Below are positions 1-64,000 of a stretch of DNA of 64,000 bases, in pieces (position 1 is the first letter of the stretch; each line of letters starts with the position of its first letter). This DNA comes from Raillietiella orientalis (Eukaryota). The DNA is taken from contig JAYWIR010000018.1 in the NCBI GenBank assembly GCA_036172245.1, positions 1,302,001-1,366,000 of the forward strand, written 5' to 3'. The position numbers and the translations under genes are program-made. The notes beneath the pieces were generated by a model. It worked only from the letters and a program-made list of their open reading frames with translations, ran no database searches and was not told where the DNA came from.

Positions 1-460
1 TCACTACTTCTGGAAGATGAGGCCACCTGGCAGCTGTCGTGTCGTCATGTCGTCGGCGATTGCGGTGGCCTCTCGAGGGATCTCCTGCGCCTCCAACTGG
101 CAGCGGGCCGTGACGATGGCACGGATGCAACAGATCGTTGCGATTACCACACCTAACGACAGGCTGCCTAGCGTGAAGAAGCAGCGCATCAAAATCCTTG
201 CGGTGTCCCCTTGGTACAGGAGCGCTGAAGCCAGCCTCTACCACAGTCCTTGGGGGACACCGCAGTCGAAGAGCAGGTGCGGGAGAGTTTCCGCCGCTCC
301 GCACCTTCTACAGTTCGGAAAGGCAACTCCCCCGGAAACAAGGTTGCTGCGCTGGTTGCAATAGAAGCCCCAATGCACCAGCAAGAGCACGTCCTGCTTC
401 CATGGAATGGGGAACACAGAAGTGTCCACACACAAGGGATCACATCTTCACGCTCGTGAC
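1..460 (-). mobile_element. Decayed L1/Tx1-like LINE, ORF2 C-terminal zinc-finger region
   Basis: Minus-strand frame WKQDVLLLVHWGFYCNQR..NCRRCGAAETLPHLLFDC..LW contains the CxxC-x-H-x4-C motif of non-LTR ORF2. Confidence 0.7.
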
Positions 461-3263
461 AAAGGAGGTCCATGGGTAAGGAGCACATCAGAGATTTGCA
501 GAGGAGTCTCCCTGCGTATTTCTCTGGCCAGGATTTTTTAGACCGCTACGAGAAAGATGGGAAAGGGCCTCTGGTTTCGCGGATCAACGAGCTCTCACGT
601 GGAGCAAACCAGAGCGAAAGGACGAGGAGTTCACGCCTCTTCAGGATAGGCATGACAGAAGCTAACACGGAGCATCCCGATGGAAACTGCAACAGGGGTA
701 CTAGCTTTCTGGGACATCCTTCCCGTGTCCTGTTTGTCGAGGCTGGCGTTTTTTATTCATCTTTCCTGAGGGAAGGTCCAGTCGGATTGCCGTGCCCTTT
801 CTCTAAGGTCCCTTTCGCGTCCTCCCTTTTTGTTGGGAGAGAATGGGAGGCACTTCTCAACGCTTGCTTTTTTTCCCCTGAACCTCGTCCCGTCCCGGAG
901 CAAGCAGGAAATGCTCTCCACAACCGGCATTCAGGTGGATTCTGTTTTTTGCACACGAGAGAGCCGCTGACCTCCCGAGCTCATCCTCCTGCTCTCTAGG
1001 GAGGCAAGAGCCCGTTCCTGTAAAGCACATGGTCGAGATGACTCCCCCATATCTCAGGTACCACGCAGTTGCTCTTCCGGTTCTCATTGACCTCACGCAT
1101 CCATCTGGAACAAAAGAATCTCAGTTATTGCAGGCGTTCCAGAACTTACCATGAGTTTGTTCTGGTTCCAGGGCTGCTGGTCCAAGATGTCGGCAGGCCC
1201 CTCAAGGGACAAGGGGCTAGGGCTGTTCCGATGTCTCGGAAAGCACCTATTCGTTTCCTCCCTCCTTTTCGTCGCCTTCTTCGTCGGAGCCATCAGCGAA
1301 GCTCTCTCCCTGGAAAGAGTCCTCTCTTCTTGCTCACTTCGGAGCTCTCATCCATCGACCTCTCCGGTCCAGGAAAGTCTCACGGAAGAGCGGGGGGGGG
1401 GGGGGCGTAGGAAAGTTGACTTCTTCCCTTGGTTGCTCCCATCCCCCGACCACCTGCCCGCTGCTCGGAGTGCCATCCTCCAGGTCCTCTCCTCGACTCG
1501 CTCTTTTCCGCTCGTCGTCTCCTGCCACCGCCGCGGGTCAGTGCCAAGATGTGTTCTCCAGCGTTCTTCTTCCCTACTATCCGGGAAAGTCGTTGAGCTT
1601 GCAGTGCCTCAGGGGGCTGTTGCTCTTCTTTCGCTTGACCACCTACCGCTTTCCGCGATATGGGTGGAGCTCCGTAGACTGGCAGGATGACTCGTCCCTT
1701 TCGTGGCAGGAAGCGAAGAACTGCCGAGGCTTCCTATTGGACAGTGGCCTTCGAATCTTCCTTCTCCAACGCTTTCTGCCAATCAGGAGCTTCAAATCTC
1801 CCATTGGTTGCCGGCACTCCCGTTCCTGTTTGCCTCCTGCAGATTCCCCCTCCCTTCTCTTCCTCCTTTCCTTCCTCTTTTTTCGGCCTTGCTACGCTCG
1901 TCCGGGTCGATCCCATCTTTTGGGAAGATTACGGAATCTTTAAAGGGAAGGAGGGAAAGAGGGTGAGTCCTCGGGAAGAGCCTCCATGAGAGTGAGCTCC
2001 AGTCTGCTGCACGGGGAGTCCTCCGGATCCAGGGACACTCACGGCACTCTAGGATTCAGGACTCTCAGCAGCGATCCCCGCAGTGGAGTAAGAGTGGATG
2101 CCTTTCTGCGGATGGTCTCCTCTCCTTCATCTGTATTCCTCATTACTTCCCTGAGTTTCCCGGAGGATATGATGGAAGCGCCATTCCGCACATCTCCGGC
2201 ATCTTGGCACAAGACTGCTGTTCCTTCCCGTAAGAAGCAGGAATGGCCTAAGGGAATTGGGGGCTATCGGGAGCACTTTTCTGGAAGACCCTACTTGCGA
2301 GAACAAGGAGTGCCAGCTCCTACCCAAAGACGGTGATTTTAAGATGCCAAGCGTCGCAAAAGGGGAAAGGGAACCATGGCTACGGAAGACTCTCTTCAAT
2401 GCTGGAAGTGGAGGTGGGTTGAGCAGGTGTTTCGGTTCTCCAGGAAGGTCGGCGGGTGAGTCATTTCGTGGTGTCAGAGCAGACGAAGAAAAGAAGCGGG
2501 AGGGAGAGGAAATAAAAGGGTGTTGCTCTAGCCGTGCCCTCCAGCTAGCCATCCTTCCTAACCCGGCGAAGCAGAGCAGCATCGGTCGGCTGCCTCGACC
2601 GGACGAGGGGAAATCAAACCGAGAAAAGCAAGGGGAAGGCAAGGTGCTCTCCAGCGGAACTGGACTACTACCTTCCCTCATGGCCACCTCAATCGCTTTG
2701 GTCAGGCATCACTGGGATGGAACGAGGGGCAGGAGCAGCATGCCGCACACATCTTCGCAGCCTCTCCGAGCTAGAGGAGGGAAGCGATACGGTGGCGAGG
2801 TCCTTGGGCGTGCTGGTCGCCGACCCTCGGTAACGAAAAGGGTCCCTTCTCAGAGTTGCTCATTCCCTCCTCCTGACATCTCGTCAGAAGCGGCACACGG
2901 GAGGCGCTGCCCAAGTTTACACAAACGGAGGGGGGGGGGGGACTTGGATCCGCCAGCTAAACTACCAAAAGGAATTCATCGGGAACGCAGCACAAATGCG
3001 AGTCTTCGTTCGTGGGAACTGCGAGAGGGAAGTCCGACGTCAGCGGCGCGCAGTCGGTGGGCTGCTTTCTTCTCGAGATCTCTCACGATGGAGGAGGAAG
3101 AATCCTCTGCGAATACCGACGGACCCGCACGCTTGCGGATCATGTGACCCGAGGTGCGAGCCGAAGAAGAGAAACGACGTTATCCCGGCTTCTCCGAGCC
3201 TTCTCGTCTATTTATAACGGTAAGTGCTTTCGGAAGCAGCTCCCACTTTTAAAAAAGAGAAAT

Positions 3264-6200
3264 ATGGGTGTGGAGGAAAGGGGAATTTCCTGGATGGGGA
3301 TGCATCCCAAGGGTGACAAGAAGAGACCTCTAAATTTAAATCTTCATCCCGGATTGGCCCCCTATCCGACTTACGGATTGACAAGAAAGCTGTTCTGCAG
3401 GACAGGATGGTTCTTGGCACTTTATCCGGACGGCATGGTCAGGGGAACCAGGGAGCTGTTTGACAGATACAGTGAGTATTTTTCTGTCTGAATGTCCTGG
3501 CTTCCGCAGCATCCCTTGTCGCGAAGTGCTCGAAAGCTCCAAAAATCTGAACTTCCCGAGCTCTCCGGCGCGCTGAGCGTTACGTTTTGGGTTTGGGACA
3601 CGCCCAAACCCTGGTTATCTGGGCCACGGCTTTGATTCCGTCGAGGGAAGGGGGACTTGATTTCGGAACCTTCCCAGATAACGAAGATGCCATGCAAACG
3701 AGCTCGACCCGCTTTGCAGCAATAGTTCGTAGCGCTGCCGAAGAGGCCGGTGTCCAAAAAAAAAAAAAAAATCAAACTTACATAGCAACATGGAGCCAGG
3801 GACAACTGTGAAGAAATGCGGGTCAGCAGATCTCTGACCCCTCTTCTCATCTCCTTCGAAAAATGACCCGGTGGTGGACACACATGAGCTTAACGACCGG
3901 GTGCTACTCGGTGTTATTCTGCGGCGAGGGAAGCACTTTGGACCAGTTCTTTTGCTTGGTCAAAGCGAACCATTTTCCTGTGAGGTGGTGAAGTGCTGGG
4001 AGAGGGTTCTTCTTGGGCCGGCCGGCTTTCTCCACCCGTCCCAGTATACAAACCTTCTTATGGATGGCGTGCGCGCGCTTATTTGATCCCACTGTTCATT
4101 TGAATTCCTTTTTGTTTGTCCAGCCTAGTCAGTTAGCCGGGAATCGTGGGGTGCTCGAAACGGTTTTCTGCAGCTTCCGTTTCAGGCTAGCTAATACATC
4201 GATGAATCCGTGCCTTAATGGTGCCATTAGAATCTAAAAGGAGACATTCTCTATAAACACAAATCCTGTTTCTGAATTGCTTACTGCTCCTCCCACTTAC
4301 CCATTCTGTTATTCTACGTTATTAAATGCGTGTCTTCTATCATGCGTTTGTCGTGCGGCTTTCGCTCCATAGGAAAATGTCACGATAGTTTTACATATGT
4401 GGATACGATTTCTGTATGAGGTTGAGAATAGAAGAAGGAAAGAGTAGACGAGGATGAATGCGTGAATTATGGAGAGGATCTCATTCCAATTCCTTTTGGG
4501 GGTCGTAATACGTAAACCAAAGGAAGGTCTTCGGACGGAGCAGTTTCATACACTGATGGAATTCTTGAGCTTCAGTTCTTTATAGGTTACTAATGGTCGC
4601 TTATTCATGTTAAGCACTGCGCTGTATTACACCATACCCCTTAGAGGTGGGATACTTCTCTCTGTTCAGTAATTCACCCTTAGAGTTTTGACTGCTTGTT
4701 GCTCCTGGGAACGTAATCGCTGTGCAACTGCGACTTGCTGGGGAATGGGGCTCGACAGCGGCATTCATCTCAACTCTTCCCTCACGTTAAATTGGAGCTT
4801 CCAAGTCAAGCGAACTGACGGCGCAGACACGGCGCCGAAGTGCGTTTGCTTTGGTGTTTTGGTCCTTTGAATGGCTCCGTCACAGTCGTGAAAGCTTTGA
4901 TGAGTCAGGATGCCATGTGGCAGATGGTCACCAGCGCTGGGCTTCACCCTGTTTCCCTTTGTTCCCAGTGGTCGCTGCCAGTTGACTAGCCGTGATGCGC
5001 GATGTCTTCTCGGTCAGAACACCTCTACTACGTTCGCTCCATATGTGACGTTGTTTCTCATGTCAAGAGGAGGTTATCAATCCAAAGGGGAAAAAAAACT
5101 GCTAATCGATCGTTTCAAGAGTCCAGACCAGTGAATGATACTCAACCTTTCTTCCTCTCGGGCCACATACATAAATTTGCAACATCACGCGGGTCGTACG
5201 TTATATATTATAATATAATCATGTAAGAAATTGATTCTACAAGTTTGAACACAATATAATTTTTTTTTTACATTCATATATTTTATGCAAAAAAATATGA
5301 AGAATATGGATGTAAACAAACACGTTTTTAATTGTGGTGAGTTGAGCAGAGACTGTATTCTTTCCGCGTACCAACACTTGAAATGATAACAAAACGAAAC
5401 GGTACGCAACAACGTTGTTGTACCAAATCACGAAACGAGCGAAGGACAACTCGCGAGAGGCGCGGGGTGCCAACTGCTCGTGGATTTGCCTTCTATAAAA
5501 ACTGCCACCCGACTATCAGAAGGTCTAAAAAAACACTCAATGGCTGTGAATGATATGGGCCGCACATGGGAAGCTTGGAGGGACGCAGACTGAGCATCGC
5601 TGGTCCAGACGATCTCAAGTACAGATCAGTGGTCTATCAAGTACAGACTGATGGTGTTTTCATTTTTATTTTTTTTTTGTCGTTGATAAACTTATAAATT
5701 GCGTGGCGCTGCTAGGATCGGGGAAGCAGAAAAATTTGCGTTATTGTCCGAGCGCTTCATTTGAACTCCCGTTGGAATATTTCGTGCGCGGACAGCACTT
5801 CTCGTTGCCATGCATCTCTTCCCCACTGGTGCGTCTTTTTTTTTTTTTCGAGTGCTACCCCATCGATTTCAAGAAGTGCGTCGCTTCTTCGAGGTCTGCG
5901 GACAACCACCTGATAGGAGCGGAATTTCCCCGAATCCAGAAAGATGCTTCATCCCACGCATCCCGGTAGGATCGGCCTCGCGATCTTGGATGCTTGTACA
6001 TGTGACCTTCCGAAGATAGAGGATGGAGATAGAGGCCGCATCGGCGGCCGTGCGGCTGCGGTCTCCGGGCGCGGAACCGAGCGTTGCGGGTTCAAATCCC
6101 ACCCGCCGTAAAGGATCGACTCCGGGAAATGATAGAGGTGAGTCGTGGGTTTGAAGTCCTCCCTGCAGGACCATGCCGGTTGGACTATCCGGGTGCGGCA

Positions 6201-7916
6201 CTCGCGGAAGACGGATACCCCCGTTGACTGGCCGGAATTGGAAGTTGATCCTCAACTGGTTGTGAAAAGGGAGGTCCGTGCCGTGGGGCTGGTTGTGATA
6301 CCTCTCTCGGAAGGGAGGTTGCCTCTACCAAGCGTAAGAAGCTCGCCGCTCCCTTCAGGGAAATTTGGAGGCGCCCCTTTGGGGTTCTCTTCAGGGGAGG
6401 AAACAGGGAGCGGTTCCCTTGCGGGTTCCCTCAGGAAAAGAAAGCAGGAGAGGTCCCCACAGGCAGAGGAGAGAATTAGGAAGAGGTGGTTCCCTTCGGG
6501 ATTCCTTCCCAAGCAAGCGCGCGAGGAACGGATTCCTTTCTCCGGAGCCTTTCCTGAATCCATAGGGCAGTCCATCCTGGAGTGGCCCCTATAACTTGAA
6601 GAGTCACACGCACTCTCGAGGGTGGCTTGGACAGCTCCATGGGTGCCCTCCTAAGGAGGCGAACAGTTCTTAAGCACTCCCTGAGAACCAAAAAAAAACG
6701 AAAACCCGAGAAAAAAAAAAGAAAAGCTGGAAGGGGAGGAGGAGAACACCGAAGGATTGCCATCACCGTAGGCGAACCGCAGCGGTCTCCCCGTGGAGTC
6801 GCTGCTAGCCATTTTTTTGGAAAGAAAAAGAACGACGGAGGATTCGCGCGCAGCGTGCCACAGGCACACTGCGCCTCTTTCCTGACCAGAATTCCTGCGC
6901 TGTCCCCAGATTCCGCGAAATGGATCCCCGAATCCATAGTCCCTGTCGTCTTCCGGATCAAGGAAGAGCGGTCTTGACCGCTTCTTCAGATGCGCGACGC
7001 TCGTTGGCAATTTCTAAAAAGAAATTAAAAAAGCGAGGTGCCCTCTACCTCTTTATTTTTTTTTTTAGAATAAAAACGGAAAAAAGAGAAAGCACTGCGT
7101 TGACTGCTATGAGTGACATCAGGTTGCTTGCCGGGTGTTCGATGGTCGTCTGTATCCCACTCCGCTCCCACTGGTCGCGAGGCACCCGAACGTGTCACCA
7201 GCGCTGCTGCTGGTAGCAGCAGAGTGCGGAAGGAGCTCGGGACTCGGAGGCAGTCGATAGCCCCTCCCCTCCCCCTCCTCCGCTCGCCACCTGAAAGGTG
7301 AGAGCCCACCGCGCTCGCGACGCTGCCGGCGAGTTGCCGTGGACCCGCCGCCGCCTGCACGGTCCGTGGTGGCCTCAAGCATGCCTGCGGAGACCTTGAA
7401 AGCCAGGAGACTTCTCTCCTCGGCCGTGCCGGAAGCGCCTGCGCGCCTCAGAAGGCGTCCACTCCCTCACCACCACCCCCTGCCTGGATCACTGCTGCTG
7501 TGTCCCGTAGGTGTGTTCGAGTTCAGCTCCCACGACGTGGGCGAGATACGGATGCTGGGCGTAGCTGCCCGGATGTACGTGTCGATGAACAAGAAGGGCC
7601 GATTGTTTGGTCAGGTAAAGTGAGCCCAGACGCTCTCCCCTCAAGGAGAGCCCCCTCTCCCTCCAAATCCTCCTCCCCCTCCTCCCTTCCCCTTCTCCTC
7701 CCTTCTTGTTCTTCTCCTTTCCAGGAGGACGCGAGGGACGAGGGGACGATCTTCCACGAGAAGTACTCGAACGGGTACAATGTCTACCTGAACAGGAAGT
7801 ACGCCTGCCGCGGGTGGTTCCTGGGGATCAAGAAATCGGGGAAGCCCAAGGCTGGAAAGAATACCTGGTGGAGCCACAGGGCCGTTCAGTTCCTTCCCTG
7901 GCCCGTGAGCGAGTAA
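3264..7916 (+). CDS. FGF: Fibroblast growth factor, arthropod FGF1-like, about 167 aa; exons 3264-3471, 7511-7614, 7725-7916 (the true N-terminus may include upstream exons)
   Basis: Spliced product reads ...RKLFCRTGWFLALYPDGMVRGT..DRY/SVFEFSSHDVGEIRMLGVAARMYVSMNKKGRLFGQ/EDARDEGTIFHEKYSNGYNVYLNRKYACRGWFLGIKKSGKPKAG..AVQFLP, an FGF beta-trefoil core. Both introns are GT-AG (phase 1, then phase 0), and the middle exon has the canonical 104-nt FGF length. No signal peptide is evident. Confidence 0.93.
6035..6767 (+). mobile_element. tRNA-headed SINE-like repeat, copy A (in FGF intron 1)
   Basis: Pol III B box GGTTCAAATCC at 6089-6099. Body motifs (CCCCGTTGACTGGCCGGAA, GAGGAAACAGGGAGCGGTTCCC, ATAACTTGAAGA, A-run) are shared with six other loci in the window. 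Confidence 0.8.
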
Positions 7917-7989
7917 GAGGAAGGCCCTTCCAGACCCGGACTCTCGCGGAGGCGGAGAGCACGGAGAGGAGGAGGCGCCACCCTCCCCG

Positions 7990-8500
7990 GATACGCGACC
8001 CTTCCACTACCACCATTAGCAGTGGCTCAATACAGGCGCACCTGCACGCCGCTTGGGTGTGGCACGGGATGCCTGGGATCCGGCAGCTCGTCGCGGTCCG
8101 GAGGTCAGCAGCAGTCTCCCCTCTTTCAGAGTTGGAGGCGAGGTCTAGGCGCGTCGCCAGCGGTCTCCCAGGCAAGACCGCTTCTTGCAGGACGGCATCT
8201 TCCTCCCCGTTCTTCCCGCCCGGTCTTTCCTGGGGAAAGAGGGTCGTCTGGGGCTGGCCTGAGCTCTTTCGCAGTACCTCTCGGAGGGAAACGGGAGGGG
8301 GGTCTCTCAGGGTCCCCGGGAGCGGCACGTCTTTCCTTCCGGTGCGAGCGCGCGAGAGGCGAGGTAGCAACTCCTTGCTCCAGCATCCTTGTTCGGAAGA
8401 GGGCGCCTCCTCGTCTCCTGCGCGTCCTACCCGGTTGAGAGCTCCATCCCTACCGGGGAGGGACCACGCCCCGGAGGCGGATGCAGGCAGACCCTCTGGG
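7990..8500 (-). mobile_element. Possible LINE ORF1 remnant just downstream of FGF
   Basis: CRIPGIPCHTQAAC fits a degenerate CX2CX4HX4C zinc knuckle; the region is GC-rich. Confidence 0.3.
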
Positions 8501-11500
8501 ATCACGCGGAGCGGAAGAGCCACCACCCCTTTCTGGATTCGCCTTCCTCGGACTGTGGGAGGGGAGGCGTCCCGGCTTCGCCCTCCCACCCACTTCCAGC
8601 CTCCCTCAGGAGGAAGAGGGGGCTGAGCGGTCGCCCCCTGCTGACCACCTCCGAGAGGTCAACGGGTTGTCCCCTACAAGACTGGGAGAAATCTCGACGG
8701 ATGGGTTCACCCGGAAGGGGGAATTCGAAGGAGTGCCTCTGAAGTCCACGATCTGCGGACTCCTCCTCTCCCTCTTCCCGATACCTCGGAGCCAAGCGAG
8801 CGAGGCGGAAGAAGCCGTCACCCGAGACGACGGCCGGGAAGAGCCGCTGTCGGAAAGGAGCGCGCGCGTGCGCTCATCGTCAAGAGCAGATCCGGTTGCG
8901 GCCGGAAGAGCCTCAGCCTCCGCCGCCGTCATGGTGCGTCGTAGTCGCTCCGCCCGCCGGCTCGGAGACGCGCGCGCGCGCTCCATCCGGGGCCACCGGG
9001 GCAGAGGGGACGGAAGAGAGGGGGAAAGGCTCGGGCAGAAGGTTCGAGAAGCGCTGTTGCGCGCCCGGTGAGCGGGGAGACCGGGAGCACCGAGGACGCG
9101 CGTGCCTCCGGGAAAGACGACGCGGGCGTCGGGGCTCCCAGGGCGGCGGAGGAGCAAGGAAGGACCCGCAGGGATCTGCACGCGTCCTTGGGGCCGCCAT
9201 CCTTTCGCTCCGGATGCTGGCGGAGCGCGGCGGCGGAGGAAGGATGACGAGTGCTCGGGAAAATCTAAACCTCCCTGCCGCCTCCCACACCCGGTCCAGC
9301 CATTCTCTTCGCGGGGCACACGGTCCGCGCCCGCTTCGCTATCGTCAACGCTGCCAGTTTTTACCGATATCGGGGACTCCTTGGCGACCGATCCTGAGCG
9401 GCGCGGGAAGACGAAGGGGCCGGTTACACTGCCCCGGACCTTTCGCGAGCCTCGGGTCGCCTAACGGATTCGCGCCCATTTCGCCGCCGCCACCACCACT
9501 TCTCGCGCTGATGCAAACCGTTATCATCGAGTCCTCGAGTCGCTGGCGGGGAGAACCTCACCCGTTCCGGAAGTGATCGGAGCGCGCAGCGCCGGCACGC
9601 CAGCAAGTTTTTCTTCCCGGGTTCCTCCCACCCTCAGTCCAGTCGAGCGCCCGGGCATTCCGCAGGGCGGAAGTCGGGATCCAGCGCAGCATCCAAACTG
9701 CGACGAGCACTCTGATGCTCGCGAAGGTCTTCCCTCGGAAAATCAGAGGCGGCCAGGCGGACTTTCAGGAACACTTTTGGCCCCCAGCGGCTCTGATGCT
9801 GGCGATGAGGCACTCGCCCAATGCGTCACGGTGTCACGTGCTGACGGACAATGAACTCATCGGTGCCCTCTGGCGCGGCAGTCCTCCGATGTTCGGTCGA
9901 GAGGGGCGAGGCGCGGGGTCAACCCGGAAATTCGTCGCGCGTGCTCTCGCGGATGATCCGGGGCGCCTCAACGGCAAGCCCAGCACGTGTCTGTTCCTGC
10001 CCTCCCCGAGAAGGGGAAGTTCTGCAGGTCGAATCGAATCGAACGCAGACAAATGGTTGCCAAGGCTGCCAGGGTATTTCGAGCTGCTCGGACGAGCTCT
10101 CCGGCCAACGTAGGGAAGTACCGCGCTTCACCCCACTCGGAGGAGTGCTGATTTCATGATTCCCAATCCCGCTTTGGACTGTTCGGGAGGAATGCCGGAG
10201 GACAACTACTTATTGCTGGCATTAGCTCCCTCTTGTCTCCCCACTTGTTGTGATAGCACAGGTCTGGTAACACTTCGTCAGCGAATGTTTCGTGAAAAAA
10301 GCTTCTGATTTGCACTGATGGTGGATGCAGATCAGCCAGAGATGATTCCCGACTGCATTTGCGAAACAGTACGATCCCAATCAGCATGGGATTCGCTTTA
10401 TGATGAGTGCAGTCGCACACATTTTATTCCTACTTGTACGCGCTAAAAGATATGGTACGTGAACAAGTGGAAATTAAAATACTCCGGAGTGTTCGGAAAA
10501 AGCAATCATACAGAAATGGACACCATAATGAGTCCATGAAGCATTGCTTTTTTTGTCGTGATCACATTACGAATGATCACGCATCAGCTGTTTGTTCTAC
10601 GTGTGTGATGAGGAGAAGAAAAAAACACACACAAATTATTTATTCATTTATTCTCATCATATTTTAGGGTTTTTTTTTTTTTTTTTTTTTCCACGAGAAC
10701 TTTCCAAAGGAAATCTGAAAATCGTTGGCACTCCCCGAAACTCCGGAGGTGTTTTGAAACATCCGAATGCACTCGATTTGTCTCCGTGCCCAATTCGCTG
10801 TACGCGGAGTACAATTGTACGCACCGGTCAACGTTCCAATCCTATTCGCGCGATATGCGTGTGCAACCAACTAGTGGATTAATTAATCAGCCAAATCACA
10901 CGTTCCATGCTTCTTGCATGAAGCTGAAGACGTGCACAGTGGATTGGAAATGGAGTTTTTATTCAAAGACTTCGTGCTGGAGATTTGCACCGCATTCACA
11001 GAAGTTTTAATGCTCGATATCCCAAATTCCTACTAATCCGCGCGATGGGTTTCGAAAACCGTTCCATCTAATTCACGTTTCAAACTCGGCACAACCACTG
11101 CAGTAATAAAAGTTTGTCCTCCACACCTGAAGAATAAATCCCTACTCGGTGTTCGGAAGCCCTTGTTCCAGATTGGTCTCTGTGCCTTCTGTTGGGGACC
11201 GCTTTTTTTTATTTATGTGAGGAAGACGGAAGCAAAGAATGAAATGAGAGGAGCAATCTAAATGAGGAGCAGTCATCACTTTTCAGGGAGTGACTTTGAA
11301 TACGTTGTAACGGAGTGTTCCATGTTAGCAGCAAAGATAACAACAGACGGGGCAACCATGGCAACACGCGCGCGCACACACGACTTTCCCTTACAAAAAT
11401 TGCGTGTTTCTTGTCTTCGATACTGAAAAAATACTGAGACGTTTCGTTTAAAAGTTATTTTGAAGTTTCTAAAATGTTTTCCATTTTAGAAACACCAGGG

Positions 11501-12437
11501 GCGCTTGATGGTGATTCCCTTAATTACTTGCTCCCCACACTTAAGGGCACCTAAAAAGTTATATTCGTTCGTTGTAAGATGGTCATAACGAGGTGCGGGT
11601 GTGTTCATTTTTGCTAATATATGTTGGGAGCATGTCCTTTGGTTGCAACTTCACTTTCCAGCTGCCATTACCTTCTACCTACCCACGAACTTCATAAACG
11701 GGAATGGGGAATCTGGTCTTCTCAGTGAATTACGAAGTTTTTTGGTCTTTTTTATTTCGGGGATTTCCAGTGCTATGAGGAAGATGGAGAAAAAGGTACT
11801 GCACATTATTCAGGTTTCTATGGAGCCCAGATGGCTGCTGACTCCCGTTCCGTAATGGCTTCCGGTTGCCTACGGATACGAATCTCGCCATCAACTCACA
11901 TCCGCATCTAAGTTTCTTCTGCATTCTTCATAAGAAATTTAGCGCTTCTTTGCTAACAACGAGACAGATGCTGCTGTAAGACGAGCCGGAAGAGGAAGGC
12001 AGCACATCCAGTCGTGTGGTTGCTTGCACTGAAGCAGAGTGCCATTTCAATTTCTCTCTCAGCGTTGGTCCTGAAAGCAAATAGAATCCTAGCGTGTCGA
12101 AACCGTAGGTTTCAGGGGGTGAGGGATGCACACTGTCATGTATAAGAGAGGCAATGCTGTACACAACCCATATCCCGCAGATTTATAAAGGCAGCCGTTG
12201 AGATGAAACTTTTCGCTGTCCTCTCGGGAATCCGAATCAGCCGAATCCTAGGACTGGCTGCAGACCTATTTGCGTGTGAACTTTCATCGTGCCTGCTTTT
12301 CGAAACGCTGGCAGTTCGTTTCCGTTCAGCCATAAGTGGAACTGAAAAAATTTGAAGCAGAAGGACTCGAAAGAGCATTCCACAGTCATCTGGTCTTTAT
12401 TCCGAGCAATTAAAGCTGTATCTTGGGGACTTCCCTT

Positions 12438-12439
<2 letters not shown>

Positions 12440-12469
<30 letters not shown>
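12440..12469. repeat. (GT)n microsatellite
   Basis: About 14 uninterrupted GT units. Confidence 0.9.
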
Positions 12470-12470
<1 letters not shown>

Positions 12471-13933
12471 TTCGGGAAAGAAGCCAAGTTTTTTTTTTCT
12501 CTCATCCGGAAAAAAAAAAAAAAAAAGAAAAGAAAGACGCCTTGGGGTAAAATCGAAAGAAAAAGATGACTGAATAATGGCGAATTCCGATCAGTTTCTT
12601 CCGTGACGAGGCACGGGATGAGAATTTGGCGTGGCACTTCGTGACGGCAACACGACGACACTTCGACGGAGGTTCCCGTTGGAATGGCTTCCCATGGAGT
12701 CACAGCAGAACACGGTTGGCTGTTATTTTTAAAAGAAGACTTTGCCGGACATTGCATTTTTAGCATGCGAGGAAGCGGCTGGTGTTTCGTTGCAAAAATA
12801 GCAGTTCGGAAGGGGCCCATTCCCCCCCGATTGTGTACACACTTATAAGAAATGGCTGGCACGCTTCCAGGATTGCCGAATGTGTTGTGTGCTGCGAGCA
12901 TCCGAGCCAGACAACGCAGTTGTCGCCGAGTCCAGAGCTGAATTCGAAACCAGCGAAAAAATGACACCAGGAAATCATCATCAAAAGACGACCAGTCGCC
13001 GCCACCGTCAGTCCACTTTCGTGCCATCTTCGTCGAGTTTAACCGCGCCATCCAAGAAAACAGCGCCATGGTCGAGCTGAAAATCTTCGGGGACGGGCAG
13101 GGATCACCCCCAGGGCTTTGCCGGCGTTTGATTTTGTGTCCTTGTCCACCCTGGAAGCACCGCAACCCGCGTTTCCTGCGTTCTGCACTTTCGTTTTTTT
13201 AGCACGAGAGGATCCCTGTTGTGTTTCTGGTGCCCGAAGAGCTCCACCTTTTGATACTCCCCTTCAAAGGTAAACACAGACGAGGACGACGCTTTGTTTT
13301 TGTGCTCGCGCGCGCGTCTGTGAGAAGTCCGGGAGAAGCTCACGAGGAGGAGCCGAAAGAGGATTTTTTTCCCAGGAATTTCGGAACCACTAACGAGAAT
13401 TCGATCACCGACGAATCTGTTCTCCGATAAGCCCGTGATAAAAAAATCTCTGACTTGTCGATGGAAAATACCAACCGGCCGAATCGACTGTGGTTCAAAC
13501 ACCACAAAGTCCTGCTTCTTCTGTACACAGAGTCTGCTCTCCGAATTCGTTTTACACTGTCCTAGAAAAACGATCGTCTTGTAGGGAATACCCATATCCA
13601 AAAAAAACAAATATATATATGTGTGTGTGTATATTTCTTTTTTTTTTTCATGGCTCCATCGAGGAAACTCTCGCGTGCTGAAATTCTGAAATGGCAGGTT
13701 AGCCACCCTTGTTTCCCGACACTCGAAAATTTTACGGTCAAGGGAATATTCTGCGGGAAGGCAAAAAGAAAGAAAGAAAGAAAGGGAGGAGGGGGGGGGG
13801 CTAATGCTGCTGGGAAGATGGAGGCAGAACGAGAAAATTCTTTTGTAATCTTGTGGTTTACTCGCCCGTTCGTCTCGCTTCGCCCAGCTCGAAGTACCCA
13901 GCAGCGAGGCGACGCAGTTTGCTCACGAGCGTG

Positions 13934-16900
13934 ATGTGCTCTGGTGTGCTTGTAATCCCCGTAAGTTTGTGGCTTCTGATTCCTCCTTCCGGCATAACCA
14001 GGGATGAGTCCTGTGGCAGGGCGGAAGGATTCTCGTTCCCCGAGTCGCCGCGGTCCTCCGCCGTGGAGCTGGGGATAAAGTATCCCAAGCTGATCTTTCA
14101 GACAACAACAGCGCCGCATCCGTCGCGAGAGACACTTGCCAGGGAACAGCGCACTACTAACAATGTGAGCATCTTTGGAATCAGGGATCGTTGTCTGATC
14201 CTTGAATCAGAGCCAGGTTCCTGATGCATTCGGTCCTCCGGAGGAAGAGACACACAGAGACAACTCCCCTGTTCCCTTCCAACAAGACAAAGGGATACCC
14301 ATTTCGGTGCTGCAACACCTCAGCTCTCTGAGCAGCGCGGAACAGTTTCTGGAAAACTTCCTGGGGATCGACATGGACGAATTCAACGGAGAACCGGGAA
14401 TGTCATCGGTGTCTCTTCCCAATTTTTACCCTGCGTTCGGGAGTTTCGGTTTGAGATCTGCTTCCGCATCTCACCCTGTTGTGAAACGTAGGTCTTTGTG
14501 TAAATGGACATTATCAGTAGAGTTGGTTGCCATGATACTGCTTTAATGCCATCTATTCCTAATTGCGAATCGAGTCTCCTGGGATACCCACCTGCACGAT
14601 GCGCAACTTCTGCATGTGGGCCACGAGACTGACGTTGTTTTTGTTTTATATCGGTAGACCGTTGATGCCATTCCCTTCTGAATAACCTGATCCCACATTT
14701 GGACGGAAACCAAAAGGGATAAGAAAACCGTCTGAGAAGATGCGTGCAAATGGGCTTTGAAATATCGCAGATGCAGTTGACACGTTTTTTTTTTTTTTTC
14801 ACAAAAAAGAAAGGAAAGCATACAACAACAACAAAAATTCGTGCTCTAAAATTTGCCTGTTACAGATACGCACTGCTAATTGAGGATGTAAATTACGGCA
14901 GCATCGTGTTAATTAACAGCATTATCACGTGACCTTTTAGAGATCAGTGATCACTTACGGGAGCCACAGGCGTGATTCGATCATTAGGACTAGCACGACG
15001 GCCTCTCCCCGTGACTGTTATCCTGAACATACGTGAAAAATACGTTGCTTAGTGTTTTTTTTTTTTTTTTTTGTAGGGGGGGAGGGGGACCGAAGGGTTG
15101 CCCACATCAAACGTTTGGGAGGAAGGAGAGGCCAGAAGATAGAGAGAGAGTTGTCTTTGGGAACGGCGGTCGAGTCCTTTGGTTGGATCACCTGGTAGAA
15201 AATCGAGAGAGGGAGGCGTGCACCCTCCGGCGATTCGGGTCTAAAACCGGGATCGCAGAATCCGGCATCAGAGGTGTCCCGGCGACAAGCGTCCGCGCGT
15301 TGCCGTCGCGCGGAGACGAGACTGCGCGCCTGTGAAACGGCCGGAACCGAAGACGATGACGCATTTCGGAGTGCGCGCCGCCAGGACAGGAAGGATCGTG
15401 CGAAGCACCGATGATCCTCAGGGACTCTGGCGGCGGCGATTCGGAACGGATGAGCTCTCAGAACCTCTGTACAAAATTGTACAGTTCTGACAGAGAGAGA
15501 GGGAGAAAGAGAAAGAAAGGCTTTTCATTTCAGTGTCGCGATTTTTGCCTTCAGGGAATGTGGTCACGTGAATCCGAAGGAAGGGCGGCATGCCTCGCAC
15601 TGTGTGAAAACCCGACCAGAGTTTGTTAAAGGGAAAAGAAAAGAAAGAAATCGAAGAGTTGATCCTTCCGAACTGGTCGAGCGTTTGTCGCCGCGATTGT
15701 CTCGGTAGGGAGTGACCGGATGTCGTAGGTGAAGCATGGAAACATCTCCGAATCCGGGCACGAAAAAGTAGAATTCTTTTTTTCACCCTGATTAACCGCT
15801 GGTCGGGCATTTTTCTTTTCTCGGCACTGGTTCAGGTGCGTTGGTCCTTGCCGTTTCCGCTCCCTTGTCTCTCTTGAACGCACCTTCGTTGCCTAACGAG
15901 CGAAAGTCTCTTCTTTGGCGCGCAGTTCTCCTGCCCCGCCTGTCTTGACTTGGGTGGTTGGGACTGTGCAAGGTTGACAGTCGCCCTGACAACTTTGTGC
16001 CGCTGAAATTTTTCATTCTCGGTTTACTTTCAGCTTACGGTGGAGGCTTTGTGCTGGACAAAATGCACCGTGGCTCGGCGATCGAAGGCCGCTCCCGCAA
16101 TCTAGAAGGTGGTTAGGCTGCACTTCTTCTGCACTTCTTCTCCTGGAGCAATATAACCCATCTCTAACTTTCCACCTACTGTAATCCGAAACTCGGGGAA
16201 AGTTTCTCTTGCGCAATCTCGCGCCCCCTTCCCTCCCCCTCGCTCACACAGAACCGTGCGCCTTGAGTGTGTGCGACAGGAGATGCTTTTGTTCCCTTTT
16301 AGATGAGATCCCCATCGCCACACCGGCCAAGTGCCTGCCAGAGGACACGATGGTGAACCTGGATTTGCCTCGGGAGCCCGGCAGGATCTACTGGCCGACG
16401 TGCACGCGTGTGCCTCGGTGCGGGGGCTGCTGCAACTCCGACCTGCTGGTCTGCGAGCCCGTCGAGTCCAAGGCCTTCACGCTGAGGGTAGGCATTGTGA
16501 GTTGCTGCCCCGCTCACCCCATCCCCCCCGTGGCACCACTCAGGTCATCGTCAGCAAGTACGTTCCTGAGGAAGGTTTCCGTTACCTCGGGAAGCAGGTG
16601 ACGTCGGTCGAGCGGCACGAATCCTGCGGCTGCAACTGTCGCATCAAGGCGGAGGTGATGATGCCGCCCTCCCGGGGATGGTGGCGATGGACGCGCGCGC
16701 GCGCGCTTTGTCTCCGTAGGACTGCGTCCAGCCACAGATCTACAGGGCGGACAAGTGCATCTGCGAGTGCTCCAACGTGGAGCACTACGAAGCCTGCCTC
16801 GCCCAGTACCGGAGCAAGACCTGGGACCCCTCGGACTGCAGCTGCAAGTGCCGCCAGGAAACCATCTGCTCCACGGGTTTCTTCTTCCACGCCGAAGTCT

Positions 16901-17127
16901 GCAAGTAAACGAAGCGAGCGCACGCGGGTCTGCGGTGCCACCACCGACCGTCCCCCCCCCCCCTCCTTTTCAGTTGCGTGCCCATCTCCTACGAGGAACC
17001 CTACGAAGTGCTGCAGCCCACGGGCAGGAGCCACCATCTGGGGCACAAGCTGCGGAACTGGAAGAGAAGCCGCATCGGGCACGTGAAGCCGTACCAGGTT
17101 TCGGAAACTCAAGAAAGTCGACTTTGA
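13934..17127 (+). CDS. Pvf: PDGF/VEGF-related factor (PVF), about 380 aa; exons 13934-14164, 14211-14487, 16303-16487, 16544-16654, 16720-16904, 16974-17127
   Basis: Cystine-knot core with all 8 cysteines (AKCLP..WPTCTRVPRCGGCC..VCEP..HESCGC), followed by CxCxC repeats (KCICEC, DCSCKC, EVCNC). Hydrophobic N-terminus MCSGVLVIPVSLWLLI. All introns are GT-AG with compatible phases; total 1143 nt. Exons 1-2 are less certain than the core. Confidence 0.9.
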
Positions 17128-17263
17128 GACAAACGCTAAGGTGCCAGGAATTCTCATGGTGCGCAGACTCCTGATCTCAGAAGCCTTTTTTTTTTTTTCC
17201 TTCTTCTTCCTTTGCTGTTCTTCCGTTTTTCCTTTTTTTTTCTTTTTTTTTTTTTTTTTTTAC

Positions 17264-17269
17264 AATAAA
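17264..17269 (+). promoter_or_regulatory. Candidate polyadenylation signal of Pvf
   Basis: AATAAA about 140 nt after the stop codon, following a long T-rich tract. Confidence 0.5.
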
Positions 17270-17310
17270 GAGATGCAAAATCTTGGGTCCTTTGAAGTCC
17301 TTTAGTGCTT

Positions 17311-17929
17311 GGACTGTAGGCTTGGGGCACGGATCTGGAGGAAGCCGAGTGTCCCCGTTGACTGGCCGGAAGTTGACCGTTCGAGGTTCTTCGAGGAACC
17401 AAGGAGGTCCTTCGGGGTTTCGTCTCCGGTTGTGGAAACGGAGCCGCACCGTGAGGTGCCATCGAATACCACGGAACTGGTTGATGACTCTCCAGAGTAT
17501 CAAGAAGCTCGCCGCTCCTTTCCAGGAAGTGCCCTTCGGTGTTCTCTCCAGAGGAGGAAACAGGGAGCGGCTCCCTTGCAGGTTCCCTTCGGAGAAGAAA
17601 TCCACGAACGGTCCCCACAGTCCGAGGGATCTCTCTAGAGAGAACAAGCGAGAGGTTCCCTCCGGGAGTTCCCTCCCAAGCAAGCGTGAGAGGAGCGGAC
17701 TCCTTCCTCCGGAGCCCTTCCCGGATTCGTAGGGCGGTCCCCTCCTGAAGTACCTTCTATAACTTGAAGAAGAGTAAGACGCAACCCTAGGTGGCGTGGG
17801 CAGAGCTGAAGAGCTTCGTGAGTTCCCCGCCAGGAGGCGGACGGTTCTTCAGCACTCCTTTGGGGCCAAAAAAAAAAAGCTGGGAGGAGAACAGCAAAAA
17901 CAGAAAAACCCAAAACGATTCCCATCATC
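17311..17929 (+). mobile_element. SINE-like repeat, copy B (5'-truncated, no tRNA head)
   Basis: Colinear with copy A from CCCCGTTGACTGGCCGGAAG through the A-run to GATTCCCATCATC. Confidence 0.8.
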
Positions 17930-19300
17930 TTATCTTCAGCGTGCTGGAACAGAGGCGCCCCCTCCCACAAGTGGCAGGAGTTGGCATTGCTGGTTTAACA
18001 CCCGGGTGCGCCGAGGCGTTTATTTTAAAACAAACAAACAAACATGTGTAGGGTCATCGCACCTACAACGTCCGAAAGAGTTAGGAACCTGCTGAGTAAC
18101 CGGCACGCAGGCCGGCGAGGTTCGCCTCGGCAACGGAGGAGGAGGGGACAAACAAAAATAAAAATAAAACAAAAAAACAAGATATACAAAAAAGATGGGA
18201 GGGTTAGGGAAGGGATCACATTGCTCTGGAGACCGTCCTCTGAATCTTTTCCAAGATGCCGGAAACTTCCATCCGAGTATGACCCAGATGGGTCATCCAG
18301 CTGTAATCCGCAGGAAGCGCAGGACAAAACGGATGGCGTCCTTCTCATGCCGTCATTCTCCTGCGTAGTCCAGGACTCCATAGTCCCTCGTAGGCAGCAG
18401 CAAAGAGCTGCTGGAGATGTGGCAGACGAAAGGGCATCGCGCAAGAAGAGGCGTTTCATCACGTCCCTGGGATTGTTCGTCGGTGCACCAAGGGCCGTTG
18501 GGCAACGCAACCACAGGGGCTGGAGGGCAACACCATTCACAAGTAGGTGAGTGAGGGATCTTTGTTCTCCACACCTGACACAGTTCGGGTCTACTGCCCC
18601 CCGGGTCCAGTGAGATCTGCGGGCGTTGCTGGGGTGCATGGAGGAATCCCCAACTGGCAAGGTGTTCTCTCAGAGCTGGACCCGGGGGGGGAGCATGGAC
18701 GCTCAGTGTGACAGGTGCGAGAAGGAGACCCTCCCGCTTCTGCTGTTGGATCGTGCTGTCCTCCGACCACTTCGGGGTCTCCTCGCGACGATCCTAGGAG
18801 CCCCGGCGGGCATCCCCAGGGACATTCTGAAACGTCTCTTTGTGTGTGGTGAAGCACCGCCTTCAGCTGCGTCCCTAGCAGTTCTCTGCCATCTCTGCGG
18901 GATCTCGGCGGCCTGGAAGACCAGAGGAAGAGGCCGAAATGGCAGGGACGCCATCCACTGGGCGCGGATCTTCCTATAGACCGCCTCGAGATGGCCCTAC
19001 GTGGGCTCCATGTGGACGGAACTCGCCAGCATCCTGAACAGGATGCAGAGGATGCTGTGGAGCGTACCGTAATCCTTTCTTCGTTCCCCGTGCGAAATTA
19101 CCCTCCCCTATTTTTCTTGTTTCTTTTTTTTTGCTTTTGTTTTCCCCTCCCCCGCCCTGCCGAAGCGGATCTCGCCGGCCTGCGCACCGCTCTTCGGCAG
19201 GTTCATTGCGCGTGGCAGAACCGAGGATTCGACCACACCGATGTGTTCTCATTACGTTATGTAGCAATGTATTCTCATTAAGACCCGGCAATACCGGATG
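17930..19300 (+). mobile_element. 5'-truncated LINE 3' end (host copy; pieces 17930-17993 and 18622-19300)
   Basis: KWQELALL on the left continues as VHGGIP..QCDRCEKETL on the right; the 3' UTR is shared with 45791-46375. Confidence 0.7.
17995..18621 (-). mobile_element. Antisense LINE 3' end nested in the host copy
   Basis: NARRSHWTRGAVDPNCVRCGEQRSLTHLLVNG; minus-strand AATAAA followed by a terminal hairpin; flanked by GGC[A/G]TTGCTGG at 17983-17993 and 18622-18632. Confidence 0.7.
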
Positions 19301-22300
19301 ATAGTCGCATCTTTCCCATCGCTGGAACTTCTCACTTGCCAGTGCGCTCCGTTGCGGGACGGAATGCTGTCGGATTTCACCGGGTGGTTTTTCCCGTGCG
19401 CTGCGAGACTCCATCCCTCGTGCCTTTTCGAAGGGAGGAAGCTAGTCGTCCCACGAGCAGGGCGTCCTCGAACACGCGTTCCCCACGAGCTCCAGAGGGA
19501 AATGCGATCTCTCCCGGGAAACTGGCATCTCCGGCTGCCGGGAGCGCTCGCGGGTCATCTCGGTCACCTCAGCTTTCCTGGAAACTCAATGGACTCCTGG
19601 AGGTCTCGACCCTGGCTTCCGCACACCACGCAAGATGCGCCTGGCGCATTATCCGGACCGCGTTTCCTTATCGGGGAGTTTACGAAACTATGCCCGCCCG
19701 TATTTGCATAACACGTGAGCAGTCGACCTCGAAGAAGAAAGGATGGGAGGGTGCGACGGCGCGAGGGTGTATCAAATTCCATCCCGTTTAATTGACGTAG
19801 TATGTGCACCAAAATGTAGGACATGCCTTCATCTTCGTTCGGCCTCCTGGAGTACACTCCAGAAAGGTCGATGATCGCTCCTTGACCACCAACCTCACGC
19901 ACAGTCAGTCCGGCAAACGAGGTTTCCATACTGTGGGGTGCGATCTTGCTTCAATCCCGTTTCTACTTGCCTGACTGTGTTCTTGTGCTGCATTCGTGTT
20001 TCCCTTTTGGGTTTGCGTGGATGGGCCCCGGATCCCCCTTCCTGACCATTCTGGTCATCCGGAGTGGATTCCGGAAAGTTCCCGAATGCGTCAAGAGAAA
20101 CCCGAAACTCGAATAGTGCAGTCGCATGAAAGAAATTTTCGAGTTTTCGTGCCGTCTCGAGGAAAAGAGCCAGGACGCGGCGTTATGTCTGCACGGATTC
20201 AACCAACGTCTTGTGTTCAGCACTGACTCAGTGATTTCGGAAAACGGTTTTGAAACTATTGTGTTGCAAACGGGAGGGAATTTATCAAACACTGCCAAAC
20301 ATTGCCGATTCGTCCGGGCGAGCTTCAGCTCAACAGGATCTCTTGGAAGAGCGAGCTGCTGCGACCCGGTCCCGAGGCTACGCAGCTTCGTAATGCAGTC
20401 CTGAGTCGGTCTGTAGGACTGCTTGTGCTGCTGCTGCTGCTGCTTGCTGTCGAATACCGATCTCGAATATTTGTCGGACGTCGCATGGAAAAATGATGAC
20501 TCTTCATGGATGATGCCCTCGTATTTTTTAGAGATAGAAAAGGCACACTTGATAATCAGAACGTAGTCAGCTTGGGTTTTCGAAAGTGGGGAACAGATGC
20601 ACAAATGATCACTTTTCATCTCATTGGATAATAATTAGGCTCACGGCAGTTTGTGTTGAAAGCATTCGTCATCTTTCCTTTTTATTCAATAAAAACTGCA
20701 TAAAGTGACATCAAAAAGAGTGCTTATGATCTAATGCTATTGAAGTTTCCAGAAAGATTAGTTGAAACATAAAGAAATAAACTCATTTTTGATAAAACTG
20801 ATGGGTGCTTGTGGTACAAATTTCAAAAATGAGAGCAAATTAGAGAGAATCTTTTGTCTCATGTACCATAGAGGGAGGATTCATTCCAACATATCGACGG
20901 ACATTACAAGACTATCTAATTATCTGTTTTCTTTCACTCAAGATCTTCTGTTAGAAGGGAAAGCTCAAAATGACGACTAAAAATGTCAAATTTGGTGAAA
21001 GTCCGTAGACACTCAAAACTAATAATAATTTTTGCAACAGCATAATTGAATTTCAAAAAGCATTTTGATGAGTGCTCAATTATTTCTGAAAATAATTTTT
21101 ATGAGAGATGAAAGGCATATACGAATTCAATAAAAAGCATCCCTAAATTGAGAGATGATTAGGAAGCAGCTAACTTGAAACGTAGAAATCTTGATCCTCG
21201 CATTCCTTTTTTTTTGTTAATACCATGATGTGACCATATTAATGGAAATGTTGATGAGAGCATCCCATCGACCCTGCCATAGGAAAAGATGATTTTGCTC
21301 TTAACGAAGTGTGGGAACAAATCATCAATGTCGCTCTACTGTAACTGCGGGATATAATCCTTTGTCATGATACTCTGGATTAAAGTTTTGTTTTGCCCTA
21401 AAATGGTTCTTTGTAAGTTCTGTAATTTTCAAGTATTTCTTGTGTATTGTCTTCATCACCAAGGGTTGTCCAGGATATGTTTTCGTTCACTCTAGGATGA
21501 AGTGGTAAATTAGAAAGGTTTCAAAGATTCGAGGTATCGATCACCAGATTCATAAGCTGGTTGTCGTCCTGCTTCCCGTTGTTCCTGCAAGCATATTTGG
21601 TCAGAAGGAGTATCAGAAGCACGAATAGTAGAACCAAATTTGGCCGAAGGATCGTCAAAAGAAATGATCATGAATGAGCTTAAAAGTCCTGCCGTTAAGA
21701 ACCCCTTGTTTCTCAAGCTCTTAAACTAACTTCATGTTGCTACTCCGTTTCTTGCAACTCGCTGCTTTATGAACTTCGTTCCATAACGACTGGAAGGATT
21801 GAGAAAGACATACGTGATAAACAAATACCAACACATCACTTTGTGTTTTTCGAAATTCTACTGAAGCTGAAGCGGACATTTCGCTAAACTGAGCGTTACC
21901 AATTTTTTTTTCCTTTTTTTTTTTTAAATGTAAAGTCCTACTTTTACGGCTTCATGAGAAAGATAGCTTTATCTTTCCAAGTTTCAGCAGTAATGCATTA
22001 TCGCATCGTACCTCATTCCCATAATGATTTCACGTCAGCTGTATGTTGGCTCCGATATTATGCATCTTTATTACAATATATGCTTATTCATTTATGGCCG
22101 TTTCGAAAACCATGAGCTCATCGGATGTGGTTCCGTGAAAGTAATGGCGCAATTCGGCTAACTCGATCCTCGACCCAACGAATATGCACACGAAAAACAC
22201 AAAATTGCGCGTAATTCATATTAAGTGAAACACAGCATAGTTGCAATTTGCTAATCGTCTCTAGGAAAGCACGAGGCTTAAATCTGCTTCGGAACGTTTC

Positions 22301-24239
22301 ATGAAGTGGGCGATGAAACCATTATCGCTGAAAAATCTTCGTCACGATTCGAGATTTCATTTTATTCCTGCGAGTTCAGACAGCTGCGTTAGGGATAAAT
22401 AAAATTGCTCCGAATGTTGTAGTTTGACTCTTTTCAGTTTTGGTCTCTTACTGAACGTAGAACACGGTTTCTAGTAAAATATCGATATTTTCGGCAGAGA
22501 GAGAGAGAAATCTGTGAGATCTACGGAAATCAAAGGAACGCGTGGCTGCTGCGTTTCCAAGATGTGTAGGCTGCACAGGGGAAACGAATGGATCCTTAAG
22601 GAATACGTGCTGCACCCAAACTCGGGGCACTTTCCGAATTGTAAATCCCAAGTTTCGTAATCCTAACGGACGAATGACCACCGTACCGGTCATCATCCGG
22701 CCGTCTTTACAAAGGGAAGAACCAAAGGAAAGAAACGGAAGGGACTCCTGTCGATGTGGAAGCAGATCAATCCTTGGATTCAATAGTGTGAGACACCGTT
22801 CCCGTCTTCGTTTCCGCCGCCGATTTGGGCATCTCCGCAACGAAAGGCCTCGTTTAACGGTGGTGGCGGGAAGGATGCTAACAGCAGAAAAGTGCACAGT
22901 TTTCACAGTGCACACACACGTTTTCCCTCGACACTGTGGACAATTTACAATGCCGAATGAAGTGCACGTCTTTGCACAAGAGTTTCGTGCAACCTGAGAT
23001 TTGCAAAAATTGACCGTGAACGTCCTGGCCAACTCATTTCGATGGAAGCGGGGAAGTCGACTCCATCAGATGTTCCTCTCTCCTTGCAAGAAATCCCGAC
23101 GTTTGGGCGGGGGTTTCTCCGGGGGTGCTGCCGGAGATCCGGGCGGCCTTGTGCCCATCTGCAAGAAAGTCCGAGGTAACACACATGGCTCTCGCACAGC
23201 CTCTCACTTGCCAAGTTCCACACCTTGGATCATTACGTGTAGATAACCTCGTTATTTGTGCCATGACAGATTCGAGAGTGAGCTTAAATAGTTGTTCAAA
23301 AGCTGTTTAAGTTTCTTGCAACTTTTTATTAGCCATCCCTTCAAATAAGCATGTGTTAAACCAATTCAAAACCTAGTAGTTCTCAATGTACACAAATTTA
23401 GCGCTCATTGCGCCATTCAAATTTCATTATAGAAATAATCCAAAACTTTTTTTTCTTTCTTTTCCCTTTTTTTTTTTTTAAAAAAAAAGTGCAATTTGGC
23501 TCGCTTTTTAGGGTACAAAAAGGCACCAGAAGAACTAGTTGACTAGTGCTTTGCCTTACACCACGCTTGTTCACAGGTAGACATTTTGTTTCACCCATGT
23601 TTTATCACGTTAAGGAAACCTTTCAAAAATTATTTAATGCTTACACAAGGATTTGGTTAAGCGAATGACTAAATCAGACTTAGGCGCACTTTTCGGTCTG
23701 GAAAAAAAAAAAAAATACAAAAGTGAAATGTCGATATTCCGTTCAAAGAGTCAGTCATTATGCAACACGCAATAACTTAGGTGGCAGGGCAAAACATCTG
23801 TTAAATTGCCACGTTTATTTCCAAGCATTGATTTGTACTATGAACTGCTATGAAACAAACTCTACTGCCACTTTTGGCACCGTCTCGAACGTTTGTTATT
23901 TGAAATGGATGATACAAACTAGTACATATGCTTTAAGAGTATTCCAAAATTCATGCACAGTATTTTGTAACAAAAGTAATGAAAATAGATTGAAAAATCA
24001 AGGCTTAAATTTACATATTGGTTTTCCTCTTTTTTTTTTTTTTTTTTCCTGTTGCATCCAATACCCTGCACAATTTTATAATGATGTTATTCTTATAAAC
24101 AATCTATGGTGCTGTACCTACAAACTGGTACATTATTACACTTCTCATGTACAACAAACAATAATACATGGGCACATGTGCTATCACTTATTGTGATAAA
24201 TCATGCCCAACTGCAGAAATTATGATACTAATAAAACTA

Positions 24240-27200
24240 TTACACAAACACTGCTTGGTTTGCTTCCGCATTGGAATCTTTTGGGGATAGCACCATTGGC
24301 ACCAAATGGGTCAAATACACCATCTTTTGATGGAAGGCATGAAATGGATCTCTTGCACTGATACCACGTCCACGGTATAATCTGTGAAGACTACATTTTT
24401 TCTTCGGATGGCAAACAGAGCGTTCAAGGGCATCAGTGGCAACACTCAATGAATCTTGCATGTTGACACTGAAATGCTCTGGGTCATTTTGCAGACAAGA
24501 CTGGAGTTCTTGCAAGTGTTTCAATTCTTCCTGCTGCACATCTAGTTTGGATCTATGAGTAACAAGATCTAATTGTAGATCCAACATAGTCTGGGGCTTA
24601 AAAGTATGCTTTGATGGCATTCGCCACCTCTGAGAACGTCGGGGACCAATATTACGTCGCAAAGGGACAGGATGCTCACTCCGATGCAAGGGCATAGCAC
24701 TATCTGACTCACTTCGGTTCAACCTACATAATGGGGACAGGGGACCTGAAGGAGAAAATGTTTGTGAGCGCCGAATACTTGGAAGATGGGAAGAGGATTT
24801 TGGCAGTTGACAAGGTGCTGTACATTCAGTGTTAGTTTCTTTTTCTGCTGTGAATGTGGGTCCTTTTGAGTCACTGGGGCTTCTTTCAACACATGATGTT
24901 TGGGAACACATCACTGCTGACTCTACATTGCTGCATTCCATTCTTGCAGCAGGAACATCAGGTTGTTTAAGATTATACCAATGTAATGAATGCCGCGTCA
25001 TTTGAAGCTCTGATAAGTTGATTTGAACATGTCCCTGAAAAAATCAAAACAATGAGTAATCACAACTTTGAAATAACATGCCAAGAATTCCGACTGGGTT
25101 CTCTCATTGAGGCTGTATAAGCTTAGTGCCAGGATGGATTCTGTATGGACACCATGCAGATTAAACACAAATGTGTCATCGAACACAGGATTTTGACATT
25201 CTGGCACTGCCGCTGTACAGGCTTGTTGCTCAGGTGCCAAACAAACCCTCACATACCTATGTCAAAACAAAATGTGAGCAGCTGGAGATTCATAATAAAG
25301 AATATTTACAGTTTAGTAGAAACAGATGGATCTTGTATCTGCAAATTCTGGCAGCAACGAACACCCACTGCTACTTGCCGTTTACCAGTAAAAAACTGGA
25401 CACTGACCAGCATCTGGGGGATGGCAGTATTGCTGGTGGCCTCAAAGACACCACTGTCATCACTGGCGGTACCCCTAAGTTCCAATTTGCCACCATTGGT
25501 CCCCAGGGATAACTTCCGAAAGCATTCATCCAACCCTGCTTGTGTCTGACATCGAGAAGCTTCATAGGGAGAAATTGGTGGTGATACTGAATCCAGACTA
25601 CTTAGTGGAGATACGGATTGCTCATCATTGGAGGCTATTGCTGTCCATGGTAAAAAGGAATAAGGCAACCCATAAATATCCAGCATGGAATGATTGGGAC
25701 TACTGCTGGTGGAGAGTGATCCTATGCTACTTGAGCTGCTCATGCTAAGTGTTGACTGGCTCAGAGAGCGGAGCTGTTTTTCCAAAACAGTTGTGGACTT
25801 CAGGTGATCATAAAGCTGCGCAATTAATAATTTGCGCTGTTCATCGATCCTTAAACGGTCTGCAATGGCTCTGTTGGAATGATGTGTGGCTAAACTAAGT
25901 TCAGCTTCTAAAGTTTGGATCTTGGCTGCCAACTGCTCCGTTTCTTGGGGTGAAGGAGAACGAGCAGCCATACCACGCAACTCTTTTAGAAGTTTTTCTT
26001 TCTCTCGAATGAGAAGTAATCTATAACACGATCAGTATGAGCTGAAAAGTATGGGAGATCACTTACCGATCTCGATCTGATTCTGCCTGTCCTGGAGCCG
26101 TGCGTTCTTCCAATTCTGTTAGTAACCGTTGAAGACTTTGAATGTATCTCCTCTCTTCATCGTATTGCAATCTCATCTGAGCCATTTGGGCAAGACTAGA
26201 ACGCACTGCTTGGCCAACAATATCTGTTTGTGAACATGCATCACGCAATAACCCATTGCTCTGTTCAGCCTCATGCGCTTGTAATCTCTGTAGCTCATCT
26301 TTCAGTTTCACTAAAGATTTCATTAACTTGAGCTTCTCTTGTTCTCCCTGTTGCAAAGACATTTGGATCTTCTGCATTTCCTTGTGAACAGCTTGAATTT
26401 CCGCAGGGCTATATTGGATGTGGTCCTCACACACCCTATAATTTGTCTGTGTCTATAAATCATGCAAAAGACAGTTGTACCTGGTAAGAGCATCCAATCC
26501 ATGTTTCCTGTATTCCACCTCAGTGTTGTTTTGTTTCATCTCCTGACGTAGTTTTGACACCCTTGCTTTGACTTCCGCCACTTCAGCACGTAATATATCT
26601 GGATCAAAGCGGGTGGAGCCACTGCTGGAGTTGCTGCTCAAACTAATATGGGAACCACCATGTCCACTTCTCTGAAGAACATTTTGCAAATAATTAAATT
26701 CCTCTTGGGCAAGAATTAAACGCTGCTGCTTTATATCTTGCAGCTCTTTCTTTGCCTACAGAAACATTATTAGAATCTAAACAACTGAATCTGCTCACTT
26801 ACAACTAGATCTTCCTGTGCAACAATTAAATAATCCTTCAGCATCTGTTCTTGCTTTCGGCGCCATTCTACTCTGGGATCTTCCTGTTGTGTAGTTCCTA
26901 CACAACATGATTTTAAATAACAATGATAATCCTTAATAACCTGTGTTGTGGTTGATGTAATATCTCCCCAAAGATGGATCATGGATTTCTTCCCATCCAA
27001 TTGGCAGTTCATTTCCAATGCAATCAGCAAAACTAAGAGGTTTCAAGTACCTAAATTTTGAAATGCCATATCAATTTGCGCACTGATCAACAGTCAGCTT
27101 TAAATGTACTATTTCAAAACCACTCACATAAAACACAAATATTTCTACATCAACAACAATGCTAATATTCAATAAAGGTGCAACAACATTCTGAAAAGAA

Positions 27201-30142
27201 AATCACATTAAGTGCATTCAGATGAACACTTTGACTGGAATGCAAAAAAAATGGAAATGCATGGACTTCAACAATCAGCATTTTCAGTTGAGTGTTTTTA
27301 TTGATGAAACAGCAGCTGTAAGCAATACAAGCATCATATTGAATTTACTTCTTAATATACAAATGCCTTAACAATGGATTATTATACACTGAGTATTGCT
27401 GTTAGGCAGATGGAAAACTCTGAAGAAAAATTTAATACTCATAGGGTATTTCTACTATTTTCATTTCTAGTTCCTAGAATTCAAATGATTACTTTGAATT
27501 TCTATTTACAAATAAAGATTTGTTATATGGCACTTTCCCCTTCCTCATGCAAAAAATACATATTTTGGGCTAACTTGGGATCACAATAATGATGGGATCA
27601 ATGTGCATTAGATTTGTGCAGAAAATTTGCAATTGTAAGGAATTTACAAGAACCTTTACATATTCACTCAATCAGCGATGCTATCAGCAATTAATATCAT
27701 GTAATCTGACTAAAATCTTTTAATCTTCACACTTGTGTGTTAGATGTGATGATGTAGTACATTGCTTATTCCTATTGCCAAGACAAAGTATGCTATCAAG
27801 TTTAAGCTATGCAGAGTTCCTTTCCTGAGTAGCAACTTTCACTTTAAAGTTTACAATGTAGGGATATATTGCTAATTTTTTTTAACATGTATATGTTGTC
27901 AAGTCTTATATTTATTTCAAAAATCATTTTAAATGGAAGTTTCTATCAGCATGCAATTTATAACTGCAAATTGGTTACAAAAGCAAAGTGTAACAACAAA
28001 TAAAGGAAACTAAATTTATTTCTACAAATTCTTAGTTCCCAGATGCATGGATCTGTATTTTTTTATAAATACTTTGTTTATCTTTGTAATGAGTATATCA
28101 ATTTGAAAAATTAGAATGTTCTAAAAAGTATAATTTTCTAATGATACTGAGCTATAAATGCAGATGGCAAGTTGCAAAAAACAGGGCAAGAAACAGGCAT
28201 TTCTGAAATGGACAGCAAGAAATTTCCAAACACTTTTCCTGTGGAATTTTCAACTCCAGTAGTACTAGGAATTTTAGGCTTGTTGCCTAAATTCCAACAA
28301 ATTTACATTAGAATAAATTTTAATGGAGATCTTACTTCGGAACAGTTTCCATGGAAACTCATGCAATTCACATATTTAAAGTATGCACATGGTCTAAGAA
28401 CATTCAAGATTAAAAAATCTTAAGAGCCTTAAAGTTTGCTTCACTGAATAAACCACTTACCTGAGAATGAAAGCACCCAGTTATTTATAACATGTATATA
28501 GGATACATACAACAAGTCTGTTCTGGTTAATAAGTAATTAAAGTTCCTATACTCTTCAACTGATTTTCCAAAAATTACAACTTAATACATTGTTTTTTAA
28601 TGAAAATAGATGTGGAGATTGAAAACACAGAATATTAAATTAAAAAAAACTTACAAATTACAGACGATTTGATGATTAAACTCTACATTTTAAAGCTCTT
28701 ATATTTAACAATCTGCTATAGATGCCCACTAACTTCTGGAAAATGGCATTTCATATTTCTACACACTTTCTCAAACTGCTCAAAAGTCTTAATAATAATA
28801 ACAACAATGATAATAAAGGGGGGGAGGGAGACACACAATGATCTCTTAAGAATGCATTCCTGGCATTTTGTTTCTCAAAATTCATGATTAGTAAAGCATA
28901 AAATGAATTTTCTATTTTAAATAACCTATCATGCATCAGTAAACTTTCCACATACGGATTTTTAGATTAATACCTGAATATAGTAAATTCCATTATAATT
29001 ATGAATGCATATTGCATGAGGACTTATAGGCATTTTATGATGCACAGTCATATATATTCATGGTTAGTTTGCTTATATTTGTTTTATCACTATTTATTCT
29101 GCGCAAACACGTTTCCTCTGATTTGGAAATCCTACATTGATAATGAAAATTACATAAACAAAAAAAATACAAGAGGAACTTGGAAATTAAACAGAAATCT
29201 CAATAACGAATTTAAAGAAATTAAAAAAAAACGAAAAGCATAAAGAAAGGCTAAGGAAATATTTAAAAAAATCAAATCATTGCACCTCAAAGTTTAGACG
29301 GAATTATACTCTGATTCCACATAGATGTGCTTTAAGTCTTTTGGTACAAAGCAAACATGACACATAATTTACCTACAGTATTTGAATCGAGAAAAAACTA
29401 CGGTGGCTGAAAATGCTTTGGGACAGGGAAACTTTGCGAAGCCTATAATATTAGATTTATTAATACAGTACACTTGAATATGAATGAGTGTGCAGTTCAT
29501 GTAACTGGGAACTCAGAAACCAAATGCCACAGTTTCCATTAATTTCATTAAAACTAAATGTGCTCACATCAGAGAGCATAATTGGCGTTCCATTTATCTT
29601 TTATTAATATCCACGTAAGAGAAAAGCTGATGGCAATAATAGATTGCAAAAGTTGAAATAACAGTTTAAAATGATGAACCATCGAATTCAAATCTTCATG
29701 TTTTACACGTAAGGTGAGTAACCGTGAATCGTATACGAGACATTCTAATAAAAATATTAGAAACCGAATTCTGGGATGATTGGCTAACAGATTTCCATAA
29801 AATTATAAACGGCTGTTTTATCATTTTTGGAAATCTGTGCACAAGTCATTTAACCACTTCATAATCACCGACAAATACAACTAGTAATTTTCATTATCTT
29901 CACTTTTGTCCAAAATGAAATAATTTTGTGATATGACCTTTTTTCAGTTTTTGAAGAAGTATACGTCCAACTTAACACACTTTGCATAAGACCTAATTAC
30001 ATGATGAAAATTACCTATCTCTTGGGTCTATCCATGTAGTTTGTTTCCTTCGATGATCAATAAAATAAACTTTACCATCCACGTCTGTTCCAGTCCCCCA
30101 TCCAACAGGCAAGGGTATTTCCCCATTTTTATGTTTTGGCAT
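24240..30142 (-). CDS. kibra: Kibra / WWC family Hippo-pathway scaffold (WW-WW, coiled coil, C2), about 885 aa; exons 30142-30015, 27050-26941, 26897-26803, 26755-26481, 26435-26067, 26020-25310, 25256-25082, 25034-24240
   Basis: WW1 [45 protein letters not shown]2 [33 protein letters not shown]; also [59 protein letters not shown]2 domain ending [13 protein letters not shown] and DLQLDL. Intron phases are all consistent; total 2658 nt. Confidence 0.96.
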
Positions 30143-32099
30143 ATTTGAAGCTTATTTCACATCATTTAATTCACTCTCATCGTTCATTTTGCATTACTAA
30201 ACATAATTCTTTTGACGTCATTTTCACATTCCTTTCTCCGCCAATAGTCTTGTGTTGCCTAAGGTCTGGAATGCAGCAATTAATAATGTACCATTAGTTT
30301 GCCAGCATTCTCGTCTCTTCAAGAAACGAACATCAAGGTTTCGGTAAACTTACGTAATTAATAGTGGCTATTATGCATTGTACGTAGCGTGCCTAATCTG
30401 TTATCTCATGATAATGCCACTGATTTGTTTAGATTTTCCGTGCACGATATTTAATAATATAATACACGTGAAACGATCCCACAAACATATCCAAGAACAG
30501 AAATTGAAGATTTTAGACTGCAAGAGTTTTTCGTAACTGAAGGATAGAAAAGAAATGCAAAATTTAAAATGCAAAAAAAAATAACAACAACTGCAACAAC
30601 AATAACTGCATGTAACTGGAAAAATGCACCTACTCATATCTTCTGCAATTGATTTCAGAAGACTTGGGAGCAGTCGTTTGAACTCGAAAATAATAGTAGG
30701 ACTTCTTTGGAGACAAGTGTGTACATCAAATCATAATGAATAAGCAATAATATTACTCATCCACTACGCATTTGCTGTGAGAAAAGTTTATACATGGGAA
30801 CAGGCCATGGAAAGTGCAGCATTTCCCTTTTTGAGGCAGCTAGTCAAGTTTCATGAAAATCTTAGGCGTTTTGTTTGTACTTTGACATGTGCTCTTGTCT
30901 AGTCATCTGTTTTGTGTTCATTTCGGAATAGTTTCCAAAATAAGCATCTCCCAGTTTTTGATTGCCAAGTTGAATATCGTAGGGCTTTACAATGAAGAAA
31001 GAAAAGACAAAAGGAAAATGACTGATTAATAGCTTAGATCGAAGAATTTGCTCTAGATCAGGAATCACATTATAATCAATGACAAATTCCAAAGAAATTG
31101 AGAGCTATAAGTTTTATTTTCTTCAATGATAAAGTTTTGGACGAAGAGAAGGAACAGTATTATTCCGTAAGAAAACTTGTAAGAAAGTAACAACACATTT
31201 CGTAAAATCAACTCCACTTCACTGAACTTTTCTGAATGGAGATTCAAATCCAAGTCACGTACAATGAATGTCCACCAGTTGCTTCTTCATCTTCCCCCCC
31301 CAAATAAGCTTCAATGACAGGCAAAGCAGTCTTGAATCAACAAACAACAAATGCATTTAAGCAGTAGTAGATACATCCTAGCATGCTTAAACAAACAGCT
31401 AGAATACATAACCTCCTGAGGGAAACTTAACCATGAATGTTCTCAAGATAGTTACCAGTCTAATATCTTCCTCCTTGTCAGTCTGCATTTCCTGCCTAAA
31501 TAATAAATTGTCCATAAACTCTAAAGTGCATTTTAATGTGTTCATTTAAGCGAAAAAGCTGTATAAAATCAAGTACATTAGTGCATTTTAATTATTTTCA
31601 TGTTTTACCTGGCTCCTAAAAATTCAGATGTGATGCCTTATGGAAGCGAATACCAAGAGTACCAAGATGGCTTTTAAGCGAGTGCATGTCATGCCTTCGA
31701 TTAGTGCGAACTTTGATCGCTATAAATCCAAATTAGGATGGCTAGCAATTTCTAGTGTATGAATTTGCTCAGGTTGTACACAAGTCTAAATTTTTATTCA
31801 GTTCTGAAATTGTATGCAGTTGAAATACTAGTGCAATCTCGTGGCAATAATTTGCAACACCGTATTTGATATAATGATTTAAATAGTGTAATGCACGTCT
31901 TGATTGGAATTTTAGGCCGCACTTATGTTATTAAAACGAAAGCTTTAATCGCAGTAACGTTGATGTGATGATTAATTGTAATTCTGCATTCTGGTAAACG
32001 TGATTATGATTTAAGATTTTGAGATTTGATTGAAAATATAGGTTTGATTTTCTTATACTTCTAATGCACTTAAAGGAAATAGTAGCAATTTGTTGGAGT

Positions 32100-33300
32100 A
32101 AAATTAACTTTATCGGATTCTTTGTGTTGGTTTCCATAACTGTGTATAATAGTAGGTGCATAACTTTCTTGTGGATTTATTAAATTGTGTTAACTTTTAG
32201 AGTGCTCACGTCGTGGAGAGCCTTAGATAGTAATGAAATACGTAGGAATCCGAAAGCATTGCTGGAGGGAGATGTGGCAATATATTAGTGATTCCTCACT
32301 TCTGAGTCCACATCTTTTGGTGAAGTCAAAAGCCAGAAATATTCCTTGGCTTCCCAGAAGTGCAGTCTCAGTTTCTTTGTAGAAATACACAGGTTCCTAT
32401 CTTTTATAGAATGCACATCGTTAGTATTAGAGAACCCATGTTTTTGAGGACTGATGGACGGTAAACAGTTCGTAGTTCACATCCCATCACATACATTATG
32501 AATCATGAAATCATGAAGGAAAACGGGAATTTTAGACTACGCTTTGGTTTCTGTAAATTTTCATTTCAGTTTACATTTCACATTTAAACTCCCAATTTTC
32601 TTGGGTATAAAATATTTGTCCGAGTGGTTCAGTAAGATGGTAGTATAATCATTTTGACTATCACCTTTTCATTTTGGAATCAATTACGATATTTAATTTT
32701 CCAAGTGTATTCAGAAGGCTATGGTCAAAGAATTCCAGGGGATTTGTAGAGAATGGATTTCCATAGAGCTTTCACTGTGAAACTTTATCCTTCTGTTTTC
32801 CTTACTCAACAAAATGGTTTTTCAAATATCTATCATAATCTTTTGTTTTAACATTAAGGCTATGGCTTCATCGATGAAATTCAGTATCAAAATTCTGTCA
32901 GGGTCCATTGAGACTGATATGCCTTCTCAAGTTTTCATATCCCAGATACCCAGCGGATGATACTGACGGTTTCTTCTAGTGATTTGCCAACAAGTAAAGG
33001 TTTCCTGAATTAATTGCTGTTTTCAAAGAACTGGAAATCCTCATCCCGTGCATTTGTTTCTAATACCTCATTCAAATACTTAGGATCCTGAAAAGTTTTC
33101 AATAAGAGTTTTCTGTTTTAATTCATAACCTTTATGCGTTTCAGTGTTATTTAACGTATTTTACGGTTCGACGCTGATTTTACTGGAGAAGAGGCATGAA
33201 AAGAATGCTGTAAATCGTGGAGAAGTACCAAGTGTGCAACTCACTGTCTGCCCACGGACAGAACTTGTTTACTTGAGCTGTTGTGAATTGAGGAAGCGAA
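32100..33300 (-). mobile_element. AT-rich, very old LINE RT remnant
   Basis: Minus-strand ENLRRHISLN..DRIL (~NWRPISLLNxDYKIL) and DFTKRCGLR (~FxxxSGLK), in the expected order. Confidence 0.35.
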
Positions 33301-36300
33301 TGCAACCGTGCACAAAATAAAATAATTGATTTGACTGTCTATGCAAATTTGCTAAGAGAAGAAAGGGCGGTTCTTTTCAAGTCCTGAAGCTCCTGACAAT
33401 ATCGTGCAAATAGCCTAAACAGTTAGCCTTTTAACAAATATCGAAGTATAGACTCCATGATCTTTTTTTTTTTTTCTTGTTCCTTTGGATGCACACCGTA
33501 CTAGAACGCATATATTTGTCATCAGCGAGTTTTCTCAGAGAGAGAGAGAAAAAAAAAACACATTATCTGATGAAACGACGAGTCTGAATTCTAAGGTATC
33601 GGTGTGGTGTGCTTTGCTCCTGTTTTTTTTTTTTTTCTCACGGAAACCTTTCGTAAAGACAAGGACCTTTCTATGTTGCTTGAAATAGTAATCCTACAGA
33701 CTTGGTTTTTTTTCCCCTAGAAAAAAACTCTACGACTCGTGTATTCGCTTGAAATTCATTCTCCCTTATGGCATCTTTCTAGATCTGATCGACTTCTACT
33801 TGTTACAATTCATTATGCCGTGAAGGTTGAAACACTTTCTCACCTAACAGCCAACGGCGAGTTTTGCAAGTTTGTGCAAATCTGCATATTGCTCTGATCG
33901 TTGTCTTGGTAACGCATTCTATAGGGAGGTATGCTAGAACACATACAAAAAAATGGTTTCAAGAACCTGCTGCAACACGTCTAGCTGAGGAAGAACTGAG
34001 AGAGGATCGCTGACTTTCCCTTTATTGAATTAACCAAGATTCCGGGACAAACGGGAACGAGACCCAAGAAATTGGGGATCGATGAGAAATCGAAACGCTA
34101 ATTCTCTTTTCGCGAGGAAAGATTGACTTTGTGCTCAAGGAATTGGTCGAGGCTAATTCTCCCAATCCACAGAGGTCCTGGCACTGCAAGTCCTTTTTAG
34201 AGGTTACCGTGGATACTGAAGACTGCGGGTGAGAGTGTTGAAATACGAACAGTGAGGAGATCGATCCTCCAGCTGATTAAGAAAAAATTTTCCAGTTCCT
34301 TTGAAGCCTGGAAAAAAACGATCCTGAAAGAATGCAACTGTAATTTAACTAATCCCAAAGAATGCGAATCGTCAATAAGTCACTCAAAAATGGACTTTTA
34401 AAAGTATAACCAGAACACTTGATCCATGAAAGCAAAAGAGAAACAAAGGAAATAGATTTTGAGCTGGAGTTTTCATTATGAGGATATGAGGAAATTGCAA
34501 ACAAATTTTCATTCGCCCGCATGGGGGAAAAGGAATGAACTGGATTTTCTTTCTGGAAAAGTGGCAACGGATGTTTGAAAACTAAAGTTCTGCATTCTCA
34601 CGTTTTTAGCCCCTGAACTATAACTGTACCTCAAACATCGATGGACTTTAGATATTCTTTGAGCCTTTTTAGGGAAGTTCAGCCATGCAGCTTTTTCTCC
34701 AGCTCCCCAGTTGTTCGTGTCTTCTACAAGAACTGTTTTTGGGACAGACTAAAGGAAGCTTAGGAAAAATCATTCTGGTTTTAAAGACATTACTCCTGCA
34801 CATGAGGCATTGCCGACGTCGAATTAACAACTTTCAATAACTTATTGCATTTTTGCACATCAATTCCTCGTTTCATCTCCAGACGTTTTCCATTTCTGCT
34901 TCACCATCATTTTCAAAAGTAAGCAATGCACTTAACTTTTCGGAACCACTAAATGATCTATTCGGCTAGCTCTGAATAGCGACATCAAAAGGCAGTATGT
35001 TTATTTTCCAAGGTGCATCTCCAAGGTTTTGCCTTTCACTTTAGTTAAGCCTTAGGTTTGAATTTTGTACAGTTACTTCAAAGTCTTTCCGTATTTACTG
35101 AACCGTAAACGCTAGTCCTAGGGTCCTGGATTTGGAGGCTCAGCATCTCAAGTATTTGTTGATATGAAACAAATATGGCACTTGCGATTTTTCTTTCATC
35201 AGTAGTAAAGAATGATCGTGTTTGGATCATTGAGGATGTTCAAACAACAAGCAAGTGTTCGATTTTAGCTAACGGGGATGAAAAGCAATGAATGTTGTTG
35301 GATGGGAGGCACCGCACAGTTGATGTATTTGGATCGAAGTCTTCCTTTTAGTTGCTTTCCAGAATTGCTCTTTTTCCGAGAACAGTCACGAACAGTTGTA
35401 CAAAAATGTTGTACACACTCACACATTGGGCTCTTACTCTGAAACTGGGTTGTCTCAAGGAGAGGGTCACATCTCCGATTCTACTTCCTGAAAATCTCCG
35501 GAATTCGTATTTTGTGATGAAATTTGCTTTGTAACTTACTTTCCCAAAGGTAGCTTATATATTTATACAATGAATGCTACACAGCTTATCGATTGGTGGC
35601 AAACTGCTTAGCAATTACATGGAAAAGTCATCATGTCCTCGCGACTTGCGTATGATTCGGGAATGTTGCCATGGCTTCACATCGTTCCCACCGCAAACGT
35701 TTTCTCTAGGAACACTTTTTTGAAAATGCTGTCCCATGTTCACAAGAAATTTCTAGGGAAAGAATGCATCTTGTTTATAGCCAATTTATCTATCTGTGCT
35801 TAGGAACTGAGAGAAAACTTTCCCTACGCTTGAAAAAAACAACAAACATGTGTAGGCTGTAAAGTCTACACCAATGTCATCCGATATAGCATCCAGAAAT
35901 GAATTTTCCAACCGATGGAAAATCTCCGATAGTCTCCGATAAGTCATCCAGAAATAGCTAAAATCAATGAATTTGAAAATGGATGCTCCTAGACTACTGG
36001 AATCGTGAACTGCACTCGCAGCTTAGATAACTGTCAGTTATTTTATGCGGAATGCATTTATGCATTTAAAATTGGCTGCTTATTTGTATTTCTTATATTT
36101 CTGCATATTCCAACCCATCGGCAGTAGAACGGAAAATATCCTGATAATTTCAAGAATGAAGAATTCATGTTTTTCCGTGGATCTTAAATGTACTTAATGA
36201 GATTTATGATACTTATTTTATGGACGTGCTATGAAGTTTAAGTAAACATAAAAAGCATGCGACAAAATTTCGTGCATTAGAAAACAATCTGTGGTTTACA

Positions 36301-39300
36301 TGTTTTATGAATTCAGATTCACTCTTTTGCCATGGTTAATCACGTTCATATACTTTGCCATCAGGCCGAACCATGAAAAAGTGATAGAGACAGACTTGGA
36401 GCTTTAGATGACTGATAAGTACATACGTGAAACAAAATGCAATTTGTGCTTGAAGATCCCATGTTCAAATATGAAAGAGTTTGAAAAGAACTAAGAAAGG
36501 ATCTGTTAATGACACAGTTCTTCATTACAAGCGGTATCAGTGCTCACTTTTTTTTTCCCTTGAACACATCAATATTTGTCGTTTTAGTCAAGTTGTTGAA
36601 AAGTAGTTTTCACTGATATATTTGATACTACCACTACTATATTATTTTGTATCATAAATGTTCCATTATTTGTATGTGATCTAGCAATTTTTATATTTTG
36701 CTATGTTATTGAACAGGATAGAGTTCCTCAAAAAGTAACTTTTGTAATCGGGTTTATGTCCTGGATTTAATGCTGTTCACGGTGCTTTTAATATCACGAC
36801 AGTTAAAAACAATATAATCAGCAAGCTTTTTGTTCGTTTGAGGAATGATATGTAATATGGAAGAATTGTATCCCCCCCCCCCCAAAAAAAAGCTCAGAAT
36901 AACTCCTGTTGGGAATCGTTAATAACATACTCAGATGGTTTGAAATTGAGGGGAAAACGCTACAAAAGTGCCATTTCAAACAGTCTGAAGTCGAAGTTGA
37001 CAAATTAAAATACAGTCATTACTTTTTTTTTTGGATGATGACCATATTTAAGGAATAAGCTATGTATGAATAAACAGAAATTAGTTTAAAGAGAATTTTC
37101 TCATAATATTCCTAGGTATCCCTGAGTTTCTCGAAAATTTGAATGCATTCTCCTTAATGATGCATAACGGTCAGTAGCAAAAAAATTTGTGGATACAAGT
37201 TGAATATGCTTTCACGCACTTTTTTCAAAATCTTTTATACTCCATTTTTCATACTGCATGTGCAAAATGCCGAAATGACGAATAAAGGATAATTACTATT
37301 AATGTTTGGATATCAACAAGGATACCAAAACATGTTTTGGGTTAAAAAAAAAAAAGAGGCTTCTCTCCTTTTCATAATGAATTTTTCTTTGGATAAAATA
37401 AGTATGTTTATAAACCTTGCTATGGTTACATTGTATAAAAATACTTATTTATCGGCGTAAACATTATCATCCTCACTCTGGAACATACCAGAAATAAAGT
37501 AGTGATTATGAGATTGCTACTATAATGAGTTATGAAAGAGGATACATCAATCTTTTCAAATATTGGATTAAAAGATAATAATAAATAATCAATTAATAAA
37601 GAAAAATATATGAAAGTATTACATGAAAGAATACTGAAATAAATAACAAATGCATATATAAAATTGCACGTCATAATCACTAGATTTAACATTCAACAGT
37701 TCAGCTATTTCTTGGTGTCTAACTCTTTACTGAAAAATTAATCACTGCGTTGTATGATGATTTCCAAATATTATAACAGAGTATTTCCTGGGTATAAAAA
37801 TCATCCACCTGAAGAATCTTTCTTTTCAAATAGAAGCCTAAGATTTCAGATATAATACAAACATAATCAATGAAGCGATTTGAAGGAAAAAAAAATGTGC
37901 TGTATTTATGTTTAGCAATGCTACAGCTACTGATGTATAAAACATGTTAGAAAGATTTGATCCAAATGAGAGGATATGCTTGTCAAACACTTAGATCAGT
38001 TTTCAACAGGGGCAAGTCTATCCAGTCATGATTCTGTCATGCAAATGAAATCCATAAGATTTTTGATGTTTTTTAAATGTTTTCAGAATGTCTACCTCTG
38101 AAGTTAGGATCCAATTTCAAATGGGATGTGGGGGGGAAAAACGAGATGTTACGTTTTGTATGAACTTCCTAGAAAACGAATCAGACATCTAACGTAGATT
38201 TGCAGTTTTATTTAGGAACAAATTTTCACAAAATATAATGGCAGTGGATCTCATTTCCGAGACTGAGAAAATTGTAAGTCACATAAAGGAAATGTCATAT
38301 AACGGAGATTGCTGAATGATTAAAACCCATACTAATTATCTACCGATTCATTATTTGGTTCGTTTCTTTTGAGATCTATTAATCCTAGGAATATTAAAAA
38401 GTACTTTTAACGGCTATAGCGGAACACTCTTGGGTTCCGATGTTAGGTTTATGTGCTTATCTGCATTTTGATTACGAGGTTTCGGTCTTTCCACTGTAGC
38501 TCAATCCAAGAACTTTGTTTTGAGCAATGTCTGGGAAGGAAGCCAATCTTATTGAGGATTACGAAATTGATATGTGTAAAAATGTTTTCCGGGAATTTTC
38601 GCTGGTTTCCAAGAACGAAATTCTCACAAGATTCATGAACAGATTTGTTTTTTTTCTCACCAGTTGTGCTCTGTTTGAGAGACGTATATTTTTTTGTTCT
38701 ATCATTTGTTATGAACGCCAAATGAGCATACATCATTTCATTTGCTTGAGTCTGCAGATGTGATGAACAGTTAAACCTTCGTAATGAAGTGATACATTCA
38801 TAATGTTGCAGGCATTTTGGTTGCAAGACAGGCGGATCAAATGTGTATATCATGAGATAGAGTTAGCAGTTAGTAGTGTTGTCCAAATGATATGAATTAG
38901 TTTACTCAGGATACCCTAACTTCTGATTCATTAAATTGCTAATTTTCCAATTTGCTTTTATTATTTGGAAAGATAAGTTTAATATACCAAATTTTAACTG
39001 TTATTGAGTCAAGATTATTTTTATATGCTTTCCAAGAAATATATCGTTGTAGCCATTTTGTTAACAAGTATCTGAGTTATATTCCCTAATATAAAGCACT
39101 CTCTTCGTCTATTTGCAGTGTATTTTATTACGTAAACCCTATTTCATTAGATGGATTTATAAGTTGGTATTGCTTCATACCAAGCGTATTCCACCATATT
39201 ACAATCTTAGCGCGGAATCATGCGTGTCAGAACATTTCCATGAAAAGTAATAAACTCTGAATGCAAAGTATATTTCTTTAGCATGCTTTTCCTTATGATG

Positions 39301-39820
39301 TCATACATTTCATCAAGCCCTATTTTTTTCGTCTGTTCTTTTCAGAGGAATTTATAAAACAATCACGGAGGTTAGGGTGACTCAGATGCTTATCGGATGA
39401 ACTCATCGGAATGTTCGAAAGCATAAACTTTCTGCAGTATGACGCGGATTCATATCTTCGTCTGTTTTTCAACATCTTAAGAGTGATATTGGAATAAAGC
39501 TTTTGGAAATCAAGTATTTTTTTGGACCATGCAATCGTATTCAACTGACGCCATATTTCCAATTTCTAGTATTTGTACACGCTTATGAGATATTCAATAG
39601 CAAAAGTCCCAAGTTCAATTCCTCATTCGGTTACATCGTTGGTTGAGGAATTAGAAGACAATTCGTTTCGTTTTAGAAAATGTCGTTTTAGAAATGCGAG
39701 GAATGGCAACTGGTCAAACAGCCTGAGCGGTTTCAAACGGGCGATTCAAACAAGCGGATCCGAACGAAATATTTCGCATTCCTTTCTTTCCCAGATGAGC
39801 ATGCAGCAGTACTAAAAGAC

Positions 39821-40824
39821 ATGTTAGAACCAATTAAGCATATTTTGGAACAAAAAAAGATAATCTTAGCTAGCGCTTCACCGAGGCGAAAAGCAATTTT
39901 AGATTTAGTGGTAAGATGAATTCGTTGACCATTGACTTGTAAATCTGCGTGTTTGGGCAAATGTAAGAGATGAATCTGGAGGACAACTCTGCGAGTAAAG
40001 CAGATTTTGGGGGTTAAATGATCACTTTGTTAGTGTAACATAAAATTCGCCAACTTTGTTTAGAATGAACTTGATTCGTTTTGATCTTTAAATTAAGTAA
40101 ATGGAGTACTTTTCAACAAGTCTCAATCAATAAGAAAGCAGTTTTTGACTTGAAATAAAATTGAAACCAGTTTCTTCCTATTTGTTTTATATATAACGTA
40201 TTTTGTTCAAGGGATTGAATTTCCATGTAGTGCCAAGCAACTATGAAGAAAATGCAGATCCCTCTGAATTTGCAAACATTTCAGCTTATGTTGAACATTT
40301 GGCTTACAATAAAGCCAAAGATGTGTCAAAGGAAGAAGTAGCAGATTTAGTCGTTGGTGCTGATACCATTGTGTGCAAGGATAGTCACATTTTGGGAAAA
40401 CCCAAGGATCCTGCTGATGCTGTGAACATGTTGCAGAAGTATATTAGGGTGTACCATGTGGGATTGTATGAGTACCCTTCAGCTTGAGTGGAGTTGCCCA
40501 TAAAGTATATACTGGAGTATGTCTCCTGCAGCCCCATGCACTTGAAAAGACGCAGTGTTTCTCTGAAGTAACAGATGTAGTCATGGCACAGCTAACAGGA
40601 AAAGTTATTCGTGCTTATGTGGAAACAGGGGAGCCTCTGTAAGTGACTCTTAGATTCAAACTTATATCTTTGATAGGGATAAAGCTGGAGGCTATGGTAT
40701 CCAAGGAATGGGAGCATCTTTAATATCTTCTATTCATGGAGATTTTTATAATGTTATGGGTTTTCCTCTGTATCGGTTTTGTTCTAAATTGGTATCTTTG
40801 TTGGATTCTTCTGATCCTCCCTAG
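39821..40824 (+). CDS. maf: Maf-family nucleotide pyrophosphatase (dTTP/UTP pyrophosphatase, YhdE type; homologous to the N-terminal domain of ASMTL), about 206 aa; exons 39821-39910, 40212-40438, 40483-40638, 40677-40824
   Basis: Motifs [52 protein letters not shown] and [14 protein letters not shown] introns with compatible phases; total 621 nt. The stop at 40822-40824 leaves no methyltransferase domain. Confidence 0.95.
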
Positions 40825-42939
40825 CACAGATGATCCTAGCAAAGTTTTCTCTGTGTTATCTGGAACGTCTGTTATCTTGAAACATATTTTAGATTCAGAA
40901 AGCATGATGAGATGATGGATATGCCAAATAAACATATCTGGTACATTTCTTAGTGTGTAGTTACAACTGAATACAAATGTTACACCTGGATTCAAAAACT
41001 TGACATTACTACAAATTAAGTAATGGATGACACCTAATGATCATTTCTGTGGTGGGATTGGGATGAAGAATGTCTTGATATATATGAAATCAGATACACA
41101 TGAAATTGTCAGTTTTCTTCACTTTGCCTTTTTATTTGTTTTCTGCTAAGATTAGGGTATGATGAAGGCTAGTGGATTGAGGAATGATATCATCAACTTC
41201 AGGGAACATATTACAATCATTACAGATTTAATCTTAATTATTCAAACTGTTCTCCACTTAAAATGGAAAGCCATACATTAGAAATGTGATCAGAGAAAAT
41301 GCCTTATAAAATGTGTAGATTTGGATATCTTCTGTCCGGAGCTTACCAGATCTTTATAAGGCTGTGTATTTATGCATTCCACTTGAAAACGGTGGGCGTC
41401 AATTAAAATCGGAAAGTGTTGAGTTTTTAGTGTTGCAATGTTATGAAAGATCAAAATTTGTGTTTCTGTCATTTTACAGCAAAGTATTGCATTAAAGTCA
41501 ATTTTTGCATCCAAGCAGCCCCTTGTTTTTCCAGACTTTTTGCTATTTGCGAAATTTCTTCATCCAAAAGAATCTTTTCAATTAAATCCTCAGCAACCAG
41601 TTAGGTGCTTGTATTCATATGTCTCATCTGCAAATAAGGTTTCGTTGATTTTCATTTTTATTTTATTACAAATCTTCACGATCTCGGTGTTTAATGTGAA
41701 GAGAATTGTGTGTTTTCATTTTTCCTGTTATATTTCCTACTGTAAAGCAATGGTGCTGTGAGACTTAAACGGTTTGAGTCCTCTGCATTGATAAGAGAGG
41801 GCGCTGCACGACATCGGAGAGAGATCTGTAGATGCGGGTAGCCGGTAACTCGGACAGAACCTGCTTGCACACTTGTGTGAGCCCCTATGGTTTGGGGTAA
41901 ACAAGGCCTCGAACTTTTCGAGCAGTTTCTTCAGCAAACATCACTTTCCTCGTAACATGGCCAATGAGTCGGGGATCAGTGATTTCAGGATCAGTGACTT
42001 TTCGAGCAATCCCTAGTCGAAATTTGGCAACTGCAAACTGAAGAGAGCTTCACTCATAATTGGTAATCGCATTGCCAATGTCGTATTTTGTTGGAGAAAT
42101 TTAGTTCAGAATAGACAAAAGAGAGCTCAGGGATCAGGCGATTTAGACCTGAAATACGGCAAAGTAAAATTAGGCTAGACGAGATATTGGCACCAGAAGA
42201 AACAGAGCTGTTTTCTGCTTAACGAAATAGAAGGTACCGAAAGGGGAAATGCTCTCATTTCTCCGGATTCTGCATAGTTGGAGAGATGAAAGCAGCAACA
42301 AGTTCTAATGCCGTTGCTGAATGCCAGCGAGGGTTCTCTTTTCGAAGGCTGACCATCGCAGGTAATCGCAAGACGTGCTCTTATCGGGGCTGGAAATGAA
42401 GGTTGAGAAAACTAGGAAGTGAGCAGAAGTAGGATGCAGGGCCTGGAGAAAAAAGAGATGAATCTAAATCAAACGAACAAAAGTTTTATTCTGCTTGTTG
42501 ATGGGGAAATTTGAGAACGTTCGGAAATTGGGAACTGAGAATTTCACAAAGGAAAAATGGAGGACCATTTTTGTTTTGCTTTGAAATTCCTTGAACCAAA
42601 ACTTTTGCAGGCGATGAGATCAGCAAAGTTTGCTGACTCTCAAGGCGTTTTCCCTTTTGAATTCCCGAGATAGTTATTTCTTTAAGTCCTTATATTTTGT
42701 TCCAATAGTGAACTGATGAGAAAATTTCAAGATGCATCTCTTAGTCGTCTCCTGAGACCGGATGGGAAAGTTCCTATTCGATGAAAGTTTCCATTCGATT
42801 CCATGTAGGTCAAACACAACCATCAAACTGCTAGACAGACGGTAGTAAGGGATCCGGGAAGAACTTGTAGGTCTTCCGTCTCCTCAACACTATTCTACAG
42901 CTTCGTGCTTTCGACAGTTTCCTCGAATCACGGCAGGTG

Positions 42940-44125
42940 TGCCCGCATTCGCGGCAGTGCGGCTACGGTCTCCTCCGCGCGCGGTACCAAGCGTTGCGGG
43001 TTCGAATCCCACCCGGGGGAAAGAATCGACACTGGAGAAATGGGTGCGCCGTGAGTTTCGAGTCCTCCCTGCAAAATGGCGTTGGTTGGCCTGTTCGGGT
43101 GCGGCACTGGTGCGTGTTCCCGCTGACCGACAGGGATTAGAAGTTGACTCCTCCAGGGCCCTTCCAGGAATCAAGGAGTCCTTCGGCATTTTCTTCCGAT
43201 TGTGCAAATGGAGCTCTTCCAGAACGGAGAGGTGCATCATGCATTGGCTTCTTCCTAAGTGGCTTTCGAAATTCGAGGTTCCTGCCGAGAGCCGAAGAGA
43301 GGGTGGGTGTATTCACACCAGCGTGGGTACGAGCATCAGCCTGGCCATTTCATCCCAGACATGTGACCGCCGCATGGTGTGTCGACACGGAACGGGGACG
43401 TCATTGCCCCTTCATATGCTTTTTTCAAAAATCTGGCACAGGGTGCGGGAACACGGAAACGTCCGCTCCCCATGGCGGATGCTTCCCGGCCGCCCGAAGA
43501 GAGCGTTCTTTTGTCTTAGTCTGAAGAATCTTCGAGAGCTGCAAGTCGTTACCAGGAATTCTTTTTATTTTTATTTTTTTCTCTATCCGTTTCCACGGAG
43601 AATTCCCCCTCCCCTCCCCTGCAAGATCCACATCTCCGCACACAAGATCCCTCCTTCCGGCTAGCTCTGAGACCCAGGGTGTGGGAACATGGAAACGTCC
43701 TATCGGAAGGAAGAGGAGGGAAGAGGAAGAAGGGGAAACAAGGAGCAGTTTCCTTGTGGATCCCCTCCGAAGCATAAATTCCTACTAGCGGATCCTTTCC
43801 GGGTTCCTTTGGAAAAGAAATATGGAGCGCACCCCTCCGGGGGTCCCTCTGGGAAGAATAAGGAAGAGGTTCCTCCCAACTGTATGGGAAACCGACTCCT
43901 TTCTCCGGAGTCTTCCTGGATTCATAGGGTGATTCCTTCCGGGATAGTCCCTAAATTGAAGAAGTACATGCACCATCGGATGATGTGGACAGTGTTTAAA
44001 GAGCTCTGTGAGTTCCCCCCAAGGGGGCGAACTGTTCTTGAGTGCTTAGCGAACCAAGGAAAAAAAAAAAAAACTTGGAAGGGGAAGCAGTGCAACAGAA
44101 AGGAACCCAAAAGGATTCCGTCATC
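42940..44125 (+). mobile_element. SINE-like repeat, copy C; about 43187-43725 is replaced by an unrelated LINE-like fragment
   Basis: B box GGTTCGAATCC at 42999-43009; head and 3' half are colinear with copy A; ends GGATTCCGTCATC. Confidence 0.75.
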
Positions 44126-46375
44126 GGCAACATCTCCTTTGCCCCAGTGCTGCCCTCTCTAAGGAATGCAGGGGACATTGTAATCCTAGCAAGGTGGGAA
44201 GTGACATGCTGCATGGCCTCAAAGACGAAACTTCTTGGAGGGTGGACAACTCGGGAAGTGACGGACGCTGCGACCCCGAGTGTCCCGCCCCACGGACTTG
44301 TACGCTGAGTAGAGCTGCTCGGCATCCCTCCGTAAAAGATGAAGTGCCTCCCCGGGTGCTGGAACAGTGGTGTCCTCCCCTCAATTGGCAGGAGTCGGCG
44401 TTGCTGGTGTTGCATGGGGGAGTCCCATAAAAAGCACGCCTTCACCGCCGGACACGGGGGAGTTTCCACCCGGTCATGCCGGGGCGTTTATTCCTAAACA
44501 CAGTATATTTGCGGTACTAGGCCCCACTGCGGCCAATAGTTCATGGGGTCTACCGGGAAGCCAGTACGCAAACCGGCTCGACACTCCTCGGCAGCGGAGG
44601 GAGATGGGGGAAAAAACAAAAAGAAAAACAAAGGAAACAAAAAAAAAGAGACACTTTGGAGGGCCCGGAAGGGATCACAATCCGCTGGAGGGAGGGTCCA
44701 TCCTTCCCAGGATGCCCTCGAGGTCCCTCTGCATAGCTCCCAGATGGGACCAGCCGATCGCGATTCGCAGGTAGCGACCCGCGTGTGCGATGAGATCCCT
44801 ATCGCTGCTTCCTCTGTTGGCTGCTCTCCACGCAGCCACAATCCTTCGGAGGCAGCAGAGCGCTGCCAGGGCTGAGGCTGGTTGCAGGGAGTCTCACAAC
44901 GTCTCTGGGAGGACTGCCGACCGGCATCCGGAGGGTCGTAGCAAAACGTTTTCACAAGGGCCGGAGGGCAGCGCAGTCCACGAACAGTTGGGGGCGGGAT
45001 TCCTCCTCCCTGCACACTGCACACTTCTGTCCCACGTTCCCTAACGTCCAGTGGTGGCGGCGCGCGTTGCAGAGAAGACCCCAGTGCAACAATAGCAGCG
45101 CCGCTTCCGGCCACTTGAGGGGGAGGGTGGATGCGTCTCTAAATAACGGGGGCCACTTTAGGTCATCCAGTGGGATGCCCAGCAGCTCGCCCCATCTCTG
45201 TAGTCGCAAAAGAACGCTCGGAGCCGCGGCGTCGGCCAGTTCCCTCATGGTCCAGCCGCTTAACATCTTCTCCCTGCCCGCTGTCCGGCAGGAGACTTGC
45301 CACCTGAGCATTCGCCTGCTGCCGAGCGCCCTTCTCAAAAAGGGCAGCGCCGTGGTCAGTGGGGTCGTCTCCGCCCACGTGCTTCTGGCGGGACACTCGA
45401 GCATCGCCCGCAGCGTGCAGCGTGTGTAGATGCCGGGACGCAGGCGGTTCCAGGATTCACCACTTGACTGATTCAGCTTCGTCCACATGCCAACTGCTTC
45501 TTCCAGCCATGTGCTGGAGTTGGCGGGGCTCCAGACTATCCAGCCATTCTCCTTGGCCAGGGTGGCCATGCGTCCGAGGAGAAGGCTTCATCTTCTTATT
45601 TTCCGGCCGGGGCACAGAAGAAAAGATGAGAGCCCTCCCGCTCTGGATACACGACTGGCGAGGAGGCGGGCCGAAGCGCACCAATAAGTGTTCCAGTACG
45701 TCGCTGCGATGGCCAAGGTTCGCCATCGCAGCTGATTTTCCATCCGCTATAGCGTCAGGGGGCCGAGACCGCCATCCCGACGCGGAGCGCACACAGGGGA
45801 GTGTGGACTCTAAGCGCGACAGATGCAGGAAGAAGGAGCCCCTCACGCACCTGCTGTTGGGCTGTGTTGCCCTGACCCTTTGAGATTGCCTCACGACGAT
45901 CCTAGGAACCCCGTCGGGTGGCCCCAGGGATATTTTCAGACGCCTCTTCGTGCGTTCTGCACTGTCTTTATCCGCGTCCCTGGCAGTTCTCTGCTGCGTT
46001 TGTCCGCGGAATCTTGGCAGCCTAAAACGTGAGAAGAAGAGTCAAGAATGGGAGGGACGCCATCCACTGGGCAATCTCAAGGCATCCACTGCCTCGAGAT
46101 GGCCCCACCTGGACTCACCTGGGGGAGACACGGACAGAACTTAGCCTTCTGAGTAGGATGCAGAAGACACAGGGTAGCGTACTATGATCCCTTCCTCGGT
46201 TCCCCCCTCTTCATCTATAGATTACCCTCCCTGTTTTGCTGAAGCAACTGAGGCGAACCTCGCCGGTCTGCGCACCGGTCCTCAGCAGGTTCATCGTGCG
46301 TGGCAGAAGCAACGGTTCTACCACGACATGTATTTTTATTACTCTAAGTAATAAATGCCCCGGCATAGCCGGTGA
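44126..46375 (+). mobile_element. 5'-truncated LINE 3' end (host copy; pieces 44126-44463 and 45791-46375)
   Basis: NWQESALLVLHGGVP..TRGS continues as TQGSVDSKRDRCRKKEPLTHLLLGC; AATAAA at 46350-46355 is followed by the hairpin CCGGC-ATA-GCCGG. Confidence 0.7.
44464..45790 (-). mobile_element. Antisense LINE 3' portion (about 1.3 kb) nested in the host copy
   Basis: WPEAALLLLHWGLLCNARRHHW..KCAVCREEESRPQLFVDC; flanked by ACAC[G/A]GGGGAGT at 44452-44463 and 45791-45802. Confidence 0.72.
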
Positions 46376-49300
46376 CAAGCATTCATTCATTCTGTGTACA
46401 TAACTAAGTTCTGGTTGGAGCATCCAAAAGGTACGGGGCGAGACGCAGAAAACCTTAGGGTGACGATCAGCACAGGTGGGTTCGGTTCAAAATTTCGAAC
46501 GGCCCCAAAATTCCCGCGAGCATCCGAGCGACACATTGTCGATCGCCACTTACAGCTTCGGGAGCGACGTCTTCGATAGCGTCGCTGAGGAAGCGACCTG
46601 CCTGACTCACTACACCAAGCACAGGGCCACCGCCAGTAGGGAGATGCCGACGGCAGTAGTCCCGCTGGCTCCCGAGGAACCCGTGCAAACACGCCGTTTC
46701 GGGGGGAGGGGATCGAAAGGGTAGAACCGAGTGCACGATTTCGACGTGAGAGTCGCGCACTTGCTGCTGCCCCTCCATTCCTCCCTTTCCTTCCATCGCC
46801 TCGCTTGGCCAAACGAACAGGCGACGAGGTGGATGTGCGCTGCATTCAAGAAATGAAGATTTCCAGAATGTGGATCTTCCAGATGCACGGATGGGCTCCA
46901 AGAACGGATGATGCTGCGGGGGTAGGGAGTCTTCAGACTTACCGCGATCCTTCTACTCGTGGTTCCTCCAGAAGGAGGGCTAATTGGCCAATTGGTTCGG
47001 GACTGCGCTTGCACAGTGCACGGAGGGCTTCCTTCAGCAAAATCAGTGCCCTCGCTGGGAAATTCTGAGCCTGTTTTCAAAATGTCCCACTAGGATGCTC
47101 CCTTTTTTTCCTTTTTATTTTTGTTTCTTTTTTTAAATCAGGTCAGGAATTCTGACTCTTCGTCCTGGTGGAGGGCGTCCCTTGGTATTCCGTAAAACCA
47201 TGAGTGAAGGTCTTCCTTGACTTCTTTGCTTTCTCCAGATTGACATTGGGAGAAGGATCTTTTTGGAATCGAATACGTACCTGGTAAACCTGATTAAGCG
47301 AACCCTTGCAGATGGCGCTCTCTAATCAACGCGGTCTCCTACCCAATGGCTACGGGGTGATCGTACCCGGCGACGAAGGTTTGAGACTTCGGTTCCGTAA
47401 TCCAGACGTCGCGTGCAGTGGACCAGAATGCACCCCACAGAGATTGTTAAATGAAGAAAGGACTGACAGGAAAGTGGGATGTTGAATCATTTTCACAGCA
47501 TCCTCCCTACCTCCTGGGGGGTTCTGCCCTCAGCAGGGGCTTCTGCGGCTCGCGATCGAAGATTGGCCTGCTTCTTCCGACCCGTACGTCGCGGGTTCGG
47601 AAAGGAACACCCCATTCGGTGTGTTCGATTCCCGGTTTCCTGACCGAAGTCTCGGTGCCAGCTCTCTGCCCCCGGCACCAAAAAGGGTACGGCGCTTCCG
47701 AGTTCCGAAGTCTCGCCTTCATGCTCCGCGTCAGCTCACCAGAGCTGCTCATTGAGGGGACCACGTTTCCAGGAGCCCCATGCGCGTCGAAGGTATCACC
47801 CCTTCTTGCGAGTAGACTTGGCAGCTCATCTTCCGCAGGAAAAAGTAGGTCCAGTGGATCCTCCGCCTTCATCTGATGGTAGAGGGCGCTGTGAACTTCC
47901 TCAGGAGACTGGTGTAGTATCGAGGCATCTCGAAGTATTGGAGTGTTTGATGGCGCATTGTTTGAAACGAATTCTTGAAGATGATTCATGGCGACGTTTT
48001 CCAGCTCCTTTTTCTCTGGAGAGACGCGGGAGGATTTGGAGAGCACCTTCGTCCCCTCTGTTCTTCTGTTCCTTCACTCGGCAGCCGCTCTTCTCACTGT
48101 TCTCGAAGCAGGAAGGGGTTCTCTGTCGTCCTGCTCCTCTCGTCAGGGGGAAGGGAAAAAGCAGGTGGCAACCTGCCTTAGCACGGGGCTCATGTCGTTC
48201 TGGCCACCACAAATGCCAACTGTTCCGCACCTTGGAGACTTCTCTCGGAGTATCCGAGGTGAGGAGATGCTACGGAGACTCTGTCGGAGGGTTTCTTGCG
48301 TGAATAGATCTCAAGATCTTTCGTAGATTGCATCGCGATTGGAGTCGGCTTCCTCTTCTAGGATTCTCTACGGACCGATCCCGTAGGCGCACACAGAAGG
48401 ATTATAAAATGGCCCCAGGTTTGTGTGTGCGCGTGAGAAGAGTGAGGGAGGTTTTTGTGCGCCTCCTGAATCTCGCTGGAGCCAGGTGTGATCTCTTCCT
48501 TCTATGAAGAAACATCTGGGCCCCATGATCACCACCCTTGTGAAGAGGAGCGTTGCCGTTGCCGTTTGCTCTCTAACACGCTGTTTCGACGACGCGAATG
48601 TCACCCACAACCAAGATTTTGGTGGCTGCTTCTCGTGAAGAGCCTCTTCTCAGCAAGTTTCTTGGTTTGTCCTTTGTTGCTAGGTGCCCTATGTCACTAG
48701 CTGCGTCCGCGCATCACCTCCTCCTCCGACCTTGCGCGGTTCGAGGGCATGCTCTTTCGACTGCCAGCCTGGTCTCTAGGCCAGATCTGGAATTCCAGAA
48801 AGGCATGCTTTTCCGGAGTGCTTGGCTCCAGGAGATCCGGGAAGCACTGGAGAGCACCTCAATTCCGAAGGTTCGCAGCCCTTTCAGTTCGTTCCTCTCC
48901 GTCTCACGAAGGGATGCCGGACTCGGCAACCTCACGATGAAGAAGACGGAGATACAGACCCGCTTCAAAATCACGGCCTTGATGACCGGAAATTGGATGT
49001 GGCAATTGGTGGCTGCCTGTGCTCTCTCGCGAGGGAACGGCGTCCTCGCTACCTAGCCACCGAGACCGGATGCATTCTCTCATTTTCCCATGAGACAGAT
49101 CGGATCCCTGTGGAAAGAACATCAGTGGATCTCCTGCCGCCCCTCAAACTGCAAAGCACGGAGACAGGAGGCAGTGAGGCTCCTGGATTCTCGCTGCAAG
49201 GACCGTTGTCGCCTTGATTCGTCTCATCCACAATCTGGAGGCTGTTTCCCCTCGTAGTGCGAGTAGGTAGGGCCACTACAAGACCAGAAGCCACGAAGGT

Positions 49301-50644
49301 TCGAGCACTGCCATTCTTTTATCCGCAGCGCTGTCCTTCCGGTGGAAGAGATACAGCAGTTACCAATCGGTTGGGTTTGTAGTGGGACTAACGAAAATCC
49401 TCAGCGATTGGTTGGTGGACCAGCTGGCCGATGTGGAGACACTCAGTGCCCGCATGGAAGAACTGCTCCTCTGAGCTGAGATCTTCGTTACCAGTATTCT
49501 TCTGGAACACTCCAACCTCGGTTGCTCTGCTCATACGTGGACTGCTCCGCGCTTCCTCTCCAGTGGCAGCAGAGAGCTGTGCTCTCCGTGAAGGCTGGGA
49601 TCGAATGCAGAGGTGCACACCAAGGACCTGTTGGCACAAGAGTCTAGGGTGTTCGACTTCATCGTGTTCCTCGATGACCACCTTGTTTTCAAGGGTGGGA
49701 CCACGAGGACGAACGCGGTCCACCTTGTCGTGTCATCCCAGGATCGAGATCGAGTTGAATGAATCTTCAAGCAAGCATCCAGGGGATGCCAGAAGTTTGG
49801 ATCGCCCGTCCGAAAACCCAGGAAGAACTCGGAGCGCCTCACCGTCAACGCATCAAGGGACTGGGACCCCGATTTAGATATTTCGTGCGTCTCTTCTGTG
49901 AGTGATATCCTCTGCATCTTCTGCCGAGGGTTTTGCCAAAGGGCAAGCTCACAGAGAGGCGTTCCTGCAAGGATGCACTGCAGGTTGTGAGTCGGGTGTC
50001 AGACATTTTGCGAGATGGCGCTGCCTCGGCGGAGAGGCGAAATTGGCCGTCGGAAGCGGTAGGCACTTTACGAACCCCATGAAGACCAAGTGCATGCCGC
50101 CTTCATGTGAGGGTTCCCTCCCGACCAGGACTGATGCCACAGGGCTCCTAGAGGCGACTACGCTCAGGTTTTCCGATAGCTCTCTGCCTTGATGGACCCT
50201 CGACAATTGACGAAATCGCTATCGCTACCGAGAAAAAGAGCAAGGCTGAAGAGCAAGGCATCCCCCAGGTGCGAGTTTTGCAAACTCATTGCACCCACAG
50301 TGCATGAATCAGCACTGTGGATCAGGGAGGTGAGCCATCCTTCAGGACTGGCAGGATTCGTCGTCTCCCACCCAAAAGAAAGGCACGCGCTGCCTGAGCA
50401 GCTGGCGTCGTCTCAACCCGCTCGAGAAACACGAGAGTCAAGGAAATGGGCTCCAAGACGCAAAGTGCGCGTGGATAGGGCCGTGTGCGGATTCGACGAC
50501 GTGCCCCGGAGGAGACCTATTCAGTGTCGGAGCGACTTGCTCTACGCCCATACTTGGGCCGGACTTCGGGAAGAAGAAGCCGTGGCTACTTCTGGGAAGA
50601 AGAGCGAGGTGCGCGCTGCCCGCCTTCGTCGGCCTCCAAAAGTC

Positions 50645-50890
50645 CGCATCAGAGGCCCTGTGGCTGCTGCGGTCTCCGCTCGTGGCTCCGCCAAGCGTCG
50701 CGAGTTCGAATACTCCGAAATGAATCGATGCAGTGAGTCGTGGGTTTGAGTGCCTCCCGCAAGATGACCGCAGCAGCCACAGGGCTGGCCTCGATTCATC
50801 CCGGGTGCAGCAGCTGTGGTGGTTGAAACCGGATACTCCCGATAAGTGGTCCGAATTGGGAGTCGACCCTCCGGGTCCTTCCGGGAAACA
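50645..50890 (+). mobile_element. SINE-like repeat, copy D (head only)
   Basis: GCTGCGGTCTCC..AAGCGTCGCGAGTTCGAATAC..GTGAGTCGTGGGTTTGA matches the head of copy A. Confidence 0.7.
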
Positions 50891-51039
50891 GAATCAAGCA
50901 GTGGGTAGTTGTGCAAAGGAGCGGACCCTCCCCTTCGGGGGCAACCCTCCGCGTCTCACTGATGGAGTAGGTGTGTCGCCACCTCTCCAGAGAGTGCAGA
51001 GAAGCGAGCTGATCCCTTCGGGGAAGCAGAACCTCTGGA

Positions 51040-51551
51040 TTATTTTCTCCAGAGGTATCCCTCCAGAAGCAGTCGCTCCTAATTTCTTCTCCGAAGGGGA
51101 CCCTGAAAGGATTTGCTCCTTAAATTTCTTCCCCGGAGGGAACTCTCAAGGGAACCGCTCCCTGTTTCCTCCCCTGAAGAGAACCACGAAGGGGGTCTCC
51201 AAGTTTCTCTGATGCGAGCGGCGCGATTCTTATGCTCTCGAGCGGCGGTCCCCCGAGGGAGGTACCAACCAGATCCATGGTACGGCCCCTCTTTTCACAA
51301 CCTCAGGGGAACCCCGAAGGATTACTTGATTCCTGGAAGGACCCTGGAGCAGTCCTGGCCAGTCAAAGGGAGCATCTGGCTTCCTCCAGTGCCACACCTG
51401 AATAAGTCAACCTGCATCATCCTGCGGGGGGGGGGGAATCGAAACCTACAACTCACCACCTCTCCTTCTCGGTGTCGATCCTTCCCCGAGCGGGATTCGA
51501 ACCCGCGACGTGTGATGCCGCGCGCGCAGAGACAGCAGCCGCACGGGCCGC
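51040..51551 (-). mobile_element. SINE-like repeat, copy E (antisense, 3'-truncated)
   Basis: Reverse-complement B box GGATTCGAACC at 51493-51503; GGAACCGCTCCCTGTTTCCTC is the reverse complement of the shared body motif. Confidence 0.8.
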
Positions 51552-52599
51552 TAGCGCGAACTGTGCAGCTGCAGTCTCTCAGGGTGCCATTCGGGGAAAA
51601 GGGGGGTGAGCATACTCAACAAGTGGTGTCAGCGGAGCAGTCCCTTCGCCCGAGGATGCAAACCAAGGGTGTCCACCAGCTTGCACGTCTTCCAGCCGCC
51701 AGCCAGCAGTCTGGTTGTTTCTGCAATATGCTCAGAAGAATTCTCACGCCGCCGGTCGGAATCTGTTGCTGCTTGCCCGGAGGGCAGGAAGTGCTGAGGC
51801 AAGGGGCCGAGCAGCCAAGTGGACCCGCATCGTCAAATCCTGCAGAGTCTCTTCCAATGGAAGGCTGCGAGAAGAACTCGGAAGAGACGAAGCACTTCCG
51901 GGCTGACTCCTGATGTGGGAGCCCAGGCCACCACTTCAAGCCTCCTGGCTCCAGGCATTCGAGTACACTAGGAGACAGGGGATCCAGAGGTAGACTTTTC
52001 GCAGAGAGGCAGATTGCCCCAGTGGGAAGTCACGTCTCCACACCCCGGATCGGTAATGCGGCAGCAGGTATCAAAGTTCGCTGCTGACGCGACGCTGGAG
52101 GCTGAGGGCGTGCGCAGGCGCGCACCACGGAGAGGTCCACAGTCTGGCACGTGGTGTCAGATCTCGGAACTGCACTTGCAGCCTGATCTTGCATCCTGGA
52201 GCGGCATCATCAAGTCCTTGAAACGGACTCGGGACCACCTGGCGCAATTCGGCACAGTGCTCGGAGCCCATCCGGATGGTCTTCTTTCTTGCGAAGGCTT
52301 ATGGGCTCGCAGCAAGCGCGCGATGGGCAGGAAGCAGAGCGAAGAAGACGCCCGTCGCCCATTTTTCGATCGCCGCGCGAGGGAAAGGCGCTGCGCCCCG
52401 AGGGGGCGCTGGCTCCCTAGGGACGCGGAGCGAACGATCCAGAGGAAGAGGCGCTGCCCAGCTTCCCTCTCATCGTCATCTCCATTCACTTCCCCCCCCA
52501 TCTTTGTACCTCGCATCCAGGGGAAAGGGACTTTGAGCGAAATCGGGAATCTTCCCTTTCCCTTGCGAGAGCGCTTGGCCACTCCCTGCTCCTTCTTCT

Positions 52600-55250
52600 A
52601 GAGGATGCAATCCCTCGCTGCCTGCCCATCATCAAGGCTCGGAGTTGCCCAGGGAACAGGACAGGCCCCCAGAGAGTGCTTCCTTTCCCGTCTCCCTGAC
52701 AACCCTCAGGAAGCGCTCGTCCGCTCGATGCGACCTCCGAGAGTTCTCTCGGGTTGCGCCGGACCAGGAAAGAAATTTCCTGGTCCGGCGTCCGGAAGTA
52801 AATCCGGCCCGCGGTTGGCACTCGTGCCCGCAGGCCCATTGGCGAGGACCAAGTCGCGGCCTCAGCAGCATGAGCAGGTCAGGTGCTGCTGCGCGCGGCT
52901 ACGAGCAGCATTCCAACGACCCTCCGTTTGGGTCCGGCTTGCGACTGCGCAAGGCCGAAGCGGGCACTTCTGTCTGCTCCCAGGGTCTTCTTTCACGAAG
53001 TCGCTTCCTTTTCTCGAGCTGCTCCGCGCAATCACTCCTACAGGCTTCCTGAGCGGTTCTGAAGATGCACCCGTCTGAAGTGGGGCGCGACCATAAAATA
53101 GACCGGGGAGCCCCCCGGCTAGGCAGGGACCCTCGCCTTAAAAAGTAAAAAGAAAAAAAACAAACTTGCAGAGGGCACGTTGCTCTGGTGCATCACCTGC
53201 GAAGAGAGGCTCTCCTTGCTCCCTTTCGTCCCGCAACAAGACGTGCGCCTCCGGAGGGCGCGCTGCGTATGTGCGCGCTGTCGCACTCCGAGCCCGCTGG
53301 TGCAGCAGCACGGGTCGCTAAGGGCACTCAAGTCCATGCCTTTCCCTTTCGCTTCGCACACGCCGTAACGCGCCTTTTTCAAGGTTTGGGGCGATTTCTG
53401 AATGCCGCTCTCCAGGAAAGTGGGTCGTTCCCGACGGTGAGAGGGAGGAGGGTGGGATGTGCGTGAGGCGATCCCCGAAAGGCGTGACCTCCCGAAGCAC
53501 CTCCTGTGGTTTTCGTGGTCCGCGCTGGTGCTCGCTAGGAGGATGCCCCACCACGCAAAGGAACCGCCGAGGTCTCTGCTGGGCAGTTCGGAATCGCCCG
53601 GAGGGGCTTGCCTTTCTGCTGCCTCCGGGCAGAGCAACGTGGACAATCCGGCGTGCCGACCAGCAAGGAGTAGCGCGCGCCGAGGGAGTGCCATGCGCCG
53701 CCCGAGGGCAAAGCCGCGCCTCGGAGCTCTCGAGGACGCAGTCTCCGACCGAAAGGAACCGCCGAAGAAAGGAGGAAACTGTGGACCACCTCAATGGGAG
53801 GGAGAGGTGAGGAAACAGAAAGAGTGGACTCGCTCTGGTGGAAGAGAGCTCCTAGATGAGACCTCTCTCGCTTCCCCGGAGGCTGCTGCCTCGGGCGGAC
53901 GAAGACCAGGAGACGGACGGTGGCGCTCCAACCACTCACTGCTACGCCCAAGCACCTCCGCGGCTGATCGCAAGCCCAGTGCCATCTCCCGTCCGTCACT
54001 TCAGGCACTGCTGCATCCTGGGATGTGGGCGCGATCGCGCCCTCATCTCCCCTGCTATCTGGATTCCCCAGAATTGTGGGGAGAGCAGCAGAGGAAGAGG
54101 AGGGGAGGAGAAGATGTTGCCTCTGTCGCGATCTTCCAGTTCTTGGGATCCGATCAGCCGATGTCAGGGAACATCTGCAACAATCCCTTTCTCCCGTGTC
54201 CTCAATTCCTCTGACTCCCGGAGCAGCTCCCTCGTTTCAGGAGCGGAGGAGGAAAAGGGAGAGGTGAGAAAGCACGCCGGCCACCCTCTCCTCCCCCCTA
54301 GGGGTCAGTAGACCCGACTCTTCTACCGCTCCTGATGAGGTAGATGGGTGGCGCAAGGCCGCGGATCTCCCGGGCTCACGGGGGAAAGCGCGCCGTTGCG
54401 GCAACGAAGGTACTGGTTCCAGGGCAGAGAACGCGCGACTGCCGTTGAACTCGGGTCGCGACCCCGAAATCGACACGTGAGGGCGTTTACCGATCAGGCA
54501 GCAAACGTGGGAAAGGAGGGACGCGCGCCAGTTTCTTCCTGGAACGCTCCCGGGCAGGGAAGCTTCCGCGCAAGCTTCCCCTTGAGAGGAGGGCTGGGGT
54601 GGCATGAAGGGGGAGGGATCGATACTTCCCACCCCCAAATGGACGTGGTTGTAGGGGAGCAGGAGGGATGCGTGGAGTCGCGTTTACCAATCCTGAGGCG
54701 TTCCACAGTACAGGTGGTGCCTTCCCTGCTGGACTGGCCCGAGGAGCCCCGGCGGTCTCCTGAAGCATGACCTCCCGTTCTCCTGTTGGAGATCTTCCCG
54801 CCTCGGTGCAGGTGACAGCACAGTATCGCCACTACAGCAGCACCGTGCTGCCACCTGCACTGAGGGCTCCAATGCGGTTGCTGATTGGGCTGGAGAGGGG
54901 CTTCCCCTCCCTTCCCAGGAGGGGACTGATGTACCCGCACCTCAGCAAGAGATCGAGGGACTGCAGCTACAGTAGCAGCCTGAGGAGCGACCCCCGCGCG
55001 CCCACTGATGACCTCCTCCGAAAAGCAGCGCTACCGAACGCAGGGGGTGGCGTGGGGCTGTCTTGGAAGGTCTTAAGGACTTGTTCTTGAAAGCGGAGCC
55101 CTGAAAGGGCCACTCGGCCGCACTCACGATACTGCGGGCCCCTACCCCTTGCCGAACTCCATGGGTGGCTCCATGGAGCGCCATCCGGTTCGGCGGTGGG
55201 AGGTCCAAGAAGATGGCAGCTGTAGCTCGGAAGGGACCTCACTGGAAGTT
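52600..55250 (+). mobile_element. Heavily decayed LINE (ORF1-like region followed by RT remnants)
   Basis: RT-like motifs in the expected order across shifting frames: ENARL, APGQGS (~VPGRS), GVAFTNPEAF (~DxEKAFD), IGLERGFP (~GxRQGxP), PTDDL (~YADDL). Boundaries are approximate. Confidence 0.5.
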
Positions 55251-57483
55251 CAAGGAAGAGGAAGGCTGCCGGATGCGCTTGCCCCTCCCTCGCTCACCCT
55301 GGAAAGAAGGGACGTGGGGACAAAAAGGGATCGGGGAAGAGGAAACTGCTCAGAGGGGCAGGAATCACGTTCTATTTCCCCTTCTTCTTTCACTTTTCCA
55401 GCAATCCTCCCGCTCCCTCTCCCTCATCGAAATATTTTCTTGAGAGCACTTTCGAATTTCTTATTCCTGTTCCTAAAGTAGGTAGTTAAAAGTGGGGAGT
55501 ACAAAGTGAGGAATTGAAAGTAGGGATCAGCAACGTCAACTCTTCCTCAATCTGTCTGCATATCCTCACGCAATGTCCTTAGGGTTCCAGTAATTGGTTC
55601 CTCCAAATGCAAGACCCCTCCTAAATCTGCAGGTCGTGCAGTGCTTTCATGGCGCCTGCTCCTCGATGAAACCACTGTTGCCAAGGTTTCGTGGCTTTTT
55701 GTTCTCAGTCATTCGTTTACTTGAGAGGAAGAGCTGATCGTGAGGCTCAAACCAGAAGCGCAGCGCAATGGCAGATGGCACGCGAAGGGGACGGCTCAGT
55801 TTCTTCGATGAAAAATCGCAGGTTCTCTGAGAAGCTGGAACCTAGTCGCTGAACCAGGAGGGTCTAGGAAGGAAGTAGAACATTCCCACTGCTGGCAAGC
55901 AACGGGGTAAAAGCAGAATCCAGCATTGCTCCTTTTCGCAGCCTCACTCGTGAGAAAATCCGTCGGCGAACGCAAAAGAGGGGCAAAAAAGAAAGAAAGA
56001 AAGAAAAGACAAAAAAGGAAAAAAAAAAAAGAAGGAGATTCACGTAGGGGCAACGAAATTTCGCTTCGGACCCGCTGGGTCGTGGTGTTTGCTGGCATCG
56101 ACTCGCTGGCCTGCAGCGGTGAGCTCTCTTCATCGCGAGGCAAATGGCCAGTCATGCTGCCCGAGCTGTCGATGGCTGTTGAGTGAATCGAGACTCATCT
56201 CCGTAAGCAGAAGGGAGCTTCAAGATGCTGTCGACATCACATCTGTTCATCTCGGCAATCTGCTTGTGTGATCTGGGTAAGTGAGTGTGGTGGAGTTTGA
56301 TAGCCGGGAAAGTGGCCAAAAATAGGTTGCCGCGCGTTGCCTTTGCCGCCTCGCTGCAGTCTCCGGTCTCCCGGGTCCAGTGAGAAAGGGCGCCGTGCCC
56401 GTCGAAGTGCGAGGCAGTGAAGTCGTCAAATTTCTTTTTTCCGGGAACGGGCTGTTCGCTCGGACACGGTGTTTTCGGGCTACCAAGTGGCCGGGGCAGC
56501 TGGAACGTCTCTGCCATTTCTCCCGCGCACGAGCGAGCCACACCCGGTGATGCGATTTCTATCCACATATCTCCTTCCTCACCTTCCAGTTGATGAAACC
56601 ATCAACTGGAAACAAACCTTCTTGGGTTTCATTTTTTGCCTTTTGTCTTGCAACTCGGCGAAGCTGCGAAAGACACCTCACAAAGGAGAAAGGCGTTTCG
56701 CGTTCTCTGAAAGTGAAAGACGCCTGAGAGTCGTGGATGCGGGTGGCTTTTACTTACACGTCGCCTTGTTTTTCGTTTGCTGCTTCCCCTTGCATTTCCG
56801 AAGTGGCATGGCATCCGCTCTTCTCATTCGTGACGTGCACGCGTGCTTCTGAGTGAAAGGCAGCTTTTTAATCTTTTCTTTTTCGTTTCCTCAAGGCAGG
56901 GTGACTAGAGGAGTGTCTTTCTTTTTCGTTGCTGCGGTGCGCTTTGTGCTCGTTCGTGCCACATGTAAAAAAAAAAAAAAAAAAAAAAAAACGACGAAGG
57001 TCATTTGCGAGCCGGAAATTGGAGAGGGGAAAACTCGCTGCCTTTCCGATGTGTCGCGTTGCCAATGGTGCTGACAACCATCTTGTAAATGGAAAATTAA
57101 GATGGGATTAGGATGAAAAGTTCTTCATCGGGACTCGTTGGTAAGAGCGTGACTCTTGGAATAGAGTACAAGGAGGGGTCACGGCAATCAGTGCTTTGTC
57201 AAGGGCAACAGCTCGAAAGCCTCGTGCTTCGTTCCCTCTGTTGGGCACACGTGGATTGACTCCACGTGAGCCCAATGGAGGTTTGCACGTGGCAGGAGCA
57301 GGTCGATTCACGTCGTGTTTTTCCCCCCTCGTCGGACGCTGCAAGTCTGCATCCCTCTGCTCGCGCATTCAGAGATGGCGCACCTGGGCATCCACGCACG
57401 CCCCCTCATCATCCCTGTCGAAAAAGGATCGGACGTGACCATGCAGATTCGAATCTCGATGCACCGAATCGAAAGCACCGTTC

Positions 57484-57975
57484 GGCATGCGTTGGCAGCG
57501 CGTGTGGATGCGGTTTCCGCTCGCGGCACCGAGAGTTGCGGGTTCGAATCCTACCCGAGGAAGGAGAAATGCCTGCGCCGAGAAATGAGTGCGTCGTCGG
57601 TTTCGAGTCTACCCTCAGGATGATGCTGATTGGCCTGCAGGCTTCGGGCACTGGTGGACTTGCCGGGATTGGAAGTTGACCCTACTAGGTCCTTCCAGGA
57701 ACCAAGGAGTCTTTCGGGATTCCCCTCCGGTTGTGAAAAGGGGGCCGTACCGTGGAGCTTGTTGATACCCCTCACGGGGGATTGCTTCTCCAGAGCGTAA
57801 GAAGCGCGCCCCTCTCTTCGGGGCGCGCCGTTCAGAGAAACTTGGAGGCGTCCTTTCGGGCTTCTCTCCGGGGAGGAAACAGGGAGTGGTTCCCTGGAGG
57901 GTTCTCTCAGGAGAAGAAAATGAGGAGCGACTGCCTCCGGAGACAATAAGGAAGAGGTTCCCTTCGGAGGCAACC
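57484..57975 (+). mobile_element. SINE-like repeat, copy F (3'-truncated)
   Basis: B box GGTTCGAATCC at 57541-57551; body colinear with copies A and B. Confidence 0.8.
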
Positions 57976-58899
57976 ATGGCGCGGGTTCCCTTATAAAAAT
58001 GAAAAATTAATAGAAAAAAAACATCGTTCTGAAGGAAGAGGTCTAGATGCTGGAAGGAAGGATGCTGAAAGATTCTAGATCGTGGTGAAGTTTCGAGACT
58101 TCCTTCGAGGAGGGCATTCAGCGACCGGGACTGAAATGAGTCCAAAGGACTGCTAGGAGCACGAGATGTGAGCTCTAGCGTGCTCCAATTTCCTCATCGT
58201 CCAGACTAGGTCCTAGGGTTGATCTCCATAGCAGCGCATGGGGGATCCAATGGCCACAATGAAGCCGGGGGGAATTCCAGTGACCCGGTTGAGGGACAGT
58301 TTCTCTTTCTTTGATGATGAGTCCACGAAATGCACAGCTGCCCTGTGAGGGCCTCCTCCAGGCGCAGGGTCCCTTTTTTCCCCTCCTACGCTGTTGCTCG
58401 CAGACTCTTTCTGGTGACCTGCGTCGAATGCCCGGTGGCAGTTCTCTCCAGGACATCTCACGTGCGTTGACTTGCGTGCCATGCCGTCACGGAGCTGACG
58501 CATTTTCCGCCTTCGGCCGTGTTCCCAACCGGCAACGACTTTTTGTTTTTTTTTTGCAACTTGGTCAGAAAAAAAATAACAACGAACAAACAAAACGGGA
58601 TGGGCGTGCAAAAATAAGGGACCGCCATCGGAATATGAAAGAGTGATGGCGGGCGTGCAAAGTGGCGGGTCTGCGCCGCAGATCTGGAAGCTGCAAGCCT
58701 TGGACACGATATCCAGGAGCATGCCACAAGAGCGTCGTTTCGCGACCCGCCGGAAGCGTGGCACACGAGTTTCAGCATCCTGGAGAGCTGTTTCATCCCC
58801 CAGGGAGCTCTGGCAAACGCCCATCTTGAAGGCGAAGGCGTCGCTCCAAGAGGGCGGGAAAGGCAGAACGTGACACGAACTTGCGGCAGGGTGAGGGAG

Positions 58900-61100
58900 C
58901 ATTGCAGTGGGCGTAAACCGGCGCTGAGGTGTGGCGCAAGGGTTTTGCACGAAGAGCGCCCCGACCGATGAAGAATGGGTGAGAAACAATTAGCTGCGTG
59001 GGTGGCTCAAGTCAAAACTCCTGCATTCTTTCGCAAGGTTCGAGGATTTCACGGTGAAGGAGGGGAGTGCCGTGGTTTTCGCTGACATGTTTGGCGCGGA
59101 TGGTGCCAAACTTCTCCTCTTCTTCTTCCCCCCCATATGCATTGAATGGAATGCAGTTCTGGGTGGAAAAGCAGTTCAGAAACAAATAATAAAATCTCCT
59201 CTGGAAGTCTCCTGAGAGCGCAAGGAAAGATTTGAAGGCTTGCTGAGGAAGAAAAAACTTGCATCGGATATACTGGACCGTTCGGGGAAGCATGCCAGGC
59301 ATGCCATCGAGAAAAGGACGCTAAGATTCGCTCGAAGAATTCAAGGGACACCTATCTTGGAAGTAGAAAAGAGTTGATTCATAAAGGGAATCGAGCGCTG
59401 ACTGGCTGTTACCTTCGCAGACACCGTCTCTCGATCTGAGGTCTTGATTTCCTTTTTCTCCCCGCACTTGATGAATGGTCCAAGAACCAATGACCTTAAC
59501 AGCAGATTTTGACCCAATCGCGTAAGGCAGAATGAATTGCGGGGTGGAAAGAGCACAAAACTTTCCCTCGTTGGTGGGGATGTGTCCCGTGGACGAGACG
59601 CTGTGTTGAAAGAGAATCGCCGGTGCACCCACCCTCCTGCACCAGAAGACGGGACTAAGCAGGGAAGACCTATGTGGTCGAACTAGGCCTCCCTGCCTTA
59701 GTGATGAGGAATTGAGACTTCGTTCCTGGGAAGGCAAACGGAGCCCGTCGCTTAAACCTTCTCCTGGGGGCAAGAAGCGCTCTTTTTTAATTTGCCCTCT
59801 TGCCATGGAGCTTTGGTGTCACGTCTTTTGGGAACAACCCGCGTCCAATTTTCGGATCCCAGGTTTAAATCCAAGGATTTAGGCCGTCGGAATTCAACAG
59901 AGCTTTCGAAGATAGTTAAGGAAATGTGCGGAACAGTCCCAGTGACCATTCTCCAGCAACTCATCAGCTGGTCTGCTGTCCAGTTAGTTGCTTTGTGCTT
60001 GGGAACTCAGGTGCACCGAGGCTTTGTTCGCATATCCTAGAAGTGTTGCATCCCAGTGCCACGGGCGGTTTTGAAGCTGAAGTCACTAACGACTACATCT
60101 CAGGAAACGGGTGAATGTAGACAGTCCAAGTGAGGAAGAGGGCGGAACCAGCATTGAGGGCGCGCTGGAATAGAACATCCTTCAAAAAAAATCCCCAGCC
60201 GATCGACGCTTGTCCGAGTGTTGCCATGGAGCTATCGGCTAAGATTCCTCATTGAATGCAGTTGTACTCTGCAGGATGCTGTTTTCTTGTCAGGGTTTAG
60301 ATCGGAAAGATCTAAGACTAGATTTCCAAACACTCTCGAGGAAGAAGTGGATACGATTCTTGTAACGAGCTTATCGGACTTGATAAGGCGTGAGGAGGAC
60401 AAGCAAGAGATCACCGCCTCCAGTGGTAGCAGGCCAGCAAACTATCCGAGCATGCCTTTCGCGGGCTTTCCGAAAACCTTAGACTTCATTTTTGTTTTCC
60501 GCAGTGAAATGGAACCTTTTGCGGAAGTCAATTGAACTCCAGGATTACGGAAAATTTCGGCAACCTTCCTGAAGATTGAGAGCTTGTCGATTGCTGCTGG
60601 AAACTAGCCACGATGGCCAGTTTAGAAGTGAAAGTTTGTGACTCCCGTGATCACTCGGAGGCAGCTGTTTGGCGTGATCATTGCATGTCTTCTTTCTCTT
60701 TCGCCGTCTTTCATCAAGAGCGAAAGAAACATGAGGACTGCATACGTCACCGGGTGCCGCGCCAAAACACGAGATTACATCAAAACATCGCATGGGTAAT
60801 CACTTACGAGTTATACGAGTCTTCGAAAAGGAATATGGAAGCTGCGGCGAAGAACTTTTGCAGCGACTCGCAGCACCGCTTGCTGAAATGCTGCAGGAAA
60901 AAGACATCATCACACGGAGAAAGGCCTTTTTGATGTGTGGGCAGGTTGACTTTCCAAACGTCCAAGCACCAAAGAGGTGCGCAAATGTCAATTTTGTGAA
61001 AACCAAAAGGAAAGCTTTTTGCCGTAATGTGATTGCCTTTTCCGGCAGCATTCCAGCAAGCTCGGCTACGTTGTTCGTGGCAAAGGTTTCTTGTCGCAGC
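58900..61100 (+). mobile_element. Heavily decayed LINE ORF2
   Basis: Ordered remnants FIKG, ADFD, GTKQGRP, PSEEEGG and CGQ, matching RT and post-RT motifs. Boundaries are approximate. Confidence 0.45.
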
Positions 61101-63679
61101 TTCCAAGTCATTTTTCGCAGACGCGTGTAGCTTGCAAGCTGCTAGTTGCCGTCCGTCAAAATCACTTCCTACTAATTTGTTTCTTCAGCGAATTCGCGGC
61201 ATTCAAAAAAATCTGCATGACCAAATCGTTCTTGCCATTCTTTTTCGAAGAGGGTTCACTGCTGCGTCATACCAAAGTGCAACGCGTTTGCTTTTGTCCC
61301 CTTTTTTTCTCAACAGCTCATCATTCAGTGGATGCACGCGTCGCATTTTGGGACTTTATTATAATACCTGCGGCTTTAGTCATGCGGCTCAGCGTGGAGG
61401 GACCGAAAACGCGTCTCGATTTTCTTTCATGAGCAGACCATTGGACTGGAGCAATGTTCAAAGGACTGGACATGAGACCAGTTGTTGCTGTGTCATTGGA
61501 TGAGAGACAGCGGCAACTGGTCTGTTAACCCCATAAGATGTACAAATGTAGCAAAGGCTCATATGGCTGCTACCTTAGAACTGGCTTGTAATTGCATGGA
61601 CAGAATCCATCGAGCTTGAGATCCAGGTGGATGGAGAAATCTGCAGGTACCTTCGAGAGAAAAGGATGCCAACTACGCAGAGACCCTTCGAAACATGGTG
61701 CACCGGGTTCGTTCATTCCCGCAGAAAAACAGGATGGCTGATTCTCACTTCGAATGCGCTCGCAACTTATGCGTCCGTGCTCCTCAAGATAAGATGGCTC
61801 ATGTCCGTTTCTGCTCCGTGTAGCTCCTTTTTGTTCCCTTTCATGAGAGTCTGGATAAAGTAAAGTTCGACCTAATTCCGCAGCCGTTAGCCGGAAGTGA
61901 TTTTGAAGGATGGACGCCTAGCAGTTTACATCACGTGGTTCGTGTTCTCTTTCAAGACAACCGAGCTGACGCTTTGTCACAACGTGAAAATATATCCCCA
62001 GCGTCGAAGGGTGGGGGTGATGCGATTAAACCGCGTTATGCGAGGACTGTCGCCGTTTTTTCGTCGCCGCCACCTCATGCAAATCTTCCGGTCTGAATCC
62101 ACCTTCGTCTACTGAGATGCGGATTCAGACGGGAAGGAGTCCACTTCACGCTCGATTCCTTTCTGATGGCATCTTTTCCTACCCGGAAGTGGCATCCGAG
62201 ATCCCCAGAAAGAAATGCGGCGAAATTCCCCGTGTAGGGCGCTCACCTTTCCTGGGAATCACAAGCTTCTCTATGATCAAGAGATTATTTCTAGCATCCC
62301 TCAGTCTCAACAGGAAAGGCATCTACTGGCACAAGCATCGCGATTTTCGATTAGCGCTTCCTTAGTCCAACGTCTCCATGACGCGTGCCGTCCTGGAACT
62401 CTGTGGGTGAAGTCCCAATGGTTTTGAGTGTTGCCTCAGTGGACACGGAAAGGATGAGGACACGAGGAAGAAAGGAAGTTCGTCGTCAGTCCAGCTATAC
62501 GTATCGCCGCCGTTTTATCCGACGTACCGACGAGGCTTTGGTTTTCCCGAGGCCTCAGATAGCGGCTGCCGCGATGAAACTGTGAAACCACAGACGCTCG
62601 TGGTTGAATCGAACGGAAGGAAGCGGCAGGCGCAGGGGCTGATTTGAGGCAGTGAGGTACACCTCTGCAGCAATACCAGGGGCAGATGATCAGAAGACGA
62701 TCTGATAAAGAGGGGTGGAAGAGAAGGGAGACGAAGATACTGAAAGTTAAGGCGAAGGGAAATGAGGGCGGTTAGCGCTGCAGGGCAGACAGCTTGGATT
62801 CGCGTGAGCCCCAGGTCGGTGCTTAGCAAAATCAGGTTCCAAGGGGGTTTGCAGAACACCATCAGGCAAAGAGAAAGAAACGGTACCTAGTGGAGGAACA
62901 AAACCTGCTCCAGATTCAGCGTGTGCAGATGAATGCTTAGGAAGGCTGCTTCCATTCATGCTTCCTGTTCTTCTGCCGCTCTATTTCTAGTCGTCTCTAG
63001 CCTGTGCTTCGAAGCTTTTCTAGGGAAAGTGCCGTGGTTGCAGAGGTCATCTTCCTCGATGATTTGGCTTTGAGCATTTCCAGGGGTGTGCACATTGCGA
63101 AGGGCTCCAAACCGACACCTTTCCAGTGGAGCGTAAACCGAACGTGGCACGGCGGCATGTTTCCGGCTCCAGAACGCGAGTTTTCCTAGTTTTACGGGTT
63201 CAGCTTTCCTTGGAGTCAGATCTGGAATCAAACCCTGGTCTTCGATGCCTCGAAAGATGACAGTTTCCGCTCGGACGTTAAGAGGCAAGAGCGGATGTGG
63301 CTTGCAGGTGGAGTTGGAGGCGCTGGGTGGAGCTGCACGGAGGTGCTTGTGGAACTCCACAAGCGCCTCCGTGCTGTCCCGAGTTGCCTTTTTGGGGAGC
63401 TGCTCCCACCGTTTTGTAAGAAGTCATGCCGCTGAGGAAGCAGCGGTATGACTCCTTTCAGGATCTAGGATGATGGAAATCCTTTTGGGCGTCTTCAAGG
63501 CTATGAAGATGGAAATCCTTCTGGATTATTTTGTTTCGCTGCTTCCTTCCAGCTTCTTTTATTTGGTTCGCGAGGAATGCCAAAGAACTGTCTGCCTCCT
63601 TGTGGGGGCTCACGAAGCTCTTTGACTCTGTTCACCCACCCACCTCTTCTTCAAGTTACAAAGGTTACCCCGGGAGGGG

Positions 63680-64000
63680 ACTGAGGGAACCTCTTCCCCG
63701 TTCTCTCCGGAGGGACCATCCGGTTTGTGGAGGCCGCACCTCATTTCTTCTCCGAAGGGAACCCTGAAAGGATCCGCTCCTGGAATTTCTTCTCCGGAGG
63801 GAACACTGGCAAGAAAACCTCTCCGTTTCCTCCCCTGAAGAGAACCCAAAGGGGCATCACCAAACTTCCCTGAAGGAAGCGCCGTGCTTCTTACACTCTG
63901 GAGAGTCAACTCCCCCAGGGGGATATCAACCAGCTCCATGGTACGGCCCCTCTTTTCACAACCGGAGAAAAAGAAACCGGCTCCGTGATTCCTGAAAGGA
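63680..64000 (-). mobile_element. SINE-like repeat, copy G (antisense, runs off the window end)
   Basis: Closely colinear with copy E (ATTTCTTCTCCGAAGGG, TTTCCTCCCCTGAAGAGAACC, CCATGGTACGGCCCCTCTTTTCACAACC). Confidence 0.8.

What the first reader, a model, noticed from the sequence alone, without database searches (positions are those of the whole stretch)
17311..46375. Recurrent SINE-LINE chimera: the same SINE 3' junction is fused to LINE 3' ends truncated at different points
Seen: similarity among SINE-like copies A, B and C continues about 45 nt past the A-run and stops at GATT[G/C]C[A/G]TCA[C/T]C (6767, 17929, 44125). In B and C this point is followed directly by a same-strand, 5'-truncated copy of one LINE family, entered at different LINE positions (about 55 nt versus about 270 nt before the W-Q-E-x-A-L-L motif). 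Established: U6/L1 chimeric retrogenes have this geometry (fixed Pol III RNA 3' end, variable L1 breakpoint), and Tx1-clade LINEs are known to target specific multicopy sequences. Inference: either a chimera-forming system involving a long Pol III RNA (template switching or RNA ligation), or a LINE that targets this SINE. Only two cases are visible here.
Basis: partly seen in the sequence, partly recalled or inferred. Interest (0 to 1): 0.7.

Follow-up and report, generated by a model that had tools for sequence, protein, structure and literature searches.

The report
LINE that lands inside one SINE
In this arthropod genome one jumping-gene family (a LINE) mostly landed at the same six letters near the end of another repeat (a SINE), so the fused look comes from aimed insertion into DNA and not from two RNAs being joined, a known habit with an unusual target.

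Summary
The two junctions are real (SINE to 17929 and 44125, then a same-strand L1/Tx1-like LINE entered 219 nt apart), but they are not U6/L1-type chimeras. The full SINE runs about 50 nt past CATCATC into a hairpin, T-run and A-tail. Of 28 LINE copies picked genome-wide by their 3' end alone, 21 start at this SINE point, although at most about 3% of ATCAYC sites are SINE junctions. The LINE end is followed by ATCAYC again in 40 of 46 copies, then by the SINE tail (18) or other DNA (28), which in 14 cases is duplicated at the 5' junction. No such duplication precedes the SINE head (0 of 17). So the LINE targets the SINE, with a duplication around the LINE only. B and C each also carry an antisense LINE at recurrent sites. 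Unexplained: half of the SINE junctions (10 of 20) lack both tail and LINE, and one such copy was inserted tail-less without duplication. The youngest SINEs read ATCGTC and showed no LINE (escape or LINE extinction). The scan noted SINE-targeting and antisense nesting before on other DNA of this genome, from two or three cases each.

The parts
6029..6830 (+). SINE copy A, complete and unoccupied: head with B-box-like motif, body, target hexamer ATCACC ending at 6767, terminal hairpin 6768-6814, T-run and A-run
   Evidence: SINE model 7-828, E 2e-168; tail model E 1e-8
17308..17929 (+). SINE copy B, 5' part missing, ends at target hexamer ATCATC
   Evidence: SINE model 154-829
17930..17993 (+). 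Targeting LINE in B, first piece (ORF2 C-terminal region, WQELALL); entry 2149 on the reference copy
   Evidence: row L160
17994..18622 (-). Antisense LINE (family mB) nested in the B LINE; 10-bp duplication at 17984-17993 and 18623-18632
   Evidence: same site in L175, L178, L179 and L099
18623..19303 (+). Targeting LINE in B, second piece: zinc-finger region, 3' UTR and 3' end; no SINE tail follows
   Evidence: LINE 3'-end model E 2e-40
42937..44125 (+). SINE copy C with head, about 500 nt of other sequence at 43226-43728, ends at hexamer GTCATC
   Evidence: SINE model 8-321, 458-510, 473-829
44126..44463 (+). Targeting LINE in C, first piece; entry 1930 on the reference copy
   Evidence: row L031
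44464..45791 (-). Antisense LINE (family mC) nested in the C LINE; 11-bp duplication at 44453-44463 and 45792-45802
   Evidence: weak zf-RVT match E 0.07; same site in 7 of 19 other copies and L043
45792..46377 (+). Targeting LINE in C, second piece to the 3' end; followed by AGCATT (worn hexamer), no SINE tail
   Evidence: LINE 3'-end model E 1e-34
63465..64000 (-). SINE copy F: reaches the junction at 63505, repeats it once (63469), keeps 4 nt of tail, then unrelated DNA; a tail-less copy without LINE
51022..51562 (-). SINE copy D, breaks off before the junction
57485..58003 (+). SINE copy E, breaks off before the junction

Best explanation
An APE-type LINE of the L1/Tx1 group inserted by target-primed reverse transcription at one DNA site, ATCAYC, about 50 nt inside the 3' end of an 800-nt SINE, always in the SINE's direction. 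Shown: the fixed site and direction, many different 5' truncation points, the hexamer repeated after the LINE, duplications of 6 to about 17 bp around the LINE only, the SINE tail resuming, and repeat use of the regenerated site (tandem LINEs in L095, L106). Inferred: the endonuclease nicks the bottom strand at the left edge of the hexamer; the LINE RNA ends in ATC units that pair with the nicked strand (one extra ATC at the 3' junction in L093, L099, L119); the top strand is cut 6-17 nt to the right; recognition uses SINE sequence upstream of the hexamer and not the tail, because tail-less SINEs are hit as readily as tailed ones. The gain for the LINE would be thousands of harmless landing sites and perhaps read-through from the SINE promoter (inference). 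B and C are two such insertions into SINE copies that now lack the tail, each later hit by an antisense relative with its own preferred site.
For: LINE copies picked by 3' end only: 21 of 28 begin at the SINE junction (20 by script; L103 through L181); 10 of 28 are followed by the tail (7 by model, 3 by eye). Background: 378 ATCAYC sites in 400 kb of evenly spaced stretches, 6 SINE junctions by script, 10 taken as upper figure; binomial p 7e-28. Picked by C's LINE piece: 25 of 29 (20 by script, 5 by eye). Of 46 copies with both junctions, 40 have an ATCAYC-like hexamer right after the LINE, 18 then the tail; of the 28 without tail, 14 share 6-12 further bases at both junctions against 0.9 in 5000 shuffles, maximum 5. 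The C/T variant of the hexamer agrees at both junctions in 18 of 21 (p 0.003). No duplication before SINE heads, 0 of 17, while the A-tail duplication of tailed SINEs is seen in 6 of 20 against 1.4 shuffled. APE motifs in the longest copy; PF03372 and L1-endonuclease matches and a CCHC ORF1 in young relatives.
Against: B and C themselves show no tail and no clear long duplication. 14 of 28 non-tail copies show no extra duplication. Targeting is not absolute: L093 has a duplication and no SINE, and 4 of 29 copies (L041-L043, L060) show no SINE at the 5' end. Loci are the best-scoring hits, not a random draw. Truncation points pile up (20 of 29 lie 700-999 nt from the 3' end), and three near-identical pairs (L053/L054, L035/L050, L037/L040) show that some copies are not independent. 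Cleavage was not tested and no intact or young copy of this very family was found.
Confidence: 0.88

Rival explanations
1. U6/L1-type chimeras: a SINE RNA ending at CATCATC is ligated or template-switched onto LINE RNA and the unit inserts in one step.
For: Fixed SINE point with variable LINE entry; half of SINE junctions lack the tail (10 of 20), so a cDNA or RNA end at this point exists; B, C and 14 of 28 non-tail copies lack a long duplication round the LINE.
Against: Such chimeras are flanked as a whole by 6-19 bp duplications (PMC6789731, passage); here 0 of 17 heads have one, the tail resumes in 18 of 46, and non-SINE flank is duplicated between SINE and LINE in 14 of 28, which a one-step chimera cannot make.
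Confidence: 0.05
2. A few SINE-LINE-tail composites formed once and were amplified as units (by retroposition or gene conversion).
For: Clustered entry points (near 1930, 2065, 2170); L053/L054 are 99% alike from mid-SINE to mid-tail with different flanks.
Against: Copies with the same entry point carry different junction bases that match their own 3' flank (L039, L051, L098, L209); entries span 781 to 2724 and one lies in the endonuclease region.
Confidence: 0.05
3. B and C are one old segmental duplication, or chance neighbours.
For: Same order of parts in both.
Against: Flanks unrelated, different entry points, different nested families about 60% alike at different sites, genome-wide enrichment.
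Confidence: 0.01

Closest known systems
Tx1-clade LINEs that target other transposons: Tx1L in Tx1D (Xenopus), Tx1-Mar in Mariner-N4_AMi, Tx1-9_AMi in Harbinger elements, Tx1-8_Crp and Tx1-4_AMi in LTR elements (PMC4494074; passages and part 3 of 5 read)
   Same: APE-type LINE, fixed place and direction inside a multicopy mobile element, independent 5'-truncated copies, different families using different sites.
   Different: The target is a SINE, at one nucleotide beside its terminal hairpin; the host is an arthropod; clade membership by RT tree was not tested.
U6/L1 chimeric retrogenes (PMC6789731, passages; PMC11838501, passages)
   Same: Fixed point in a Pol III-type RNA joined to variably truncated LINE, same direction.
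   Different: There the small RNA is complete to its U-run and one duplication encloses the unit; here the junction is internal, the tail resumes and the duplication encloses the LINE only.
Tailless retropseudogenes (PMC5322556, passages) and self-primed U3 pseudogenes (seen only as one sentence and a reference title in PMC1687206)
   Same: 3'-truncated retrocopies with a preferred end at a structural boundary of the RNA, matching the tail-less SINE copies here.
   Different: Those are defined with 8-35 nt duplications and are rare by-products; here none was seen (0 of 17), one copy shows a 5-nt loss of target, and they make up 23-50% of junction copies.
R1 elements of Drosophila (PMC2718515, passages)
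   Same: APE-type site-specific insertion with duplications of about 14 bp (up to 17) and variable 5' junctions.
   Different: R1 targets 28S rDNA and is another clade.
Zepp LINEs of green algae (PMC3446292, passages; lead from earlier scan notes)
   Same: LINEs nested in LINEs, as for the antisense inserts in B and C.
   Different: Zepp forms one cluster per chromosome; here related families use fixed antisense sites in dispersed copies too.

Membership tests
L1/Tx1-group LINE | APE endonuclease at the start of ORF2 | tested here: met
   GDFN- and SIDH-like motifs in L081 right after the SINE junction (motif names recalled); PF03372 E 5e-13 and L1 endonuclease structures as best hits for young relative L185
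L1/Tx1-group LINE | Reverse transcriptase and C-terminal zinc finger in ORF2 | tested here: met
   RT motifs in L081; RVT_1 E 6e-4 in relative L197, zf-RVT E 0.07 in the nested C copy, both below Pfam cut-offs, 0 families for L183; relatives 72-75% alike in DNA to the reference copy
Tx1 clade | ORF1 with CCHC zinc knuckles (recalled) | tested here: inconclusive
   zf-CCHC E 2e-4 in relative L197; ORF1 of the targeting family itself was not found
Tx1 clade | RT phylogeny with Tx1L, Keno, Kibi, Koshi | not testable with these tools
   No named Tx1 reference came; best named hit a frog RT-domain protein at 31%
Target-specific LINE (criterion of PMC4494074) | One kind of sequence in more than 20% of flanks | tested here: met
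   21 of 28
U6/L1-type chimera | One duplication around small RNA plus LINE | tested here: not met
   0 of 17 heads; duplication round the LINE only in 14 of 28
U6/L1-type chimera | Junction at the RNA's natural 3' end (U-run) | tested here: not met
   Junction lies about 45 nt before the T-run
SINE | Dispersed non-coding retroposon with A-tail and target duplication | tested here: met
   11-14 bp duplications round L215, L216, L080; 6 of 20 against 1.4 shuffled; 2.7% of 400 kb
tRNA-derived SINE | tRNA-related head with Pol III boxes | tested here: inconclusive
   B-box-like GGTTCGAATCC conserved (consensus recalled); ARAGORN 0 genes; no tRNA match in Rfam up to E 5
Tailless retropseudogenes | Preferred 3' end at an RNA structure boundary | tested here: met
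   22 older and 17 young copies keep 0-5 tail bases; the end is the foot of a 16-pair hairpin, 87% of cells paired, but covariation no higher than shuffled
Tailless retropseudogenes | Flanked by a target duplication | tested here: not met
   0 of 17 (L010 has a borderline 7-8 nt match); 5-nt loss in L275/L279

The most novel reading that the evidence does not exclude
The foot of the SINE's terminal hairpin is both the point where SINE reverse transcription often starts (fold-back self-priming or hairpin skipping, giving tail-less copies without duplication) and the landing site of a dedicated LINE parasite, and the youngest SINE lineage escaped that LINE by changing ATCATC to ATCGTC: an arms race between a SINE and a LINE that feeds on it, inside a set of related LINEs that target one another.
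Probability: 0.2. Interest if true: 0.75.

Novelty: new variant of a known kind. Interest (0 to 1): 0.5.

Why it matters
Target-specific Tx1-like LINEs are known for DNA transposons, LTR elements, small-RNA genes and microsatellites; a family aimed at one nucleotide of a SINE was not found in the searches made (Repbase and subscription papers not covered). This genome holds related families with different short targets, young intact relatives and many dated insertions, which makes it a natural series for asking how APE endonucleases and RNA 3' ends change target. The frequent tail-less SINE copies without duplication point to a second, poorly explained route of SINE copying.

Tried and rejected
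Segmental duplication of B and C: rejected. Twin-priming inversion for the minus-strand pieces: rejected, they are separate families about 60% alike with their own 3' ends and duplications. Tail-less SINEs as a separate subfamily: rejected, tail state needs 21 changes on a 70-row tree against 21.2 shuffled, and both states occur in one 100/100 young clade; the tree is poorly resolved, and rows with badly placed junctions or under 300 nt were left out. Tail-less SINEs as hosts of other inserts with the tail further on: not supported; of 23 exact tail matches 20 follow the SINE junction, 2 the LINE end, 1 is cut inside the tail. Tail-less SINEs as ordinary target-primed copies: no duplication. 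Tail loss by later deletion: A-richness before heads did not decide (p 0.06); the one copy with readable flanks argues against a large deletion but cannot exclude an exact 80-nt one. Lower tail loss in ATCGTC than in ATCAYC copies with the same upstream pattern: not shown (19 of 82 against 4 of 13 by first 12 letters). Heads of L205 and L214 were not found and the extra downstream stretches held no tail or LINE end. Single-sequence folds of the tail were weak (z -0.15 to -2.1); the automatic consensus fold picked a wrong helix and my first hand-written structure was out of register. Sequencing runs: none was listed. Rfam: nothing. Scan notes by sequence, by words and near this place: nothing.
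Full report
Setting. The window is G000:C18:1302001-1366000 of a 210-Mb assembly. A host gene matches arthropod Kibra proteins at about 50% identity, with no close relative, so the host is probably an arthropod. All genome counts below come from best-scoring hits, exact patterns or 40 evenly spaced 10-kb stretches, not from a full annotation.

Observation. Six copies of one SINE-like repeat lie in the window. A, B, C and F reach the motif GATTYCCRTCAYC and stop being alike there. In B and C a plus-strand LINE piece follows directly; the WQE motif begins 43 and 261 nt after the junction. The flanks of B and C are unrelated. Copy A goes on for about 60 nt into a hairpin, a T-run and an A-run, and so do other copies; complete young copies have 11-14 bp duplications outside that tail. 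The junction is therefore inside the SINE. And the LINE in both B and C is split by an antisense LINE of a related family, with 10- and 11-bp duplications; the pieces on either side are continuous in protein sequence.

The LINE. The longest copy found (L081) starts right after the SINE junction in the endonuclease region and runs through RT and the zinc finger. Young relatives with open frames, 72-75% alike in DNA, give PF03372, L1 endonuclease structures as best hits and a CCHC knuckle in ORF1. That places it in the L1/Tx1 group; the clade could not be fixed by a tree. Copies of the targeting family are about 75-86% alike and broken; no young copy was seen.

Test from the LINE side. A search with the last 166 nt of the LINE returned 30 loci of 40 scored matches. 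Leaving out the query and its 97% twin, 21 of 28 begin at the same-strand SINE junction (20 by script, one through an overlapping locus). Ten of 28 are followed by the SINE tail (7 by model, 3 by eye), three of them with no SINE in view upstream. L093 has a 12-bp duplication and no SINE; L101 follows a broken SINE; the 5' ends of L116 and L117 were not placed. In 400 kb there are 378 ATCAYC sites and 6 SINE junctions by script (10 taken as upper figure), so a six-letter preference alone gives at most about 3% (p 7e-28). With C's first LINE piece as query, 25 of 29 have the junction (20 by script, 5 by eye) and 4 do not. From the SINE side, 5 of 20 exact junction matches carry the LINE, 5 the tail and 10 neither.

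Where the duplication lies. Among 46 copies with both junctions, 40 have an ATCAYC-like hexamer right after the LINE's last bases. In 18 the tail follows. In 28 other DNA follows, and in 14 of these its first 6-12 bases also stand between the SINE hexamer and the LINE, against 0.9 on average and 5 at most in 5000 shuffles. The C/T variant of the hexamer agrees on both sides in 18 of 21 (p 0.003). No such duplication stands before the SINE head in 17 copies without tail, while the A-tail duplication of tailed SINEs is still seen in 6 of 20. U6/L1 chimeras are enclosed as a whole by one duplication (PMC6789731, passage). The pattern here is that of site-specific insertion into DNA. B and C belong to the group with no tail and no long duplication left.

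How it most likely works. Shown: fixed site, fixed direction, scattered truncation points (781 to 2724 on the reference copy), duplications of 6 to about 17 bp, and reuse of the regenerated site by a second LINE (L095, L106). Inferred from general knowledge of target-primed reverse transcription: a bottom-strand nick at the left edge of ATCAYC, pairing with ATC units at the RNA's end (L093, L099 and L119 have one more ATC at the 3' junction), and a top-strand cut 6-17 nt to the right, as for R1 (PMC2718515, passages). Since tail-less SINEs are used as readily as tailed ones, the extra specificity should come from SINE sequence upstream of the hexamer. None of this was tested biochemically.

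Limits on independence. L053/L054 are 99% alike from mid-SINE to mid-tail with different flanks, L035/L050 97-98% over the LINE, L037/L040 99%; gene conversion between neighbours is the simplest reading. Truncation points pile up 700-999 nt from the 3' end (20 of 29), at C-rich runs by eye, yet copies with the same entry carry different junction bases matching their own flanks, so they are separate events.

Nested relatives. Family mC lies antisense at one homologous LINE site in 7 of 19 other copies, family mB at B's site in 3 of 19; the rest lie in SINEs or unrelated DNA that shares a short family-specific motif. Six of 15 young relatives carry antisense inserts at one point between endonuclease and RT. 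Antisense LINEs also recur near SINE model position 180 (L055, L063, L130, L164). Earlier scan notes describe the same habits on other DNA of this genome; my reading was written down before I saw them.

The unexplained part. Many SINE copies run from the hexamer, plus 0-5 tail bases, straight into unrelated DNA. They are not a subfamily and no orphan tails match them. The end point is the foot of a 16-pair hairpin (87% of cells paired, covariation not above shuffles). One young copy with intact head sits inside an older LINE whose two sides are continuous but for 5 lost bases (5 of 6 alignments, two of them one locus), at a site unlike ATCAYC. This favours insertion as a tail-less cDNA. I put self-primed or hairpin-skipping reverse transcription at about 0.45, later deletion at 0.25 and other routes at 0.3. 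Tailless retropseudogenes are the nearest known class but carry duplications (PMC5322556, passages). The youngest SINE lineage reads ATCGTC: of 82 exact matches 63 begin with the tail, and none of 17 distinct others examined is followed by the same-strand LINE (only 12 letters were seen for the tailed ones, and the pattern drops about a quarter of non-tail matches). Against 5 of 20 in ATCAYC copies this is p 2e-4, but age confounds it: the LINE may simply have died first.

Comparison and verdict. It works like the Tx1 families that target other transposons (PMC4494074; passages and part 3 of 5 read, supplements not seen and they may list further targets) and passes that paper's 20% criterion. 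Five paper searches showed no family aimed at a SINE; Repbase and subscription journals were not covered. Verdict: real, targeted insertion and not chimera formation; a new variant of a known kind; interest 0.5.

Noticed in passing
L053:497-2493 and L054 (C24, 57 kb apart, inverted); L035/L050; L037/L040: Near-identical tracts (97-99%) between neighbouring copies of an otherwise 75-80% alike family; in L053/L054 the tract runs from mid-SINE through the LINE to mid-tail with different flanks, as if a LINE insertion was copied between SINEs by gene conversion.
   Followed up: partly
LINE reference positions about 1930, 2065, 2170 (L081-based): 5' truncations pile up 700-999 nt from the 3' end (20 of 29), by eye just before C-rich runs; cause unknown.
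   Followed up: partly
L185-L199 (many near contig ends or on small contigs): Young, ORF-intact relatives with APE domain and CCHC ORF1, nested in each other; six have antisense inserts at one point between endonuclease and RT.
   Followed up: partly
SINE model position about 175-200 (L055, L063, L130, L164): A second recurrent site in the same SINE, used antisense by other LINE families.
   Followed up: no
L163 and L173, 3' flanks: Family mB sits twice at the same point of another, unnamed repeat.
   Followed up: no
L105:138-228 and 1664-1760: About 70-100 nt duplicated at 78% identity on both sides of a SINE-plus-LINE unit.
   Followed up: no
G000 C26:2643835, 2672089, 2710005; L078, L029, L030: SINE tails in which the hairpin has collapsed or lost its first bases while the A-run remains.
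   Followed up: no
window 63469-63505: Copy F repeats its last 36 nt including the target motif before breaking off.
   Followed up: no
window 43226-43728: About 500 nt of unrelated sequence inside SINE C.
   Followed up: no
window 3300-7916 (+), 16300-17130 (+), 24240-26031 (-): Host gene pieces: FGF-like and PDGF/VEGF-like exons by eye (labels recalled) and Kibra; SINE A lies between FGF-like exons and B just after the PDGF/VEGF-like gene's poly(A) signal.
   Followed up: partly
window 60803-61138 and 63335-63374: Two short inverted repeats.
   Followed up: no
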